Assembly: GCA_038087875.1 (NCBI GenBank)
Contig: CM075991.1
Span: forward strand, 2,046,001 to 2,110,000
Length of the DNA stretch: 64,000 nt
Reading direction: 5' to 3'
Source: Malacoraja senta
Taxonomy: Eukaryota
A model generated the notes under the pieces. That model was given only the letters and a program-made list of their open reading frames with translations. It was not told where the DNA came from and ran no database searches. How positions within the stretch are numbered: the stretch's first letter is position 1; each line of letters opens with the position of its first letter. The translations under genes and the position numbers were made by a program. This document shows positions 1-64,000 of the stretch, piece by piece.

Positions 1-300
1 CCCCTCATTCACCCTACTCGCACTCTCTCTCACTCTCTATACCCCCTGCTCCCCTCCCTTTCCCTCTCTCTTCACTCTGTCTCTCCCCCTCCCCTTCTGT
101 CTTCTCTAACTCTCACCCTCTCTCTTCCCTCTCTCTTCCCCTCTGTCTCCCCCTCTCCCCTTCTCTCATCTCTATCCCTCTATCTCTCTCCCCCTCTCCC
201 TCCTCCACTCTCTCTCCTCTCTCTCTTCCCTCTCTCTACCCCCTCTCACTCTTGTCTCTCTCCAACCTCTCTCTCTCTCTCCGTGCCCCCATGGCCCTCT
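1..300 (+). repeat. CT-rich low-complexity tract upstream of IIIa (paralogous tracts ~8095-8450 and ~15740-16115; others ~20935-21250 and GA-rich ~37540-37875)
   Basis: Almost pure C/T runs visible in the sequence. Confidence 0.9.
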
Positions 301-305
301 CCCAG

Positions 306-496
306 AGCGATCCCCTCACCGGCCCATTCTCCAGGCGGGCCTGCCTTCCAACAAGACGGTGATGGTGGGCAGTGATGTGGAGTTTATGTGCAAGGTCTAC
401 AGCGACTCCCAGCACCACATCCAGTGGCTCAAGCACGTCATGGTCAACGGCAGCAGCTTCGGGCCCGATGGCTCTCCCTACATCCAAGTGCTGAAG
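306..496 (+). CDS. FGFR1: FGFR1-like Ig domain III exon IIIa, copy 1 (internal exon, 191 bp)
   Basis: cccAG acceptor after a long CT tract and GTACGT donor. Translates (E)[63 protein letters not shown], matching the FGFR D2-D3 linker and first half of D3; phase 1 to phase 0. Confidence 0.93.
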
Positions 497-529
497 GTAC
501 GTCCTTGGCCGCCAGCTTTGGCCAGTCTA

Positions 530-1030
530 GGCTTGGATGAGGTGGGGACGGTCGACTCAGATGACTGCCCGTGGGTGGGCATAGACACGATGGGCCGAAT
601 GGCCCGTTTCCACGCTGTACCACTATTTGACATGGTGGGACCACGGGTGGGGCAATCATTGCAGATGGGTTTCCTATGGGTGGGCATAGACTTAATGGGA
701 TGAATGGCCTGTTTCCACACTGTACGCCTCTATTGGACAACCCGCCCAGGTGCGTTTGATCATTGGACGAGGTGTGGGCGGTCAATGCACATGGGTTCCC
801 ACGGGTGGTCATGGACATAATGGGCCGAATGGCCTGTTAGCAGGCTATATGACTAGATCAGACTGGCTGCGCATATGTGTGCTTCATCTGATTTGGCATG
901 AATGAGGGGGAGGGTGGAGACAGTAAGTGAAGATGGCTGCCCGTGGGTCGGCATGACCAAGTGGGCTGAATGGCCTGTTTCCAGGCTGTAGAGCGTTTCC
1001 CCAGACAACGTGGATGAGGTGTGGGTGCAA
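530..1030 (+). repeat. Degenerate ~85-120 bp minisatellite in the intron after IIIa (also ~8735-9320 and ~16345-16950)
   Basis: Recurring GGATGAGGTG...GGGTGGGCATAGAC...ATGGGCCGAATGGCCTGTTTCC blocks resembling the CR1/SINE 3' tail; block number differs between units. Confidence 0.7.
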
Positions 1031-2769
1031 GAGGGAACAGGCTGCTTGGGACTGTCCCCAGAGAGTGCTCATGGCTGCCCCTGGAGGTTGGAGGGCCACA
1101 AGACATCATTAGAGTGTCGTCTGCTCAGAGCTGCTCATCCTGATATTAACCCTCGCTCGCAGGGGAGAGTTAAAGAGCCCTTCCCTCCTGTCCACAGTCA
1201 CGTTCGCCTAGTGTTAGGCGACCAGGGTGGCACGGTGGCGCAGCGGGTAGAGCCGCTGCCTCACAGAGCCAGAGAGTTAGCTTCGATCCTGGCCTCGGGT
1301 GCTGTCGGTGTGGAGTTTCCACGTTCTCCCTGTGACCACTAGGTTTGCTCCGGGTGCTCCGATTTCCTCCCACATCCCAAAGACGTGCGGGCTTGTAGGT
1401 TAATTGCCCCTAGTGTGTAGGGAGTGGATGAGAAAGTGGGATTACGTGGAACTGGTGATCGATGGTCGGCGTGGACTCGGCGGGCAGAAGGGCCTGGGTT
1501 CCATGCTGTATCTCTGAACTAAACTGGTGTAGACCTTTGTTTAATTTCCCTTCAAGGTGTCAGTGGCTTCAAGGGACCATCTACGCCCATGGCAACTGAG
1601 GGCGAGGGATAGATATCAAAGAGCGTGGACACTGTGTGGGGTTTGCTCTGTGCACCGATCAGCTGTGATCCTCTTCTGCCCTCGACCTTCCCCGGAGATA
1701 GCCCAGGGGTACCCGATCTCTCGTCCTCCCTCCCCCGTCCTGGAAATACCAACGGGTTCCTTGGAGATGAAAGGCGAGGTCCTCTGAGGGCAGATTATCC
1801 CAGGGATCAGAAGTGTGATGGGACAGTGCTGGAGTTCACAGCTATAAACCCATCACTGATCAGACATCCCAAAGCAAAACGCCGCAGATGCTGAAAAATC
1901 TAAACATAAAGCCCACGAACACCGGGGGCCACTGTAGAGTTGCTGCCTCACAGCGCCAGAGACCCGGGTTCGATCCTGACTACGGCTGCTGTCTGTACGG
2001 AGTTTGTACGTTCTCCCCGTGCCCCGCGTGGGTTTCCTCCGGGTGCTTCGGTTTCCTCCCACATTCCACAACGACATGCGGGTTTGTTGGTTAATCGGCC
2101 CCCTGTAAATTGTAAATGTGTAGGGAGTGGATGAGAAAGTGGAATAACATAGAACTCGTGTGATTGGTCAGCATGGACTCAGTGGGCCGAAGGGCCTGTT
2201 CCGCGCAGTATCTCTAAACTTTTTAGGGCTGAAGGGATCTAGGGATATGGGGAAAAGGCAGGAAGGGTGCACTGACTTTAGATGATCAGCCATGATCATA
2301 TTGAATGGCGGTGCTGGCTCGAAGGGCCGAATGGCCTACTCCTGCACCTTTTTGTTTTCTAACTAAGCCGGGAGCTAACCTTCGAGGATTTCACCCGCCC
2401 AATTTCTCGGCGAGCCCCACAAGTGCCATTCGAGGCATCTCTTCTTCCTTTCAGCCTCCCCGACCTCCCCTGCCTCCCCCCCCCCCCCCCCGTCCAGTCC
2501 CGTGGATTGTGTCTCTATTTTCTCCATGCGACCCATCGCACGTATGCGGAGATGGTGACGGGTTTTAACATGTTACATGAGGACCTGTTTTGCTTCCTAG
2601 GGAAAGGTGTGGACTACTGCAGTCCTGGAACGTTACCTTTAAGCTTTAAGCCCATGGACCTCGCTCAGAGGTGTGGCGAGTGTGACCAATAACGGTGTCC
2701 ACCTATGTCTGTCTCTCCACAGTTCTCATCCCATCGGCTTGTCATGTTTCCTTCCGTTTTCTCTTCTAG

Positions 2770-2914
2770 ACGGCTGGTGTTAACACAACGGATAAAGAAA
2801 TGGAGGCTCTCTATTTACGGAATGTTACTTTTGAGGATGCGGGGCAGTATACATGCTTGGCGGGTAATTCTATTGGGATATCCCATCACTCTGCATGGTT
2901 GACAGTTCTTCAAG
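2770..2914 (+). CDS. FGFR1: FGFR1-like exon IIIc, copy 1 (145 bp)
   Basis: ttctAG...GTACAT. Translates [48 protein letters not shown]; the [12 protein letters not shown] and [10 protein letters not shown] motifs are FGFR1-type IIIc. Confidence 0.93.
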
Positions 2915-4882
2915 GTACATACTGCTCTCTTTTCTCTTATGATACACACTTTCCAACAAAGGCCTGTGCCAGCTACTGCTTCTAAGTGTGTGGTGGGGGG
3001 GGGGGGGGGGGAGATGGCCAGAAGCCAAAGGGCCTGCCCCCTACAATTGGTCCCGCGTTTGCCCCTGTTCACTCTGAAGGCCTGCAGTCTCCCTGTGCAT
3101 TTGCAATCGGTTTACACCCAGACTTTGACAGGACTGGTGGCGTTTCCGCGTCGCGAGTTGCGTCTGGCGACAGTCCACAGCCAGAGGTTACGGGGCGAAG
3201 GCAGGAGAAAAAAGATTAGGAGGGAGAGAGTTTTCAAGACAGAGTTAAACAGCTCTTAGGACCAATTGAATCAAGGGGTACGGGGAGAAAGCAGGAACGG
3301 GGTACTGATGTGTAGAAAAGAACTGCAGATGCTGGTTTAACTCGAAGGTAGATACAAAATGCAGGAGTGATTTAGGATGATCAGCCATGATCATATTGAA
3401 AGGCAAAGGGCCGAATGGCCTACTCCTGCACCTATTTTCTATGTAGATCGGCCATGATAGAATGGCGGAGTAGACTTGATGGGCTGAATGGCCTAATTCT
3501 ACTCCATAATAAGTTATGACCTTATAACTGCACTCAAGTGAAAGCAGCCAGGGTTAGGTTAAGGTTTGTTATTGTCACCTGTGCCAAGGTACAGTGGAAA
3601 GCTTTGTTCTGCATGCTATCCGGATACATCAGATAATACTGCACAGAAATATAATCGTCAAACTCAATTACAACAAGTAGAGCAAAGGGGAAGATACAGA
3701 GTGCAGAATATAGTTCTCAGCATTGTAGCGCACTGGTTCCAGAGACAAAGTCCAATGTCGCAATGGGGTAGAGGTGAATTGGACAGTACCCGAGCTTATG
3801 GAAGGACCGACCGTTCAGAAGCCCGATAACAGAGGGGATGAAGCTGTTCCTGAGTCTGGTGATGCGGGCTTTCAAGCTTCTGCATCTTCTGCCGGACGGG
3901 AGCTGGAAGAGAAGGAATGATGAGTCATTGATTATGTTGGCTGCTTTCCCGAGACAGCGTGAAGTGTAGATGGTGGTGTCAGTGATGGGGGCGTCTGGTC
4001 TGTGTGACGGATTGGGCTACATGTACAACACTCTCCAATGTCTAGCAGTAAACAGTTGGTGAGTCGGAGAGAGTCCCGACTTAGCCCCCATTTTGGAAGA
4101 TGTAGCTGCCAGCCCCCACCTCGTGGTAAACCAATGGGCCTTGCACAGGGGGGGGGAGGGGCGGACCGGTCTGACCGCTTTCGGTGCCTTCAGTGCCCGT
4201 GAATCTGAGCGGCTCCTCGCTTCAAGAAGCAGCGTGCCAACCCCAGGGCCGACTAACTCGGAAATGGCCGGCGCAGGTCTGCCAGGCTGCACGGTGTCAG
4301 GCCAATTCCCGATGCCTACTGCCTGCTCGACCCTGCTCCAGAGCCGTGCCGGGTTAGCCAGCGTTGGAGTGTGTGCCGATTTTTGTTGGAAAGGGAAAGA
4401 AAAAAAACAGCATTTTCTTGGGGTTGTTGTGGTTGTGTATTTTTGCATGAACTCTGTGCCAACTTACTACTTCCTGCACCGCATACCCAACCCCTCGGGC
4501 ATGCCCGCTTGATGCCACTTCACTCCTCTGTTGAAGTGACCATCAACGGCACGTTGGCAAGAAGCTGATAATTGGCAGCAGGGGGGGAAGTTGCCATGTT
4601 GGGTCAACCGTGGTGAAGCATGGGTCAACCATGGTCAACCATGGCCCCGGCATAGGTCAACCTTCCTCAATTATCAGTGGCATCTCCACGCACTTGCCAA
4701 ACGTGGACCTCTTTGAGATGAGGAGGGGGGGGGCGAGTTGGTGAGCCTTTAACAAACTGCGTTCACTTTAGTTCATGTGTGGGAGGGAGGGGGGAGGCAG
4801 CTTGCACTTTTGCACAATGTTTTTAAATCTTTGCATATTCAGCGTGCTTCATTTGTTGTGTGGGACATTTAAAATATATATA

Positions 4883-6498
4883 CAGTGGCTTGCAAAAGTA
4901 TTCATACCCCTTGAACTTTTCCACATTTTGTCACGTTACAACCACAAACGTAAATGTATTTTATTGGGATTTTATGTGATAGACCAACACAAAGTGGCGC
5001 ATTATTGTGAAGTGGAAGGAAAATGATACATGGTTTTCACATTTTTTTACAAATAAAAAACTGAAAAGTGTCGCGTGCAAAAGTATTCAGCCCCCTTTAC
5101 TCTGATACCCCTAAATAAAATCCAGTGCAACCAATTGCCTTCAGAAGTCACCTAATTAGTAAATAGAGTCCACTTGTGTGTAATCTAATCTCAGTATAAA
5201 TACAGCTGTTCTGTGAAGGCCTCAGAGGTTTGTTAGGGAACATTAGTGAACAAACAGCATCACGAAGCCCAAGGAACACACCAGACAGGTCAGGGATAAA
5301 GTTGTGGAGAAGTTTAAAGCAGGGTTAGGTTATAAACAAATATCCCAAGCTTTGAACATCTCACGGAGCACTGTTCAATCCATCATCCGAAAATGGAAAG
5401 AGTATGGCACAACTGCAAACCTACCAAGACATGGCCGTCCACCTAAACTGACAGGCCGGGCAAGGAGAGCATTGATCAGAGAAGCAGCCAAGAGCCCCAT
5501 GGTAACTCTGGAGGAGCTGCAGAGATCCACAGCTCAGGTGGGAGAATCTGTCCACAGGACAACTATTAGTCGTGCACTCCACAAATCTGGCCTTTATGGA
5601 AGAGTGGCAAGAAGAAAGCCATTGTTGAAAAAAAGCCATAAGAAATCCCGTTTGCAGTTTGCCACAAGCCATGTGGGGGACACATCAAACATGTGGAGGA
5701 AGGTGCTCTGGTCAGATGAGACCAAAATTGAAGTTTTTGGCCTAAATACAAAACGCTATGTGTGGCGGAAACCTAACACTGCACATCACCCTGAACACAC
5801 CATCCCCACTGTGAAACATGGTGGTGGCAGCATCATGCTGTGGGGATGCTTTTCTTCAGCAGGGACAGGGAAGCTGGTCAGAGTTGATGGGAAGATGGAT
5901 GGAGCCAAATACAGGGCAATCTTGGAAGAAAACCTGTTAGAGTCTGCAAAAGACTTGAGACTGGTGCGGAGGTTCACCTTCCAGCAGGACAACGACCCTA
6001 AACATACAGCCAGAGCTACAATGGAATGGTTTAGATCAAAGCATATTCATGTGTTAGAATGGCCCAGTCAAAGTCTAGACCTAAATCTAATTGAGAATCT
6101 CTGGCAAGACTTGAAAATTGCTGTTCACAGACGCTCTCCATCCAATCTGACTGAGCTTGAGCTATTTTGCAAAGAAGAATGGGCAAACATTTCAGTCTCT
6201 AGATGTGCAAAGCTGGTAGAGACATACCCAAAAGACTTGCAGCTGTAATTGCAGTGAAAGGTAGTTCTACAAAGTATTGACTCAGGGGGGCTGAATACTT
6301 TTGCACGCAACACTTTTCAGTTTTTTATTTGTAAAAAAATTTGAAAACCATGTATCATTTTCCTTCCACTTCACAATTATGCACCACTTTGTGTTGGTCT
6401 ATCACATAAAATCCCAATAAAATACATTTACGTTTGTGGTTGTAACGTGACAAAATGTGGAAAAGTTCAAGGGGTATGAATACTTTTGCAAGCCACTG
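4883..6498 (+). mobile_element. Tc1-family DNA transposon (IR/DR type), full length, 1616 bp
   Basis: ~210-bp TIRs starting CAGTGGCTTGCAAAAGTATTCA with about 4 mismatches and inner AAAAGTATTCA direct repeats; TA target. Empty (TA)n sites are present in units 2 and 3. Confidence 0.97.
5262..6280 (+). pseudogene. Tc1 DDE transposase, slightly decayed
   Basis: HTH N-terminus, WSDE, FQQDND and SLDLNLIEN (normally SPDLNPIEN). The presumed start codon reads ACG at 5262, and a 1-bp frameshift near 6230 removes the RLAAVIAVKGSSTKY tail. Confidence 0.9.
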
Positions 6499-6999
6499 TA
6501 TATGTAGAACAGGCATCTCTCACTGCAAAGGTCGATTTACGGGGTTGGATTCCTGTCTCAGGTACAGTCTCCTGTTTGTTCTCACAGCTGAATTAATTAT
6601 TATTCTTTTAAATTTAAATAACCCTGTTCATGTGTCCGCAAAGTAAACCCTGAGGTAAACACGGACACTGGGTATTAAGCTCGTTAAGTTGTCGGGGCAG
6701 TAGAATTGACACAGCTTCCCAGGTGCAAAAACTTTGCTTCAGTTTTTGACTCCCTTAGGTAACAGTCTGTTCTCCCATATCGTGTGCTGCCAAGAGTCGA
6801 GAGTGTTTTATTGTCATGTGTCCCAGATAGAGCAAAGAAATTCTTACTTGCAGCAGCACAACACAATATCTAAACACACTGCACTAGTAAACATTATAAT
6901 AAACGAGAAATAAAAGTCCAGTGTGTGTATATATACGCAGGCACGCACACGTACACATAGAAAACATACAATATTAACCATCAACTGACTGTCATATGT

Positions 7000-7608
7000 T
7001 GATAGAATGGAGCAGTTGGCCTTGTACACTCTGGAGTTTAGAAGGATGAGAGGAAACCTTATTGAAACATATAAGATTATTAATGGTTTGGACACACTAG
7101 AGGCAGGAAACATGTTCCCAATATTGGGGGAGTCCAGAACCAGAGGCCACAGTTTAAGATTAAGGGGTGAGCCATTTAGAACGGAGACAATGAAACACTT
7201 TTTCTCACAGAAAGTTGATAGTCTGTGGAATTGTCTGCTTCAGAGGGTGGTGGAGGCAGGTTCTCTGGATACTTTCAAGAGAGAGATAGATATGGCTCTC
7301 AAAGATAGCTGAGTCAGGGGATATGGGGAGAAGGATGGAACGGGGTACTGATTGGGGATGATCAGCCATGATCACACTGAATGGCGGTGCTGGCTCCTGC
7401 ACCTATTATCTATTGTCTATTGTCTAATAGAAAGGATGTTGTCAAGCTGGAAGGGGTGCAGAGAAGATTTACGAGGATGTTGCCAGGACTCGAGGGCCTG
7501 AGCTACAGGGAGAGGTTGAGTAGGCTAGGGCTTAATTCCTTGGAGTGCAGGAGGATGCGGGGTGATCTTATAGAGATGTATAAAATCATGAGGGGAATAG
7601 ATAGGGTA
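7000..7608 (+). mobile_element. CR1 (HER1-like) LINE 3' fragments; paralogues ~14650-15247 and ~25460-26210; others ~20105-20380, ~34075-34860, ~37893-38310, ~38950-39425
   Basis: CR1 C-terminal motifs LYTLEFRRMRGNLIETYKI, ESRTRGHSL and LEGVQRRFTRMLPGL. Confidence 0.88.
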
Positions 7609-8454
7609 CTGATTGTGGATGATCAGCCATGATCACATTGAATGGCGGTGCTGGCTCGGAGGGTCAAATGGACTACTCCTGCACCTATTGTCTATTGTCA
7701 CATACGTACACACACAAAATAATAGTCCAATGATAACAATAATAGTCTGTTGTGGTTCTGAACTTATGTGGAGGTTGGAGGGTTTAACAGCCAAATGGCT
7801 GTTGGGAAGAAGCTGTTCCTGCACCTGGACCTTACACGGGTTCTTATATTGTGACTCGAAGGTGCCAGAAACATGGCGACTCGTGTACGGACAGTGTGGT
7901 CTACTGCCTTACACTACAGTACTCCAGTATGGTTGTGCCTAATGTATAGAAGGATTGTCACTGAAGTGTAAGCAAACAAGCATTTTCACTGTACTTACTT
8001 ACAAGTACCAATAACGTACCATTGAACCATGATACTATCTGATCAGATTGGATAGCACGCAAAACAAAGGTTACATGACAATTGTAAACCCAAATCTCTC
8101 TCTCTCTCTCTCCCCTTCTCTGTCTCGCTCGCTCGCTCTCTGTCTGTCTCTCTCCCCCTGATTCACTCTACCCGCACTCTCTCTCGCTCTCTATACCCCC
8201 TCCTCCGCTCCCTTTCCCTCTGTCTCTCCCCCCTCCCCTTCTCTCTTCTCTATCCCTCTCCCCTCCTTTTTTCCTCTCTCTGCCCTCCGTCTCTCCCCCT
8301 CTCCCGTTCTCTCTTCTCTATCCCACTATCTCTCTCCCCGCTCTCTCCCTCCTCCACTCGCTCTCCTCTCTCTTCCCTCTCTCTACCCTCTCTCCTTCTT
8401 GTCTCTCTCCAACCTCTCTCTCTCTCTCTCCGTGTCCCCGTGGCCCTCTCTCAG

Positions 8455-8645
8455 AGCGATCCCCTCACCGGCCCATTCTCCAGGCGGGCCTGCCTGCCAA
8501 CAAGACGGTGACGGTGGGCAGCGATGTGGAGTTTGTGTGCAAGGTCTACAGCGACCGCCAGCCCCACATTCAATGGCTCAAGCACGTTATGGTCAACGGC
8601 AGCAGGATGCGGCCCGATGGCTCGCCCTACGTCCAAGTGCTGAAG
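8455..8645 (+). CDS. FGFR1: FGFR1-like exon IIIa, copy 2
   Basis: AG/GT-bounded, 191 bp: (E)[63 protein letters not shown]. Confidence 0.93.
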
Positions 8646-8678
8646 GTACGTCCTTGGCCGCCAGCTTTCGCCAGTCTA

Positions 8679-8726
8679 ATAATAATAATAATAGATTTTA
8701 TTTATATAGCGCGTTTCCGGACTCAG
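8679..8726 (-). mobile_element. 48-bp extreme 3' end of a LINE/SINE with (TAT)n tail, unit-2 specific
   Basis: Flanked by a GTCTA duplication (8674-8678 and 8727-8731); absent from units 1 and 3. Confidence 0.65.
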
Positions 8727-11700
8727 GTCTAGGCTTGGATGAGGTGGGGGCGGTCAGCTCAGATGACCGCCCCCACCTGGATGAGGCCCGTTTCCACTCT
8801 TTCCACTATCTGCCATGGTGTAATCCACGGGTGAACAATCGTTGCAGATAGGTTTCCTTTGGTTGGGCATGGACACGATGGGCCGAATGGCCCACTTATC
8901 CACTCTGTACCACTATCTGACATGGTGGGACCACGGGTGGGGCAATCATTGCAGATGGGTTTCCTATGGGTGGGCATAGACATAATGGGCCGAATGGCCT
9001 GTTTCCACACTGTACGCCTCTATTGCACAACCCCGCCAGGTGTGTTTGATCATTGGACGAGGTGGGGGTCGGTCAATGCACATGGGTTCCCACGGGTGGG
9101 CATGGACATAATGGGCCGAATGGCCTGTTATCAGGCTATATGACCAAGATTAGACTGGCAGCCCATGTGTGTGCTTCATCTGATTTGGCATGGATGAGGG
9201 GGAGGGGAGAGACAGTAAGTGAAGATGGCTGCCCGTGGGTCGGCATGACCAAGTGGGCTGAATGACCTGTTTCCAGGCTGTAGAGCGTTTCCCCAGACAA
9301 CGTGGATGAGGTGTGGGTGCAAGAGGGAACAGGTTGCTTGGGACTGTCCCCAGAGAGTGCTCATGGCTGCCCCTGGAGGTTGGAGGGCCACAAGACATCA
9401 TTAGAGTGTCGTCTGCTCAGAGCTGCTCATCCTGATATTAACCCTCGCTTGCAGGGGAGAGTTAAAGAGCCCTTCCCTCCTGTCCACAGTCACGTTTGCC
9501 TAGTGTTAGGCGACCAGGGTGGCACAGTGGCGCAGCGGGTAGAGCCGCTGCCTCACAGAGCCAGAGAGTTAGCTTCGATCCTGGCCTCGGTTGCTGTTGG
9601 TGTGGAGTTTGCACGTTCTCCCTGTGACCACTAGGTTTGCTCCAGGTGCTCCGATTTCCTCCCACATCCCAAAGCCGTGCGGGCTTGTAGGTTAATTGCC
9701 CCTAGTGTGTTGGGAGTGGATGAGAAAAATGGGATTACGTGGAACTGGTGATCGATGGTTGGCGTGGACTCGGCGGGCAGAAGGGCCTGGGTTCCATGCT
9801 GTATCTCTGAACTATACTGGTGTAGACTGTGGTTTAATTCCCCTTCAAGGTGTCTGAGGCTTCAAGGGACCATCTTTGCCCATTGCAACTGAGGGCGATG
9901 GATAGATATCAAAGAGCGGTGGACACTGGGTGGGGTTTGCTCTGTGCACCGATCAGCTGTGACCCTCTTCTGCCCTCGACCTTCCCCGGAGACAGCCCAG
10001 GGGTACCCGATCTCTCGTCCTCCCTCCCCCGTCCTGGAAACACCAACGGGTTCCATGGAGATGAAAGGCGAGGGCCTCTGAGGGCAGATTATCCCAGGGA
10101 TCAGAAGTGTGATGTGACAGTGCTGGAGTTCACAGCTATAAACCCATCACTGATCAGACATCCCAAAGCAAAACGCCGCAGATGCTGAAAATCTAAACAT
10201 AAAGCCCATGAACACCGGGGGCCAATGTAGAGTTGCTGCCTCACAGCGCCAGAGACTCAGGTTCGATCCTGACTACGGGTGCTGTCTGTACGGAGTTTGT
10301 ACGTTCTCCCCGTGACCCGCGTGGGGTTCCTCCGGGTTCTCCGGTTTCCTCCCACACTCCACAACGACATGCGGGTTTGTTGGTTAATCGGCCCCCTGTA
10401 AATTGCCCCTAATGTGTAGGGAGTGGATGAGAAAGTGGAATAACATAGAACTCGTGTGAATGGTCGGCATGGACTCAGTGGGCCGAAGGGCCTGTTTCCG
10501 TGCTGTATCTCTAAACTAGAAAAATTGCTACAATTCTTTAAGTCGAGATTGCCTCTGCTTTGACGGCAGATGGGGTGATGTTGGGGGTGTCAGTGTGACT
10601 GCTGGCCCTTCAGTTCCCCTGTGATGATCTTGCCCCCTTAGTGGGGCGGGGAGATTGTGGAGGGGGGCGGGGGTAGCCGCCACTTGGGCAGGGCAGTGGT
10701 CTCAGGGGTCACGGCGGGCAAAGACCCAAGCTGGTGCCAACTCCGAACGCCGGGTGGCGGGCCCCGCCACGCCACGGTGTGACCAACCCCCCCCCCCCCG
10801 AACCGTGGACCACGTACAACGCAGAACAAGGTCGTTCAACCCCTCTGTGCTGGCCAACACAGAGCTGCCCGCTCCCCTTTCCACTGGTTCTGTGGCCCTG
10901 CAGGATGGGAACGGATTGGAAGGATATGGGCCAAAGCGGGCAAATGGGGCTAGCATAGATGGGGCATCTTGGACGTATTGGGCCGAAGGGCCTGCCTCGG
11001 TGCTGTACGACTTTAAGAGGCCATGACACTGAAAATATCTCCACATCTCCCACCAAGTCACTTGAATGTTCCTCAGGCCCCAGCGACGTGGGAAGTCCTG
11101 TCCCTCTGATCTCCAGTTGATCTGACGAGCTGGGACAATCAGCTTCTCCCTCACAACCTGCGTCAGGGAATCGGTTTCCTTGTGATCGGCCTAGATCCAT
11201 GCACGTGCCAACCCTCACCTCTGCTCTTTGACTCGCTCACTCCAACTCTGATAAAGCCAAGACTGTTTTTTTTAAACTATCATAGCCGTGACAAGCTAAT
11301 CCTGAAGGAACTCTCCAGGGAAAAACAAGGCAGCTTCTCAAAAGTCCCAAAGAACCAAAGACCTACAGGTTTGTAGGTTAATTGGATTGATATAAATGTA
11401 AAATTATCCCTAGTATGTGTAGGAATAGTGTAAGTGTGCGGGGATCGCAGGTCAGTACAGACTCGGTGGGCGGAAGGGCCTGATTCCGCGCTGTATCTCT
11501 AAACTTCTTAGGGCTAAAGGGATCAAGGGATATGGGGAAAAGGCAGGAAGGGGGTACTGATTTTAGATGATCAGCCATGATCATATTGAATGGCGGTGCT
11601 GGCTCGAAGGGCCGAATGGCCTTATTCCTGCACCTTTTTATTTTCTAACTGAGCCGGGAGCTAACCCTCGAGGATTTCATCCGCCCACTTTCTCGGCGAG

Positions 11701-12062
11701 CCCCTCAAGTGCCATTCATTGCCTCTCTTCTTCCTTTCAGCCTCTCCCCGGCCCGTCCCGTGGATTGTGGCTCCATTTTCTCCATGCGTCCCATCGCTCG
11801 CATGCGGAGATGGGCTTGGTCAAAATCCAAAATGGCGGCGGGTTTTAACACGTAACATGAGGACCTGTTTTGCTTCCTAGGGACAGGTGTGGACTCCTGC
11901 AGTCCTGGAAGGTCACCTGCCAGCCAGGTATTGCTTTAAGCCCATGGACCTCCCTGGGAGGTGGGGCGAGTGTGACCAATAACAGTGGTGTCCGCCTATG
12001 TCTGTCTCTCCACAGTTCTCATCTCATCTGCTTGTCCCGTTTGCTTCCGTTTTCTCTTCTAG

Positions 12063-12207
12063 ACGGCTGGTGTTAACACAACGGATAAAGAAATGGAGGC
12101 TCTCTATTTACGGAATGTTACTTTTGATGATGCGGGGCAGTATACATGCTTGGCGGGTAATTCTACTGGGATATCCCACCACTCTGCATGGTTGACAGTT
12201 CTTCAAG
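12063..12207 (+). CDS. FGFR1: FGFR1-like exon IIIc, copy 2
   Basis: AG/GT-bounded, 145 bp: [48 protein letters not shown]. Confidence 0.93.
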
Positions 12208-15200
12208 GTACATACTGCTCTCTTTTCTCTTATGATTCACACCTTCCAACAAAGGCCTGTGCCAGCTACTGCTTCTAAAGAGGGAGCCCGCACTAAATTC
12301 ATCCTTTTTGCCAGCCGGTGTGTGGTTGGAGGGGGGGGGAGAGGGCCAGAAGCCAAAGGGCCTGCCCCCGCCAATTGGGCCCGCGTTTGCCCCTGTTCAC
12401 TCTGCAGGCCTGCAGTCTCCCTGTGCATTTGCCATCGGTTTACACCCAGACATTGACAGGACTAGTGGCGTTTCCGCGTCGCGAGTTGCGTCTGGCGAAG
12501 GCAGGAGACAGGTTACGGGGTGAAGGCAGGAGAAAAAAGATTAGGAGGGAGAGAGTTTTCAAGAGAGAGTTAAACATAGCTCTTAGGACCAACGGAATCA
12601 AGGGATATGGGGAGAAAGCAGGAACGGGGTACTGATGTGTAGGAAAGAACTGCAGATGCTGGTTTAAATCGAAGGTAGACACAAAATGCAGGAGTCATTT
12701 AGGATGATCAGCAATGATCATATTGAAAGGCGAAGGGCCGAATGGCCTACTCCTGCACCTATTTTCTATGTAGATCGGCTATGATAGAATGGCGGAGTAG
12801 ACTTCATGGGCCGAATGGCCTAATTCTACTCCTATCACTTATGACCTTATAACTGCACTCATGTGAAAGCGGCCAGGGTTCGGTTATGGTTTGTTATTGT
12901 CACCTGTGCCAAGGTACAGTGGAAAGCTTTGTTCTCCATGCTATCCGGGTACATCAGATAATACTGCACAGAAATATAATCGTCAAACTCAATTACAAGA
13001 GGTGGAGCAAAGGGGAAGATACAGAGTGCAGAATATAGTTCTCAGCATTGTAGCGCACTAGTTCCAGAGACAAAGTCCAATGTCGCAATGGGGTAGAGGT
13101 GAATCGGACAGTACCCGAGCTTATGGAAGGACCGACCGTTCAGAAGCCCGATAACAGAGGGGAAGAAGCTGTTCCTGAGTCTGGTGATGCGGGCTTTCAA
13201 GCTTCTGCATCTTCTGCCGGACGGGAGCTGGAAGAGAAGGAATGATGAGTCATTGATTATGTTGGCTGCTTTCTCGAGACAGCGTGAAGTGTAGATGGTG
13301 GTGTCAGTGATGGGGGCATCTGGTCTGTGTGATGGATTGGGCTACATGTACAACACTCTCCAATGTCTAGCGGTAGACAGTTGGTGAGTCGGAGAGAGTC
13401 CCGACTTAGCCCCCATTTTGGAAGATGTAGCTGCCATCCCACCTCGTGGTAAACCCATGGGCCTTGCACAGGGGGGGGGGAGGGGCGGACCGGTCTGACC
13501 GCTTTCGGTGCCTTCAGTGCCCGTAAATCTGAGCGGCTCCTCGCTTCAAGAAGCAGCGTGCCAACCCCAGGGCCGACTAACTCAGAGATGGCCGGCGCAG
13601 GTCTGTCAGGCTGCACGGTGTCAGGCCAATGACCGATGCCTACTGCCTGCTCGACCCTGCTCCAGAGCCGTGCCGGGTTAGCCAGCGTTGGAGTGTGTAC
13701 CGACTTTTGTTGGAAATGGAAACAAAAAAAAAAGCATTTTCTTGGGGTTGTTGTGGTTGTGTATTTTTGCATGAACTCTGTGCCAACTTACTACTTCCTG
13801 CACCGCATACCCAACCCCTCGGGCATGCCCGTTGATGCCACTTCATTCCTCTGTTGAAGTGACTATCAACGGCACGTTGGCAAGAAGCTGATAATTGGCA
13901 GCAGGGGGGGAAGTTGCCATGTTGGGTCAACCGTGGTGAAGCATGGGTCAACCATGGTCAACCATGGCCCCGGCATGGGTCAACCTTCCTCAATTATCAG
14001 TGGCATCTCCACGCACTTGCAAACGTGGACCTCTTTGAGATGAGGGGGGGGGGGCGAGTTGGTGAGCCTTTAACAAACTTTAGTTCACGTGTGGGATGAG
14101 GGGGAGGCAGCTTGCACTTTTGCACAATCTTTTTAAATCTTTGCATATTCAGCACGCTTCATTTGTTGTGCGCGACATTTAAAAAATATATATATATGTA
14201 GAACAGAAATCTGTCACTGCAAAGGTCGATTTACGGGGTTGGATTCCTGTCTCAGGTACAGTCTCCTGTTTGTTCTCGCAGCTGAATTAATTAAAAAAAC
14301 GCTGTTCTTGTGTCCGCAGAGTAAACCCTGAGGTAAACACGGACACTGGGCATTAAGCTCGTTAAGTTGTCGGGGCAGTAGGATTGACGCAGCTTGCCAG
14401 GTGCAAAAACTTTGCTTCAGTTTCGTGTGCTGCCAAGAGTCGAGAGTGTTTTATTGCCATGTGTCCCAGATAGAGCAAAGAAATTCTTACTTACAGCAGC
14501 ACAACACAATATCTAAACACACTGCACTAGTAAACAGTATAATAAACGAGAAATACAAGTTCAGTGTGTGTGTGTGTATATACGCAGGCACGCACACGTA
14601 CACATAGAAAACATACAATATGAACAAACAACTGACGGTCATATGTTGATAGAATGGAGCAGTTGGCCTTGTACACTCTGGAGTTTAGAAGGAAGAGAGG
14701 GTTCCTTATTGAAACATATTAATGGTTTGGACACACCAGAGGCAGGAAACATGTTCCCAATCTTGGGGGAGTACAGAACCAGAGGCCACAGTTTAAGAAT
14801 AAGGGGTAAGCCATTTAGAACGGAGACGAGGAAACACTTTTTCTCACAGAGAGTTGTGAGTCTGTGGAATTCTCTACCTCAGAGGGTGGTGGAGGCAGGT
14901 TCTCTGGATACTTTCAAGAGAGAGCTAGATATGGCTTATAAAGATAGCGGAGTCAGGGGATATGGGGAGAAGGCTGGAACGGGGTACTGATTGGGGATGA
15001 TCAGCCATGATCACACTGAATGGCGGTGCTGGCTCCTGCACCTATTATCTATTGTCTATTGACTAATAGAAAGGATGTTGTCAAGCTGGAAGGGGAGCAG
15101 AGAAGATTTACGAGGATGTTGCCAGGACTCGAGGGCCTGAGCTACAGGGAGAGGTTGAGTAGGCTAGGGCTTAATTCCTTGGAGTGCAGGAGGATGCGGG

Positions 15201-16118
15201 GTGATCTTATAGAGATGTATAAAATCATGAGGGGAATAGATAGGGTACTGATTGTGAATGATCAGCCATGATCACATTGAATGGCGGTGCTGGCTCGAAA
15301 GGCCGAATGGCATACTCCTGCACCTATTGTCTATTGTCACATACGTACGCACAAAAAAACAATCAATAATAGTCCAATGATAACAATATTAGTCTTATGG
15401 TTCTGAGCTTATTTGGAGGTTGGAGTGTTTAATAGCCAAATGGCTGTTGGGAAGAAGCTGTTCCTGCACCTGGACCTTACACGGGTTCTTATATTGTGAC
15501 TCGAAGGTGCCAGAAACATGTCGACTCGTGTACGGACAGTGTGGTCTACTGCCTTACACTCCAGTACTCCAGTATGGTTGTGCCTAATGTATAGAAGGAT
15601 TGTCACTGAAGTGTAAGCAAACATGCATTTTCACTGTACTTACTTACAAGTACCAATAACGTACCATTGAACCTTGATACTATCTGATCAGATTGGATAG
15701 CACGCAAAAGAAAGGTTACATGACAATTGTAAACCTAAATCTCTCTCTCGCTCTCTCCCCCTCTCTGTCTCGCTCGCTCACCCTCTGTCTGTCTCTCTCC
15801 CCCTCCTTCACTCTACCCGCACTCTCTCTCGCTCTCTATACCCTCTCCTCCGCTCCCTTTCCCTCTCTTCCCTCTGTCTCTCCCCCTCCCCTTCTCTCTT
15901 CTCTATCCCTCTCCCCTCTCTCCTCCTCCCCTCCCTTTTTCCTCTCTCTTCCCTCCCTCTCCCCCTCTCCCCTTCACTCTTATCTATCCCTCTATCTCTC
16001 TCCTCCCTCTCCCTCCTCCACTCCCTCTCCTCTCTCTCTTCCCTCTCTCTACCCTCTCTCACTCTTGTCTCTCTCCAACCTCTCTCTCTCTCTCCATGCC
16101 CCCGTGGCCCTCTCCCAG

Positions 16119-16309
16119 AGCGATCCCCTCACCGGCCCATTCTCGAGGCGGGCCTGCCTTCCAACAAGACGGTGACGGTGGGCAGCGATGTGGAGTTTAT
16201 GTGCAAGGTCTACAGCGACTCCCAGCCCCACATCCAGTGGCTCAAGCACATCATGGTCAACGGCAGCAGCTTCGGGCCCGATGGCTCTCCCTACATCCAA
16301 GTGCTGAAG
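16119..16309 (+). CDS. FGFR1: FGFR1-like exon IIIa, copy 3
   Basis: AG/GT-bounded, 191 bp: (E)[63 protein letters not shown]. Confidence 0.93.
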
Positions 16310-19197
16310 GTACGTCCTTGGCCGCCAGCTTTGGCCAGTCTAGGCTTGGATGAGGTGGGGGCGGTCAACCCAGATGACCGCCCGTGGGTCGGCATAGACA
16401 CGATGGGCCGAATGGCCCGTTTCCACTCTGTACCACTATCTGCCATGGTGTAGATCCACGGGTGAACAAACGTTGCAGATAGGTTTCCTATGGTTGGGCG
16501 TAGACACGATGGGCCGAATGGCCCGTTTCCACGCTGTACCACTATCTGACATGGTTGGACCACGGGTGGGGCAATCATTGCAGATGGGTTTCCTATGGGT
16601 GGGCATAGACTTAATGGGCTGAATGGCCTGTTTCCACACTGTACGCCTCTATTGGACAACCCGCCCAGGTGCGTTTGATCATTGGACGAGGTGGGGGGCG
16701 GTCAATGCACATGGGTTCCCATGGGTGGGCATGGACATAGTGGGCCGAATGGCCTGCTATCAGGCTATATGACTAGATCAGACTGGCTGCCCATGTGTGT
16801 GCTTCATCTGATTTGGCATGAATGAGGGGGAGGGGGGAGACAGTAAGTGAAGATGGCTACCCGTGGGTCGGCATGACCAAGTGGGCTGAATGGCCTGTTT
16901 CCAGGCTGTAGGGCGTTTCCCCCGACAATGTGGATGAGGTGTGGGTGCAAGAGGGAACAGGCTGCTTGGGACTGTCCCCAGAGAGTGCTCATGGCTGCCC
17001 CTGGAGGTTGGAGGGGTACAAGACATCATTAGAGTGTCGTCTGCTCAGAGCTGCTCATCCTGATATTAACCCTCGCTAGCAGGGGAGAGTTAAAGAGCCC
17101 TTCCCTCCTGTCCACAGTCACGTTCGCCTAGTGTTAGGCGACCAGGGTGGCACGGTGGCGCAGCGGGTAGAGACGCTGCCTCACAGAGCCAGAGAGTTAG
17201 CTTCGATCCTGACCTCGGGTGCTGTCGGTGTGGAGTTTCCACGTTCTCCTGTGACCACTAGGTTTGCTCCGGGTGCTCCGATTTCCTCCCACATCCCAAA
17301 GACGTGCGGGCTCGTAGGTTAATTGCCCCTAGTGTGTAGGGAGTGGATGAGAAAGTGGGATTACGTGGAACTGGTGATCGATGGTTAGCGTGGACTCGGC
17401 GGGCAGAAGGGCCTGGGTTCCATGCTGTATCTCTGAACTAAACTGGTGTAAACCGTGGTTTAATTCCCCTTCAAGGTGTCAGTGGCTTCAAGGGACCATC
17501 TTTGCCCATTGCAACTGAGGGCGATGGAAAGATATCAAAGAGCGTGGACACTGGGTGGGGTTTGCTCTGTGCACCGATCAGCTGTGACCCTCTTCTGCCC
17601 TCGACCTTCCCCGGAGACAGCCCAGGGGTACCCGATCTCTCGTCCTCCCTCCCCCGTCCTGGAAATACCAACGGGTTCCTTGGAGATGAAAGGCGAGGGC
17701 CTCTGAGGGCAGATTATCCCAGGGATCAGAAGTGTGATGTGACAGTGCTGGAGTTCACCGCTATAAACCCATCATTGATCAGACATCCCAAAGCAAAATG
17801 CCGCAGATGCTGAAAATCTAAACATAAAGCCCACGAACACCGGGCGCCAATGTAGAGTTGCTGCCTCACAGCGCCAGAGACCCGGGTTCGATCCTGACTA
17901 CGGGTGCTGTCTGTACGGAGTTTGTACGTTCTCCCCGTGACCCGCGTGGGTTTCCTCCGGGTGCTCCGGTTTCGTCCCACACCCCACAACGACATGCGGG
18001 TTTGTTGGTTAATCGGCCCTCTGTAAATTGCCCCTAATGTGTAGGGAGTGGATGAGAAAGTGGAATAACATAGAACTCGTGTGAATGGTCGGCATGGACT
18101 CAGTGGGCCGAAGGGCCTGTTCCGTGCTGTATCTCTAAACTAGAAAAATTGCTACAATTCTTTAAGTCGAGATAGCCTCTGCTTTGACGGCAGATGGGTG
18201 ATGTTGGGGGTGTCAGTGTGACTGCTGGCCCTTCAGTCCCCCTGTGATGATCTTGCCCCCCTAGTGGGTTGGGGAGAGTGTGTGGGTGGGGGGGGGGGTG
18301 GGGGTAGCCGCCACTTCGGCAGGGTAGTGGTCTCCAGGTCACGGCGGGCAAAGACCCAAGCTGGTGCCAGCTCCGAACGCCGGGCGCGGGCCCCACCCGA
18401 ACCGTGGACCATGTACAACGCAGAACAAGGCCGTTCAACCCCTGTACTCTGTGTTGGCCAACACAGAGCTGCCCGCTCCCCTTACCACTGTGGCCCTGCA
18501 GGATGGGAACGGATTGGAAGGATGTGGGCAAATGGGGCTATCATAGACGGGGCATCTTGGACGAGTTGGGCCGGAGGGTGCTGCCTCGGTGCTGTACGAC
18601 TATGAGAGGCCATGGCACTGAAAATATCTCCTCATCTCCCACCAAGTCACTTGAAGGTTCCTCAGGCCCCAGCGACGTGGGAAGTCCTGTCCCTCTGATC
18701 ACCAGTTGATCTGACGAGCTGGGACAAACAGCTTCTCCCTCACAACCTGCGTCAGGCAATCGGTTTCCTTGTGATCGGCCTGGATCCATGCACACGCCAA
18801 CCCTCACCTCTGCTCTTTGACTCGCTCACTCCAACTCTGATAAGGCCAAGATTGTTTTTTTTTAAAAATTAAATATCCTCACAGGATATCCCGTAGCAGT
18901 GAAGACAGCCAGCTGGTTGGGTTATTGAACGACAGCCAGTGTTCTGGACCATTGATTCACAGAAACAAGGTTCATTGGCCATTTAAGCGCTGGGTGGCTT
19001 CTTCTTGGGTCACCTAGGGAGGTATGACATCAGCCTGGGGCCCAGCACTCGTGAAATCTCTCCCACCCACATCCCCACCCCCACAATGGAAAAATCCCTC
19101 CTGCCTTCCCCGGGTGGTCAGCATGGACTTGGTGGGCCGAAGGGCCCGTTTCCATGCTGTATCTCTAATCAGGAACCAACCTAAACACAACATGAGG

Positions 19198-19332
19198 TTG
19201 TGTAGGAAGGAACTTCAGATGCTGGTTTACACCGAAGACAGACACAATGTGCTGGAGTAACTCAGCGGGTCTGGCAGCCCCTCCGGAGTAAAGCAATAGG
19301 TGACGTTTCGGGTCGAGACCCTTCTTCAGACA
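19198..19332 (-). repeat. Penelope pLTR-derived dispersed repeat, representative copy (many others, e.g. ~36990-37450, 40690-41190, 47620-48030, 55260-56000, 56845-56965, 57895-57985, 59963-60058)
   Basis: Recurrent AAGGAACTGCAGATGCTGG...GCTGGAGTAACTCAGCGGGTCAGGCAGCATCTCTGGAG...TGACGTTTCGGGTCGAGACCCTTCTTCAGAC. Confidence 0.7.
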
Positions 19333-20494
19333 GAGTCAGGGGAGAGGGAAACTAGAGGTATGGGAGATGAACAGAAGAACAGAAGGCAGGGTGGGTTAAT
19401 TTGCTGTAATTTGCCCCCATTGTGGTAGCATCACAGGGGAGTTGATGGGAGAGCAAAACGGGCTGAGTGTAAGTGGGCAGTCAATGGGTCAGCATGGGCT
19501 CAGTGGGCCGAAGGGGCTGCCTTCATGCTGTTTGACTCTGTGACTAACGGAAGTCTTGCCCAACCGAGTCATCAATCTCCATGATGTCCAACAGCCAGCG
19601 TCACAGGGCGTGTAGCATAACTCCAGGACTATCGTGGACGTGAAGGAAAATGGCCGAACTCCTGGTGTACAGTGGTGACGGTGCCTCTGGTCAACTGGTT
19701 GGGATGACCAGGAAACAAGGCCCTTCGGCCCATGCAGTCCATGTTACCTACCGGTGGAAGGATGGGGGGGGGGCGAGGAGTGGAGTGAATTTGCCAGTGT
19801 TGGGGTATCAAACAGGAAAGATGAATTTGGCCGGGCCCTCAACAGTCAAGAGGGCTCCGAGCTGTGGCATGGGGGTCCCACAGAGGGGACAACCTCACCT
19901 TTACACCTCCCTACCCCTATCGCCCATCTGGGTCCGCCACGACGTAGAGCTTTCCTTCCGTCGCCTCTGCCTCCGTGCTTTTTACTATGTGAAGGAATCC
20001 TCACCACCCAGTGATGGCCCCTTCTCCCGTCTCCCCCTCCTCATGGACCCCCCCCCCCCCCCCCCCCGGACAACCTCCCTCCCTCTCTAGGCCTCTCTGT
20101 TTTGAACAGATTAAGGGGTAGGCCATTTAGGACTGAGATGAGGAAAAATGTTTTCACCCAGAGAGTTGTGAATCCGTGGAATTCTCTGCCATAGAAGGCA
20201 GTGGAGGCCAATTCACTGGATGTCTTCAAGAGAGAGTTAGATTCAGCTCTTAGGGCTAATGGAATCAAGGGATATGGGGAGAAAGCAGGAATTGGGTACA
20301 GATTGTGGATGATCATAGTGAATGGCGGTGCTGGCTCGAGGGGGCCGAATGGCCTGCTCCGGAATCTATTTCTATGTTTCTGTGCCACTGCCTCGGTCTG
20401 GTCACATCAGTGCAGGGCGGGCCCGGGGTTTGTGTGTTCACTGATGTCTCTTGTTCACGGCTACAATCAACGTTCTCTCATTCATCTGTTCTAG

Positions 20495-20639
20495 CATTCG
20501 GGGATTAATAGTTCGGATGCGGAGCTACTGACTCTGTTCAATGTGACTGAAGCCGACACCGGGGAGTATGTTTGTAAAGTTTCCAATTATATTGGTGAGA
20601 CCAATCAGTCGGCCTGGCTCACTGGCCCACAGTTGGAAG
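20495..20639 (+). CDS. FGFR1: FGFR1-like alternative exon IIIb (only copy in the window, 145 bp)
   Basis: ttctAG...GTAATG. Translates HSGINSSDAELLTLFNVTEADTGEYVCKVSNYIGETNQSAWLTGPQLE, matching FGFR1 IIIb; not in the supplied ORF track. Confidence 0.9.
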
Positions 20640-20801
20640 GTAATGCCCACAGCCTGGCACCGCCTCAGAGACACCGGGCGAGCAAGGGTTAACTGATCTT
20701 GGACGAGTGGGTGAACTCTTCCATTCTGTGATGATGGGACAAGTCTGTGGTCTTTCCCCCCCTTAATTTTCCTGCTGTTTATGTGCAAACCCAATGATGA
20801 A

Positions 20802-20821
20802 CATGGAAAAATGCCCACAAT
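20802..20821 (+). promoter_or_regulatory. IAS2/ISE-2-like intronic splicing element downstream of exon IIIb
   Basis: CATGGAAAAATGCCCACAAT matches the FGFR2 IAS2 motif as I recall it, and is complementary to 22520-22542. Confidence 0.75.
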
Positions 20822-21250
20822 TCCAAAGGACAGTCGCTGCCCCCACTCACTCTCTGTCCTGCCCTGCCCTCTGCTCGCTGTCTTCTGGGGAGAGAGGGCT
20901 GAGGGCAAACCTGGCGAGTGAATCGGCCCCACACCTCTCTCACTCTCCCCTTCTTTCTCCCTCTCTTTCTCTCTCAGTCTCCCTCTTTCTTCCTCCCTCT
21001 CTCCCTCTCTCCCTCTCTCTCTCTCTCTCTTCCTCCTCTCTTTCTCTCTGTCCCCCCTCTCTCTTTCCTCCTTGTTACCCCTCTTTCCTCCCCCTCTCTC
21101 CCTTTCTCTCTCCATCTCTCTACCTCCCCCTCCGCCTCTCTCTCTCCTTCTCCCTCACTTGTTCCTTCTCACTCTCTCCCCCAACCTCACACCCCCACTC
21201 TCCCCCCCCCCTCCCACCCCTCCTCGCCATCCACTCTCTCCCCCCCTCAT

Positions 21251-21575
21251 GGGTGGCACAGTGGCGCGGCGGTAGAGCTGCTGCCTCACAGCGCCAGTGA
21301 CCCGGGTTCGATCCTGACTTCAGGTGCTGCCTGTGTGCGGAGTTTGCACGTTCTCCCTGTGCCCGTGTGGGTTTTCTCCAGGTGCTCCGGTTTCCTCCCA
21401 CATCCCAAAGACGTGCAGGTTTGTAGGTTAATTGGCCCTCAGTAAATTGCTCCTAGAGTGTAGGGAGTGGAAGTGGGGTAACACAGAACTAGTGTAAGCG
21501 GGTGATCGGTGGCTGGCGTGGATTCGATGGGCCGAATGTCCTGCTTCCATGCTATATAACTAAACTAAACTAAAC
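21251..21575 (+). mobile_element. tRNA-derived V-SINE (HE1-like), representative copy; others at approx. 1225-1525, 1930-2220, 9517-9815, 10225-10520, 17146-17445, 17850-18142, 33321-33545, 38580-38850, 53565-53850, 53973-54300, 57480-57780 (+) and 32905-33215, 54680-54990, 56080-56390, 56965-57290 (-)
   Basis: A box GGTGGCGCAGCGGTAG and B box GGTTCGATCC, central GGAGTTTGCACGTTCTCCC...GGTTTCCTCCCACA domain, CR1-like tail and (TAAAC)n end. Confidence 0.85.
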
Positions 21576-22519
21576 TTGAGGCTGAGTGGGTTAGTAGGCC
21601 TCTGTAACAAGCTGTACTGCCCTATAATACCCCTGGCCTTATTGGTTGGTGGATTGGGCACGTTGTCCTTCCCCGGTGCTTCTAAACCAAGAGAGCTCTT
21701 GGAATTCAAAGTTCTCCCCAACACCACAAATGCCGTCTCACACATCCGAGTACAGTCACGTGTACTTGGCCGGTAGCTGGGCCTCTGCGATTGTCCAGTG
21801 TAGGGGGGATATCTGTGGCCTGGCCACCCACAACCTCCAGGGGCAACAGAGGCCGATGGAAGGTGGCAATACAGATCCACTGGAGGAGCGCTAATCCTGA
21901 GGGAAAAGGCACTTGGTTGGTAACTGGGTCATTGATAGCGTCGGGTGTACGGGGAATATCTGCGGCCTGGAGTCCCACAATATGTTTTACCTGCCCGGCC
22001 TGGGCAACAGAGGGAGTTGAAAGGCACCAATGCTGGTCCACTCGTGACAAGCTAATCCTGAGGGAACTCTCCAGGGAAAAACAAGGCAGCTTCTCAAAAG
22101 TCCCAAAGAACCAAAGACCTACAGGTTGTAGGTTAATTGGCTTGATATAAATGTAAAATTATCCCTAGTATGTGTAGGAATAGTGTAAGTGTGCGGGGAT
22201 CACTGGTCAGTGCAGACTCGGTGGGCGGAAGGGCCTGTTTCCGCGCTGTATCTCTAAGCTTCTTAGGGCTAAAGGGATCAAGGGATATGGGGGAAAAGGC
22301 AGGAAGGGGGTACTGATTTTAGATGATCAGCCATGATCATATTGAATGGTGGTGCTGGCTTGAAGGGCAGAATGGCCTACTCCTGCACCTTTTTGTTTTC
22401 TAACTAAGCCGGGAGCTAACCTTCGAGGATTTCATCCGCCCAATTTCTCGGCGAGCCACTCAAGTGCCATTCGTTGCCTCTCTTCTTCCTTTCAGCCTCT
22501 CCCCCGGCCCGTCCCGTGG

Positions 22520-22542
22520 ATTGTGGCTCCATTTTCTCCATG
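22520..22542 (+). promoter_or_regulatory. ISAR/IAS3-like intronic splicing element upstream of IIIc (orphan copies at 2506-2528 and 11764-11786)
   Basis: ATTGTGGCTCCATTTTCTCCATG; its reverse complement CATGGAGAAAATGGAGCCACAAT aligns with the IAS2-like motif. Confidence 0.7.
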
Positions 22543-22818
22543 CGTCCCATCGCTCGCTTGCGGAGATGGGCTTGGTCAAAAACCAAAATTGTGGTGGGTT
22601 TTAACACGTAACATGAGGACCTGTTTTGCTTCCTAGGGACAGGTGTGGACTCCTGCAGTCCTGGAAGGTCACCTGCCAGCCAGGTGTTGCTTTATGCCCA
22701 TGGACCTCCCTGGGAGGTGGGGCGAGTGTGACCAATAACAGCGGTGTCCGTCTATGTCTGGCTCTCCACAGTTCTCGTCTCATCTGCTTGCCCCGTTTGC
22801 TTCCGTTTTCTCTTCTAG

Positions 22819-22963
22819 ACGGCTAGTGTTAACACAACGGATCAAGAAATGGAGGCTCTCTATTTACGGAAAGTTACTTTTGAGGATGCGGGGCAGTATA
22901 CATGCTTGGCGGGTAATTCTATTGGGATATCCCACCACTCTGCATGGTTGACAGTTCTTCAAG
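22819..22963 (+). CDS. FGFR1: FGFR1-like exon IIIc, copy 3
   Basis: AG/GT-bounded, 145 bp: [48 protein letters not shown]. Confidence 0.93.
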
Positions 22964-25900
22964 GTACATACTGCTCTCTTTTCTCTTATGATTCACACCT
23001 TCCAACAAAGGCCTGTGCCAGCTACTGCTTCTAAAGAGGGAGCCCGCCCTAAATTCATCCATTTTGCCAGCCGGTGTGTGGTTGGGGGGGGGGGGGGGAC
23101 AGGGCCAGAAGCCAAAGGGCCTACCTCCTACAATTGGCCCCGCGTTTGCCTCTGTTCACTCTGCAGGCCTGCAGTCTCCCTGTGCATTTGCCATCGGTTT
23201 ACACCCAGACATTGACACGACTGGCGGCGTTTCCGCTTCGCGAGTTGCGTCTGGCGACAGCCCACAGCCAGAGGTTACGGGGCGAAGGCAGGAGAAAAAA
23301 GATTAGAAGGGAGAGAGTTTTCAAGAGAGAGTTAAACGTAGCTCTTAGGACCAATGGAATCAAGCGGTATGGGGAGAAAGCAGGAACGGGGTACTGATGT
23401 GTAGGAAAGAACTGCAGATGCTGGTTTAAATCGAAGGTAGACACAAAATGCAGGAGTGATTTAGGATGATCAGCCATGATCATATTGAAAGGCGAAGGGC
23501 AGAATGGCCTACTCCTGCACCTATTTTCTTTGTAGATCGGCCATGATTGAATGGCGGAGTAGACTTGATGGGCCGAATGGCCTAATTCTACTTCTATCAC
23601 TTATGACCGTATAACTGCACTCAAGTGAAAGCAGCCAGGGTTAGGTTAAGGTTTGTTATTGTCACCTGTGCCGAGGTGCAGTGGAAAGCTTTGTTCTGCA
23701 TGCTATCCGGGTACATCAGATAATACTGCACAGAAATATAATCGTCAAACTCAATTACAAGAGGTGGAGCAAAGGGGAAGATACAGAGTGCAGAATATAG
23801 TTCTCAGCATTGTAGCGCACTAGTTCCAGAGACAAAGTCCAATGTCGCAATGGGGTAGAGGTGAATCGGACAGTACCCGAGCTTATGGAAGGACCGACCG
23901 TTCAGAAGCCCGATAACAGAGGGGATGAAGCTGTTCCTGAGTCTGGTGATGCGGGCTTTCAAGCTTCTGCATCTTCTGCCGGACGGGAGCTGGAAGAGAA
24001 GGAATGATGAGTCATTGATTATGTTGGCTGCTTTCCCGAGACAGCGTGAAGTGTAGATGGTGGTGTCAGTGATGGGGGCGTCTGGTCTGTGTGATGGATT
24101 GGGCTACATGTACAACACTCTCCAATGTCTAGCGGTAGACAGTTGGTGAGACGGAGAGAGTCCCGACTTAGCCCCCATTTTGGAAATGTAGCTGCCAGCC
24201 CCCACCTCGTGGTAAACCCATGGACCTTGCACAGTGGGGGGGGGGGGCGGACCGGGCTGACCGCTTTCGGTGCCTTCAGTGCCCGTGAATCTGAGCGGCT
24301 CCTCGCTTCAAGAAGCAGCGTGCCAACCCCAGGGCCGACTAACTCGGAGATGGCCGGCGCAGGTCTGCTAGGCTGCACGGTGCCAGGCCAATGCCCGATG
24401 CGTACTGCCTGCTCGACACTGCTCCAGAGCCGTGCCGGGTTAGCCAGCGTTGGAGTGTGTGCCGATTTTTGTTGGAAAGGGAAACAAAAAAAAAAGCATT
24501 TTCTTGGGGTTGTTGTGGTTGTGTATTTTTGCATGAACTCTGTGCCAACTTCCTGCTTCCTGCCCCAACCCCTCGGGCATGCCCGTTGATGCCACTTCAC
24601 TCCTCTGTTGAAGTGACCATCAACGGCACGTTGGCAAGAGGCTGATAATTGGCAGCAGGGGGGGAAGTTGCCATATTGGGTCAACCGTGGTGAATCATGG
24701 GTCAACCATCGTCAATCATGGCCCCGGCATAGGTCAACCTTCCTCAATTATCAGTGGCATCTCCACGCACTTGCCAAACGTGGACCTCTTTGAGATGAGG
24801 GGGGGGGGCGAGTTGGTGAGCCTTTAACAAACTGTGTTCGCTTTAGTTCACGTGTGGGAGGGAGGGGGGAGGCAGCTTGCACTTTTGCACAATGTTTTTA
24901 AATCTTTGCATATTCAGAGTGCTTCATTTGTTGTGTGGGACATTTAAAATATATATATATATATATATGTAGAACAGGCATCTCTCACTGCAAAGGTCGA
25001 TTTACGGGGTTGGATTCTTGTCTCAGGTACAGTCTCCTGTTTGTTCTCGCAGCTGAATTTATTTTTTATTTATTTTTTTCTAATTGAAAAAACGCTGTTC
25101 TTGTGCCCGCATAGTAAACCCTGAGGTAAACACGGACACTGGGCATTAAGCTCGTTAAGTTGTCGGGGCAGTAGAATTGACACAGCTTCCCAGGTGCAAA
25201 AACTTTGCTTCAGTTTTTGACTCCCTGTTCTCCCATATCGTGTGCTGCCAAGAGTCGAGAGTGTTTTATTGCCATGTGTCCCAGATAGAGCAAAGAAATT
25301 CTTACTTGCAGAAGCACAACACAATATCTAAACATACTGCACTAGTAAACAGTATAATAAACGAGAAATAAAAGTTCAGTGTGTGTGTGTATATACGCAG
25401 GCACACGTACACATAATAAACATACAATATGAACAAACACCTAACTGTCATATGTTGATAGAATGGAGCAGTTGGCCTTGTACACTCTGGAGTTTAGAAG
25501 GATGAGAGGAAACCTTATTGAAACATATAAGATTATTAATGGTTTGGACACACTAGAGGCAGGAAACATGTTCCCAATATTGGGGGAGTCCAGAACCTGA
25601 GGCCACAGTTTAAGAATAAGGGGTAAGCCATTTAGAACAGAGACGAGGAAACACCTTTTCTCACAGAGAGTTGTGAGTCTGTGGAATTTTCTGCCTCAGA
25701 GGGCGGTGGAGGCAGGTTCTCTGGAAACTTTCAAGAGAGAGCTAGATATGGCTCTTAAAGATAGCGGAGTACGGGGTACTGATTGGGGATGATCAGCCAT
25801 GATCACACTGAATGGCGGTGCTGGCTCCTGCGCCTATTATCTATTGTCTATTGTCTGATAGAAAGGATGTTGTCAAGCTGGAAGGGGTGCAGAGAAGATT

Positions 25901-28238
25901 TACAAGGATGTTGCCAGGACTCGAGGGAGAGGTTGAGTAGGATGGGGCTCAATTCGTTTGAGTGCAGGAGGATGCTGGGTGATCTTATAGAGATGTATAA
26001 AATCATGAGGGGAATAGATAGGGTAGACACACCGAGTCTTTTCCCCAGTGTAGGGCAATCAAGAACCAGAGGACATAGGTTTAAGGTAAGAGTTGAAAGC
26101 TTTAATAGGAAACTGAGGAGCAACTTTTTCACACAAACAGTGGAGGGTGAATGGAATGAGGTAGTTGAGGCAGGTGATACAACAGCAGTTAAAATACATT
26201 TGGACAGTGTCTCTTAACTGCTGTTGTCTGGAGGTTTACCTTTTATATATATATATTTAGAAGGGAAAACTGAGAAAATATGACTTAAAAAAAAATATAA
26301 GTACAAATGTTGCCGATAAGATGGCCGCCGAATTCACATGTGCTTATGTCTAGACACCTCATGAGCTTTGGAATGCAACCTCAAGGACAAGATATTCTTG
26401 AACGAAAGATTTAATAAAAATGGAACTACGCAACATAGAAAACAAATTAAATGGAGCGGAACGTAATAATTCACTAACAAAAAGATATAAATAACTATAT
26501 ACTAACACATAAATAACTCGACTGACTTATGTATTCTAATCTAAAATGTACTATCATAACCAAATAATGATTCACTCTTTTTTAAAGTCAAGTAGACTTA
26601 TGATCGTTAGTTAAGTCTGTTGGATTAATATACTAATATACTAAAATATGTGTAATCGATTCGGGAAGAGAAATTCCCAGTTATGCTCAGGACAAATTAA
26701 CAAGGAATCACAGGCTGGAAGGGAGTGAAACAGCTGGCAAGCAGCCAAGATTGCATTTTTGGTTAACCCCTTCCAACCAGCAGATTCATAATTAAGTATA
26801 CTGGGGTTTGTCTGTTAAGTTAAATACAGTAATTAAATAGTAAATAGTAAACACTTGTTCAGTTTAAGACACCAGAAGAACTAATCACAATACATGTTCG
26901 CTGGTTTTCTCTTTGAATATATTACCCGGTTTTGAACTGTTCTTTCTTTTTTACAATACTTGTTTAAGGGAACGGAGCTTAATGCAACTTTACATCTACG
27001 GAAGGTTTCATGAATATTTCTCCCACCATTTGGTGGTTTATTCTCACAGTATTTTTTTTTAAAAATACTGTTTTTTCACAATTTTTATGTTATTTAGCAT
27101 TTTTGGGGATTTTTTCTTTAAGGGCACATTTTCAAAGGATATACCAACAGTTTAGCAGCTGTGAGCACCCACCCAACACCCGGAAGCTTGAGGTAATGTG
27201 TTGCACCATCTGAAATAAAGGTACCAATGTAATTTACAATGCAAGACGACGCGCAAAAGAAAATTGGAGGAATTACGTTTTGTAGCTGGAACATAAGGGG
27301 CGCAAATGAGCCAATTAAAAGGGGTAAGATTCTTGCCCAATTAAAATCTCTCAATGCTGATATTATATTTCTACAGGAAACACATCTGAAAGTTCAAGCT
27401 CAGACCAGGCTGAAGGCAAATTGGATCGGTCAAACATATCATTCCTCCTATCTCTCTAAATCTAGGGTTACCGCAATTATAATTCATAAAGGCATACCAT
27501 TTAAACATAGGAATACCATCGCAGATAAAGAGGGGAGGTATGTCATAATTACTGGAGAGATATATTCTACTCCACTCACCGTGGTAAATATTTATGCTCC
27601 TAATTTTGATAATCTGCAATTCTTTAATAAAATCCTGAATATAATCTATGAGTACAATTACCAAAACGTGATAATTGGGGGAGATTTCAATTGCGTTCTA
27701 GATCAATATCTGGATAAATCTGCCCAACAAAAGAGACTTAATATAAAATCAAAATCCAGTGAACTTTTAAATACATACATAAAAAACACAAATATAACAG
27801 ATGTATGGAGGATTACAAACCCGGCCGGAAGGGAATACTCCTTTTATTCATCAGTACATAAAACCTATACATGTATCGACTACTTCCTAGTGGACACGAA
27901 ATTAATTCCCTTTACAACTAATCCTAAATATCATAATAGTGTCATCTCTGATCATTCCCCGTTAACCTTCTTCCTAAAACTAGAAGGAATGTTAAAAAAA
28001 ATTGTTTTGGAGGTTTAATCCCCAATGCTAAACAACCAGAACGGTTGTATATACTTAAAACAACAGATGGAACTTTTCTTTGAGACTAATGATACCCCAG
28101 ATATTACACCCTCCCTATTTTGGGAATCCTTTAAGGCGTTTAGTAGAGGTTCTATTATTTCATACCAAGCTTTTCAAAATAAAAATAATAGGATGGCACA
28201 ATTGCAACTAGAAGAACTAGTTAGACAACTGGATTTAG

Positions 28239-29178
28239 CTGACTCACAGAAATTAATATCATATTTATATAATAGTATTTTAAATATAGACCTACCATCA
28301 ACAGAGGTACTTAGAGAAGAGTGGGAACGAGAATTAATGATAAAAATTACAAACGAAACATGGGAAAAGTATTTGATATATATACACAAATGTTCGATTA
28401 ATGCAAGAAATAATTTAATTCAATTTAAAATTTTACATAGATTATATTATTCAAAAACTAGATTGAATAAATTCTATCCAAATATGTCCCCCATTTGTGA
28501 TAAATGTTTATCCCAAAACGCAACTATAACACACTCTTTCGTTTCCTGCATAAAACTTTATAAATTTTGGAGTGATATCTTTGAAATATTTACAAAATTA
28601 TTCAAGATAAAAATGGAACCTAATACTGAAATGATTATATTTGGAGTAATGGAAGACGGGAATAAATTGAACTCATCTCAAAATTTATTTTTAAATTATG
28701 GTTTAATAATGGCAAAAAAACTAATACTTAAATTCTGGAAAAATACACCAATACCAACGCTTAAAATGTGGACTTCAAGCATGTTGGACACCGCACATCT
28801 TGAGGAAATGCGATTCGTCGTCTTTTTGGAATCATATGGTGCAACACAATTGTAGAAGCTATCTGTTCCAGGACTGGGTGAGGGATGGTCAACATTATAA
28901 ATAATGATCTCCTTAATTTTTTTTCTTTTTTACTTACTACACTTTTTCTTTCTATCTTCTTTTCTTCACTTTTCTTCTTTCACCCTTTTTTCTTTTTCAC
29001 ACACTATATATCTCACGTTTTTCTATCTTTTATTATCTATTCTCTTTTTTTCTTCTTCATTATAATAAAAAAAATAAGAAGCTGTACATAAAATGTAATA
29101 TGTCAATATATATTAGGCACTTTGTTGCCACATATGATTGTATTTACTTCTAATAAAATAAAAATATTTTTAAAAAAA
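28239..29178 (+). mobile_element. Nested 3' fragment of a related L1 inside the host L1 ORF2
   Basis: Removing it rejoins LEELVRQLDL-ENTKDPTIDEHNK, which aligns with the other L1 at ~63260. The insert has its own C-terminal Cys region, 3' UTR and A tail and is paralogous to host ~31260-32904. Confidence 0.85.
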
Positions 29179-31829
29179 GAAAACACGAAAGATCCAACTA
29201 TAGATGAACACAACAAGATAGCAATATTGAAACTTAAACTAAACCAAATTTTATCTGCAAGAGTTATTTGGTTATTTCAAATTACAAAACAGGAAAATTT
29301 TGAATTTGGCGATAAGCCACACAAACCTTTGGCATGTCAGCTGAAAAAAGTGGAAAAGGATCACACTATTCTAAAAATCAAATCAGATAAAGGCGAATTG
29401 CTAATGCTGCCTAAAGACATTAACAAAAGATTTGCTCAATTTTATCAAAATTTATATACATCCAAAACATCAATAGACAGCAATAAAATTATAAACTTTC
29501 TGGACAACTGTAATCTCCCAACACTTAATCCGTTGGAACAAGAGGAATTAGGAGCACAGGTTTCAACCAATGAAATAGAGGAGACATTAAACTCACTGAA
29601 GAATGGTAAAACACCAGGACCAGATGGGTTCAGTGATGAATTTTATAAAAGATTTCACGAGGTAATTTCACCACATTTACACAAGCTTTATACATATGCA
29701 TTTAAAGAACAGACTCTACCAGATACACTAGCGGAATCAACTATCACACTTATACCCCAAAATGATAAAGATCTAGAAGACCCCGGTTCATATAGAGCAA
29801 TTGCATTATTAAATACAGATCAGAAAATATTAGCGAAAACTCTGGCAAGAAGATTAAGTAAATACGTTAGTAAATTAATACATGTGGATCAAACGGGGTT
29901 CATACCCAAGAGACAGTCATTTAATAATTTGAGACGTCTTTATAACAAAATTGTAGAAGAAGACATCAATTATTTCATTAGATGCAGAAAAAGCATTCGG
30001 CCAAGTAGAATGGGAATACCTCTTCACAGTATTGCAAAAATTTCAGATGGGAGAGAATTTTATTTCATGGATAAAATTGCTATATGACAGGCCAACTGCT
30101 AGAATATTGACCAACCACATACTTTCTCCGAAATTTCACTTATCCAGGGGCAATAGCCAGGGTTGCGCATTATCACCCCTGCTATTTGCCCTTGCGATTG
30201 AACCCTTAGCAGAAAGTATAAGAATACATCCGAATATTCACGGCTATAATACTAAACATTCAAATAATAAAATATCATTATATGCAGATGATGTATTATT
30301 AATTATTACAAACTCTCAAGTTAGTATACCAAATATATTAAATCTAATAGAGGAATTCGGTTCTTTCGCAGGATATATAATAAACTGGAATAAAAGTGAA
30401 ATCATGGCGATAAAATCCCAAGAGTCGACACACCTTTTAAAATTTCCTTTTAGAACTGCTACTGAAAAATTTAAATACCTGGTTATCCAAGTAACCAGAA
30501 AATATAATTCTTTATTCAAGGCAAATTTCCTGCCTTTAGTTACTAAATTTAATGCTCTTATTCAATTCTGGAAAACACTTCCGATGTCTTTAATAGGCAG
30601 AATAAATGCCATAAAAATGATTTTCCTCCCACAAATTCTCTATCTATTTCAATCAACTATTTCAATATTTACCTAAATTTTTTTGTTTTAACTTGATTCC
30701 CGGATTACAAATTTTATTTGGGATTATAAATCACATAGAATTCATAGACGACATCTATGTAAACCCAAAGAAATCGGTGGATTGGCACACCCCAATTTAT
30801 TGTACTATTATTGGGCAGCGAATATTAAAAATGTAATTGACTGGCTGGATAATTCATGTCAACAGGTAGATTGGTTAGTGATGGAGAGAGAAATTGCTTG
30901 CCTTTTAATATAGGCACGATCCTTCTCTCCCCAATAAAGTTGAAGAACACAATATACAAGAAAAACCCGATTATTCATAGCACTTTACGAATTTGGAGAC
31001 AAGTAAAATTTACTCTTAAACGAACAAACCATCTATTATATATAAAACGTTTATTCATTGGGAAAGACTAGGAATTAAAAAGGTTGGAGATTTGTACGAA
31101 ATGGGAAACCTCTTATCATTCCAGAAATTACAGTCGAAATACAGTCTGAAAGGTAATCAATATTTTAGATATCTTCAATTTCGAGATTATTTGAAAACAT
31201 ATACCCACGAATACCAAACTCTGTTGCCAGATATATTAGATGAAGGTATGAATAGAAACGCAGTCAAATAAATTAATATCATACTTGTACAGTATCCTTC
31301 TAAATATAGAAATTCCATCGTCAGATGTAATTAGACGAGAGTGGGAACAGGAATTAAGCCTAAAAATCCCCAAAGACAGATGGGAAAAATATCTCCTATA
31401 TATACATAATTGTTCGATTAATGTAAGACATATTCTAATCCAATTTAAAATACTACTCAGACCATATTACTGAAAAACTAAACTGTCCAATTTTTTTCCA
31501 AATGTATCTCCTATCTGAGACATTTGTCTATCTGAAGAAGCAACTATAACACACTCCTTTGCTTCTTGCATAAAACTTCATAAATTTTGGTAAGGAATCT
31601 GAAATCTTCTCAAAATTATTAAAAACAAAACTGGACCCCCATACAGAATTGATTATTTTTGGAATAACAGGAGTCTGCTCTGTGCTATCAATATTTCAAA
31701 GACGTTTCCTCAATTATGGCCTGATAATCGCAAAAAAACTTACACTTAAATTTGTGGAAAAATGCTTCTACCCCAACTCTTAAAATGTGGATTACAAGCA
31801 TGTCTGAGATGCTACATCTTGAAGATATG

Positions 31830-32463
31830 TAGCCCCTTCTGCCCTCACAACTTTTTACAGGGTTGCCATTGAGAGCATTCTTACCAGCAGTCTCTCAGTC
31901 TGGTATGGCAGTTGCTCTGCTGCTGACCAGAAGGCCCTACAGAGAGTGGTGAGGACAGCAGAGAAGATCACTAGATCACCTCAACCAGCAATTCAAGACT
32001 TATACCCATCTCGCTGTCGCAAGAGAGCAACCAATATCATCAAAGACACCACCCACCCAGCACACAAACTGTTCACCCTCCTACCATCCGGCAAGCGCTA
32101 CTGCAGCATGCGGAGCAAAACCACAAGATTCAAAAAACAGCTTTTTCCCTCAGGCCATCAGACTACTCAACACACTCAAGAAAATTCCATGAACATTACA
32201 CAAACAAAGACCAACTGACTGTCAAATTAACTTTAACCCAATGTCTGCAGTATGCTATTTGTACTTTTCTATATTGCACCTTTTATTAATGAATATTTTA
32301 TATGATGTATATGTCCATTGTCTATTTTTATTGGTACACTGTCTGTCTGTGTTATAAATATTACTTGCACATTGGAGTATGGGGAAACGCAATTTCAATC
32401 CTCTGTGTAACTACTTGTTACATTATTTGAATTGACAATAAAATTACTATTACTATTACTATT
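31830..32463 (+). mobile_element. Nested Rex1/Babar-like LINE 3' fragment
   Basis: FYRVAIESILT...WYGSC...LQRVVRTAEKI...HPAHKLFTLLPSGKRY; AATAAA plus (TACTAT)n tail; ATATG target duplication; host frame HLEDM|RLGLAG resumes after it. Confidence 0.8.
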
Positions 32464-35411
32464 ATATGAGACTCGGCTTAGCAGGAAAATCAGAGCAATT
32501 TTTAAAGATATGGTCTCCTTTCATTGATTCATTACAAGTATAGTATGGTGCAACACAATTTTGGAATTAAACTGATTCACGGACAGGGCGATGGGTGTGG
32601 TGAGAAATGAAGCAGGTATATCAACACGTTATGGTCCCTTTTTTTATTATTATATTTCGTTTTTGTCTTCTTATTCTTTTTTAGGTTTTTACTTATTCAC
32701 TCTTTGACTACACTATTTGGTGGTTTAGGGGTTTACACATTCACTATTTCTTTCACTTTCTCTCTTTCTTGCTCTTTCTCTCTTTTTCTATTTCTTCTTT
32801 GTCAAATTAAAAATGGAAGATGTACAATAAATGTATTTTGTCATATGCCGCGGTTTATACTACTGTACACGGCTTCTAATAAAAATATTAATTAAAAAAA
32901 AAAAGTTTTAGTTTAGACTAGTTGCAGTTTAGAGATACAACATGGAAAGAGGCCCTTTCGCCCACCGAGCCCACGTTGACCATTGATCACCCATTCGGGC
33001 TTGCCATATGTTTCCCCATTTTCTTATCCACTCCCTACACACATTTACAGAGGGGCAATAAACCTACAAACCCGCACGTCTTTGGGAAGTGGGAATAAAC
33101 AGAGAGCGCCCGGAGGTAGCTCACCTGGAGAGCGCGCAAACTCCACACAGACAGCACAGCACCCGAGGTCAGGATCGTACCCGGGTCTCTGGCGCTGTGA
33201 GGCCGCAGCTCCGTGCTGTTCTCCGGCCGGCAGTGTGGAGGATGTGGTAGGGATTCCAAGTCCGTACTGACCCACTTCAAACACCGACACAACTCCAGGG
33301 CATGGAGTTTCAACGCTGCGTGGGTGGCACGGTGGTACAGCAGTAGAGTCACTGCCTTACAACGCCAGAGAGCCGGGTTCAATCCTGACTCCAGGTGCTG
33401 TCTGTATGGAGTTTGCACGTTCTCCCACTGACCTGTGTGGGTTTTCGCCAGGTGCTCCAGTTTCCTCCCACACTCCAAAGACCTACTTTGGGCTAATTGG
33501 CTTGGTATAATTGTAAATTGTCCCTGGTGTGTGTAGGATAGAGTTGAGGTCGCACTTGGGCATCATATGTGCATCATGGAGATGGCGCGCAAAGATTTCG
33601 TACATCCCAAAATCCTGGGGCGCCGCGCGCGACCGCGCATCACTGCCTATGTCACCACGCACAATGCGCATGCGCATTGTGTCTTTCCGGTTTAAACCAG
33701 CATCTGCAGGACCTTCCTACACATATCTTAATGGTCTTTGCACCGAGACCTCGTCCTGCTAGTCTGAGCTGGATCTGAGTGAGGAAATTCCATCACCTGG
33801 AGATGAATCATTAGGAGTCCTCCTCCCAGTTACCTGTTTAATAATCAGTGTACTCGCAGAGCAGAAGGTCCAAAACTCCAAAAAATAATGCTTTGAGCAG
33901 TTGGAAACAAAACCTTTCCAGGCAAACTCCACCAAGGACCATTTTCACCCCAGTTATTCCTTCTTCTCCTCTCTCTATTCAGACAGAAAATATAAAAGAT
34001 TGAAAGCACTTACCACCAGATTTAGGAACAGCTTCTTTCCCCGCTGGTATCGGACTGCTGAACAATTACAATGTCATTGACAAAATGGAAACAGGCCTTT
34101 CGGCCCAACTTCACCATGCTGACCAAGGTGCCCCCATCTACACTCGTCCCATCTGCCTGCATTTGGCCCGTATTCCTCTAAACCCTTCCGATCCATGTAC
34201 CTGTCCAAATATCTGTTAAATGTTGATATAGTTCCTGCCTCAACCACCTCCTCTGGTGCACGTTCCATATACCTATTACCCTCCGTGTGAAGAGGGTTCT
34301 CAGAAACTAATGTGTAGTCATGATCTTCAAATCTACCTCATTGCACCCCTTGCACTTCGTTGATTCCGTTAGCCCTAAGAGCTCTATCTAACTCTCTCTC
34401 GAAAACATCCAGTGAATTGGCCTCCACTCCTTCTATGGCAGAGAATTCCACAGATTCACAACTTTCTGGGTGAATAAGTTTTTCCTCATCTCAGTCCTAA
34501 ATGGCCTACCCGCTTATTCTTAAACTGTGATCCCTGGTTCTGGACTCATTTTTTCTGGAACATTTTTTCTGCTTCTCGCCTGTCCAATCCCTTAAGAAGG
34601 ACTGAGATGAGGAAAAACATTTTCACCCAGAGAGTTGGGAATCTGTTGAGTTCTCTGCCACAGAAGGCAGTGGAGGCCATTTCACTGGATGTTTTCAAGA
34701 GAGTTAGATTTAGCTCTTAGGACTAATGGAATCAAGGGATATGGGGAGAAAGCAGGAACAGGGTACTGATTTTGGATGATCACCTATGATCATATTGAAT
34801 GGCGGTGCTGGCTCGAAGGGCCGATTGGCCTACTCCTGCACCTATTTTCAATCTTTCTATGTAAAATGTAGAAGGAAGGAACTGCAGATGCCGATTTACA
34901 AAAAAGAAACACAAGGGCCTGTATTCTACTAATTGCAAAGTTAGACTTTCCTTAAACTCACCTTAAACCTGCCGCTCGGTCTAACTAAACCCGACGCTCG
35001 GTTTAAGAAACATTTTGGAAGTTTAGTTGGACTAAAGTCTAAGGCGAGTCTAACATTAGACTTTTGTTTTAGCTGAGTCTAAAGTTAGACCGCGTTTTAG
35101 ATGCCATGGTGAAGATGTCTGCTTGTACTGCACATGTGCAATGCAATAGCAGAAGCACGAGCTGACGACAACTTCAACATGGCTGACAAAAAGAAACAGC
35201 GGAAAGGAAACTGGGACGCCAGCGAGAAAGAATTCCTCCTGACGTTACTAGCCGATAAAATTACAATTATCGAGAAAAAAAGGTGCTATGACACATTTAT
35301 TTTGTTTTGGACAACTACATTTTCTCATGTAAAACCATGAATTCAGAAATCTTTGAAAGGATTTCATTCAATATTTCTCAGAAATAAATTGATTTTAACA
35401 TTTACATTTAC

Positions 35412-35698
35412 CTGTACATTCACAGAATATCTGCCCTTCCGATTGACAAACATCTGAGCGCGGTCCCCACCTGGACTTCTGATTGGGACATGTGTGCAAT
35501 CAATTGCCCCTATCACGCCAGGAAAGTGGCAATACTGGTAGAAAGCATTGTGTGTGTCACGAACTTGCTGGGGAGTTGTTAGGAAGGAGATATAGATTCT
35601 TCTCCATTGGGCTATGTGGGATGACACCTTCTGGACTATGCGTGACATAGATGGCTGTGATAAACCTGCATCATCACCATGCATTAGTTGGAACGTTC
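35412..35698 (-). pseudogene. Harbinger (HARBI1-like) transposase exon fragment
   Basis: GLSQPSMSRIV...FPGVIGAIDCTHVPIRSP...FVNRKGRYSVNVQ, followed by a GT donor. Confidence 0.88.
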
Positions 35699-35700
35699 CT

Positions 35701-36608
35701 AGTCAAGTCAAGTCAAGTCAAGTTTTATTCGTCACTTGCACATAAAGTGCAAGTGAAATGAATTTGCCAGCAGCGATACAATAAAAAAAGAACACACAAT
35801 ACACAATAAAAATTTAACACAAACATCCATCACAGCATTTATCACTGTGGTGGAAGGCACAAAAAATAGCCAGTCCTCCTCCATTTTCCCCCGTGGTCGG
35901 GACCTCAACCCTCCGCAGTCGCTGCTGCGGGTGTCCAGATGTTCAGACAAGGTAGGTCCACGTAAGTCCTGAATCGGTGCCTCTCCACCGGAGACCGCGG
36001 CTTCAAGATGGTGTAGCCCGCAGGGCGGCGGTTGAAGATCTAAAGTCCCCGCCATGCCGCAGCCAGAAGCACCGCAGGGTCGGCGGTCGGAACTCCTCTC
36101 CAGGGATCCCAGGCTCTGGATGGTAAGTCCCTGCCGCGCCCGCGGTAGAAGTTGGCCGCGGGCCGGCGGTCGGAGCTCTTCTCCCAGGTCCCCAACGAGG
36201 GATCCCAGGCTCCGGACGCAGCGCCAGCTGGAGCTCTGCAGACCGTGGCTTCAGGCTGCCGCGGGCAAGCGATCGGAGCGCTCCCCTCCGGCGACCCCCG
36301 GCTAGGGCTCGCCCCGCTCCACGACGAAAGCGTCCTCGCTGCGCCCGCGGCTGAAGCCCCGGGCACGTCTCCGGGAAAGGCCGCACCGATCCTCGATGTT
36401 AGGCCACGGGGGAGACGACATGGAAAAAGTCGCCTCTCCGTGGAGGAGGCGACCGAAGCGGTTTCCCACTTACCCCCCCAAACCGCCCTCCACACAAGAC
36501 ACACAGCGAGACATTAAAAACACACATCAAGACACTAAAAAAACAGAAAAAGTAGAAAAAACGAACACGCTGCTGGCAGGGCTGCAAGCTCACAGCGCCC
36601 CCACCGAC
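35701..36608 (-). mobile_element. ~0.9-kb CpG-rich non-coding retroposon-like insert within the Harbinger element
   Basis: Abrupt GC/CpG-rich block; on the minus strand it begins GTCGGTGGGGGCGCTG and ends AATAAAA(CTTGA)4; no recognisable protein. Confidence 0.6.
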
Positions 36609-39600
36609 CAATTGACAGACAATGAAAGAATTTCTCTTTTTTAAATTTCCTATCCCTTCTTCTGTTTAACTGACATTAAAAGTAATTTTTTCTGAGAAAA
36701 TGTTGATCACCATATATCACTGTACAATAAAAAAAGACACTACACACTAGAGAATTCAACATTTTTTCTCTCCGTAGCGAGCTTAAACCTTCCTTAAACC
36801 TGCCCTCTGCTGAGTCTACATTTTGCGGCTAGTTAGGCTCTAGTCTAAGGTCAGTCTAAGCTTTGGCGATTAGTAGAAAGACAACTTAGACTTTAGTCTA
36901 AATATCAGGGATTTAAACCCGCCATCGAGTCTAAATTGCAGTTAAACCTGCTGTTGGGTTTAAAGAAATTAGTAGAATACGGGCCAAAGTGTTGGAGTAA
37001 CTCAGCGGGTCAGGCAGCACCTCTGGAGAACCTGCTGATAGGTGACATTTCATGGAAGGGTCTCCTATCATCTCCCAAAACTTCTCCTATCCATGTTCTC
37101 TAGAGGTGCTGACCGGCCCGCTGAGTTACTCCAGCACTTTGTGTTTTAGTTGTAGGAAGGAACTGCAGGTGCTGGTTTAAACCAAAGATAGACCCAAAAT
37201 GCTGGAGTAACTCTGCAGGACAGGCAGCATCTCTGGAGAGAAGGAGTGGGTGACGTTTAGGGTCGAGACCCTGTAGACTCATTAGGTTGCATGGAACGTC
37301 TGGAGGTTAAATGGTCAGGTACCCCCTGGTGGCCGAGTGGTCAAATGCAGCGTCTAAACAAAGACACCAAGTGCTGGAGTAACTCAGCCGGTCAAGCAGC
37401 ATCTCTGGAGAACATGGATCGGTGACGTTTCAGGGTCGGGACCCCTCTTCACACTGGAAGGCTGTGATTTCACGGGCGGTGAGATAGGACCGTTGATGAC
37501 TTCCTGGCCGTTGGGAATAAATGTTCCAGAGTGGGGAGAAAGCCGGCAAAGGGGGAGAGACACGGGGAGGGGGGGAGGTGAGATGGGGGTAGACGGGGGG
37601 GGGGGGGGAGAGATGGAGGGAGACAGGGGGAGAAAGAAGGGGGAGAGAGGGGGAGAGAGGTGGGAGAGACATGGAGGGAGATAGGGGGGAGAGAGATGGA
37701 GAGAGTGAGGGGAGAAAGAGGGGAAGAGATGGAGGGAGAGAGATGGAGGGAGAGAGATGGGGAGAGACTGGGGAGAGATAGGGGGTATAGAGAGGGGGAG
37801 CGATGGGGGGTGAGAGGTTGAGATGAGGGGAGAGAGGGTGGAGAGAGGGAGACAGGAGAGGGAGAAAGAGGGTAGTAGACCCCCCCCCCCCTACAGTATG
37901 AGAGGGTGAGTAGGCTCGGACTCTATTCCTTGGAGAGCAGGAGGATGAGGGGTGATCGTATAAAGGTGTATAAAATCATGAGAGGAATCGATTGGGTAGA
38001 TGCACAGAGTTTCTTGCCAAGAAAAGGGGAATCAAGGACCAGAGGACATAGGTTTAAGGTGAAGGGGGATCTAAGGGGGTAACATTTTCACACAAAGGGA
38101 GGTGGGTGTATGGAACAAGCTGCCAGAGGAGGTAGTTGAGGCTGGGACTATCCCGACATTTAAAAACCAGTTGGACAGGTACATGGATAGGACAGGTTTG
38201 GAGGGATATGGACCAAATGCAAGCAGGTGGGACTAGTGTAGCTGGGACATGTTGGCCAGTGCGGGCAAGTTGGGGTGAAGGGCCTGTTTCCATACTGTAT
38301 GACTCTGACTATGATAAAAGGAAAAACATTTAGTGCAAGTCCAGTAAAATCTGATTAAAGATAGTCCGAAGATCTCAAATGCGGAAGTTAGTAGCTTTGG
38401 ACTGCTCTCCTGGTGTTGATAGGATTACTTGATAACACTGGGCAGAAACTGTCCCTGAATCTGGAGGTGTGCGTTTTCACGCTTCTGTACGTTTTGTCTG
38501 ATGGGAGAGGGAGAAGAGGGAGTGGCCGGGGTGAGACTGGTCCCTGATTATGCCGCTGGGCTTGCTGAGACAGCGTGAAGCGCAGCGGTAGAGTTGCTGC
38601 CTTACAGCGCCAGAGACCCGGGTTCGATCCTGACTACGGGTGCTGTCTTATGGAGTTTTTACGTTCTCCCCGTGACCTGCATGGATTTTCTCCGGTTTCA
38701 TCCCACACTCCAAAGACATACAGATGTCGGTAAAATTGTTCCCAAATAAATTGTCCCTCGCGTGTGTAGGATAGTATTAATGCACGGGGATCGCTGGTCG
38801 ATGCGGTCGTGGGCCGAAGGGCCTGTTTATGTGCTGTATCTCTAAATTAAACAAGTAAACACAAATCATAAATGGAGTCAATGGAAGGGAGGTTGGTTTG
38901 TGTGATAGTCTGGGCTGGGTCCACAACTCTCTGCAATAGAGGTCATGTTCCAACTTTGCAAGACGTTGATGAAGACTGCAATGAGTATTATGTACAGTTC
39001 TGGTCGCCATGCAGGAAAGACTTGCCACATGTCGAGTACTTGAGGCATGAGGAGAGACTGGGTGGGCTGGGTCTGTTGTCCATGGACCAAATGAGGTGGA
39101 GGGGTGACTTTAGAGAGGGGTTTATAAAATCATGATGGATGGTCACAGTCTTTTAGGGGCCTAAAACAACAAGATATAGAATTAAGGTAGAGAGAAAATA
39201 GTTCAAGGTGACCTCAGGGTAAGTTTATCAGACAGAGGGTAATTGGTATGGAACGAGGTGCTGAAGGAAGTGGTAGAGTTGGGTACAATTACATTTACAT
39301 TTAAGGTATAAGGTTTAGAGGGAAATGGTCCAAACACAGGCAATTGGGACGAGCTCAGATATTGACATGGTCGGCATGTACATGTTGGGCTGAAGGGCCT
39401 GTTTCCATGCGGTATAACTCCGTGACTCGTTTTTAATCTATCAATATCTCTTTACAGATTCGGGTCCAGCCCAAAATGTCATCTGTCCATTCCCTCCACA
39501 GATGCGGCCTCACATGCTGAGTTCTTCCAGCATTTTGCTCTTGGCTCAAGATTCCAGCATCTGCCTGGAACATAGAACCGTGCAGCACAGGAACGGGCCA

Positions 39601-42600
39601 TTCGGCCCCACCATGTCTGTGCCGAACATGATGCCAAGTTAAAATGACCTCATCCGCCTGCATATGATCCATATCATGACATAAGTGAGAGGAGCAGAAT
39701 TAGGTCATTCGGCCCATCAAGTCTACTCCACCATTCTATCATTGCTGATCTATCTCTCCATCCTAATCCATTTTCCTGCCTACTCCCCACAATCCCTGAC
39801 ACCCTCCCCACCATGCCACACATATCCCACTATTCCCTTCATGTCCATGTGCATAATCAAAAGTAACAAAACGCCATAATCATATCTGCCTCCACTACAC
39901 GCCCCTGGTAATGAATTCCAGACACCCATCACTCTCTATGTAAAAAAACTTGCCCCACACATCTCCATGAAGCTTTCCCCCTCTCACCTTACAACTGCGC
40001 CCTCTAGTGTTGGACATTCCATTCTGGGAAAACAATCTTCAGTCTGCTCTGTGTCGCTTCACATATTTACTGATATTCACTCATCACATCAACTTGCTTT
40101 CCCGCTATCTTTGCATCATTACCAGATTTGACTGTGATACACCCTGTCCCTTCATCAAAGTCACTCTCCCCTTCTCCCATCAGGAAAAAGGTACAGAAGT
40201 GTGAAAACAAAACTCACACCTCCAGATACTTCCCAGCTGTTATCAGGCAACTGAACCATCCTACAACCATAGATAAGTTCTGAACCACTATCTACCTCTT
40301 TGGTGACCCTCACTATGACTCTTAGAGCCTTTCTTAGAGTCATAGAGTGATACCGTGTGGAAACAGCCTTCGGCCCAACTTGCCCACACCGCCCAACATG
40401 TCTCAGCTACACTAGTCCCACCTGCCTACGCTTGGTCCATGTCCCTCTCAACCTGTCCTATCCATGTACCTGTCTGTTTCTTAAACGTTGGGGATAGTCC
40501 CAGCCTGAACTACCTCCTCTGGCAGCTTGTTCCATACACCCATCAGCCTTAAATCTTCTTAAACAGAGATACAACATTAGCGAGGAGAGGGATGGCTGTT
40601 CGCGGGACAATGCGGATGGAGGTGACAGCTGCAACGGGCCTTTATGAGCTGGGACTTTGAAAATGGTGCCTACACCTGGCGACTCTTGCAGTGTGCAGGG
40701 AGGAACTGCAGATGATGCTTTAAACCAAAGTCAGACACAAAAAGCTGGAGTAACTCAGCGGGTCAGGCAGCGTCTCTGGAGAGAAGGAATAGGTGACGTT
40801 TCGGGTCGAGACCCTTCTTCAGGCTCAGTGGGCTGTTTCTATGAATTCTGCACTTGGGGACTGTGCTTCTGGATGGCAGTAATCATACTGATCTGTATGC
40901 AGAAATATAATTTCACTGTAGTTTGGTACACATGGTGATAAAGAATCATTAAACCACCAGTCTTCTGGTATCTCACCCCTGGCTCTCAATGGTACAAATA
41001 TATTTTCCAGGAAGATAGATACAAAAAACTGGAGTAACTCAGCAGGACAGGCAGCGTCTCTAGAGAGAAGGAATGGGTGACGTTTCTGGTCAAGACCCTT
41101 CTTCAGATTGAGCTCAAAGAAGGGTCTCAACCCAAAATATCACCCGTTCCTTCTTTCCAGAGACACTGCCTGTCCCATTGAGTTACTCAAGACAGCCTCA
41201 AGTTCCCTAAAAAATCCATGTCTTTCTCGACGTTAAATGCCGACAAGAAATAATCATTTATCTCCTGTGGCTCCACACATTGACAACCTTGTTGACCTTT
41301 ACGTTTGAGTTTAGGTTGCCACGTGTACCGAGGTACAGTGAAAAACTTTTGTTACGTTCTAACCAGTCAACAGAAAGACCATGCATGATTACAATCGAGC
41401 CGTCCACAGTGTACAGATACATGATAAAGGGAATAACATGAATAGCGTTTAGTGCCACATAAAGCCAGTAAACACCGATCAAAGATAGTCCGAGGTTCTC
41501 CAATGAGGTAAATAGTAGTTCATAATTGCTCTCTGGTTGTTGGTACGATGGTTCAGTTGCCTGATAACAACTGGGGAAAAACTGTCCCCGAATCTGGAGG
41601 TGTGCGTTTACACACTTCTGTACCTCTTGCCCGATGGGAGAGGGGAGAAGAGGGAGTGACCGGGGGAGGTCAGGTTAAGGGGTTGGATTCACTCCTTAGT
41701 TACTCTTTTGCCCTTCATATCCCATTGGATCCTTCGTGACCCTCTGGGTCACAATTATCTCATGGTGACTTCGAATCTTACAGCACGGAAACAGGCCCTT
41801 TGGCCCAACTCTCCATTCCAACTGACATGGCCCATCTAAGCCAAACCCATTTCCCCGCCTTTGGCCCACATTTCCCCCAAACCTTTCCTATCCACGTACC
41901 TGCCTTAATATCTCAAAAAACGTTGTTCTTGTACCTGCCTCAGCTCCTACCTCTGGCATGTCCCATTGTTGCCCTCCTGATTTCCCGCTGAAGTTCACTC
42001 CGACAACCTCTCTGAGCCAGAAGGGATTCATTAGATCCTCCTGACTTCTGCAATTCCAGTAGCGGTGGAGATGGGTCCTGAGGTGAAGGACAAAGAGGAG
42101 GTCACGGGAGGAGAAGAAAGAAACAGTATCGCGGTGGAGAACATGGGACAGCTACTGGCAGTGAGATTAGTTGATCATTTTCCAAGAAACCTCGGAATGA
42201 GAAACAGCGAGCAAGAAACTATCGAATAGTTTTAGAAACCTATCCGGTTTACTGATGGCCTTCAGAGATACAAATCTGCCAACGTTAAAGTTTAGATACT
42301 TGAAATCAGGCAGGCTCTTTGAGGAATACAACGCAAGTAGGAAAGAACTCAAGCGGACATTTAGAGGGGCCAAACACAGTCATGAAATGCCATTGGAGAG
42401 TTGGATTCAAGAAAATCCCAAGGCTTTTTAGTTTAGTTGACTTTAAGTTTATTTCAAAGTCACGTGAGTGACTACGTGGAGAAGCCCGCCAGCCTGCATG
42501 CGCGTCAATACATCTAACGCATGGCGCACGACAGGCTGCGAGGAGGGTCGGCTCCTCCAGCGGTAAATTTAAAAATCTCACAGGTAAGTGTGCAACTTAC

Positions 42601-43101
42601 TCTGAGGAATTTTCGTGTATGTATTTTTTCTAATAACAATAGTCGCTAGAGTGATGGAAAAACCTAGGACTAACAAACCTAGACGGGCCGCGGAGAAACC
42701 GGCTGTAGAGAAGTGCGGGAAGCCGGCGGCCGTCGGTTTCTTCTTCAGAGTCGCTGGCAGTTTGCTCAGCTACTTCAGATTTGGTTCCTGCAAGGAGCAA
42801 CTTGGCAACCCCGAAGGGGGGTAAAGCCAAACAAAAGTCTATCAGACATGTATTGACTGATGATTCAGGCCAGGAGGATTCCCCTCCTACATCAATGAGT
42901 GATGTCTTCGGGCGTCTATCTCAAACGGAGAACCTCATGGAGAGGATGCTGACACACACTATGCTCCGTGGTACGGAGGCATATACAGGCAGGTCTACTC
43001 TAACACCTGCGGCAGCGCCTGGGACAGGGCTGCTTAGTACCTCCCGCTCAGAATAGGGGAGTTTCGGAGGTCATTATACGGCTTACTCCGAATATGGATG
43101 T

Positions 43102-43788
43102 GTGTCGGAGGAACATGCTATTATGCATGAGCTGCGCGAGCTGCATACACAAGAGTTGCCAGCTCTTGCCTCCAGACTTGCTGTGCCTTCACAGATAGGG
43201 AAACCACTTCTGGAAGAATTGGCTTCAAGCGTCAGCTACCTGACTTCACAGCAACTTAAAGAAGAGACCATGGTAGAAACAGCTGCAAAATACCCCACTC
43301 CAGACAATTGTCCAACTCTGAATGTGCCCTTGGTCAACAATACTATTTGGGGATATATTGGGGGTAGCATCAAGACCCAAGAGATGAAGCTCCAACGCAT
43401 CCTGAAATTGCTATCTGCAGGCAACACGGCTTTCGCCAGATCAATAGATGGGGGTCCATTATCAGATGTGCAGCAAGATGCTATGGCGCTGATGTGCAAT
43501 GCACATTTCGAGATAAATTGTTTCTGGAAGAACGCCATCAGGCCAGCATTGAACCCTAGGTTTGCGCATCTGTGTAGAGCCAGTAATGTCCAGCCTCCCA
43601 ATCTACTGTTCGGAGAAGACCTGAGTAAACAGGTGAAAGACCTGCATGACGAGTCCAGAGCAGCAAGATTGATGAAGGCATTTCCTATGGGCAAGTCTCC
43701 ACTCTTCTGGCGTCAGCACCCTTACGCCTCTACTAGCAGGAAGCGGTTTGCTGAACCCAGTGGCAGCTCCAGATTTGATCTTTTTTAG
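43102..43788 (+). pseudogene. DIRS gag-like ORF1 (major fragment)
   Basis: KYPTPDNCPTLNVPLVNNTIW and LLFGEDLSKQVKD motifs typical of DIRS ORF1; upstream part interrupted. Confidence 0.7.
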
Positions 43789-44294
43789 GGCATGGCCCGT
43801 CCCGCCCATCATGGAAGATGCGGCATCCTCATGCCCCAGCAGCTCAACCCTTCAGAGGAAGGGGAAGGAAGCAAAACCAGAATTAGGGTCCGCTGGGCCT
43901 GCTATTGAACCACCTGTGACCGTTGAGGTAGGTGGGTCTGGTTCTTTAAGTCACACAGGGGGTGAGGAGCAATTACAAATTGGTGGTAGATTAAGTTTGT
44001 TTTTGCATGAATGGCGGCAGATAACCTCAGATCCATTTATATTTATATAAAGGGTTTTGAAATTGAATTTTTACCTAACTCATTGCCACCCACACAGCAT
44101 ACGCCAAGTCAGTCGTATATTTATTCCAAACAAGAGGCTTTGGATATGCAAGCGGCAATACACGCATCGCACAAAAAGGTGTGATTGAGAGATCAATGTA
44201 TGAAAAACATCAATACATCTCCAGTATATTCTCCAGGGAGAAGAAAGATGGTGGATGCCGTATCATCCTTGATTTGGCAGAATTTAAGTAATAT

Positions 44295-45850
44295 GTGCAG
44301 TATAGACATTTGAAGATAGAGAATTTCTCTACTGCTAAGCAACTAATTTCTGAGGGCTGCTTTATGACATGCATCGATCTCATGGATGCATATTATTCGG
44401 TTCCAATTCACAAGGATCACCGGAGATATCTGAAATTTAGCTGGATGGGACAGCTGTGGCAGTTTAAAGCATTACCTAATGGTTTAACCTCAGCACCTCG
44501 GTTATTTACTAAACTGTTGAAGCCAGTGCTTGGTCTGCTCAGAGCTAAAAAAAATATTGTTATGGGCTCTTTGGATGATATCCTGATCATAGGGAAAACC
44601 CTACATTTGGCTAAACTAGCTGTTTCAGCCCCAAAGCTTATATTTGAGAAATTGGGGTTTCTCATCCATCCAGTCAAATCCAGGTTGATACCAACAATGG
44701 TTATTGATTATTTAGGGTTTACTATTAACTCGCTGGAAATGTCTGTGACCCTACCCAGGGGAAAGGAATTAGATTTAATGGAAGCCTGTAATAGCCTTCT
44801 CGTTACAGAACAGCCATCTATTCGCCCGGTGGCTAGAGTAATTGGCAAAATAGTGGCTACCTTTCCAGCTGTTCGATTTTGGCCGTTGCATTATCAAAAT
44901 CTGCAGCGTGCAAAGGAACAGGTACTTAATTCCCATTTAGGTCATTTTGACAGACCTATGCAATTGTGATCTAACTCTATAGCAGAGTTACAATGGTGGA
45001 CAACCAATATTCAACATTGCTCCGGCAACATTTGATTAGTAAACCTTTAATTGTACTACAGACTGATGCAAGTGCACTGGGATGGGGAGCTACTAACACC
45101 ATCGCTAGTTGTGGTGGCAGATGGGACATGCACGAATTATCATTTATCCATCAATATGGTATCAATTACCTAGAAATGCTGGGGGCATTCTATGCTTTAA
45201 AAGCTTACTGTGGGAAGCTACATAATGTGCATGTTCAACTTCAAATCGATAACACTACAGCGGTGGCATATATTAATCATATCGGTGGAATCAAATCAAT
45301 GTCCTGTGATGATTTAGCTAATCTCATTTGGAGTTGGTGTATAAACAGGAGGATTTGGATCTCAGCTACCTACTTGCCGGGTAGATTTAACACAGTGGCA
45401 GCTACCAGATCTCGTAAAGTTAATGATCACACAGAATGGATGTTAAATCGCAAAGTATTTAATGACATTATTACTCACTATGGAACACCTGATATTGATT
45501 TGTTTGCATCCAGGCTTAATCACCAATTGCCTAGATATATAGCATGGGAGCCAGACCCAGGGGCGGAAGCTATAGATGCATTCTCTTTAGACTGGGGAGG
45601 AATGTTCTTCTATGCCTTCCCTCGATTTTGCCTCATCGGTCGTTGCTTGCAAAAACTCAAGAAAGACTCCGCTTCGGGGATTATAGTAGTGCCTGACTGG
45701 CCTACGCAACCATGGTTCCCTTTGCTGTTAGCAATGCTAACAGAACTATATATGGTTATTCATAAACATATATACTTGCTTGTTCATCCCGTGTCTCTGG
45801 CATCTCATCCTCTGCATGACAAAATCAACTTATTAATTTGCAGGGTCTAA
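44295..45850 (+). pseudogene. DIRS RT / RNase H / methyltransferase-like ORF, frameshifted
   Basis: IDLMDAYYSVPI, LPNGLTSAPRLFTK, GSLDD (Y of YxDD lost), TDASALGWGA, INYLEM, IDNTTAVAYIN, IDLFASRLN, YAFP and VPDWPTQPWFP. Confidence 0.92.
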
Positions 45851-46823
45851 GAAGACCTTTTTTGGGGCTTGGATTATCTGACCGAACGGTGGACGTAATC
45901 ACTGCAGCTTGGCGGGATGGCACTAAGAAGCAGTACACTTCTTACATTAGACTATGGGAAGTTTTTTGTGTTAATTCAGATATAACTTAGGATTCGGCAG
46001 ATATAGCCGATGTGTTGGAATTCCTTTCAACATTATATTTTGATTTTAAAAATTAAGTTACAGTGGTATCAACACTGCTAGAAGTGCTTTATCGTCATAC
46101 TTGCTGCTGGGATCAGGACACCATTCTGTCGGGTCTCACCCATTGGTATCCAAATTTATGAGGGTTATCTTTAACAAATACCTTCCCAGGCCCAGATATA
46201 CGGAAGTATGGGACAATAACGTAGCGTTAACACTGCTTAGCAGTTGGGCTCCAGCCACATCTTTGTCTTTGGTTCAGCTCACCTATAAATGAATAAAGCT
46301 CATGGCGCTCATTTCAGCGCAACGTGTCCAGTCATTGCATAAATTAAGGCTGGATAAGGTAGTTATGTCTAACAATAGGATAATCGTTTGCGTAAATGAG
46401 TTGGTTAAGGAAAGTAGACCAGGTGTGCTGGGACTTAAGCTGGATTTTTTGGCATATCCACCTCATCGTAGGTTATGTGTTGTTACAGATATTAAACAAT
46501 ATATAAAGGTTACAAAGGACCTGTGAGGCACCGAATTGGCTATGTTCATCAGTCACAGAAAACCACACGGAAGGGTATCAGTGCAGACCATTTCTAGATG
46601 GTTGAGACATGTTTTAGCATTCGCAGGAGTGGACACTGATGTTTTTAAATCTCACTCTACCAGGGCTGCAGCAACGTCGGCAGCAACATTCATGGAAGTT
46701 CCGCTGGACCGCATCCTAGCGACAGCAGGATGGTCGAATGAGCGAACTTTTCAAGCATATTATAATAAGCCTATTGTCAGGCCTGGTTCGTTTCCTAGTA
46801 AAATTTTAAGTTCTGTTAATTAA
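45850..46823 (+). pseudogene. DIRS tyrosine recombinase, with stops and frameshifts
   Basis: ALISAQRVQSL, FKSHSTRAAATS and AGWSNERTFQAYYNKP, i.e. the YR R...HxxR...W...Y signature. Confidence 0.92.
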
Positions 46824-47413
46824 TCTATACTTTATCCCTGATGTAAGGGACCGTTATTATTATTTCTATTAAAGCATAAACATGTTTAAGTCGATATCAT
46901 GTTGATGCAGAATGTTTATTCAGCCATATCTGGTCAACTGAGGCAGTATGCTTGCATGGACTTTGGTTCACTGCATGAAATCACAGAGCTTTGACATCTT
47001 CACGTAGTCACACGTGACTTCGAAATAAAATAGAAAGATTAAACGAGAACTTACCGTTTGAAGTTTGGTCTTATTTTATGAGAAGTTGAAGTGAGGGATT
47101 ACGTGCCCTCCACTCCCAACCCTATTCTCATAAAGATTATTCGGTAGTTCTAGTTCCGTTAAATCTTCCTATAGCTTAGGTCAGCAACTATTCTGTGGTT
47201 TCATACAGCTGCTTTAAAGGTTGACACGCATGCGGGCTGGCGGGCTTCTTCACGTAATCCCTCACTTCAACTTCTCATAAAAAAAGATCGAACTTCAAAC
47301 GGTAAGTTCTCGTTTAATCTTTCTAATTTAGTTTAGTTTAGTTTGGAGATACAGTGTGGAAACAGGCCCTTCAGCCCACCGAGTCCATGCCAACCAGCGA
47401 CCTCTGCACACTA

Positions 47414-47616
47414 AAAGGCCTGTCCCACTTGGGCGACATTTGCGCATCACGCAGGTGGCGTGCGAAGATTTTGTAAAATCCCAAAATCCTGGGGAGCCTC
47501 GCGCGACCTCGCATCACTGCCTACGCCACCCTTCCTCACCACGAGCCATGCATCGTGATGCGTAAATGATGTCGCGTAAATGACGCGCAAATGACGCCCA
47601 AGTGGGACAGGCCCTT
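47414..47616. mobile_element. ~200-bp MITE (possibly Harbinger-type); related partial copy ~33553-33660
   Basis: ~30-bp TIRs AARGGCCTGTCCCACTTGGGCGWCATTTGCGC. Confidence 0.8.
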
Positions 47617-48448
47617 CTGTCTTTGTCTGAAGCAGGGTCTCGACCAGAAACGTCACACATTCTTTCTCTCCACATATGCTGCCTGACCCGCTGAGTTACT
47701 CCAGCATTTTGATCCTGTCTTCTATGTCAACCAGCATCTGCAGTTCCTTCCCACACAAAGGGTAAATATAATTCACTGTAACAGCAACCTGCATTCATAT
47801 AGCTCCTTTAACATTGTAATAGTCACAACACTTTTCACGGGATAGATATCAGGGCAGCACGGTCAAAAGAAAAGGTTTTAAGCATCATATAATTAAAACG
47901 GAACTGCAAATGCTGGTTTATACCAGAGATAGACACAACATTCTGGAGTGACTCAGCAGGACAGGCAGCAGCCCTGGAGAAATTGGATAGTTGACGTTTC
48001 GGGGACGGGAGTCTGTAGAAGGGTCCCAACCCGAATCAGCACCTAGGTATATTCGCCAGGGGTTATCAGCATCATCTTAATGAGGGAGAGAAGAGGATGT
48101 GTATTGTTGAGGTAGGAGGTTAATTACAGAGCCTGGGACCCAGGCAGCTGATGTGATGGTTGCCAAGGGTGAAGAGGGGGACATGTGGGCTGGACAAGGT
48201 GCAATGTGAAGCGCAATACTGTCAGAGGATCACAGAGGTGGAGGGAGAACCTGAATGCCCAGGAGCGAAGACAACTGGAATTAGTTGTGAACACTGCCCA
48301 GTCCATCACCGGCTCTGACCTCCCCACTATCGAAGGCATTTACCAGAGTCAAAAAGGCAGCCAGCATCATCAGAGACCCACACCAGCCTGGCCATGCTCC
48401 CATCTCACCCCTGCCATCGGGAAGAAGGTAGAGGAGCCTGAAAACTGT

Positions 48449-48854
48449 AACATCCAGGTTCAGGAACAGCTTCTTCCCAACAGCCATCAGGCTATTAAAC
48501 ACTACATCCTCAAATAGGCTCTGAACTACATAGACTATGATTGTTATTATTCCATTATTATTATGTGGATTTTTTATGTGTACGTATGTATGCATGTACC
48601 TATATACATAAGTATGTGTGTGTATATAGATGTGTGCATTTGTATGTGTATATATACACACACTGAACTCGTTTATTATATAGTTTACAGTGTACTATGT
48701 TTACATATTGTGTTGTGCTGCTGCAAGTAAGAATGTCATTGTTCTATCTGGGACAATAAAACACTCTTGAATCTTGATGTTATTTTCTTGCACAGCATTC
48801 AGGCAGAAGTTACAAAAGCTTGGCCCACGTACAGCCAGATTCTTCCCTGCTGTT
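48449..48854 (+). repeat. Left copy of ~405-bp direct repeat flanking the LINE (right copy 52974-53377)
   Basis: Near-identical from AACATCCAGGTTCAGG to TTCCCTGCTGTT; only a handful of differences by eye. Confidence 0.93.
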
Positions 48855-49078
48855 CCAAGATGGCTGCTGTTGCTGCGTGAGGGTTTGACACAAGCTCAAG
48901 TCTGCAGGCTCAACTATTTGTCTATTGATGGCGTTCTGAGATTCCTTCTACACTCTAACTCTCCTGGTGTCAATGAACAATTTTTGGTGAATCTAAAAAG
49001 CAAGGTAGAACAACTTTAGCATTAAAAATAACGAATTACTAATTACTGGACTATCTTCTACCTTCTACTATTCATTGA

Positions 49079-49888
49079 GTGGAAAAGACTATTACTCTTA
49101 CAATGGGCGAGCCAATTGCCCTCCAAAGTGTCTTGGATAACATGCAGCAAATGCAGCTCAACATGATATTACATATGGACAATAAAATTGATCCAATTGG
49201 AGCAAGCCTGATTAACATTGAAGGCTCACTTCAAACGCTTGGAGAGCACGTAACGGAGCTTGAGCATAGAGTTAGCTCCAACGAGGATAATATAATGGAC
49301 CTGGTTGGACGTGTAAAATCACTTGAAAAAGAAAACGCTGACCTGAAAACTTGGGCAGATGACGCTGAGAACAGAAGCAGACGTTCCAACTTACGTTTCG
49401 TCGGCATCCCCGAGAGGGTCGAGTCCAAAGAAATCTCCGGATTCATGGGCCGTCTGATACCGCAGCTTCTTGGTGAGGCGAATTTCCCCACTCCTCTAGT
49501 GATTGAGCGTTGTCACCGTGCTGGTCGCAAGGATAACTCCAGAGCCAAGGGTCCAAGGCCTATCCTGGTGAAGTTCCACTATTTCCAGGATAAGCTGAGG
49601 ATAATGAAGCTCTCCCGGGAGAAAAATGTGCCCCTTGAGTACAATGGAGCTTGGGTTCATGTTTACCCGGACTTCAGCGCTGCTCTTGTCCAGAGACGCC
49701 GGGTGTATGATGCGGCTAAGAAGAAGTTACGCGACCGTGACATTAAATATGCATTGATCTTTCGCTGCACACTGAGAGTTGTCTACGCTGGCAAGACACA
49801 GTTCTTTCGCACTCCTGATGAAGTTGAGACATTTTTTGGTGAGCTCTCCTCCATTAACTCCTCCATGGACTCTGATATAACAGCCTAA
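49079..49888 (+). CDS. LINE ORF1p (coiled coil + RRM + CTD, L1/transposase_22-like), uninterrupted
   Basis: ENRSRRSNLRFVGIPE, IERCHR, PRPILVKFH and VYPDFSAALVQRRR motifs. Confidence 0.85.
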   Translation: MEKTITLTMGEPIALQSVLDNMQQMQLNMILHMDNKIDPIGASLINIEGSLQTLGEHVTELEHRVSSNEDNIMDLVGRVKSLEKENADLKTWADDAENRSRRSNLRFVGIPERVESKEISGFMGRLIPQLLGEANFPTPLVIERCHRAGRKDNSRAKGPRPILVKFHYFQDKLRIMKLSREKNVPLEYNGAWVHVYPDFSAALVQRRRVYDAAKKKLRDRDIKYALIFRCTLRVVYAGKTQFFRTPDEVETFFGELSSINSSMDSDITA

Positions 49889-50494
49889 TGTTGGTGGCCA
49901 GTGGCTGGTGATAGCGTTAGCACAATAATGCTGTTTGCCTATGAACTTTGTGTTTAGCTGGTTTTTGGTTGTATTTTTCTTGATTTTGATAAAAAATGAT
50001 GCCAGCGGCTTCTCTTGTAATTATATAACCGCTGGACCAGCATTGATTTTTCTGTCTTATTTGCAAAGTTGAAGCTGGCATGAGAGTTGTTATGATTGAT
50101 GCTGCTTTACTACTGTTGCCGTAAAAAAGTGTCGCAATTGCCGTAAAACGTTGCAAAACTAAGAGTTGTTATTTTGGGCTTCATAATGCCCCATTAATTT
50201 AAACATAAATGGTCCAGGACCTCATACTTTGATCTATTTGCATAAATATGAGCTATGCAGACTGAGGTGTGTATGCTCACTTTTTTTCTTCTTTTTTCTC
50301 TCTCTCTCAATGACGCAGCCTGATCTTGTGTGCTTTGTCTGTCCTGTCTTTTGTGTGTGTGTGTGTCTGTGTCAATCTGTGTATGTGGCTCTCTCGTCCC
50401 CTTTCTCATGCTATTTCCCTGTCTCACTCCCCCGACCTTATTTACACCCAATTGATCCACAATTGATACAGCTAAAGGTCTAAAAATCATCCAT

Positions 50495-52513
50495 TTGAAC
50501 ATTAGGAGTCTTCTTCCAAAGATAGATTTAATTAGAGTTTGGATTGCACAGAATAAACCTGACATAATAACATTTTCAGAAACATGGTTACATAGTGAAA
50601 TTTGTGACAATGATATTCATATTGATAATTTTGTATTATATAGAGCAGATAGGCCTACGAGAACTGGAGGTGTGGCTTGTTATGTGTCAACTTGCTTTAT
50701 ATCTGAACCTGCCATCCCTAAAGCAACCTCATTCCTCTTTGAAAGCCTTTTTATTAGGTTAAAACATCATGAGAATAAACATCTAATTATCGGCACTATC
50801 TATCGACCCACCCCTGTTCATCCTGACTCAACTAAGTCCCTAATTCCCACTCTCACCTCTATTGAACACCCATGTGAATTAGTGCTTCTTGGTGACTTCA
50901 ATAAAAACTGGCTCGATTGCTCCTCTTCTAACGACAAACACTTGCTTAAAAGTATAAACCTGACCCAGTTAATCAACGAACCTACCAGAGTTCATGGCAA
51001 TTCTACATCACTATTAGATTGGATTCTTGTTACCCATGCTGACCGAATCTTAACATCTGGTGTTTTGTCAGATTGCTTTAGCGATCATTCTGCTATTTTC
51101 TGTGTGTGGAAGATTAAACCTTCCCGTCTCCCTCCTAAACATATTCGTGTTAGACAATGTAGAAAATGTAATTATGATAATTACATGCATGACCTGATTG
51201 CAATAAACTGGGACAGGTTTCAACTTATACCAACTGTCGAGGATGCCTGGAATTATTTATACACTGAAGTCACAAGAGTTATCGATAAGCATGCCCCCTG
51301 GAGAGAAATAAAAGTCAAGGGAAAACATTTACCATGGATTAGTGCTGATTTGATCAACCTTTTTAATGAGCGGGATAAAGTCTGGAAGACTTTCAGGGAA
51401 ACAAAGGACCCTGCTGATTGGGAAAAATATAGGTCCTTACGGAATCAGTGTACGACAAAACACGTAATGCTAAATCAAGTCATTTTAACAAACATCTTTC
51501 TGAAGACATGCATAATCCAAAAAAGTTTTGGAAAAGACTAAACAATGTTCTTAATAAATCAAATCAAAATATCAGCACTCAGATTCGGGTCAACAATGAC
51601 ATCATTCAGGACCCTGCTGTTATATCCAATGCTTTCAACCAGCACTTCTCCACTGTATGTAGCTCTACTGTATTTGATTCATCTATTATATGTGACTTTC
51701 CAGCTACCTCTACAAGTAGAAGCTCTTTTTCTTTAAAAAAAATTAAACCTGTTGACGTTCAACATGTTATTAATGAATTAAAGGATGATTGTGGATCTGG
51801 ACCAGCTGGTATTGAGACTAAATTCATTAAGTTAGGAGCTAATATTTTAATGTACCCACTATGCGACCTGTTTAATTTGTCCTTCTCAACTTGTACCCTC
51901 CCTTCCGCATGGAAGTGTGCCAATGTTACCCCACTGCATAAGTGAGGCGACCCACAAGATATTAACAATTACCGCCCCATCTCATTTATCAACTCGGTGG
52001 CTAAAATCCTCGAGAAACTAGTGTTCAACCAGCTATCACATTATGTCTCAACTTTCAATATTCTATCTCCATGCCGGTCTGGGTTCAGACCTAAACACTC
52101 CACAACTACAGCTCTGTTAAAACTTACCAGCGATGTGTTCACTGCTTCCGAGGATGGTAAACTCACCGGTGCCATCTTTCTTGATCTAACCAAGGCCTTT
52201 AATGTTGTTGACCACTACCGCTCGAAGATGCTACCACTGGTTCCAGTTCATCTTTAAATGTATCCACCTCAATTACCCTTCTTATTTAAAACAAGACCTA
52301 TTACCATACACACCCTCATATTCTCTAAGACATATTCAGCAACCCTTCTTTTTCATTCCAAGAACTAACAAAGAAATTGGGAGACGTGCATTTAAATACA
52401 AAGCTCCTTCTGACTGGAACACTCTGCCTAGTACCATAAGAACTATTAGCTCATTTCGTCTATTTAAAAATACACTTTTACCTTTCCTTATAAAACCATG
52501 TACCTGTTTCTAG
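50495..52513 (+). pseudogene. LINE ORF2 (APE-RT), frameshifted, with RT core deleted at ~52220
   Basis: KAFNVVDHY is joined directly to C-terminal RRCYHWFQFIFK...RAFKYKAPSDWNTLP; no QG.LGP or YADD motifs. Confidence 0.85.
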
Positions 52514-55500
52514 TATTAGAGTCTTCGAGCTCCTTTATCTAGCTTGCTCTGAGTGTGATCATTTGGCATAACTATTGTATATGCATGGCCATTACACTTA
52601 TGTATTATTGTATTGCATAGTGTAACAAGCTCTTATATTGTATTATGTCACAATATCATGAAATAATATATTATGTAATAATGTTGATAGTATGTATTAA
52701 CGTACGATGTATGATAGGTGGTATATGGTATTATGCACTAACATTATGCTGTAACACATAACTTTTGTTATTATTAGATTTGTAAAGTTAATTAACAATT
52801 GTTATAAACTATAACAAGTGGGGATGGAGGGGTTTTGGGATTGGTGTGTGGGTAGGTGGGTCAATGAGAGCCTCTATGTATGTTATGTCTTGTGCTGTAT
52901 GTTCTATATTGGACCCCTCGAAAACGAGATGACTGTCCATCTCAAGGGGTTATCCATGAATAAACTTGTTTCAAACATCCAGGTTCAGGAACAGCTTCTT
53001 CCCAACAGCCATCAGGCTATTAAACACTACATCCTCAAATAGGCTCTGAACTACATAGACTATGATTGTTATTATTCCATTATTATTGTGTTTTTTTTAT
53101 GTGTAGGTATGTATGCATGTACCTATATACATAAGTATGTGTGTGTATATAGATGTGTGCATTTGTATGTGTATATATACACACACTGAACTTGTTTATT
53201 ATATAGTTTACAGTGTACTATGTTTACATATTGTGTTGTGCTGCTGCAAGTAAGAATGTCATTGTTCTATCTGGGACAATAAAACACTCTTGAATCTTGA
53301 TGTTATTTTCTTGCACAGCATTCAGGCAGAAGTTACAAAAGCTTGGCCCACGTACCGCCAGATTCTTCCCTGCTGTTATCAGATTACTGAACATAATTTA
53401 GATCTGCCGACCTACCTCATTGTGGCCCGTGCATTTTTTTAAAAATCTGCACTTGCACTGTAACTGACGGTGAAATGCACGTTTTGGGATGGCAGCGAGA
53501 ACCCGGAGTCTACCCATTGGGAGGGCACGGAGGTGCACAGCGCAGTTCACCATCCAGCTCTGCGGCCACGATGGCGCAGCGGTAGAGTTGCTGTCTTACA
53601 GCGTTTGCTGCGCTGGAGACCTGCGTTCGATCCCGACTACGGGTGCTGCTTGTACGTAGTTCGTATGTTTTCCCCGTTACCGGGTGTTTTTTTTCCGAGA
53701 TCTTCGGTTTCCTCCCACACTCCAAGGACGTACAGGTTTGTAGGTTAATTGGCTTGGTGTATGTGTAAATTGTGTAATGTGTGCAGGACTCGGTGGGCCA
53801 AACGGCCTGTTTCCGCGCGGTATCTCTTAACTAAAAATAAACTAAACGAAACCTCCTCCGGTACCTGTGGCACTGTTTACAGGCTCGTAAAAGTCTCCAC
53901 AACCATAGTATCTGGTGTGGCCACGTTGGTCACTGCGTGCCCATGTGCAACACTTTGAAACCGACTGCACCCCGGTGCAGTGCAGTGGATAAAGCCGCTG
54001 CCTCACGGCGCTAGAGACACGGGTTCAATCCCGACCTCGGGCGCCGTCTGTGTGTGGAGTTTGCACGTTCTCTTCGTGACCACGTGGGTTTCCTCCGGGT
54101 GCTCCGGTTTCCTCGCACATCCCAAAGAGGTGCAGGTTTGTAGGTTAATTGACTGTCTGTAAAACTGCTGTTACCCCTCGTGTGTAGGAGGTTGATGAGA
54201 AAGAGGGATAACGTAGAACTAGTGTGAATGGGTGATCGCTGGTCGACACGGATTCGGTGGGCCGAAGGGCCTGTTTCCATGCTGTATCTCTAAACTCATG
54301 TAACTAGTGTGAACGGATGATCAGTGAACAGCATGGACTCAGTAGACCGAAGGGCCTGTTTCCATGCAGTATCTGTAAACTAAACTAACTAGAGTGAACG
54401 GGTGATCGATGGTCGGCATGGACTCAGTGGGCTGAAGGGCCTGTCTTTTCAATCAATCCAATGACAGTGCTATGCAGACTGCGAGGTGCTTTGGGGCAGG
54501 GAGGGTGGCTTTATTCTGCGGCTTTATTCTGGCCGTGCTTCCCCCCCGAGCTGGAGGCCGCCCTGGAGGAGAAGGGACGCAAGGAGAAGGAGGAGGGCCG
54601 CACTGGAGGAGAAGGGATACAAGGCCCTTCGGCCCATCGGGTCCATGCCGACCATGAGTCACCCGATCTCACTAGTTCTAGGTTTAGTTTAGAGATACAG
54701 CACAGAAACAGGGCCTTCGGCCCACTGAGTCCACACCGACCATCGACTACCCGTTTACACTAGTTCAATATGTTATCCCAGTTTCTCTTCCACTCCCTAC
54801 ACACTAGGGGCAATTAACCTACAAACCTGCATGTCGTTTGCATGCGGGACAAAATTGGAGCACCCGGAGGAAACCCACGTGGTCACAGGGAGAGCCTGCA
54901 AACTCCACACAGACAGCACCCGAGGTCAGGATCAAACCCGGGACCCTGGCGCTGGGAGACAACGGCTCGACCAGTTGCTCCACCTTGCCTCCACCGTGCA
55001 GTCGGTGTGGACCCGTGGTGACCACCAACCATAGAAGATACTATGGTGACAGAGACTTGTACTGAACCCACACTGCAGAGCAGAGAAACAGGCCATTCGC
55101 CCCATTAACCAAAGGGGTGCCCACCGCCTCTCTCCCCCAGATGACAGTAACAAGATGGGGCCACCTCAAAAGGTTAACAGATAATAACCTTCCTCCATCC
55201 CACCAAAACCAAAGTCCCAACCTGAACCGTCAAATTCAAACTAAAACTACACCAACCATGTGTATAAAGGAACTGCAGGTGCTGGTTCACACCGAATAAA
55301 GACACAAAATGATGGAGGAACTCAGCGGGTCAGGCAGCATCTCTTGAGAAAAGTAATAGGTTACATATCAGATCGAGACCCTTCTTCAGACCGTATCCCT
55401 GTAATCCAGGGATGCAGCCTGACCCGCTGAGTTAATCCAGCACTTTGTGTCTTCTTCCGTAAACCAGCATCTGCAGTTCCTTGTGGCTACAAAGTATGAA

Positions 55501-58261
55501 GTGTTGTACAGGACCTTGAGCCAAGAGGAACTGTGTGTAACAAGTAGACTTGGAACCACTGCAAAGCGGCTGAAATCTTGTTGCCAGAACCACACACTCC
55601 CTCGACCAAGAGGTGGACAGCAGAAAGAGATAACAGAGGCAAAATGCTGCAGGATCTGGAGAAGATGAACACTGGAAATACTCCGCAGGTAACACAGAAA
55701 ACAGAAGATAGACACAAAAAGCTGGAGTAACTCAGCGGGTCAGACAGCATCTCTGGTGCAGACCCTATCCATTTTGTCCAGAGGTGCTGCCTGACCTGCT
55801 GAGTTACTCCAGCTTTTTTAAGAAGGAACTGCAGATGCTGGAAAATCGAAGGTAGACAAAAATGCTGGAGAAACTCAGCGGGTGAGGCAGCATCTATGCA
55901 ACGAAGAACTTCTTCCAGTCTGATGAGTGGTCTCGACCTGAAACGTTACCCATTTCCTTCGCTCCATAGATGCTGCCTCACCGGCTGAGTTTCTCCAGCA
56001 TATTTATGTGCAATACATGATTACAATCGAGCCATCCGCAGTGTACCAATACATGATAAAGGGAATAACGTGAATAATATTTAGTTTAGAGTTTAGAGTT
56101 ACAGCACGGAAACAGGCCCTTCGGCCCACCGGGTCTGCACCGACCAGCGATCCCCACACAGTAACACTATCCTACACACCCACTAGGGACAATTTTTACA
56201 TTTACCAAGCCAATTCACCTACAAATCTGTACGTCTTTGGAGTGTGGTAAGAAACCGAAGATCTCGGCATAAACCCACGCAGGTCACGGGGAGAACGTAC
56301 AAACTCTGCAAGGGCAATAGTCAGGATCGAACCCGGGTCTCCGGCGCTGCATTCGCTGTAAGGCAGTAACTCTGCCGCTGCGCCACCGTGATTGCTTAGT
56401 GCAAGATAAAGCCAGTAAAGTCCGGTCAAGCATAGTCCGAGGGACTCCAATGAGGTGGATGGAAGTTCATGACCGCTCTCTGATTGTAGTAGGACGGTTC
56501 AGTTGCCTGATAACAGCTGGGAAGAAACTGGTCCCTGAATCTGGAGGTATGCGTTAATGAAGGTTCCTGGAGATTGTGATCTTCACTCAGTGTAAGCGGC
56601 ACAGCCATGGCCTAAACTCACGGGGCGGCAGTGGAACAAGGTCACATTCCCAGCAGAGAGAATTGGCCAGCACATTTTCACATAGCAGCAAGTTGACGTG
56701 AAAGGTCAGAGTCTCACGAATGAAACACTGCATCAGCAGATGCCAGGAATTATCCAGCTTCCTTCACAGAGAGGATGGTGCCGGCAAGTTGATTAGTTTT
56801 AGTTTAGTTTGGTTTAGTTTCAGTTTATTTAGTTTGGTTTAGTGGGTCTTGACCCGAAACGTCATCCATTCCTTCTGTCCAGAGATGCTGCCTGTCACGC
56901 TGTGTTACTCCAGCATTCTGCCACTGTCTTTGGTGTAAACTAGCATCTGCAGTTCCTTCCTACACGTTTAGTTTAGTTTAGTTTAGTTTGGAGTTACATC
57001 ATGGAAACAGGCCCTTCGGCCCACCAAGTCCATGCCGACCATCGATCACCCGTTCACATTAGTTCTGTGTTATCCCACATTCTCATCCACTCCCTACACA
57101 CTCGGGGCAATTTACAGACGTCCAATTGACTTACAAACCCGCAAGTCTTTGGGGTGTGGGAGGAAGCCGGAGCACCCGGAGGAAACCCACACAGTCGCAG
57201 GGGAAACATGCAAACTCCACACAGGCAGCACCCGGGGTCAGGGTTTCTGGCGCTGTGAGGCAGCAACTCCACCGCTGCCAGCCTGCCACCCCTGTGGAGA
57301 TCAATGATGGTGATGGGCACAGAAGAGGAGTTGAGGCCAGCATAGAACCCTCGTGATCAGAGTGAAGGATGGGGCAGGCTTGAAGGGCCGAGTGGCCTAC
57401 TCCTCTTCCTGTTTGCTGTGTGTGGGAAGGAATTGCAGATGCTGGTTTAAACCAATGATCGACACAGGCCCATGTAGACCGCACGGTGGCGCAGCGGTAG
57501 AGTTGCTGTCTCACAGCGTCAGAGACCCGGGTTTGATCTCGACTATGGGTGCTGTCTGTATGGAGTTTGCACGTTCTCCCCGTGACCAGTGTGGGTTTTC
57601 TCCGAGATCTTCGGTTTCCTCCCACACTCCAAAGACGTGCAGGTTTGTAGGTTAATTGGTTTGGTGTAAGTGTAAATTGTCCGTAGTGTGTGTAGGATAG
57701 AACCGGTGATCGATGGTCACCATGGACTCGGTGGGACGAAGGGCCTGTTTCCGTGCTGTATTTCTAAACTAAAGTAAACTAGGTAACCTGCTTTGAAGAG
57801 GGAGACAGAGAGAGTGGCAGGTTCCATCTCTGGTTCCCGCACACCCTCGCTCCAGGCTGACACATAGTCCTTATCCAAGTACTGTAACCCCTCAGACTGA
57901 ATAAAGGTCTCGACCCAAAATGTCACCTATTCCTTTTCTCCACAGGCGCTGTCTGACCCACTCGGTTACTCCAGCATTTTGTCTCTCTCTTACCCCTTCA
58001 GATTGCTGGTCCAGACCCCAGCCAACCCCAAGTTAAGCATTTCCCTCAACTCCCCTCCAAGCTTCGAGGGAATAACCAGAAGGATTAGCTGGGGAGATTA
58101 AAACAAAATCTTTGCAGCATCAGCGAATGCTGTAATTAGTACGGGTGTCAAGGGTTACGGGGAGAAGGCAGGAGAATGGGGTTAGGAGGGAGATATATCA
58201 GCCATGATTGAATGGCGGAGTAGACTTGATGGGACGAATGGGCTAATTCTGCTCCTACCAC

Positions 58262-59740
58262 TCATCCATAGTAGAAGAGGGGATCCCCTGTTCCCTAAAG
58301 AATGAGGACATCTCCGATGCTCTGGTTTGGAACACCTCATCCTTGGTGCACATGCGGCATAGACGGTGGAATTAGAAGTAGGGGATGGAGTCCCTAGAGG
58401 AAGCAGGGTGGGAAGAAGTGTAGCCCAGATAGCCATGGGAGTCAGTGGGTTTATAGTAGATGTCGGTCAATATTCTGTCACCTGCAATGGAGATAGTGAG
58501 GTCTAGAAACTGTAGGGAGATTTCAGAAATGGCCCAGGTGTATTTGAGTGCTGGATGGAAGTTAGTGGTGAATTGGATGAAGTCAGTATGTTCTGAATAG
58601 GTGCAGGAGGTAGCACCAATGCAGTCATCGATGTAGCAGAGGTAGAGTTCAGGGATCAAGCCATGGTTCGCCTTGAACTAGGATTGTTCGACGTACCCTA
58701 CAAAGAGGCAGGCATAGCTTGGACCCATCCGCGTGCCCATAGCTACGCCTTGGATTTGGAGGAAATGGGAGGAGTCAAACGAAAAGTTGCTGAGGATAAG
58801 GCTAGGTCCGCTAGGTGGAGGAGAGTATCAGTTGACGGGGATTGGTTGGTTCTGCGGTCGACGAAGAAATGGAGGGCTTTAAGACCCTTCTGGTGGGGGA
58901 TGAAGGTGTAGAGTGACTGGACATCCTTGGTGAAGATGAGGGAATGGGGGCCTGGAAAACGGAAGTCATGGAAGAGACGAAGAACGTGTGAGGTGTCTTG
59001 AACATGCGTAGGGAGGGATTTACAAGGGAGATAGGATGGAGTCGAGGTATGTGGAAATATGTTCGGTGGGGCACGAACAGGCCGAAACAATGGGTCTTCC
59101 ACGACAGTCAGGTTTGTGGATTTTGGGGAGAAGGTAAAATCAGGCCGTGCGGGGCTGGGGAATGATGGAGGCTTGGGAGGTCAGGAAGCTGGAAGTAATG
59201 AAGTTAGTGATAGTGTTAGAGATATTGGCCTGGTGCTCGTCTGTGGGGTCATGGTCCAAGGATAAGTAGGAGGAGGTGTCTGAGAGTTGGCAAGTGGCCT
59301 CACCCTTGTAGGGATCAGCACCTCAGACTACCACGGCACCTCCCTTGTCGGCAGTTTTGATCACCCAGTCTGGGTTGTTGCAGAGTGATTGGAGGGCTGT
59401 ACGTCAGGGGGTGGAGAGGTTAGAGTGGGAAAGGGGAGTGGAGAAGTTGAGGCGGTTGATGCCCTGCAGGCAGTTTAAAATAAAAAACGTCTAAAGCAGG
59501 TAGATGGCCATGAGGGGGAGTCCAAGAGGAGGGGTCCATTGGAGACGGGAGAAGGGGTCATCACTGTGGGGCGAGGACTCCTTCCCATGGAAAAACGCTT
59601 TGATGTTGAGGCGACGGAAGAAGAGCTCCACATCGTGGCGGACGCGGAATCGTTGAGGTGGGGACGGAGGGGAACAAAGGTGTGGTCTCTGCTGAGAACA
59701 GACCATTCGGTATCCGAGAGGGGGGGGATCAGGGGGGATG
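58262..59740 (-). mobile_element. Penelope-like retroelement fragment (RT), decayed; small related fragment ~19886-20045 (+)
   Basis: YIDDCIG, FLDLTISI and IYYKPTDSHGYLGYTSSHP...SIPY motifs; N-terminal LSDTEWSVLSR and HDVELFFRRL. Confidence 0.88.
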
Positions 59741-60208
59741 GTGAACACAATGACAAGGATGGGGGTTGGGGCCGGAGGAAGGGAGGTGAGTGGACTGAGG
59801 CCGAGGCGATGTCTGGTAGGGGGGTGGTGGTGGTCAGGGTGGAGGGGGTATGACTATAGTGTGGGTGGGGAAGAGCTGTGGTCACATGGTTTGAGGGGGA
59901 AGGGGAGACCAAGTGGAACAACCACTGAGGTTGTTAGTCACTGTGTTATAGTCACTGACACAAGTCTGCAGAAGGGCCTCGACCCGAAAGGTCGCCCATT
60001 CCTTCTATCCATAGATGCTGCCTGTCCTGCTGAGCTGCTCCAGCGTTTTGTGTCGATCTCAGAGTTTTGTTGTTTTGCCTCCTTAAGACTCACCTGTTAA
60101 CGATGGCGACACCTCATTATTAAGGTCTTATATTCTGAGGGCAGATCGCAATAGAACAAATTGCCAGAATCGCGATAAGTGAGAACATTATTAAAAATTG
60201 ACCCATCT

Positions 60209-63200
60209 GGACTTCCGGTGGCGCCATGTTAGATTAACAGACGTGCACCTAGTTCCGCTCTCGAAAATTTTCGCGATTTTTCATGTAGAAACGGGTCCAT
60301 AAGTCGGAATTGGATTAAAAACCTTACCGGAGCTTCTGGTCGCCGGGCTGATGGCGTCATCAGTAAGCGCGATGTTTTAAACGGTGGCTTAAAGACTTTT
60401 AAATGAGAAAACTGTCTCCAGCCAAGAGCCCTCGTAGAACAGTTAAAAAGCTGCTGAAAAATCTGAAGAAGCTTGAAGGAGAAGTTACCTCTGAAGTTTC
60501 TGAAGTGGCTGCAGAAATGGATACAAGATCTAAGACAGAGTTGGTTAAGGACAAAGAATTTGAGGATTTGAAGAAATCAGTGAAAGATATGAGAGATGAA
60601 ATTTTGGATGAAAATAAAACTCTGATGGGAAAAATGATGGAAAAAATCGAAAAGATGATGTAGGATTCGAATGCTGGTAATCAGAAGGTGGCTGATTCAC
60701 TGGACACTATAAATATACAAATTGATGATGTGAAAGATGGACTATTGGGGAGAATGGATAAGATGGAAACAATTACTACGGACAGGTTCACGGCTGTGCT
60801 TGAAACAGTAGCTGCAAGTATGGTCACAATTTCGGAATTGGAGAAAAATATGGCTCGAGTGGTTGAGGACATGGTGAAAATGAGACAAGAACATGATCAA
60901 AGGAAGCAAGAATATGAGGAAACTTCAGTACAGATGATGACTCAACTGGGGAAAGTCTCAGACAAATGCCTGGACCTGGAAGCTCGCTCTAGACGCCAGA
61001 ATTTGAGAATTCTTGGAGTCTCAGAGGGAGCCGAGGGAAAGGACGTTCGTGAGTTTGCCATGGAGTTACTTAAACATCTGCTTAATCTCTGCAAAGAACC
61101 GAAAATTGAAGTGGCTCATCGTGTTCCAAGATTTAAACCGAGACCTCAAGCTGGAAAAGCCCACCCACGACATATCATTGTGAAAGTTCGGGACATTTTA
61201 GAACTGGAAGATGTGATGAGCAAAATTAAATACGGAGTGCAATTACGGATGGACAATGACATTATCAAAATATTCAGGGACTATCCTTATGAAATTGTGC
61301 AAAAGAGAAATCAATTCGGAAAGTCAAAAGAGCTTTTAAGAGGGAAACAAGGTGTCAGATACGGTGTTTTTTATCCAGCCAAAATGCGTATTTCTTTTAA
61401 CGGTTCTGAAAGGTCATTTGTAAAACCAGAGGATGTGTACAAATATGCTCAGAGCATCGTTGAGAAATAGAAATTAATAGTATGAATTAATCCTTTTTTT
61501 TTAAACTAGAATTCCACGGTTAATGGAGGTTTGGCAGATTAGAACCATTTCAAGCAGTGTTTTGTTTAGGATGGCTAGACTGTTATCTGTGGAATTTCGA
61601 ATCAAGGACACTCTGTGTTCCAAACGAGTAAACAGCTGAACTGAAGAGAATGGAATATACCAGAAGCATTAATTGTTTAATAGATTATAATATTAAATCC
61701 AATTGTAAGAATTGATCCTATTAACAACCTAACAATTTAATAAGTTATCAATGTTAGATTAGAATAGTAACAGACGCTAATAAAAATAAAAAATAATGAA
61801 CTAACAAAACTAATATGAATTTTTACTAAATCCAAACCTTATCTATAACTGGGAGGAGGGGATGAGAAACGAGCACCTGGCTTAGGTCCAGGGGCGCGTC
61901 TCGTTAACCCCTTCAACCAACAGTTGACTATTATTGAAGCTAAAATCATTTGTTTAATAATTAGTTGCTAAAATTGCGATATATATATGATATGTTATAA
62001 TGAAATATATAGGGTAAATTTGTATTATATATCTGAATGTGAGGCCCCGTTCTAATATGTTATGATTAACCAAGAGAGCGGAGTTATTTGTTTAACACCA
62101 ACAATGGAAGTCAAAACAAGGTTTTCTCCCACCTACAGGTGGGCCACTCGACTATTTTAGACACTGTATTTTCACTTTTTCAAAAACTCACATGTTTGTG
62201 TTTTGTGTTTAGTGATAAGCGTAAAAGGGATATGCCAACAAAACTTAGAAATGCAAAGGTTCCCCCAATACCCAAAGACCTGGGATATGGATGCACCACA
62301 AGATTTAAAGGTACTATAATTATTCAAAATGCAAGATGCTAAACAAAAGAACTCATTCTGTAGTTGGAATATAAGAGGTATTAACGAACTTATTAAAAGG
62401 GGTAAGATACTAGCTCAGCTGAAACTGTACAACTCTGACATTATCTTCTTACAAGAAACTCATCTAAAATCTCATGATCAAGCTAGGTTGAGGGCGAAAT
62501 GGATAGGTCAAACATACCATTCTTCATATACTTTGAAATCTAGAGGTACGTCAATCATTATTAGAAAAGGTATACCATTCAAAGCAAAGAATACCATAAC
62601 AGACATTGAAGGGAGATATTTAATAGTTAATGGAGAAATTCATGATACTCCAATTACTTTGGTAAATATATACGGGCCTAACTTTGACAACCCTCATTTT
62701 TTCAATAAAATTCTGAACATAATCGCAGAGTTTAATTATCAAAATGTTATAATAGGAGGAGACTTTAACTGTGTTTTAGATCCGTATTTAGACAAATCAA
62801 GCCAAAAACAGAGAGGGAATACGAAATCTAAAACCGGTGAACATTTAATACTTAAATAAACAATTGCTAATCCAACTGGCAGGGAATACTCGTTTTATTC
62901 AATGGTACATAAAACATACTCACGTATAGATTATTTCCTGGTGGACACAAAATTAATCCCTCACACTTTGAACCCAACATACCATACAAATTCGATTTCA
63001 GACCATTCACCACTAACTTTCTTTTTAAAACTGGAAGGAATGTCTAAGAATAAACCGTTTGGAGATTTAATTCTCAAATCCTAAAAGATCCGCAAGCGAG
63101 TATATATTTAAAAGAACAAATGGACGCCTTTTTTGAAATAAATGACACTCCAGATATATCGCCTACTGTACTATGGGAATCTTTTAAAGCATACATTAGA

Positions 63201-64000
63201 GGTATTATAATTTCATATCAAGCTTTTCAAAATAAAAAGAATAAGAATGAACAAAGACAGTTAGAAGAACTTATTAGACAAATAGATATAGATAATGCCA
63301 AAGATCCATCAATAGATAAACATAATAAAATAATAATTTTGAAATTTAAATTAAATAAACTATTATCAGCCAAACTTATAAGACTTTTTCAAATTACAAA
63401 ACAAGAGCACTTTGAATTTGGGGATAAACCGCATAAACTTTTGGATCGCCAGCTAAAAAACCGAGAAAAAGAACATACGATCCCAAAGATTAAATCAGAT
63501 AGAGGGGAATTATTAACCATACCGAAGGATATTAATAAAAGATTTGCGCAATTTTATGAGAATTTGTATACATCTAAAACGACAACTGACTCCAATAAAA
63601 TTACAGAGTTTTTGGATAATTGTAATCTTCCAAAGTTAGAGTTGAAGGAACAAGAGGAATTGGGTGCACAAATCTCAATTAAGGAATTAGAAGATACAAT
63701 AAACTCATTAAAGAATGGAAAAACACCAGGTCCTGATGGATTTACTAATGAATTTTATAAAAGCTTCTATGACAAAATTATACCACGATTACAAAAAATG
63801 TACCAATATGCTTTTAAAAAGCAAATATTACCTGAGACATTAGCTGAATCAACAATCACACTAATACTTAAAAAAGACAAAGATATAGAAGAACCGGGTT
63901 CATATAGAGCTATAGCATTGTTAAACACAGATCAAAAAATATTAGCGAAAACATTAGCTAGAAGATTAAGTAAATATATTAGTAAACTAATAAACCCAGA
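60209..64000 (+). mobile_element. L1-clade LINE with intact 5' end, running off the window
   Basis: 5' GGACTTCCGGTGGCGCCATG; ORF1 60403-61470 with one in-frame TAG at 60661 (LEARSRRQNLRILGVSE); ORF2 from 62329, frameshifted, same family as the 26-33 kb L1. Confidence 0.92.

What the first reader, a model, noticed from the sequence alone, without database searches (positions are those of the whole stretch)
306..22963. Tandem array of FGFR1 Ig-domain-III exon modules: candidate poly-IgIII protein or combinatorial ligand-specificity cassette
Seen: order is IIIa-IIIc-IIIa-IIIc-IIIa-IIIb-IIIc. All seven exons keep exact length, AG/GT sites, open frames and the Ig cysteines, although the surrounding introns carry many indels and TE insertions. 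IIIa+IIIc (or IIIb) is 336 nt, phase 1 to phase 1, and the IIIc-to-next-IIIa junction reads ...VLQ-E-RSPH in frame. Established: vertebrate FGFR1-3 have one IIIa and mutually exclusive IIIb/IIIc, and D3 sets FGF specificity. Inference: the locus could make (a) a chain of three or more D3 domains, (b) Dscam-like combinations of any IIIa with any downstream IIIb/IIIc, or (c) nothing, if it is a young pseudogenic amplicon. I know of no described FGFR with amplified D3. The array extends 5' beyond the window.
Basis: partly seen in the sequence, partly recalled or inferred. Interest (0 to 1): 0.9.

Follow-up and report, generated by a model that had tools for sequence, protein, structure and literature searches.

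The report
Truncated skate FGFR1 with tripled domain
Skates carry a second, cut-down copy of the growth-factor receptor gene FGFR1 that lacks the membrane anchor, the kinase and the second binding domain but repeats the third binding domain two or three times, so it may encode a secreted binding protein or may be a slowly decaying duplicate.

Summary
The array is real but is not a combinatorial receptor cassette. It has exactly three head-to-tail units and does not run on 5'. It is the 3' part of a partial fgfr1 duplicate in a skate genome: signal peptide, D1, acid box, (IIIa-IIIc)x3 and a short tail, an open 519-aa frame with no D2, transmembrane helix or kinase. A separate kinase-bearing fgfr1 lies 12 Mb away on the same scaffold. 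RefSeq models of Amblyraja radiata (three D3) and Leucoraja erinacea (two D3) have the same architecture and share derived residues, so it is neither an assembly artefact nor a private amplicon. IIIb is deleted in two units and shortened by 6 nt in the third. Constraint is weak: pN/pS among units is 0.65-1.2, yet no unit has a stop or frameshift and changes across three species are conservative (P about 0.005). No RNA from this locus was seen. Best reading: a secreted, non-signalling poly-D3c protein that cannot trap FGF in the usual way (0.48); main rival: a decaying duplicate (0.40). Kinase-less multi-D3 fgfr1 models also arose separately in teleosts. I found no paper on either. Interest 0.5.

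The parts
1..7603 (+). Tandem unit 1 (begins 561 bp before the window): IIIa-IIIc, IIIb region deleted
   Evidence: self-alignment; breakpoints
306..496 (+). IIIa exon, copy 1 (191 nt)
2770..2914 (+). IIIc exon, copy 1 (145 nt)
4875..6506 (+). Tc1/mariner element inserted in unit 1 only (221-bp inverted ends, 97.7% identical; 332-aa transposase frame 5250-6245)
7604..15242 (+). Tandem unit 2: IIIa-IIIc, IIIb region deleted (equivalent of 18866-22042)
8455..8645 (+). IIIa exon, copy 2 (191 nt; closest to canonical skate FGFR1)
12063..12207 (+). IIIc exon, copy 2 (145 nt)
15243..26025 (+). Tandem unit 3: IIIa-IIIb-IIIc, the only unit that keeps the ancestral IIIb interval
16119..16309 (+). IIIa exon, copy 3 (191 nt)
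20495..20639 (+). IIIb exon, single copy, 145 nt, with an in-frame 6-nt deletion relative to shark and ray FGFR1 IIIb
22819..22963 (+). IIIc exon, copy 3 (145 nt); carries G315S and K321Q (human numbering), shared with the Leucoraja and Amblyraja paralogs
27377..27459 (+). Candidate terminal coding exon (AG acceptor, 27-residue tail, stop) lying out of frame inside a LINE endonuclease region; matches the tail of the A. radiata model XP_032869863 at 81% over 27 residues

Best explanation
A partial duplicate of fgfr1, formed in the skate lineage, kept the signal-peptide, D1 and acid-box exons, lost both D2 exons and everything from the transmembrane exon onward, and multiplied the IIIa-(IIIb)-IIIc block in tandem. 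SHOWN: the anatomy, the open 519-aa frame, the separate kinase-bearing fgfr1, and the same architecture in gene models of two other skates. INFERRED: because IIIa+IIIc is a symmetric phase-1 module, ordinary sequential splicing gives SP-D1-acid box-D3c-D3c-D3c-short tail, a secreted glycoprotein that cannot signal. INFERRED from known structure: without D2 it has no heparan-sulfate site and half of the FGF site, so it should not be a conventional FGF trap. What is multiplied is the D3c domain, whose groove binds the Klotho receptor-binding arm and the FGF23 N-terminus. The most likely activity is therefore a weak multivalent D3c-groove binder that dampens endocrine FGF/Klotho signalling. It is held by weak selection on fold and frame while surface residues drift. 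Odds by step: anatomy about 0.9; spliced and secreted as a chain about 0.65; selected function of this kind about 0.35-0.45.
For: Anatomy: SP exon at C15:2014941-2015031, D1 at 2034028-2034291, acid box at 2036793-2036906, then the array. No D2, TM or kinase match in the 264 kb examined. The joined frame is 519 aa with no internal stop, no hydrophobic 19-mer above 0.84 after the signal peptide, and 468 of 520 positions identical to A. radiata P0001. Separate fgfr1 with SP and kinase exons (84-100% to A. radiata) at C15:14.226-14.268 Mb. Same architecture in RefSeq models of A. radiata (XP_032869859-864, three D3, 3 protein isoforms) and L. erinacea (XP_055518012-016, two D3, 2 isoforms); each is recorded on a contig of the same length as that species' full-length fgfr1. 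Shared derived G315S+K321Q in the last IIIc of all three species. Both named species' models share an MNSC start and an alternative DTTFH tail; several accessions per protein and alternative ends suggest transcript support (inference from how RefSeq models are built, recalled). The window's D3 units group with skate FGFR1 at 100/95. All 6 IIIa/IIIc exons intact: neutral probability 0.04 with the intron indel rate, 0.12 with half of it, 0.28 with none. The 31 distinct amino-acid changes over 8 units of three species are more conservative than simulated neutral ones (mean BLOSUM62 0.29 against -0.45, P 0.004-0.005; residue already seen in canonical FGFRs 11 against about 6, P 0.02-0.03), and none hits a Cys or Trp. 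D1 differs at 1 of 87 residues from A. radiata fgfr1. [quoted passage not shown] An AlphaFold model of the Leucoraja protein gives three Ig sandwiches, pLDDT mostly 70-90.
Against: No transcript of this locus was seen; no reads were laid on it. No Logan-derived protein with a paralog-specific junction was found: the junction motifs occur only in RefSeq models among the 353 proteins held. pN/pS between units is 0.65, 1.02 and 1.20, and exons diverge about as much as introns. The window's own 17 changes are not significantly conservative (P 0.07-0.33), and two of the four cross-species statistics are not clearly significant (P 0.05-0.06 and 0.14-0.21; no correction for four tests). 11 of the 31 changes hit columns invariant in 56 canonical D3c domains, e.g. 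P285H, G301R, N317D, N330K, I347T. Homology with fgfr1 starts only about 1.3 kb before the SP exon, and a CpG island about 11 kb upstream of the canonical SP exon is not duplicated, so the native promoter is probably absent. The tail exon is exonised LINE sequence, and the DTTFH tail of the other skates was not found in the window. In each named species the paralog's D1 is identical to its own fgfr1 and the acid box shares species-specific residues, so gene conversion rather than selection may keep exons intact. No binding was tested.
Confidence: 0.48

Rival explanations
1. An old partial duplicate without selected function. It may be transcribed from a captured promoter, but its exons are kept open by slow skate mutation, by occasional gene conversion from fgfr1 and between units, and by chance; tandem copies came from unequal crossing-over between repeats.
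For: pN/pS about 1 among units. 4-11 amino-acid changes per unit against the canonical skate D3c, while the A. radiata canonical differs by 2. Hits to invariant residues. Probable loss of the native promoter. IIIb decaying. LINE-derived tail. Mosaic relationships among units and species-specific identity of D1 with fgfr1 point to conversion. Intact frames are still 4-28% probable under neutrality.
Against: All 8 units in three species are open in the available sequences or models (models are chosen for open frames, so this is biased). Changes are conservative across species, P about 0.005. SP, D1 and acid-box exons and all splice sites are also intact. Similar kinase-less multi-D3 models recur in teleosts.
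Confidence: 0.4
2. Dscam-like cassette: any IIIa is spliced to any downstream IIIb/IIIc to vary the ligand specificity of a receptor.
For: Phases allow any IIIa to join any downstream IIIc or IIIb. The A. radiata and L. erinacea loci have alternative isoforms.
Against: No D2, TM or kinase at the locus, and no assembly gap from 16.5 kb before the window to its end. IIIb is lost in 2 of 3 units and shortened in the third. 5 of 5 skate paralog models include the units in series. A. radiata units 1 and 2 are identical in protein, which leaves nothing to choose between.
Confidence: 0.04
3. Assembly or scaffolding error: the array is a stutter, or it is the misplaced ectodomain of the single real fgfr1, whose D1-to-TM part is missing at a gap.
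For: The canonical locus has a gap at C15:14243902, and its D1, D2, D3 and TM exons are absent from the assembly. The paralog has a gap between its SP and D1 exons at nearly the homologous place. The D1 and acid-box exons here look canonical.
Against: Units differ by 3.5-5% and by a unit-specific Tc1 insertion and deletions. Two distinct SP exons with collinear, 3-5% diverged intron DNA exist. 41 kb follow the last IIIc without a gap or a TM exon. Two independent skate annotations hold both a full-length fgfr1 and this architecture.
Confidence: 0.05

Closest known systems
Vertebrate FGFR1 (IIIb/IIIc splicing; PMC5703972 and PMC10284700, passages seen)
   Same: SP, D1, acid box, IIIa, IIIb and IIIc exons are FGFR1-derived, and the units group with skate FGFR1.
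   Different: No D2, TM or kinase; the whole IIIa-IIIc module is tripled; IIIb is lost or shortened; the product cannot signal.
RefSeq 'FGFR1-like' models of Amblyraja radiata (XP_032869859-864) and Leucoraja erinacea (XP_055518012-016)
   Same: Same SP-D1-acid box-(D3c)n-short tail architecture; 468 of 520 positions identical to the A. radiata model; shared derived IIIc residues; same LINE-derived tail as two A. radiata isoforms.
   Different: These are automatic annotations with no description found. n is 3 or 2. The window lacks their MNSC start and no DTTFH tail exon was found.
Ligand-binding-domain multiplication in TGF-beta receptors (PMC13187141; abstract, passages and Discussion seen)
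   Same: Recurrent, lineage-specific tandem copies of a ligand-binding domain in vertebrate receptors, with relaxed constraint where a normal paralog exists.
   Different: Those are full-length signalling receptors with tested function. Here the gene is truncated, another family, half of the ligand site is missing, and nothing is tested.
Soluble FGFR ectodomain isoforms and FGFRL1 (recalled; a human soluble FGFR1 entry appears)
   Same: Kinase-less FGFR-type Ig proteins that can act as decoys.
   Different: They keep D2-D3 and so bind FGF and heparan sulfate; FGFRL1 keeps a TM helix. They are splice forms or an ancient gene, not a D3-multiplied duplicate.
Ray-finned-fish FGFR models with an extra D3-like domain (fgfr4 of gar, sturgeon, bichir; fgfr1a of herrings; kinase-less poly-D3 models of sea breams and butterflyfishes)
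   Same: The IIIa-IIIc module is duplicated.
   Different: Separate origins. Several keep D2, TM and kinase. The teleost poly-D3 models lack D1 and the acid box.

Membership tests
FGFR1 receptor tyrosine kinase | FGFR1-type Ig domains | tested here: met
   D1 1 of 87 residues from A. radiata FGFR1; D3 units in the skate FGFR1 clade, 100/95
FGFR1 receptor tyrosine kinase | D2 domain (FGF and heparan-sulfate binding) | tested here: not met
   no D2 match between acid box and IIIa in gap-free sequence; no FGFR1 D2 among 63 of 63 candidates scored genome-wide
FGFR1 receptor tyrosine kinase | Transmembrane helix | tested here: not met
   no TM exon match in the locus; highest hydropathy 0.84 after the signal peptide
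FGFR1 receptor tyrosine kinase | Split tyrosine-kinase domain | tested here: not met
   FGFR1 kinase exons only at C15:14.246-14.268 Mb
Dscam-type mutually exclusive exon cluster | Array of alternative versions of one exon between constant exons | tested here: not met
   the repeat is a two-exon symmetric module and no constant downstream receptor exons exist
Dscam-type mutually exclusive exon cluster | Mutually exclusive use in transcripts | not tested
   no reads were laid; 5 of 5 skate models use the units in series
Soluble FGF-trap receptor | Signal peptide, no membrane anchor | tested here: met
   (by sequence only; the SP exon is joined to D1 across an assembly gap)
Soluble FGF-trap receptor | Intact D2-linker-D3 ligand site | tested here: not met
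   D2 absent; requirement from PMC10284700
Soluble FGF-trap receptor | Secretion and ligand binding | not testable with these tools
   needs expression and binding assays
Pseudogene | Disabling stops, frameshifts or lost splice sites | tested here: not met
   519-aa open frame over 10 exons, all with AG/GT ends where expected
Pseudogene | Neutral evolution of coding sites | tested here: inconclusive
   pN/pS 0.65-1.20 against conservative changes across species, P about 0.005

The most novel reading that the evidence does not exclude
Fishes have repeatedly turned fgfr1 duplicates into a class of secreted, D2-less poly-D3c proteins: once in skates and separately in teleosts (11 models from 9 genera among the proteins fetched). 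These act as multivalent binders of the D3c groove's partners (Klotho co-receptors, FGF N-termini), or of a pathogen ligand that uses D3, and form an undescribed layer of FGF regulation.
Probability: 0.2. Interest if true: 0.78.

Novelty: new variant of a known kind. Interest (0 to 1): 0.5.

Why it matters
FGFR ectodomain architecture is treated as fixed in vertebrates. If the protein is made and selected, it is a natural FGFR derivative that separates D3c-groove binding from D2-dependent FGF and heparan-sulfate binding, and it extends the recurrent ligand-domain multiplication reported for TGF-beta receptors to FGFR1. The little skate is a laboratory model with RNA data, so the question is cheap to test. 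There is also a practical point: this paralog is near-identical to fgfr1 in D1 and the acid box, which can mislead probes, read mapping and assembly. Both named skates have D2-skipping 'isoforms' of the canonical gene that may come from such cross-mapping. If it is a decaying duplicate, it is an ordinary segmental duplication.

Tried and rejected
Expression: no RNA holder listed (12 runs, 0 on record as RNA), and no reads were laid on the locus, so splicing in this species is open. Two protein searches aimed at spliced junctions (best 120 of 344 and of 383 listed) gave no Logan-derived skate protein with a paralog junction; this is weak, because repeats break such contigs. Single-sequence AlphaFold of the A. 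radiata model failed (mean pLDDT 33). The alignment-based model of the Leucoraja protein and its fold search (top hits FGFR D2-D3 structures) only confirm Ig domains. No complex was predicted, since a pass would rest on likeness to solved FGFR structures. The DTTFH tail exon was sought downstream of the last IIIc with up to 2 mismatches and with up to 5 on a longer pattern; the single hit had internal stops and was rejected. I considered reading the two IIIb losses as independent, but the unit-2 deletion lies inside the unit-1 deletion, so one loss plus a later enlargement fits as well. My recollection that P283R is a human loss-of-function allele was not confirmed (0 papers) and is not used. 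My recollection that zebrafish FGFR4 has four Ig domains was not confirmed (1 unrelated paper). Literature searches for this gene or class listed 6, 6, 0, 1, 1 and 0 papers. By title and abstract start none describes it; I read passages of three of them (PMC5703972, 10.1101/501023, PMC13187141). The library lacks most subscription journals and I opened no supplements, where skate genome papers could list the gene. Earlier scan notes: none. DNA downstream of the window was not fetched; absence of TM and kinase there rests on the genome search (54 of 2086 candidates scored).
Full report
1. Observation. The seven exons are at the stated places, in the stated order, with AG/GT ends and open frames. 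IIIa matches FGFR D3 structures at E about 1e-32, residues 250-312 of human FGFR1, which fixes the human numbering used below. Self-alignment shows three head-to-tail units: from 561 bp before the window to 7603, 7604-15242, and 15243 to about 26025. Their six long intron alignments differ by 3.5-5.0% substitutions and 0.002-0.008 indels per site; unit 1 alone holds a Tc1 element. Two corrections: there is no fourth unit upstream, and IIIb is two codons short against 6 of 6 shark and ray FGFR1 sequences. Units 1 and 2 lack the IIIb interval; the unit-2 deletion lies inside the unit-1 deletion, whose junction falls in a dispersed 290-bp repeat.

2. What the locus is. The window is C15:2046001-2110000 of a 1.94-Gb assembly. 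It is a skate by inference: D1 differs at 1 of 87 residues from Amblyraja radiata FGFR1 and at 9 of 87 from a stingray. In the 200 kb upstream lie a signal-peptide exon (31 kb before the window), a D1 exon (12 kb) and an acid-box exon (9 kb). There are no D2 exons between the acid box and the first IIIa, where a 4.7-kb retroelement sits, and no TM or kinase exon in the 41 kb after the last IIIc. That stretch has no assembly gap; the nearest one lies between the SP and D1 exons. Ten exons joined give an open 519-aa frame: SP-D1-acid box-D3c-D3c-D3c-27-residue tail, with no hydrophobic segment after the signal peptide. The tail exon is read out of frame from a LINE endonuclease region. A second fgfr1 with its own SP exon and kinase exons lies at C15:14.226-14.268 Mb. 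Its D1-to-TM part is missing at a gap, and no FGFR1 D2 is found in the assembly, so the canonical D3 could not be compared at DNA level. The two loci share collinear DNA around and after the SP exon at 3.3-5.2% substitution in the five long blocks, about the distance between the units, so duplication and tandem amplification are of similar age. Homology begins about 1.3 kb before the SP exon and leaves out a CpG island about 11 kb upstream of the canonical SP exon, so the copy probably needed a new promoter (inference).

3. Other genomes. The first and fifth hits of a search with IIIa against longer proteins were RefSeq 'FGFR1-like' models of A. radiata (SP-D1-acid box-D3c x3) and Leucoraja erinacea (x2). 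These species have 3 and 2 such protein isoforms, several under multiple accessions, besides full-length FGFR1 on a contig of the same length. The window's frame is identical to the A. radiata model at 468 of 520 positions and shares its LINE-derived tail. G315S and K321Q mark the last IIIc in the window, the last in Leucoraja and all three in Amblyraja, and no canonical skate sequence compared. The two named species also share an MNSC start and a DTTFH tail that the window lacks. So the gene predates the split of these skates and has kept at least two D3 units. In each named species D1 of the paralog equals that of its own fgfr1, which points to gene conversion. Of 234 proteins held after two searches, 39 have two or more IIIa modules: 5 skate paralog isoforms, 22 other kinase-less models (11 of them D3-only, from 9 teleost genera) and 12 with a kinase. 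These searches rank multi-D3 proteins first, so this is no frequency, and nearly all are unverified gene models. In a tree of 52 D3 units from 30 chosen proteins plus the window, the skate units form one clade with skate FGFR1 (100/95), apart from the teleost ones: separate origins.

4. Selection. Against function: pN/pS between units is 0.65, 1.02 and 1.20; units carry 4-11 amino-acid changes against a canonical skate D3c; 11 of 31 distinct changes over the 8 units hit columns invariant in 56 canonical D3c domains. Several lie at 283-285, 313-321 and 347, in loops that I recall as FGF-contacting. For function: the chance that all six IIIa/IIIc exons stay free of stops, frameshifts and splice loss is 0.04, 0.12 or 0.28 depending on the indel rate assumed (4000 runs each; two thirds of indels were taken as frameshifting, while 62 of 70 intron indels are). 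The 31 changes are more conservative than simulated neutral ones (BLOSUM62, P 0.004-0.005; seen in canonical FGFRs, P 0.02-0.03; invariant columns, P 0.05-0.06; invariant hydrophobic columns, P 0.14-0.21), but the window's own 17 changes are not significant (P 0.07-0.33). The test treats each change as one base step, uses four statistics without correction, and relies on gene models chosen for open frames. The picture is weak constraint on frame and fold, with a drifting surface.

5. How it most likely works. IIIa+IIIc is a symmetric phase-1 module, so serial splicing gives a chain of D3c domains behind D1 and the acid box; loss of IIIb in two units makes the chain IIIc-type. D2, D3 and their linker are needed for ligand binding, heparan sulfate binds D2, and the Klotho receptor-binding arm and the FGF23 N-terminus bind the D3 groove of c isoforms (PMC10284700, passages). 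D1 and the D1-D2 linker are autoinhibitory (PMC8465397, passages). A secreted D1-acid box-(D3c)3 protein should therefore neither signal nor trap paracrine FGFs well; what it multiplies is the D3c groove. I commit to a weak, multivalent groove-partner binder that dampens endocrine FGF/Klotho signalling (0.48 for a made and selected protein of this kind; the partner is inference only). Rivals: decaying duplicate (0.40), assembly error (0.05), Dscam-like cassette (0.04). Transcription and splicing in this species are not shown.

6. Comparison and novelty. It fails membership of the FGFR receptor kinases (no D2, TM, kinase), of Dscam-type clusters and of D2-D3 FGF traps, and it lacks the disabling lesions of a pseudogene. 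The closest described phenomenon is recurrent ligand-binding-domain duplication in TGF-beta receptors (PMC13187141; abstract, passages and Discussion), whose two mentions of FGFR found by the word search are in the reference list. The IgIII region is a known hotspot of exon evolution (PMC5703972, passages). The orthologous genes are already in RefSeq as automatic 'FGFR1-like' models; six searches for a description found none in the library held, which lacks most subscription journals, and supplements were not opened. Verdict: a new variant of a known kind, real and shared among skates, with an unexpected convergent echo in teleosts, but with weak evidence of function. Interest 0.5; 0.78 if the convergent secreted class proves functional (probability 0.2).

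Noticed in passing
P0003, P0128, P0009, P0013, P0014, P0015, P0129, P0130, P0131, P0137, P0138: Kinase-less, D2-less fgfr1-like gene models made of two or three D3c domains in Chaetodon, Scatophagus, Acanthopagrus, Sparus, Pagothenia, Pagrus, Chelmon, Antennarius and Clarias; independent of the skate gene. Worth a survey of its own.
   Followed up: partly
P0010, P0011, P0016, P0025: Full-length fgfr1a models of Polymixia, Clupea, Sardina and Denticeps have a diverged D3c copy at the N-terminus where D1 would stand.
   Followed up: no
P0018, P0019, P0020, P0023, P0024: fgfr4 models of bichir, sturgeons and gar carry an extra N-terminal D3-like domain before D1.
   Followed up: no
P0002, P0004, P0006, P0008, P0132; P0007: Notothenioid fgfr1a models with repeated D2-D3 pairs (Trematomus: three pairs plus TM and kinase); a Mustelus asterias fgfr3 model with D2-D3b followed by D2-D3c.
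   Followed up: no
P0044, P0124: Both named skates have a RefSeq isoform of the canonical fgfr1 that skips D2 (acid box joined to IIIa), the junction expected of the paralog; no other shark or ray FGFR1 model held shows it. It may be cross-mapping of paralog reads, or a real skip that preceded the duplication.
   Followed up: partly
G000:C15:14243902 and C15:2029507: Assembly gaps at nearly homologous places in fgfr1 and its paralog; the canonical D1-to-TM exons are missing from the assembly. Only one other FGFR locus (C1:379.33-379.36 Mb) was clearly found.
   Followed up: partly
window 4875-6506: Tc1/mariner element with 97.7% identical 221-bp inverted ends and an open 332-aa transposase frame; looks recent.
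   Followed up: partly
L024:1330-6041 and window about 42400-47200 (74% alike, opposite strands): Two 4.7-kb retroelements with reverse-transcriptase frames (Pfam RVT_1); the first sits in the intron where the D2 exons would be and has many 81-95% identical copies in the genome.
   Followed up: partly
window 27202-30700 and 62292-64000: LINE copies (endonuclease and downstream ORF2 pieces), 70-77% alike; the first supplies the candidate terminal exon.
   Followed up: partly
window 48449-48854 and 52974-53377: A 406-bp direct repeat pair, 98.3% identical, about 4.1 kb apart, flanking frames that include an endonuclease domain (50456-51538): a young element with long terminal-type repeats.
   Followed up: no
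P0126, P0127: Logan-derived skate FGFR1 proteins that read through the IIIc donor into the intron and stop, i.e. possible soluble D1-D2-D3c forms; the same read-through is open for 23 codons after the window's last IIIc.
   Followed up: no
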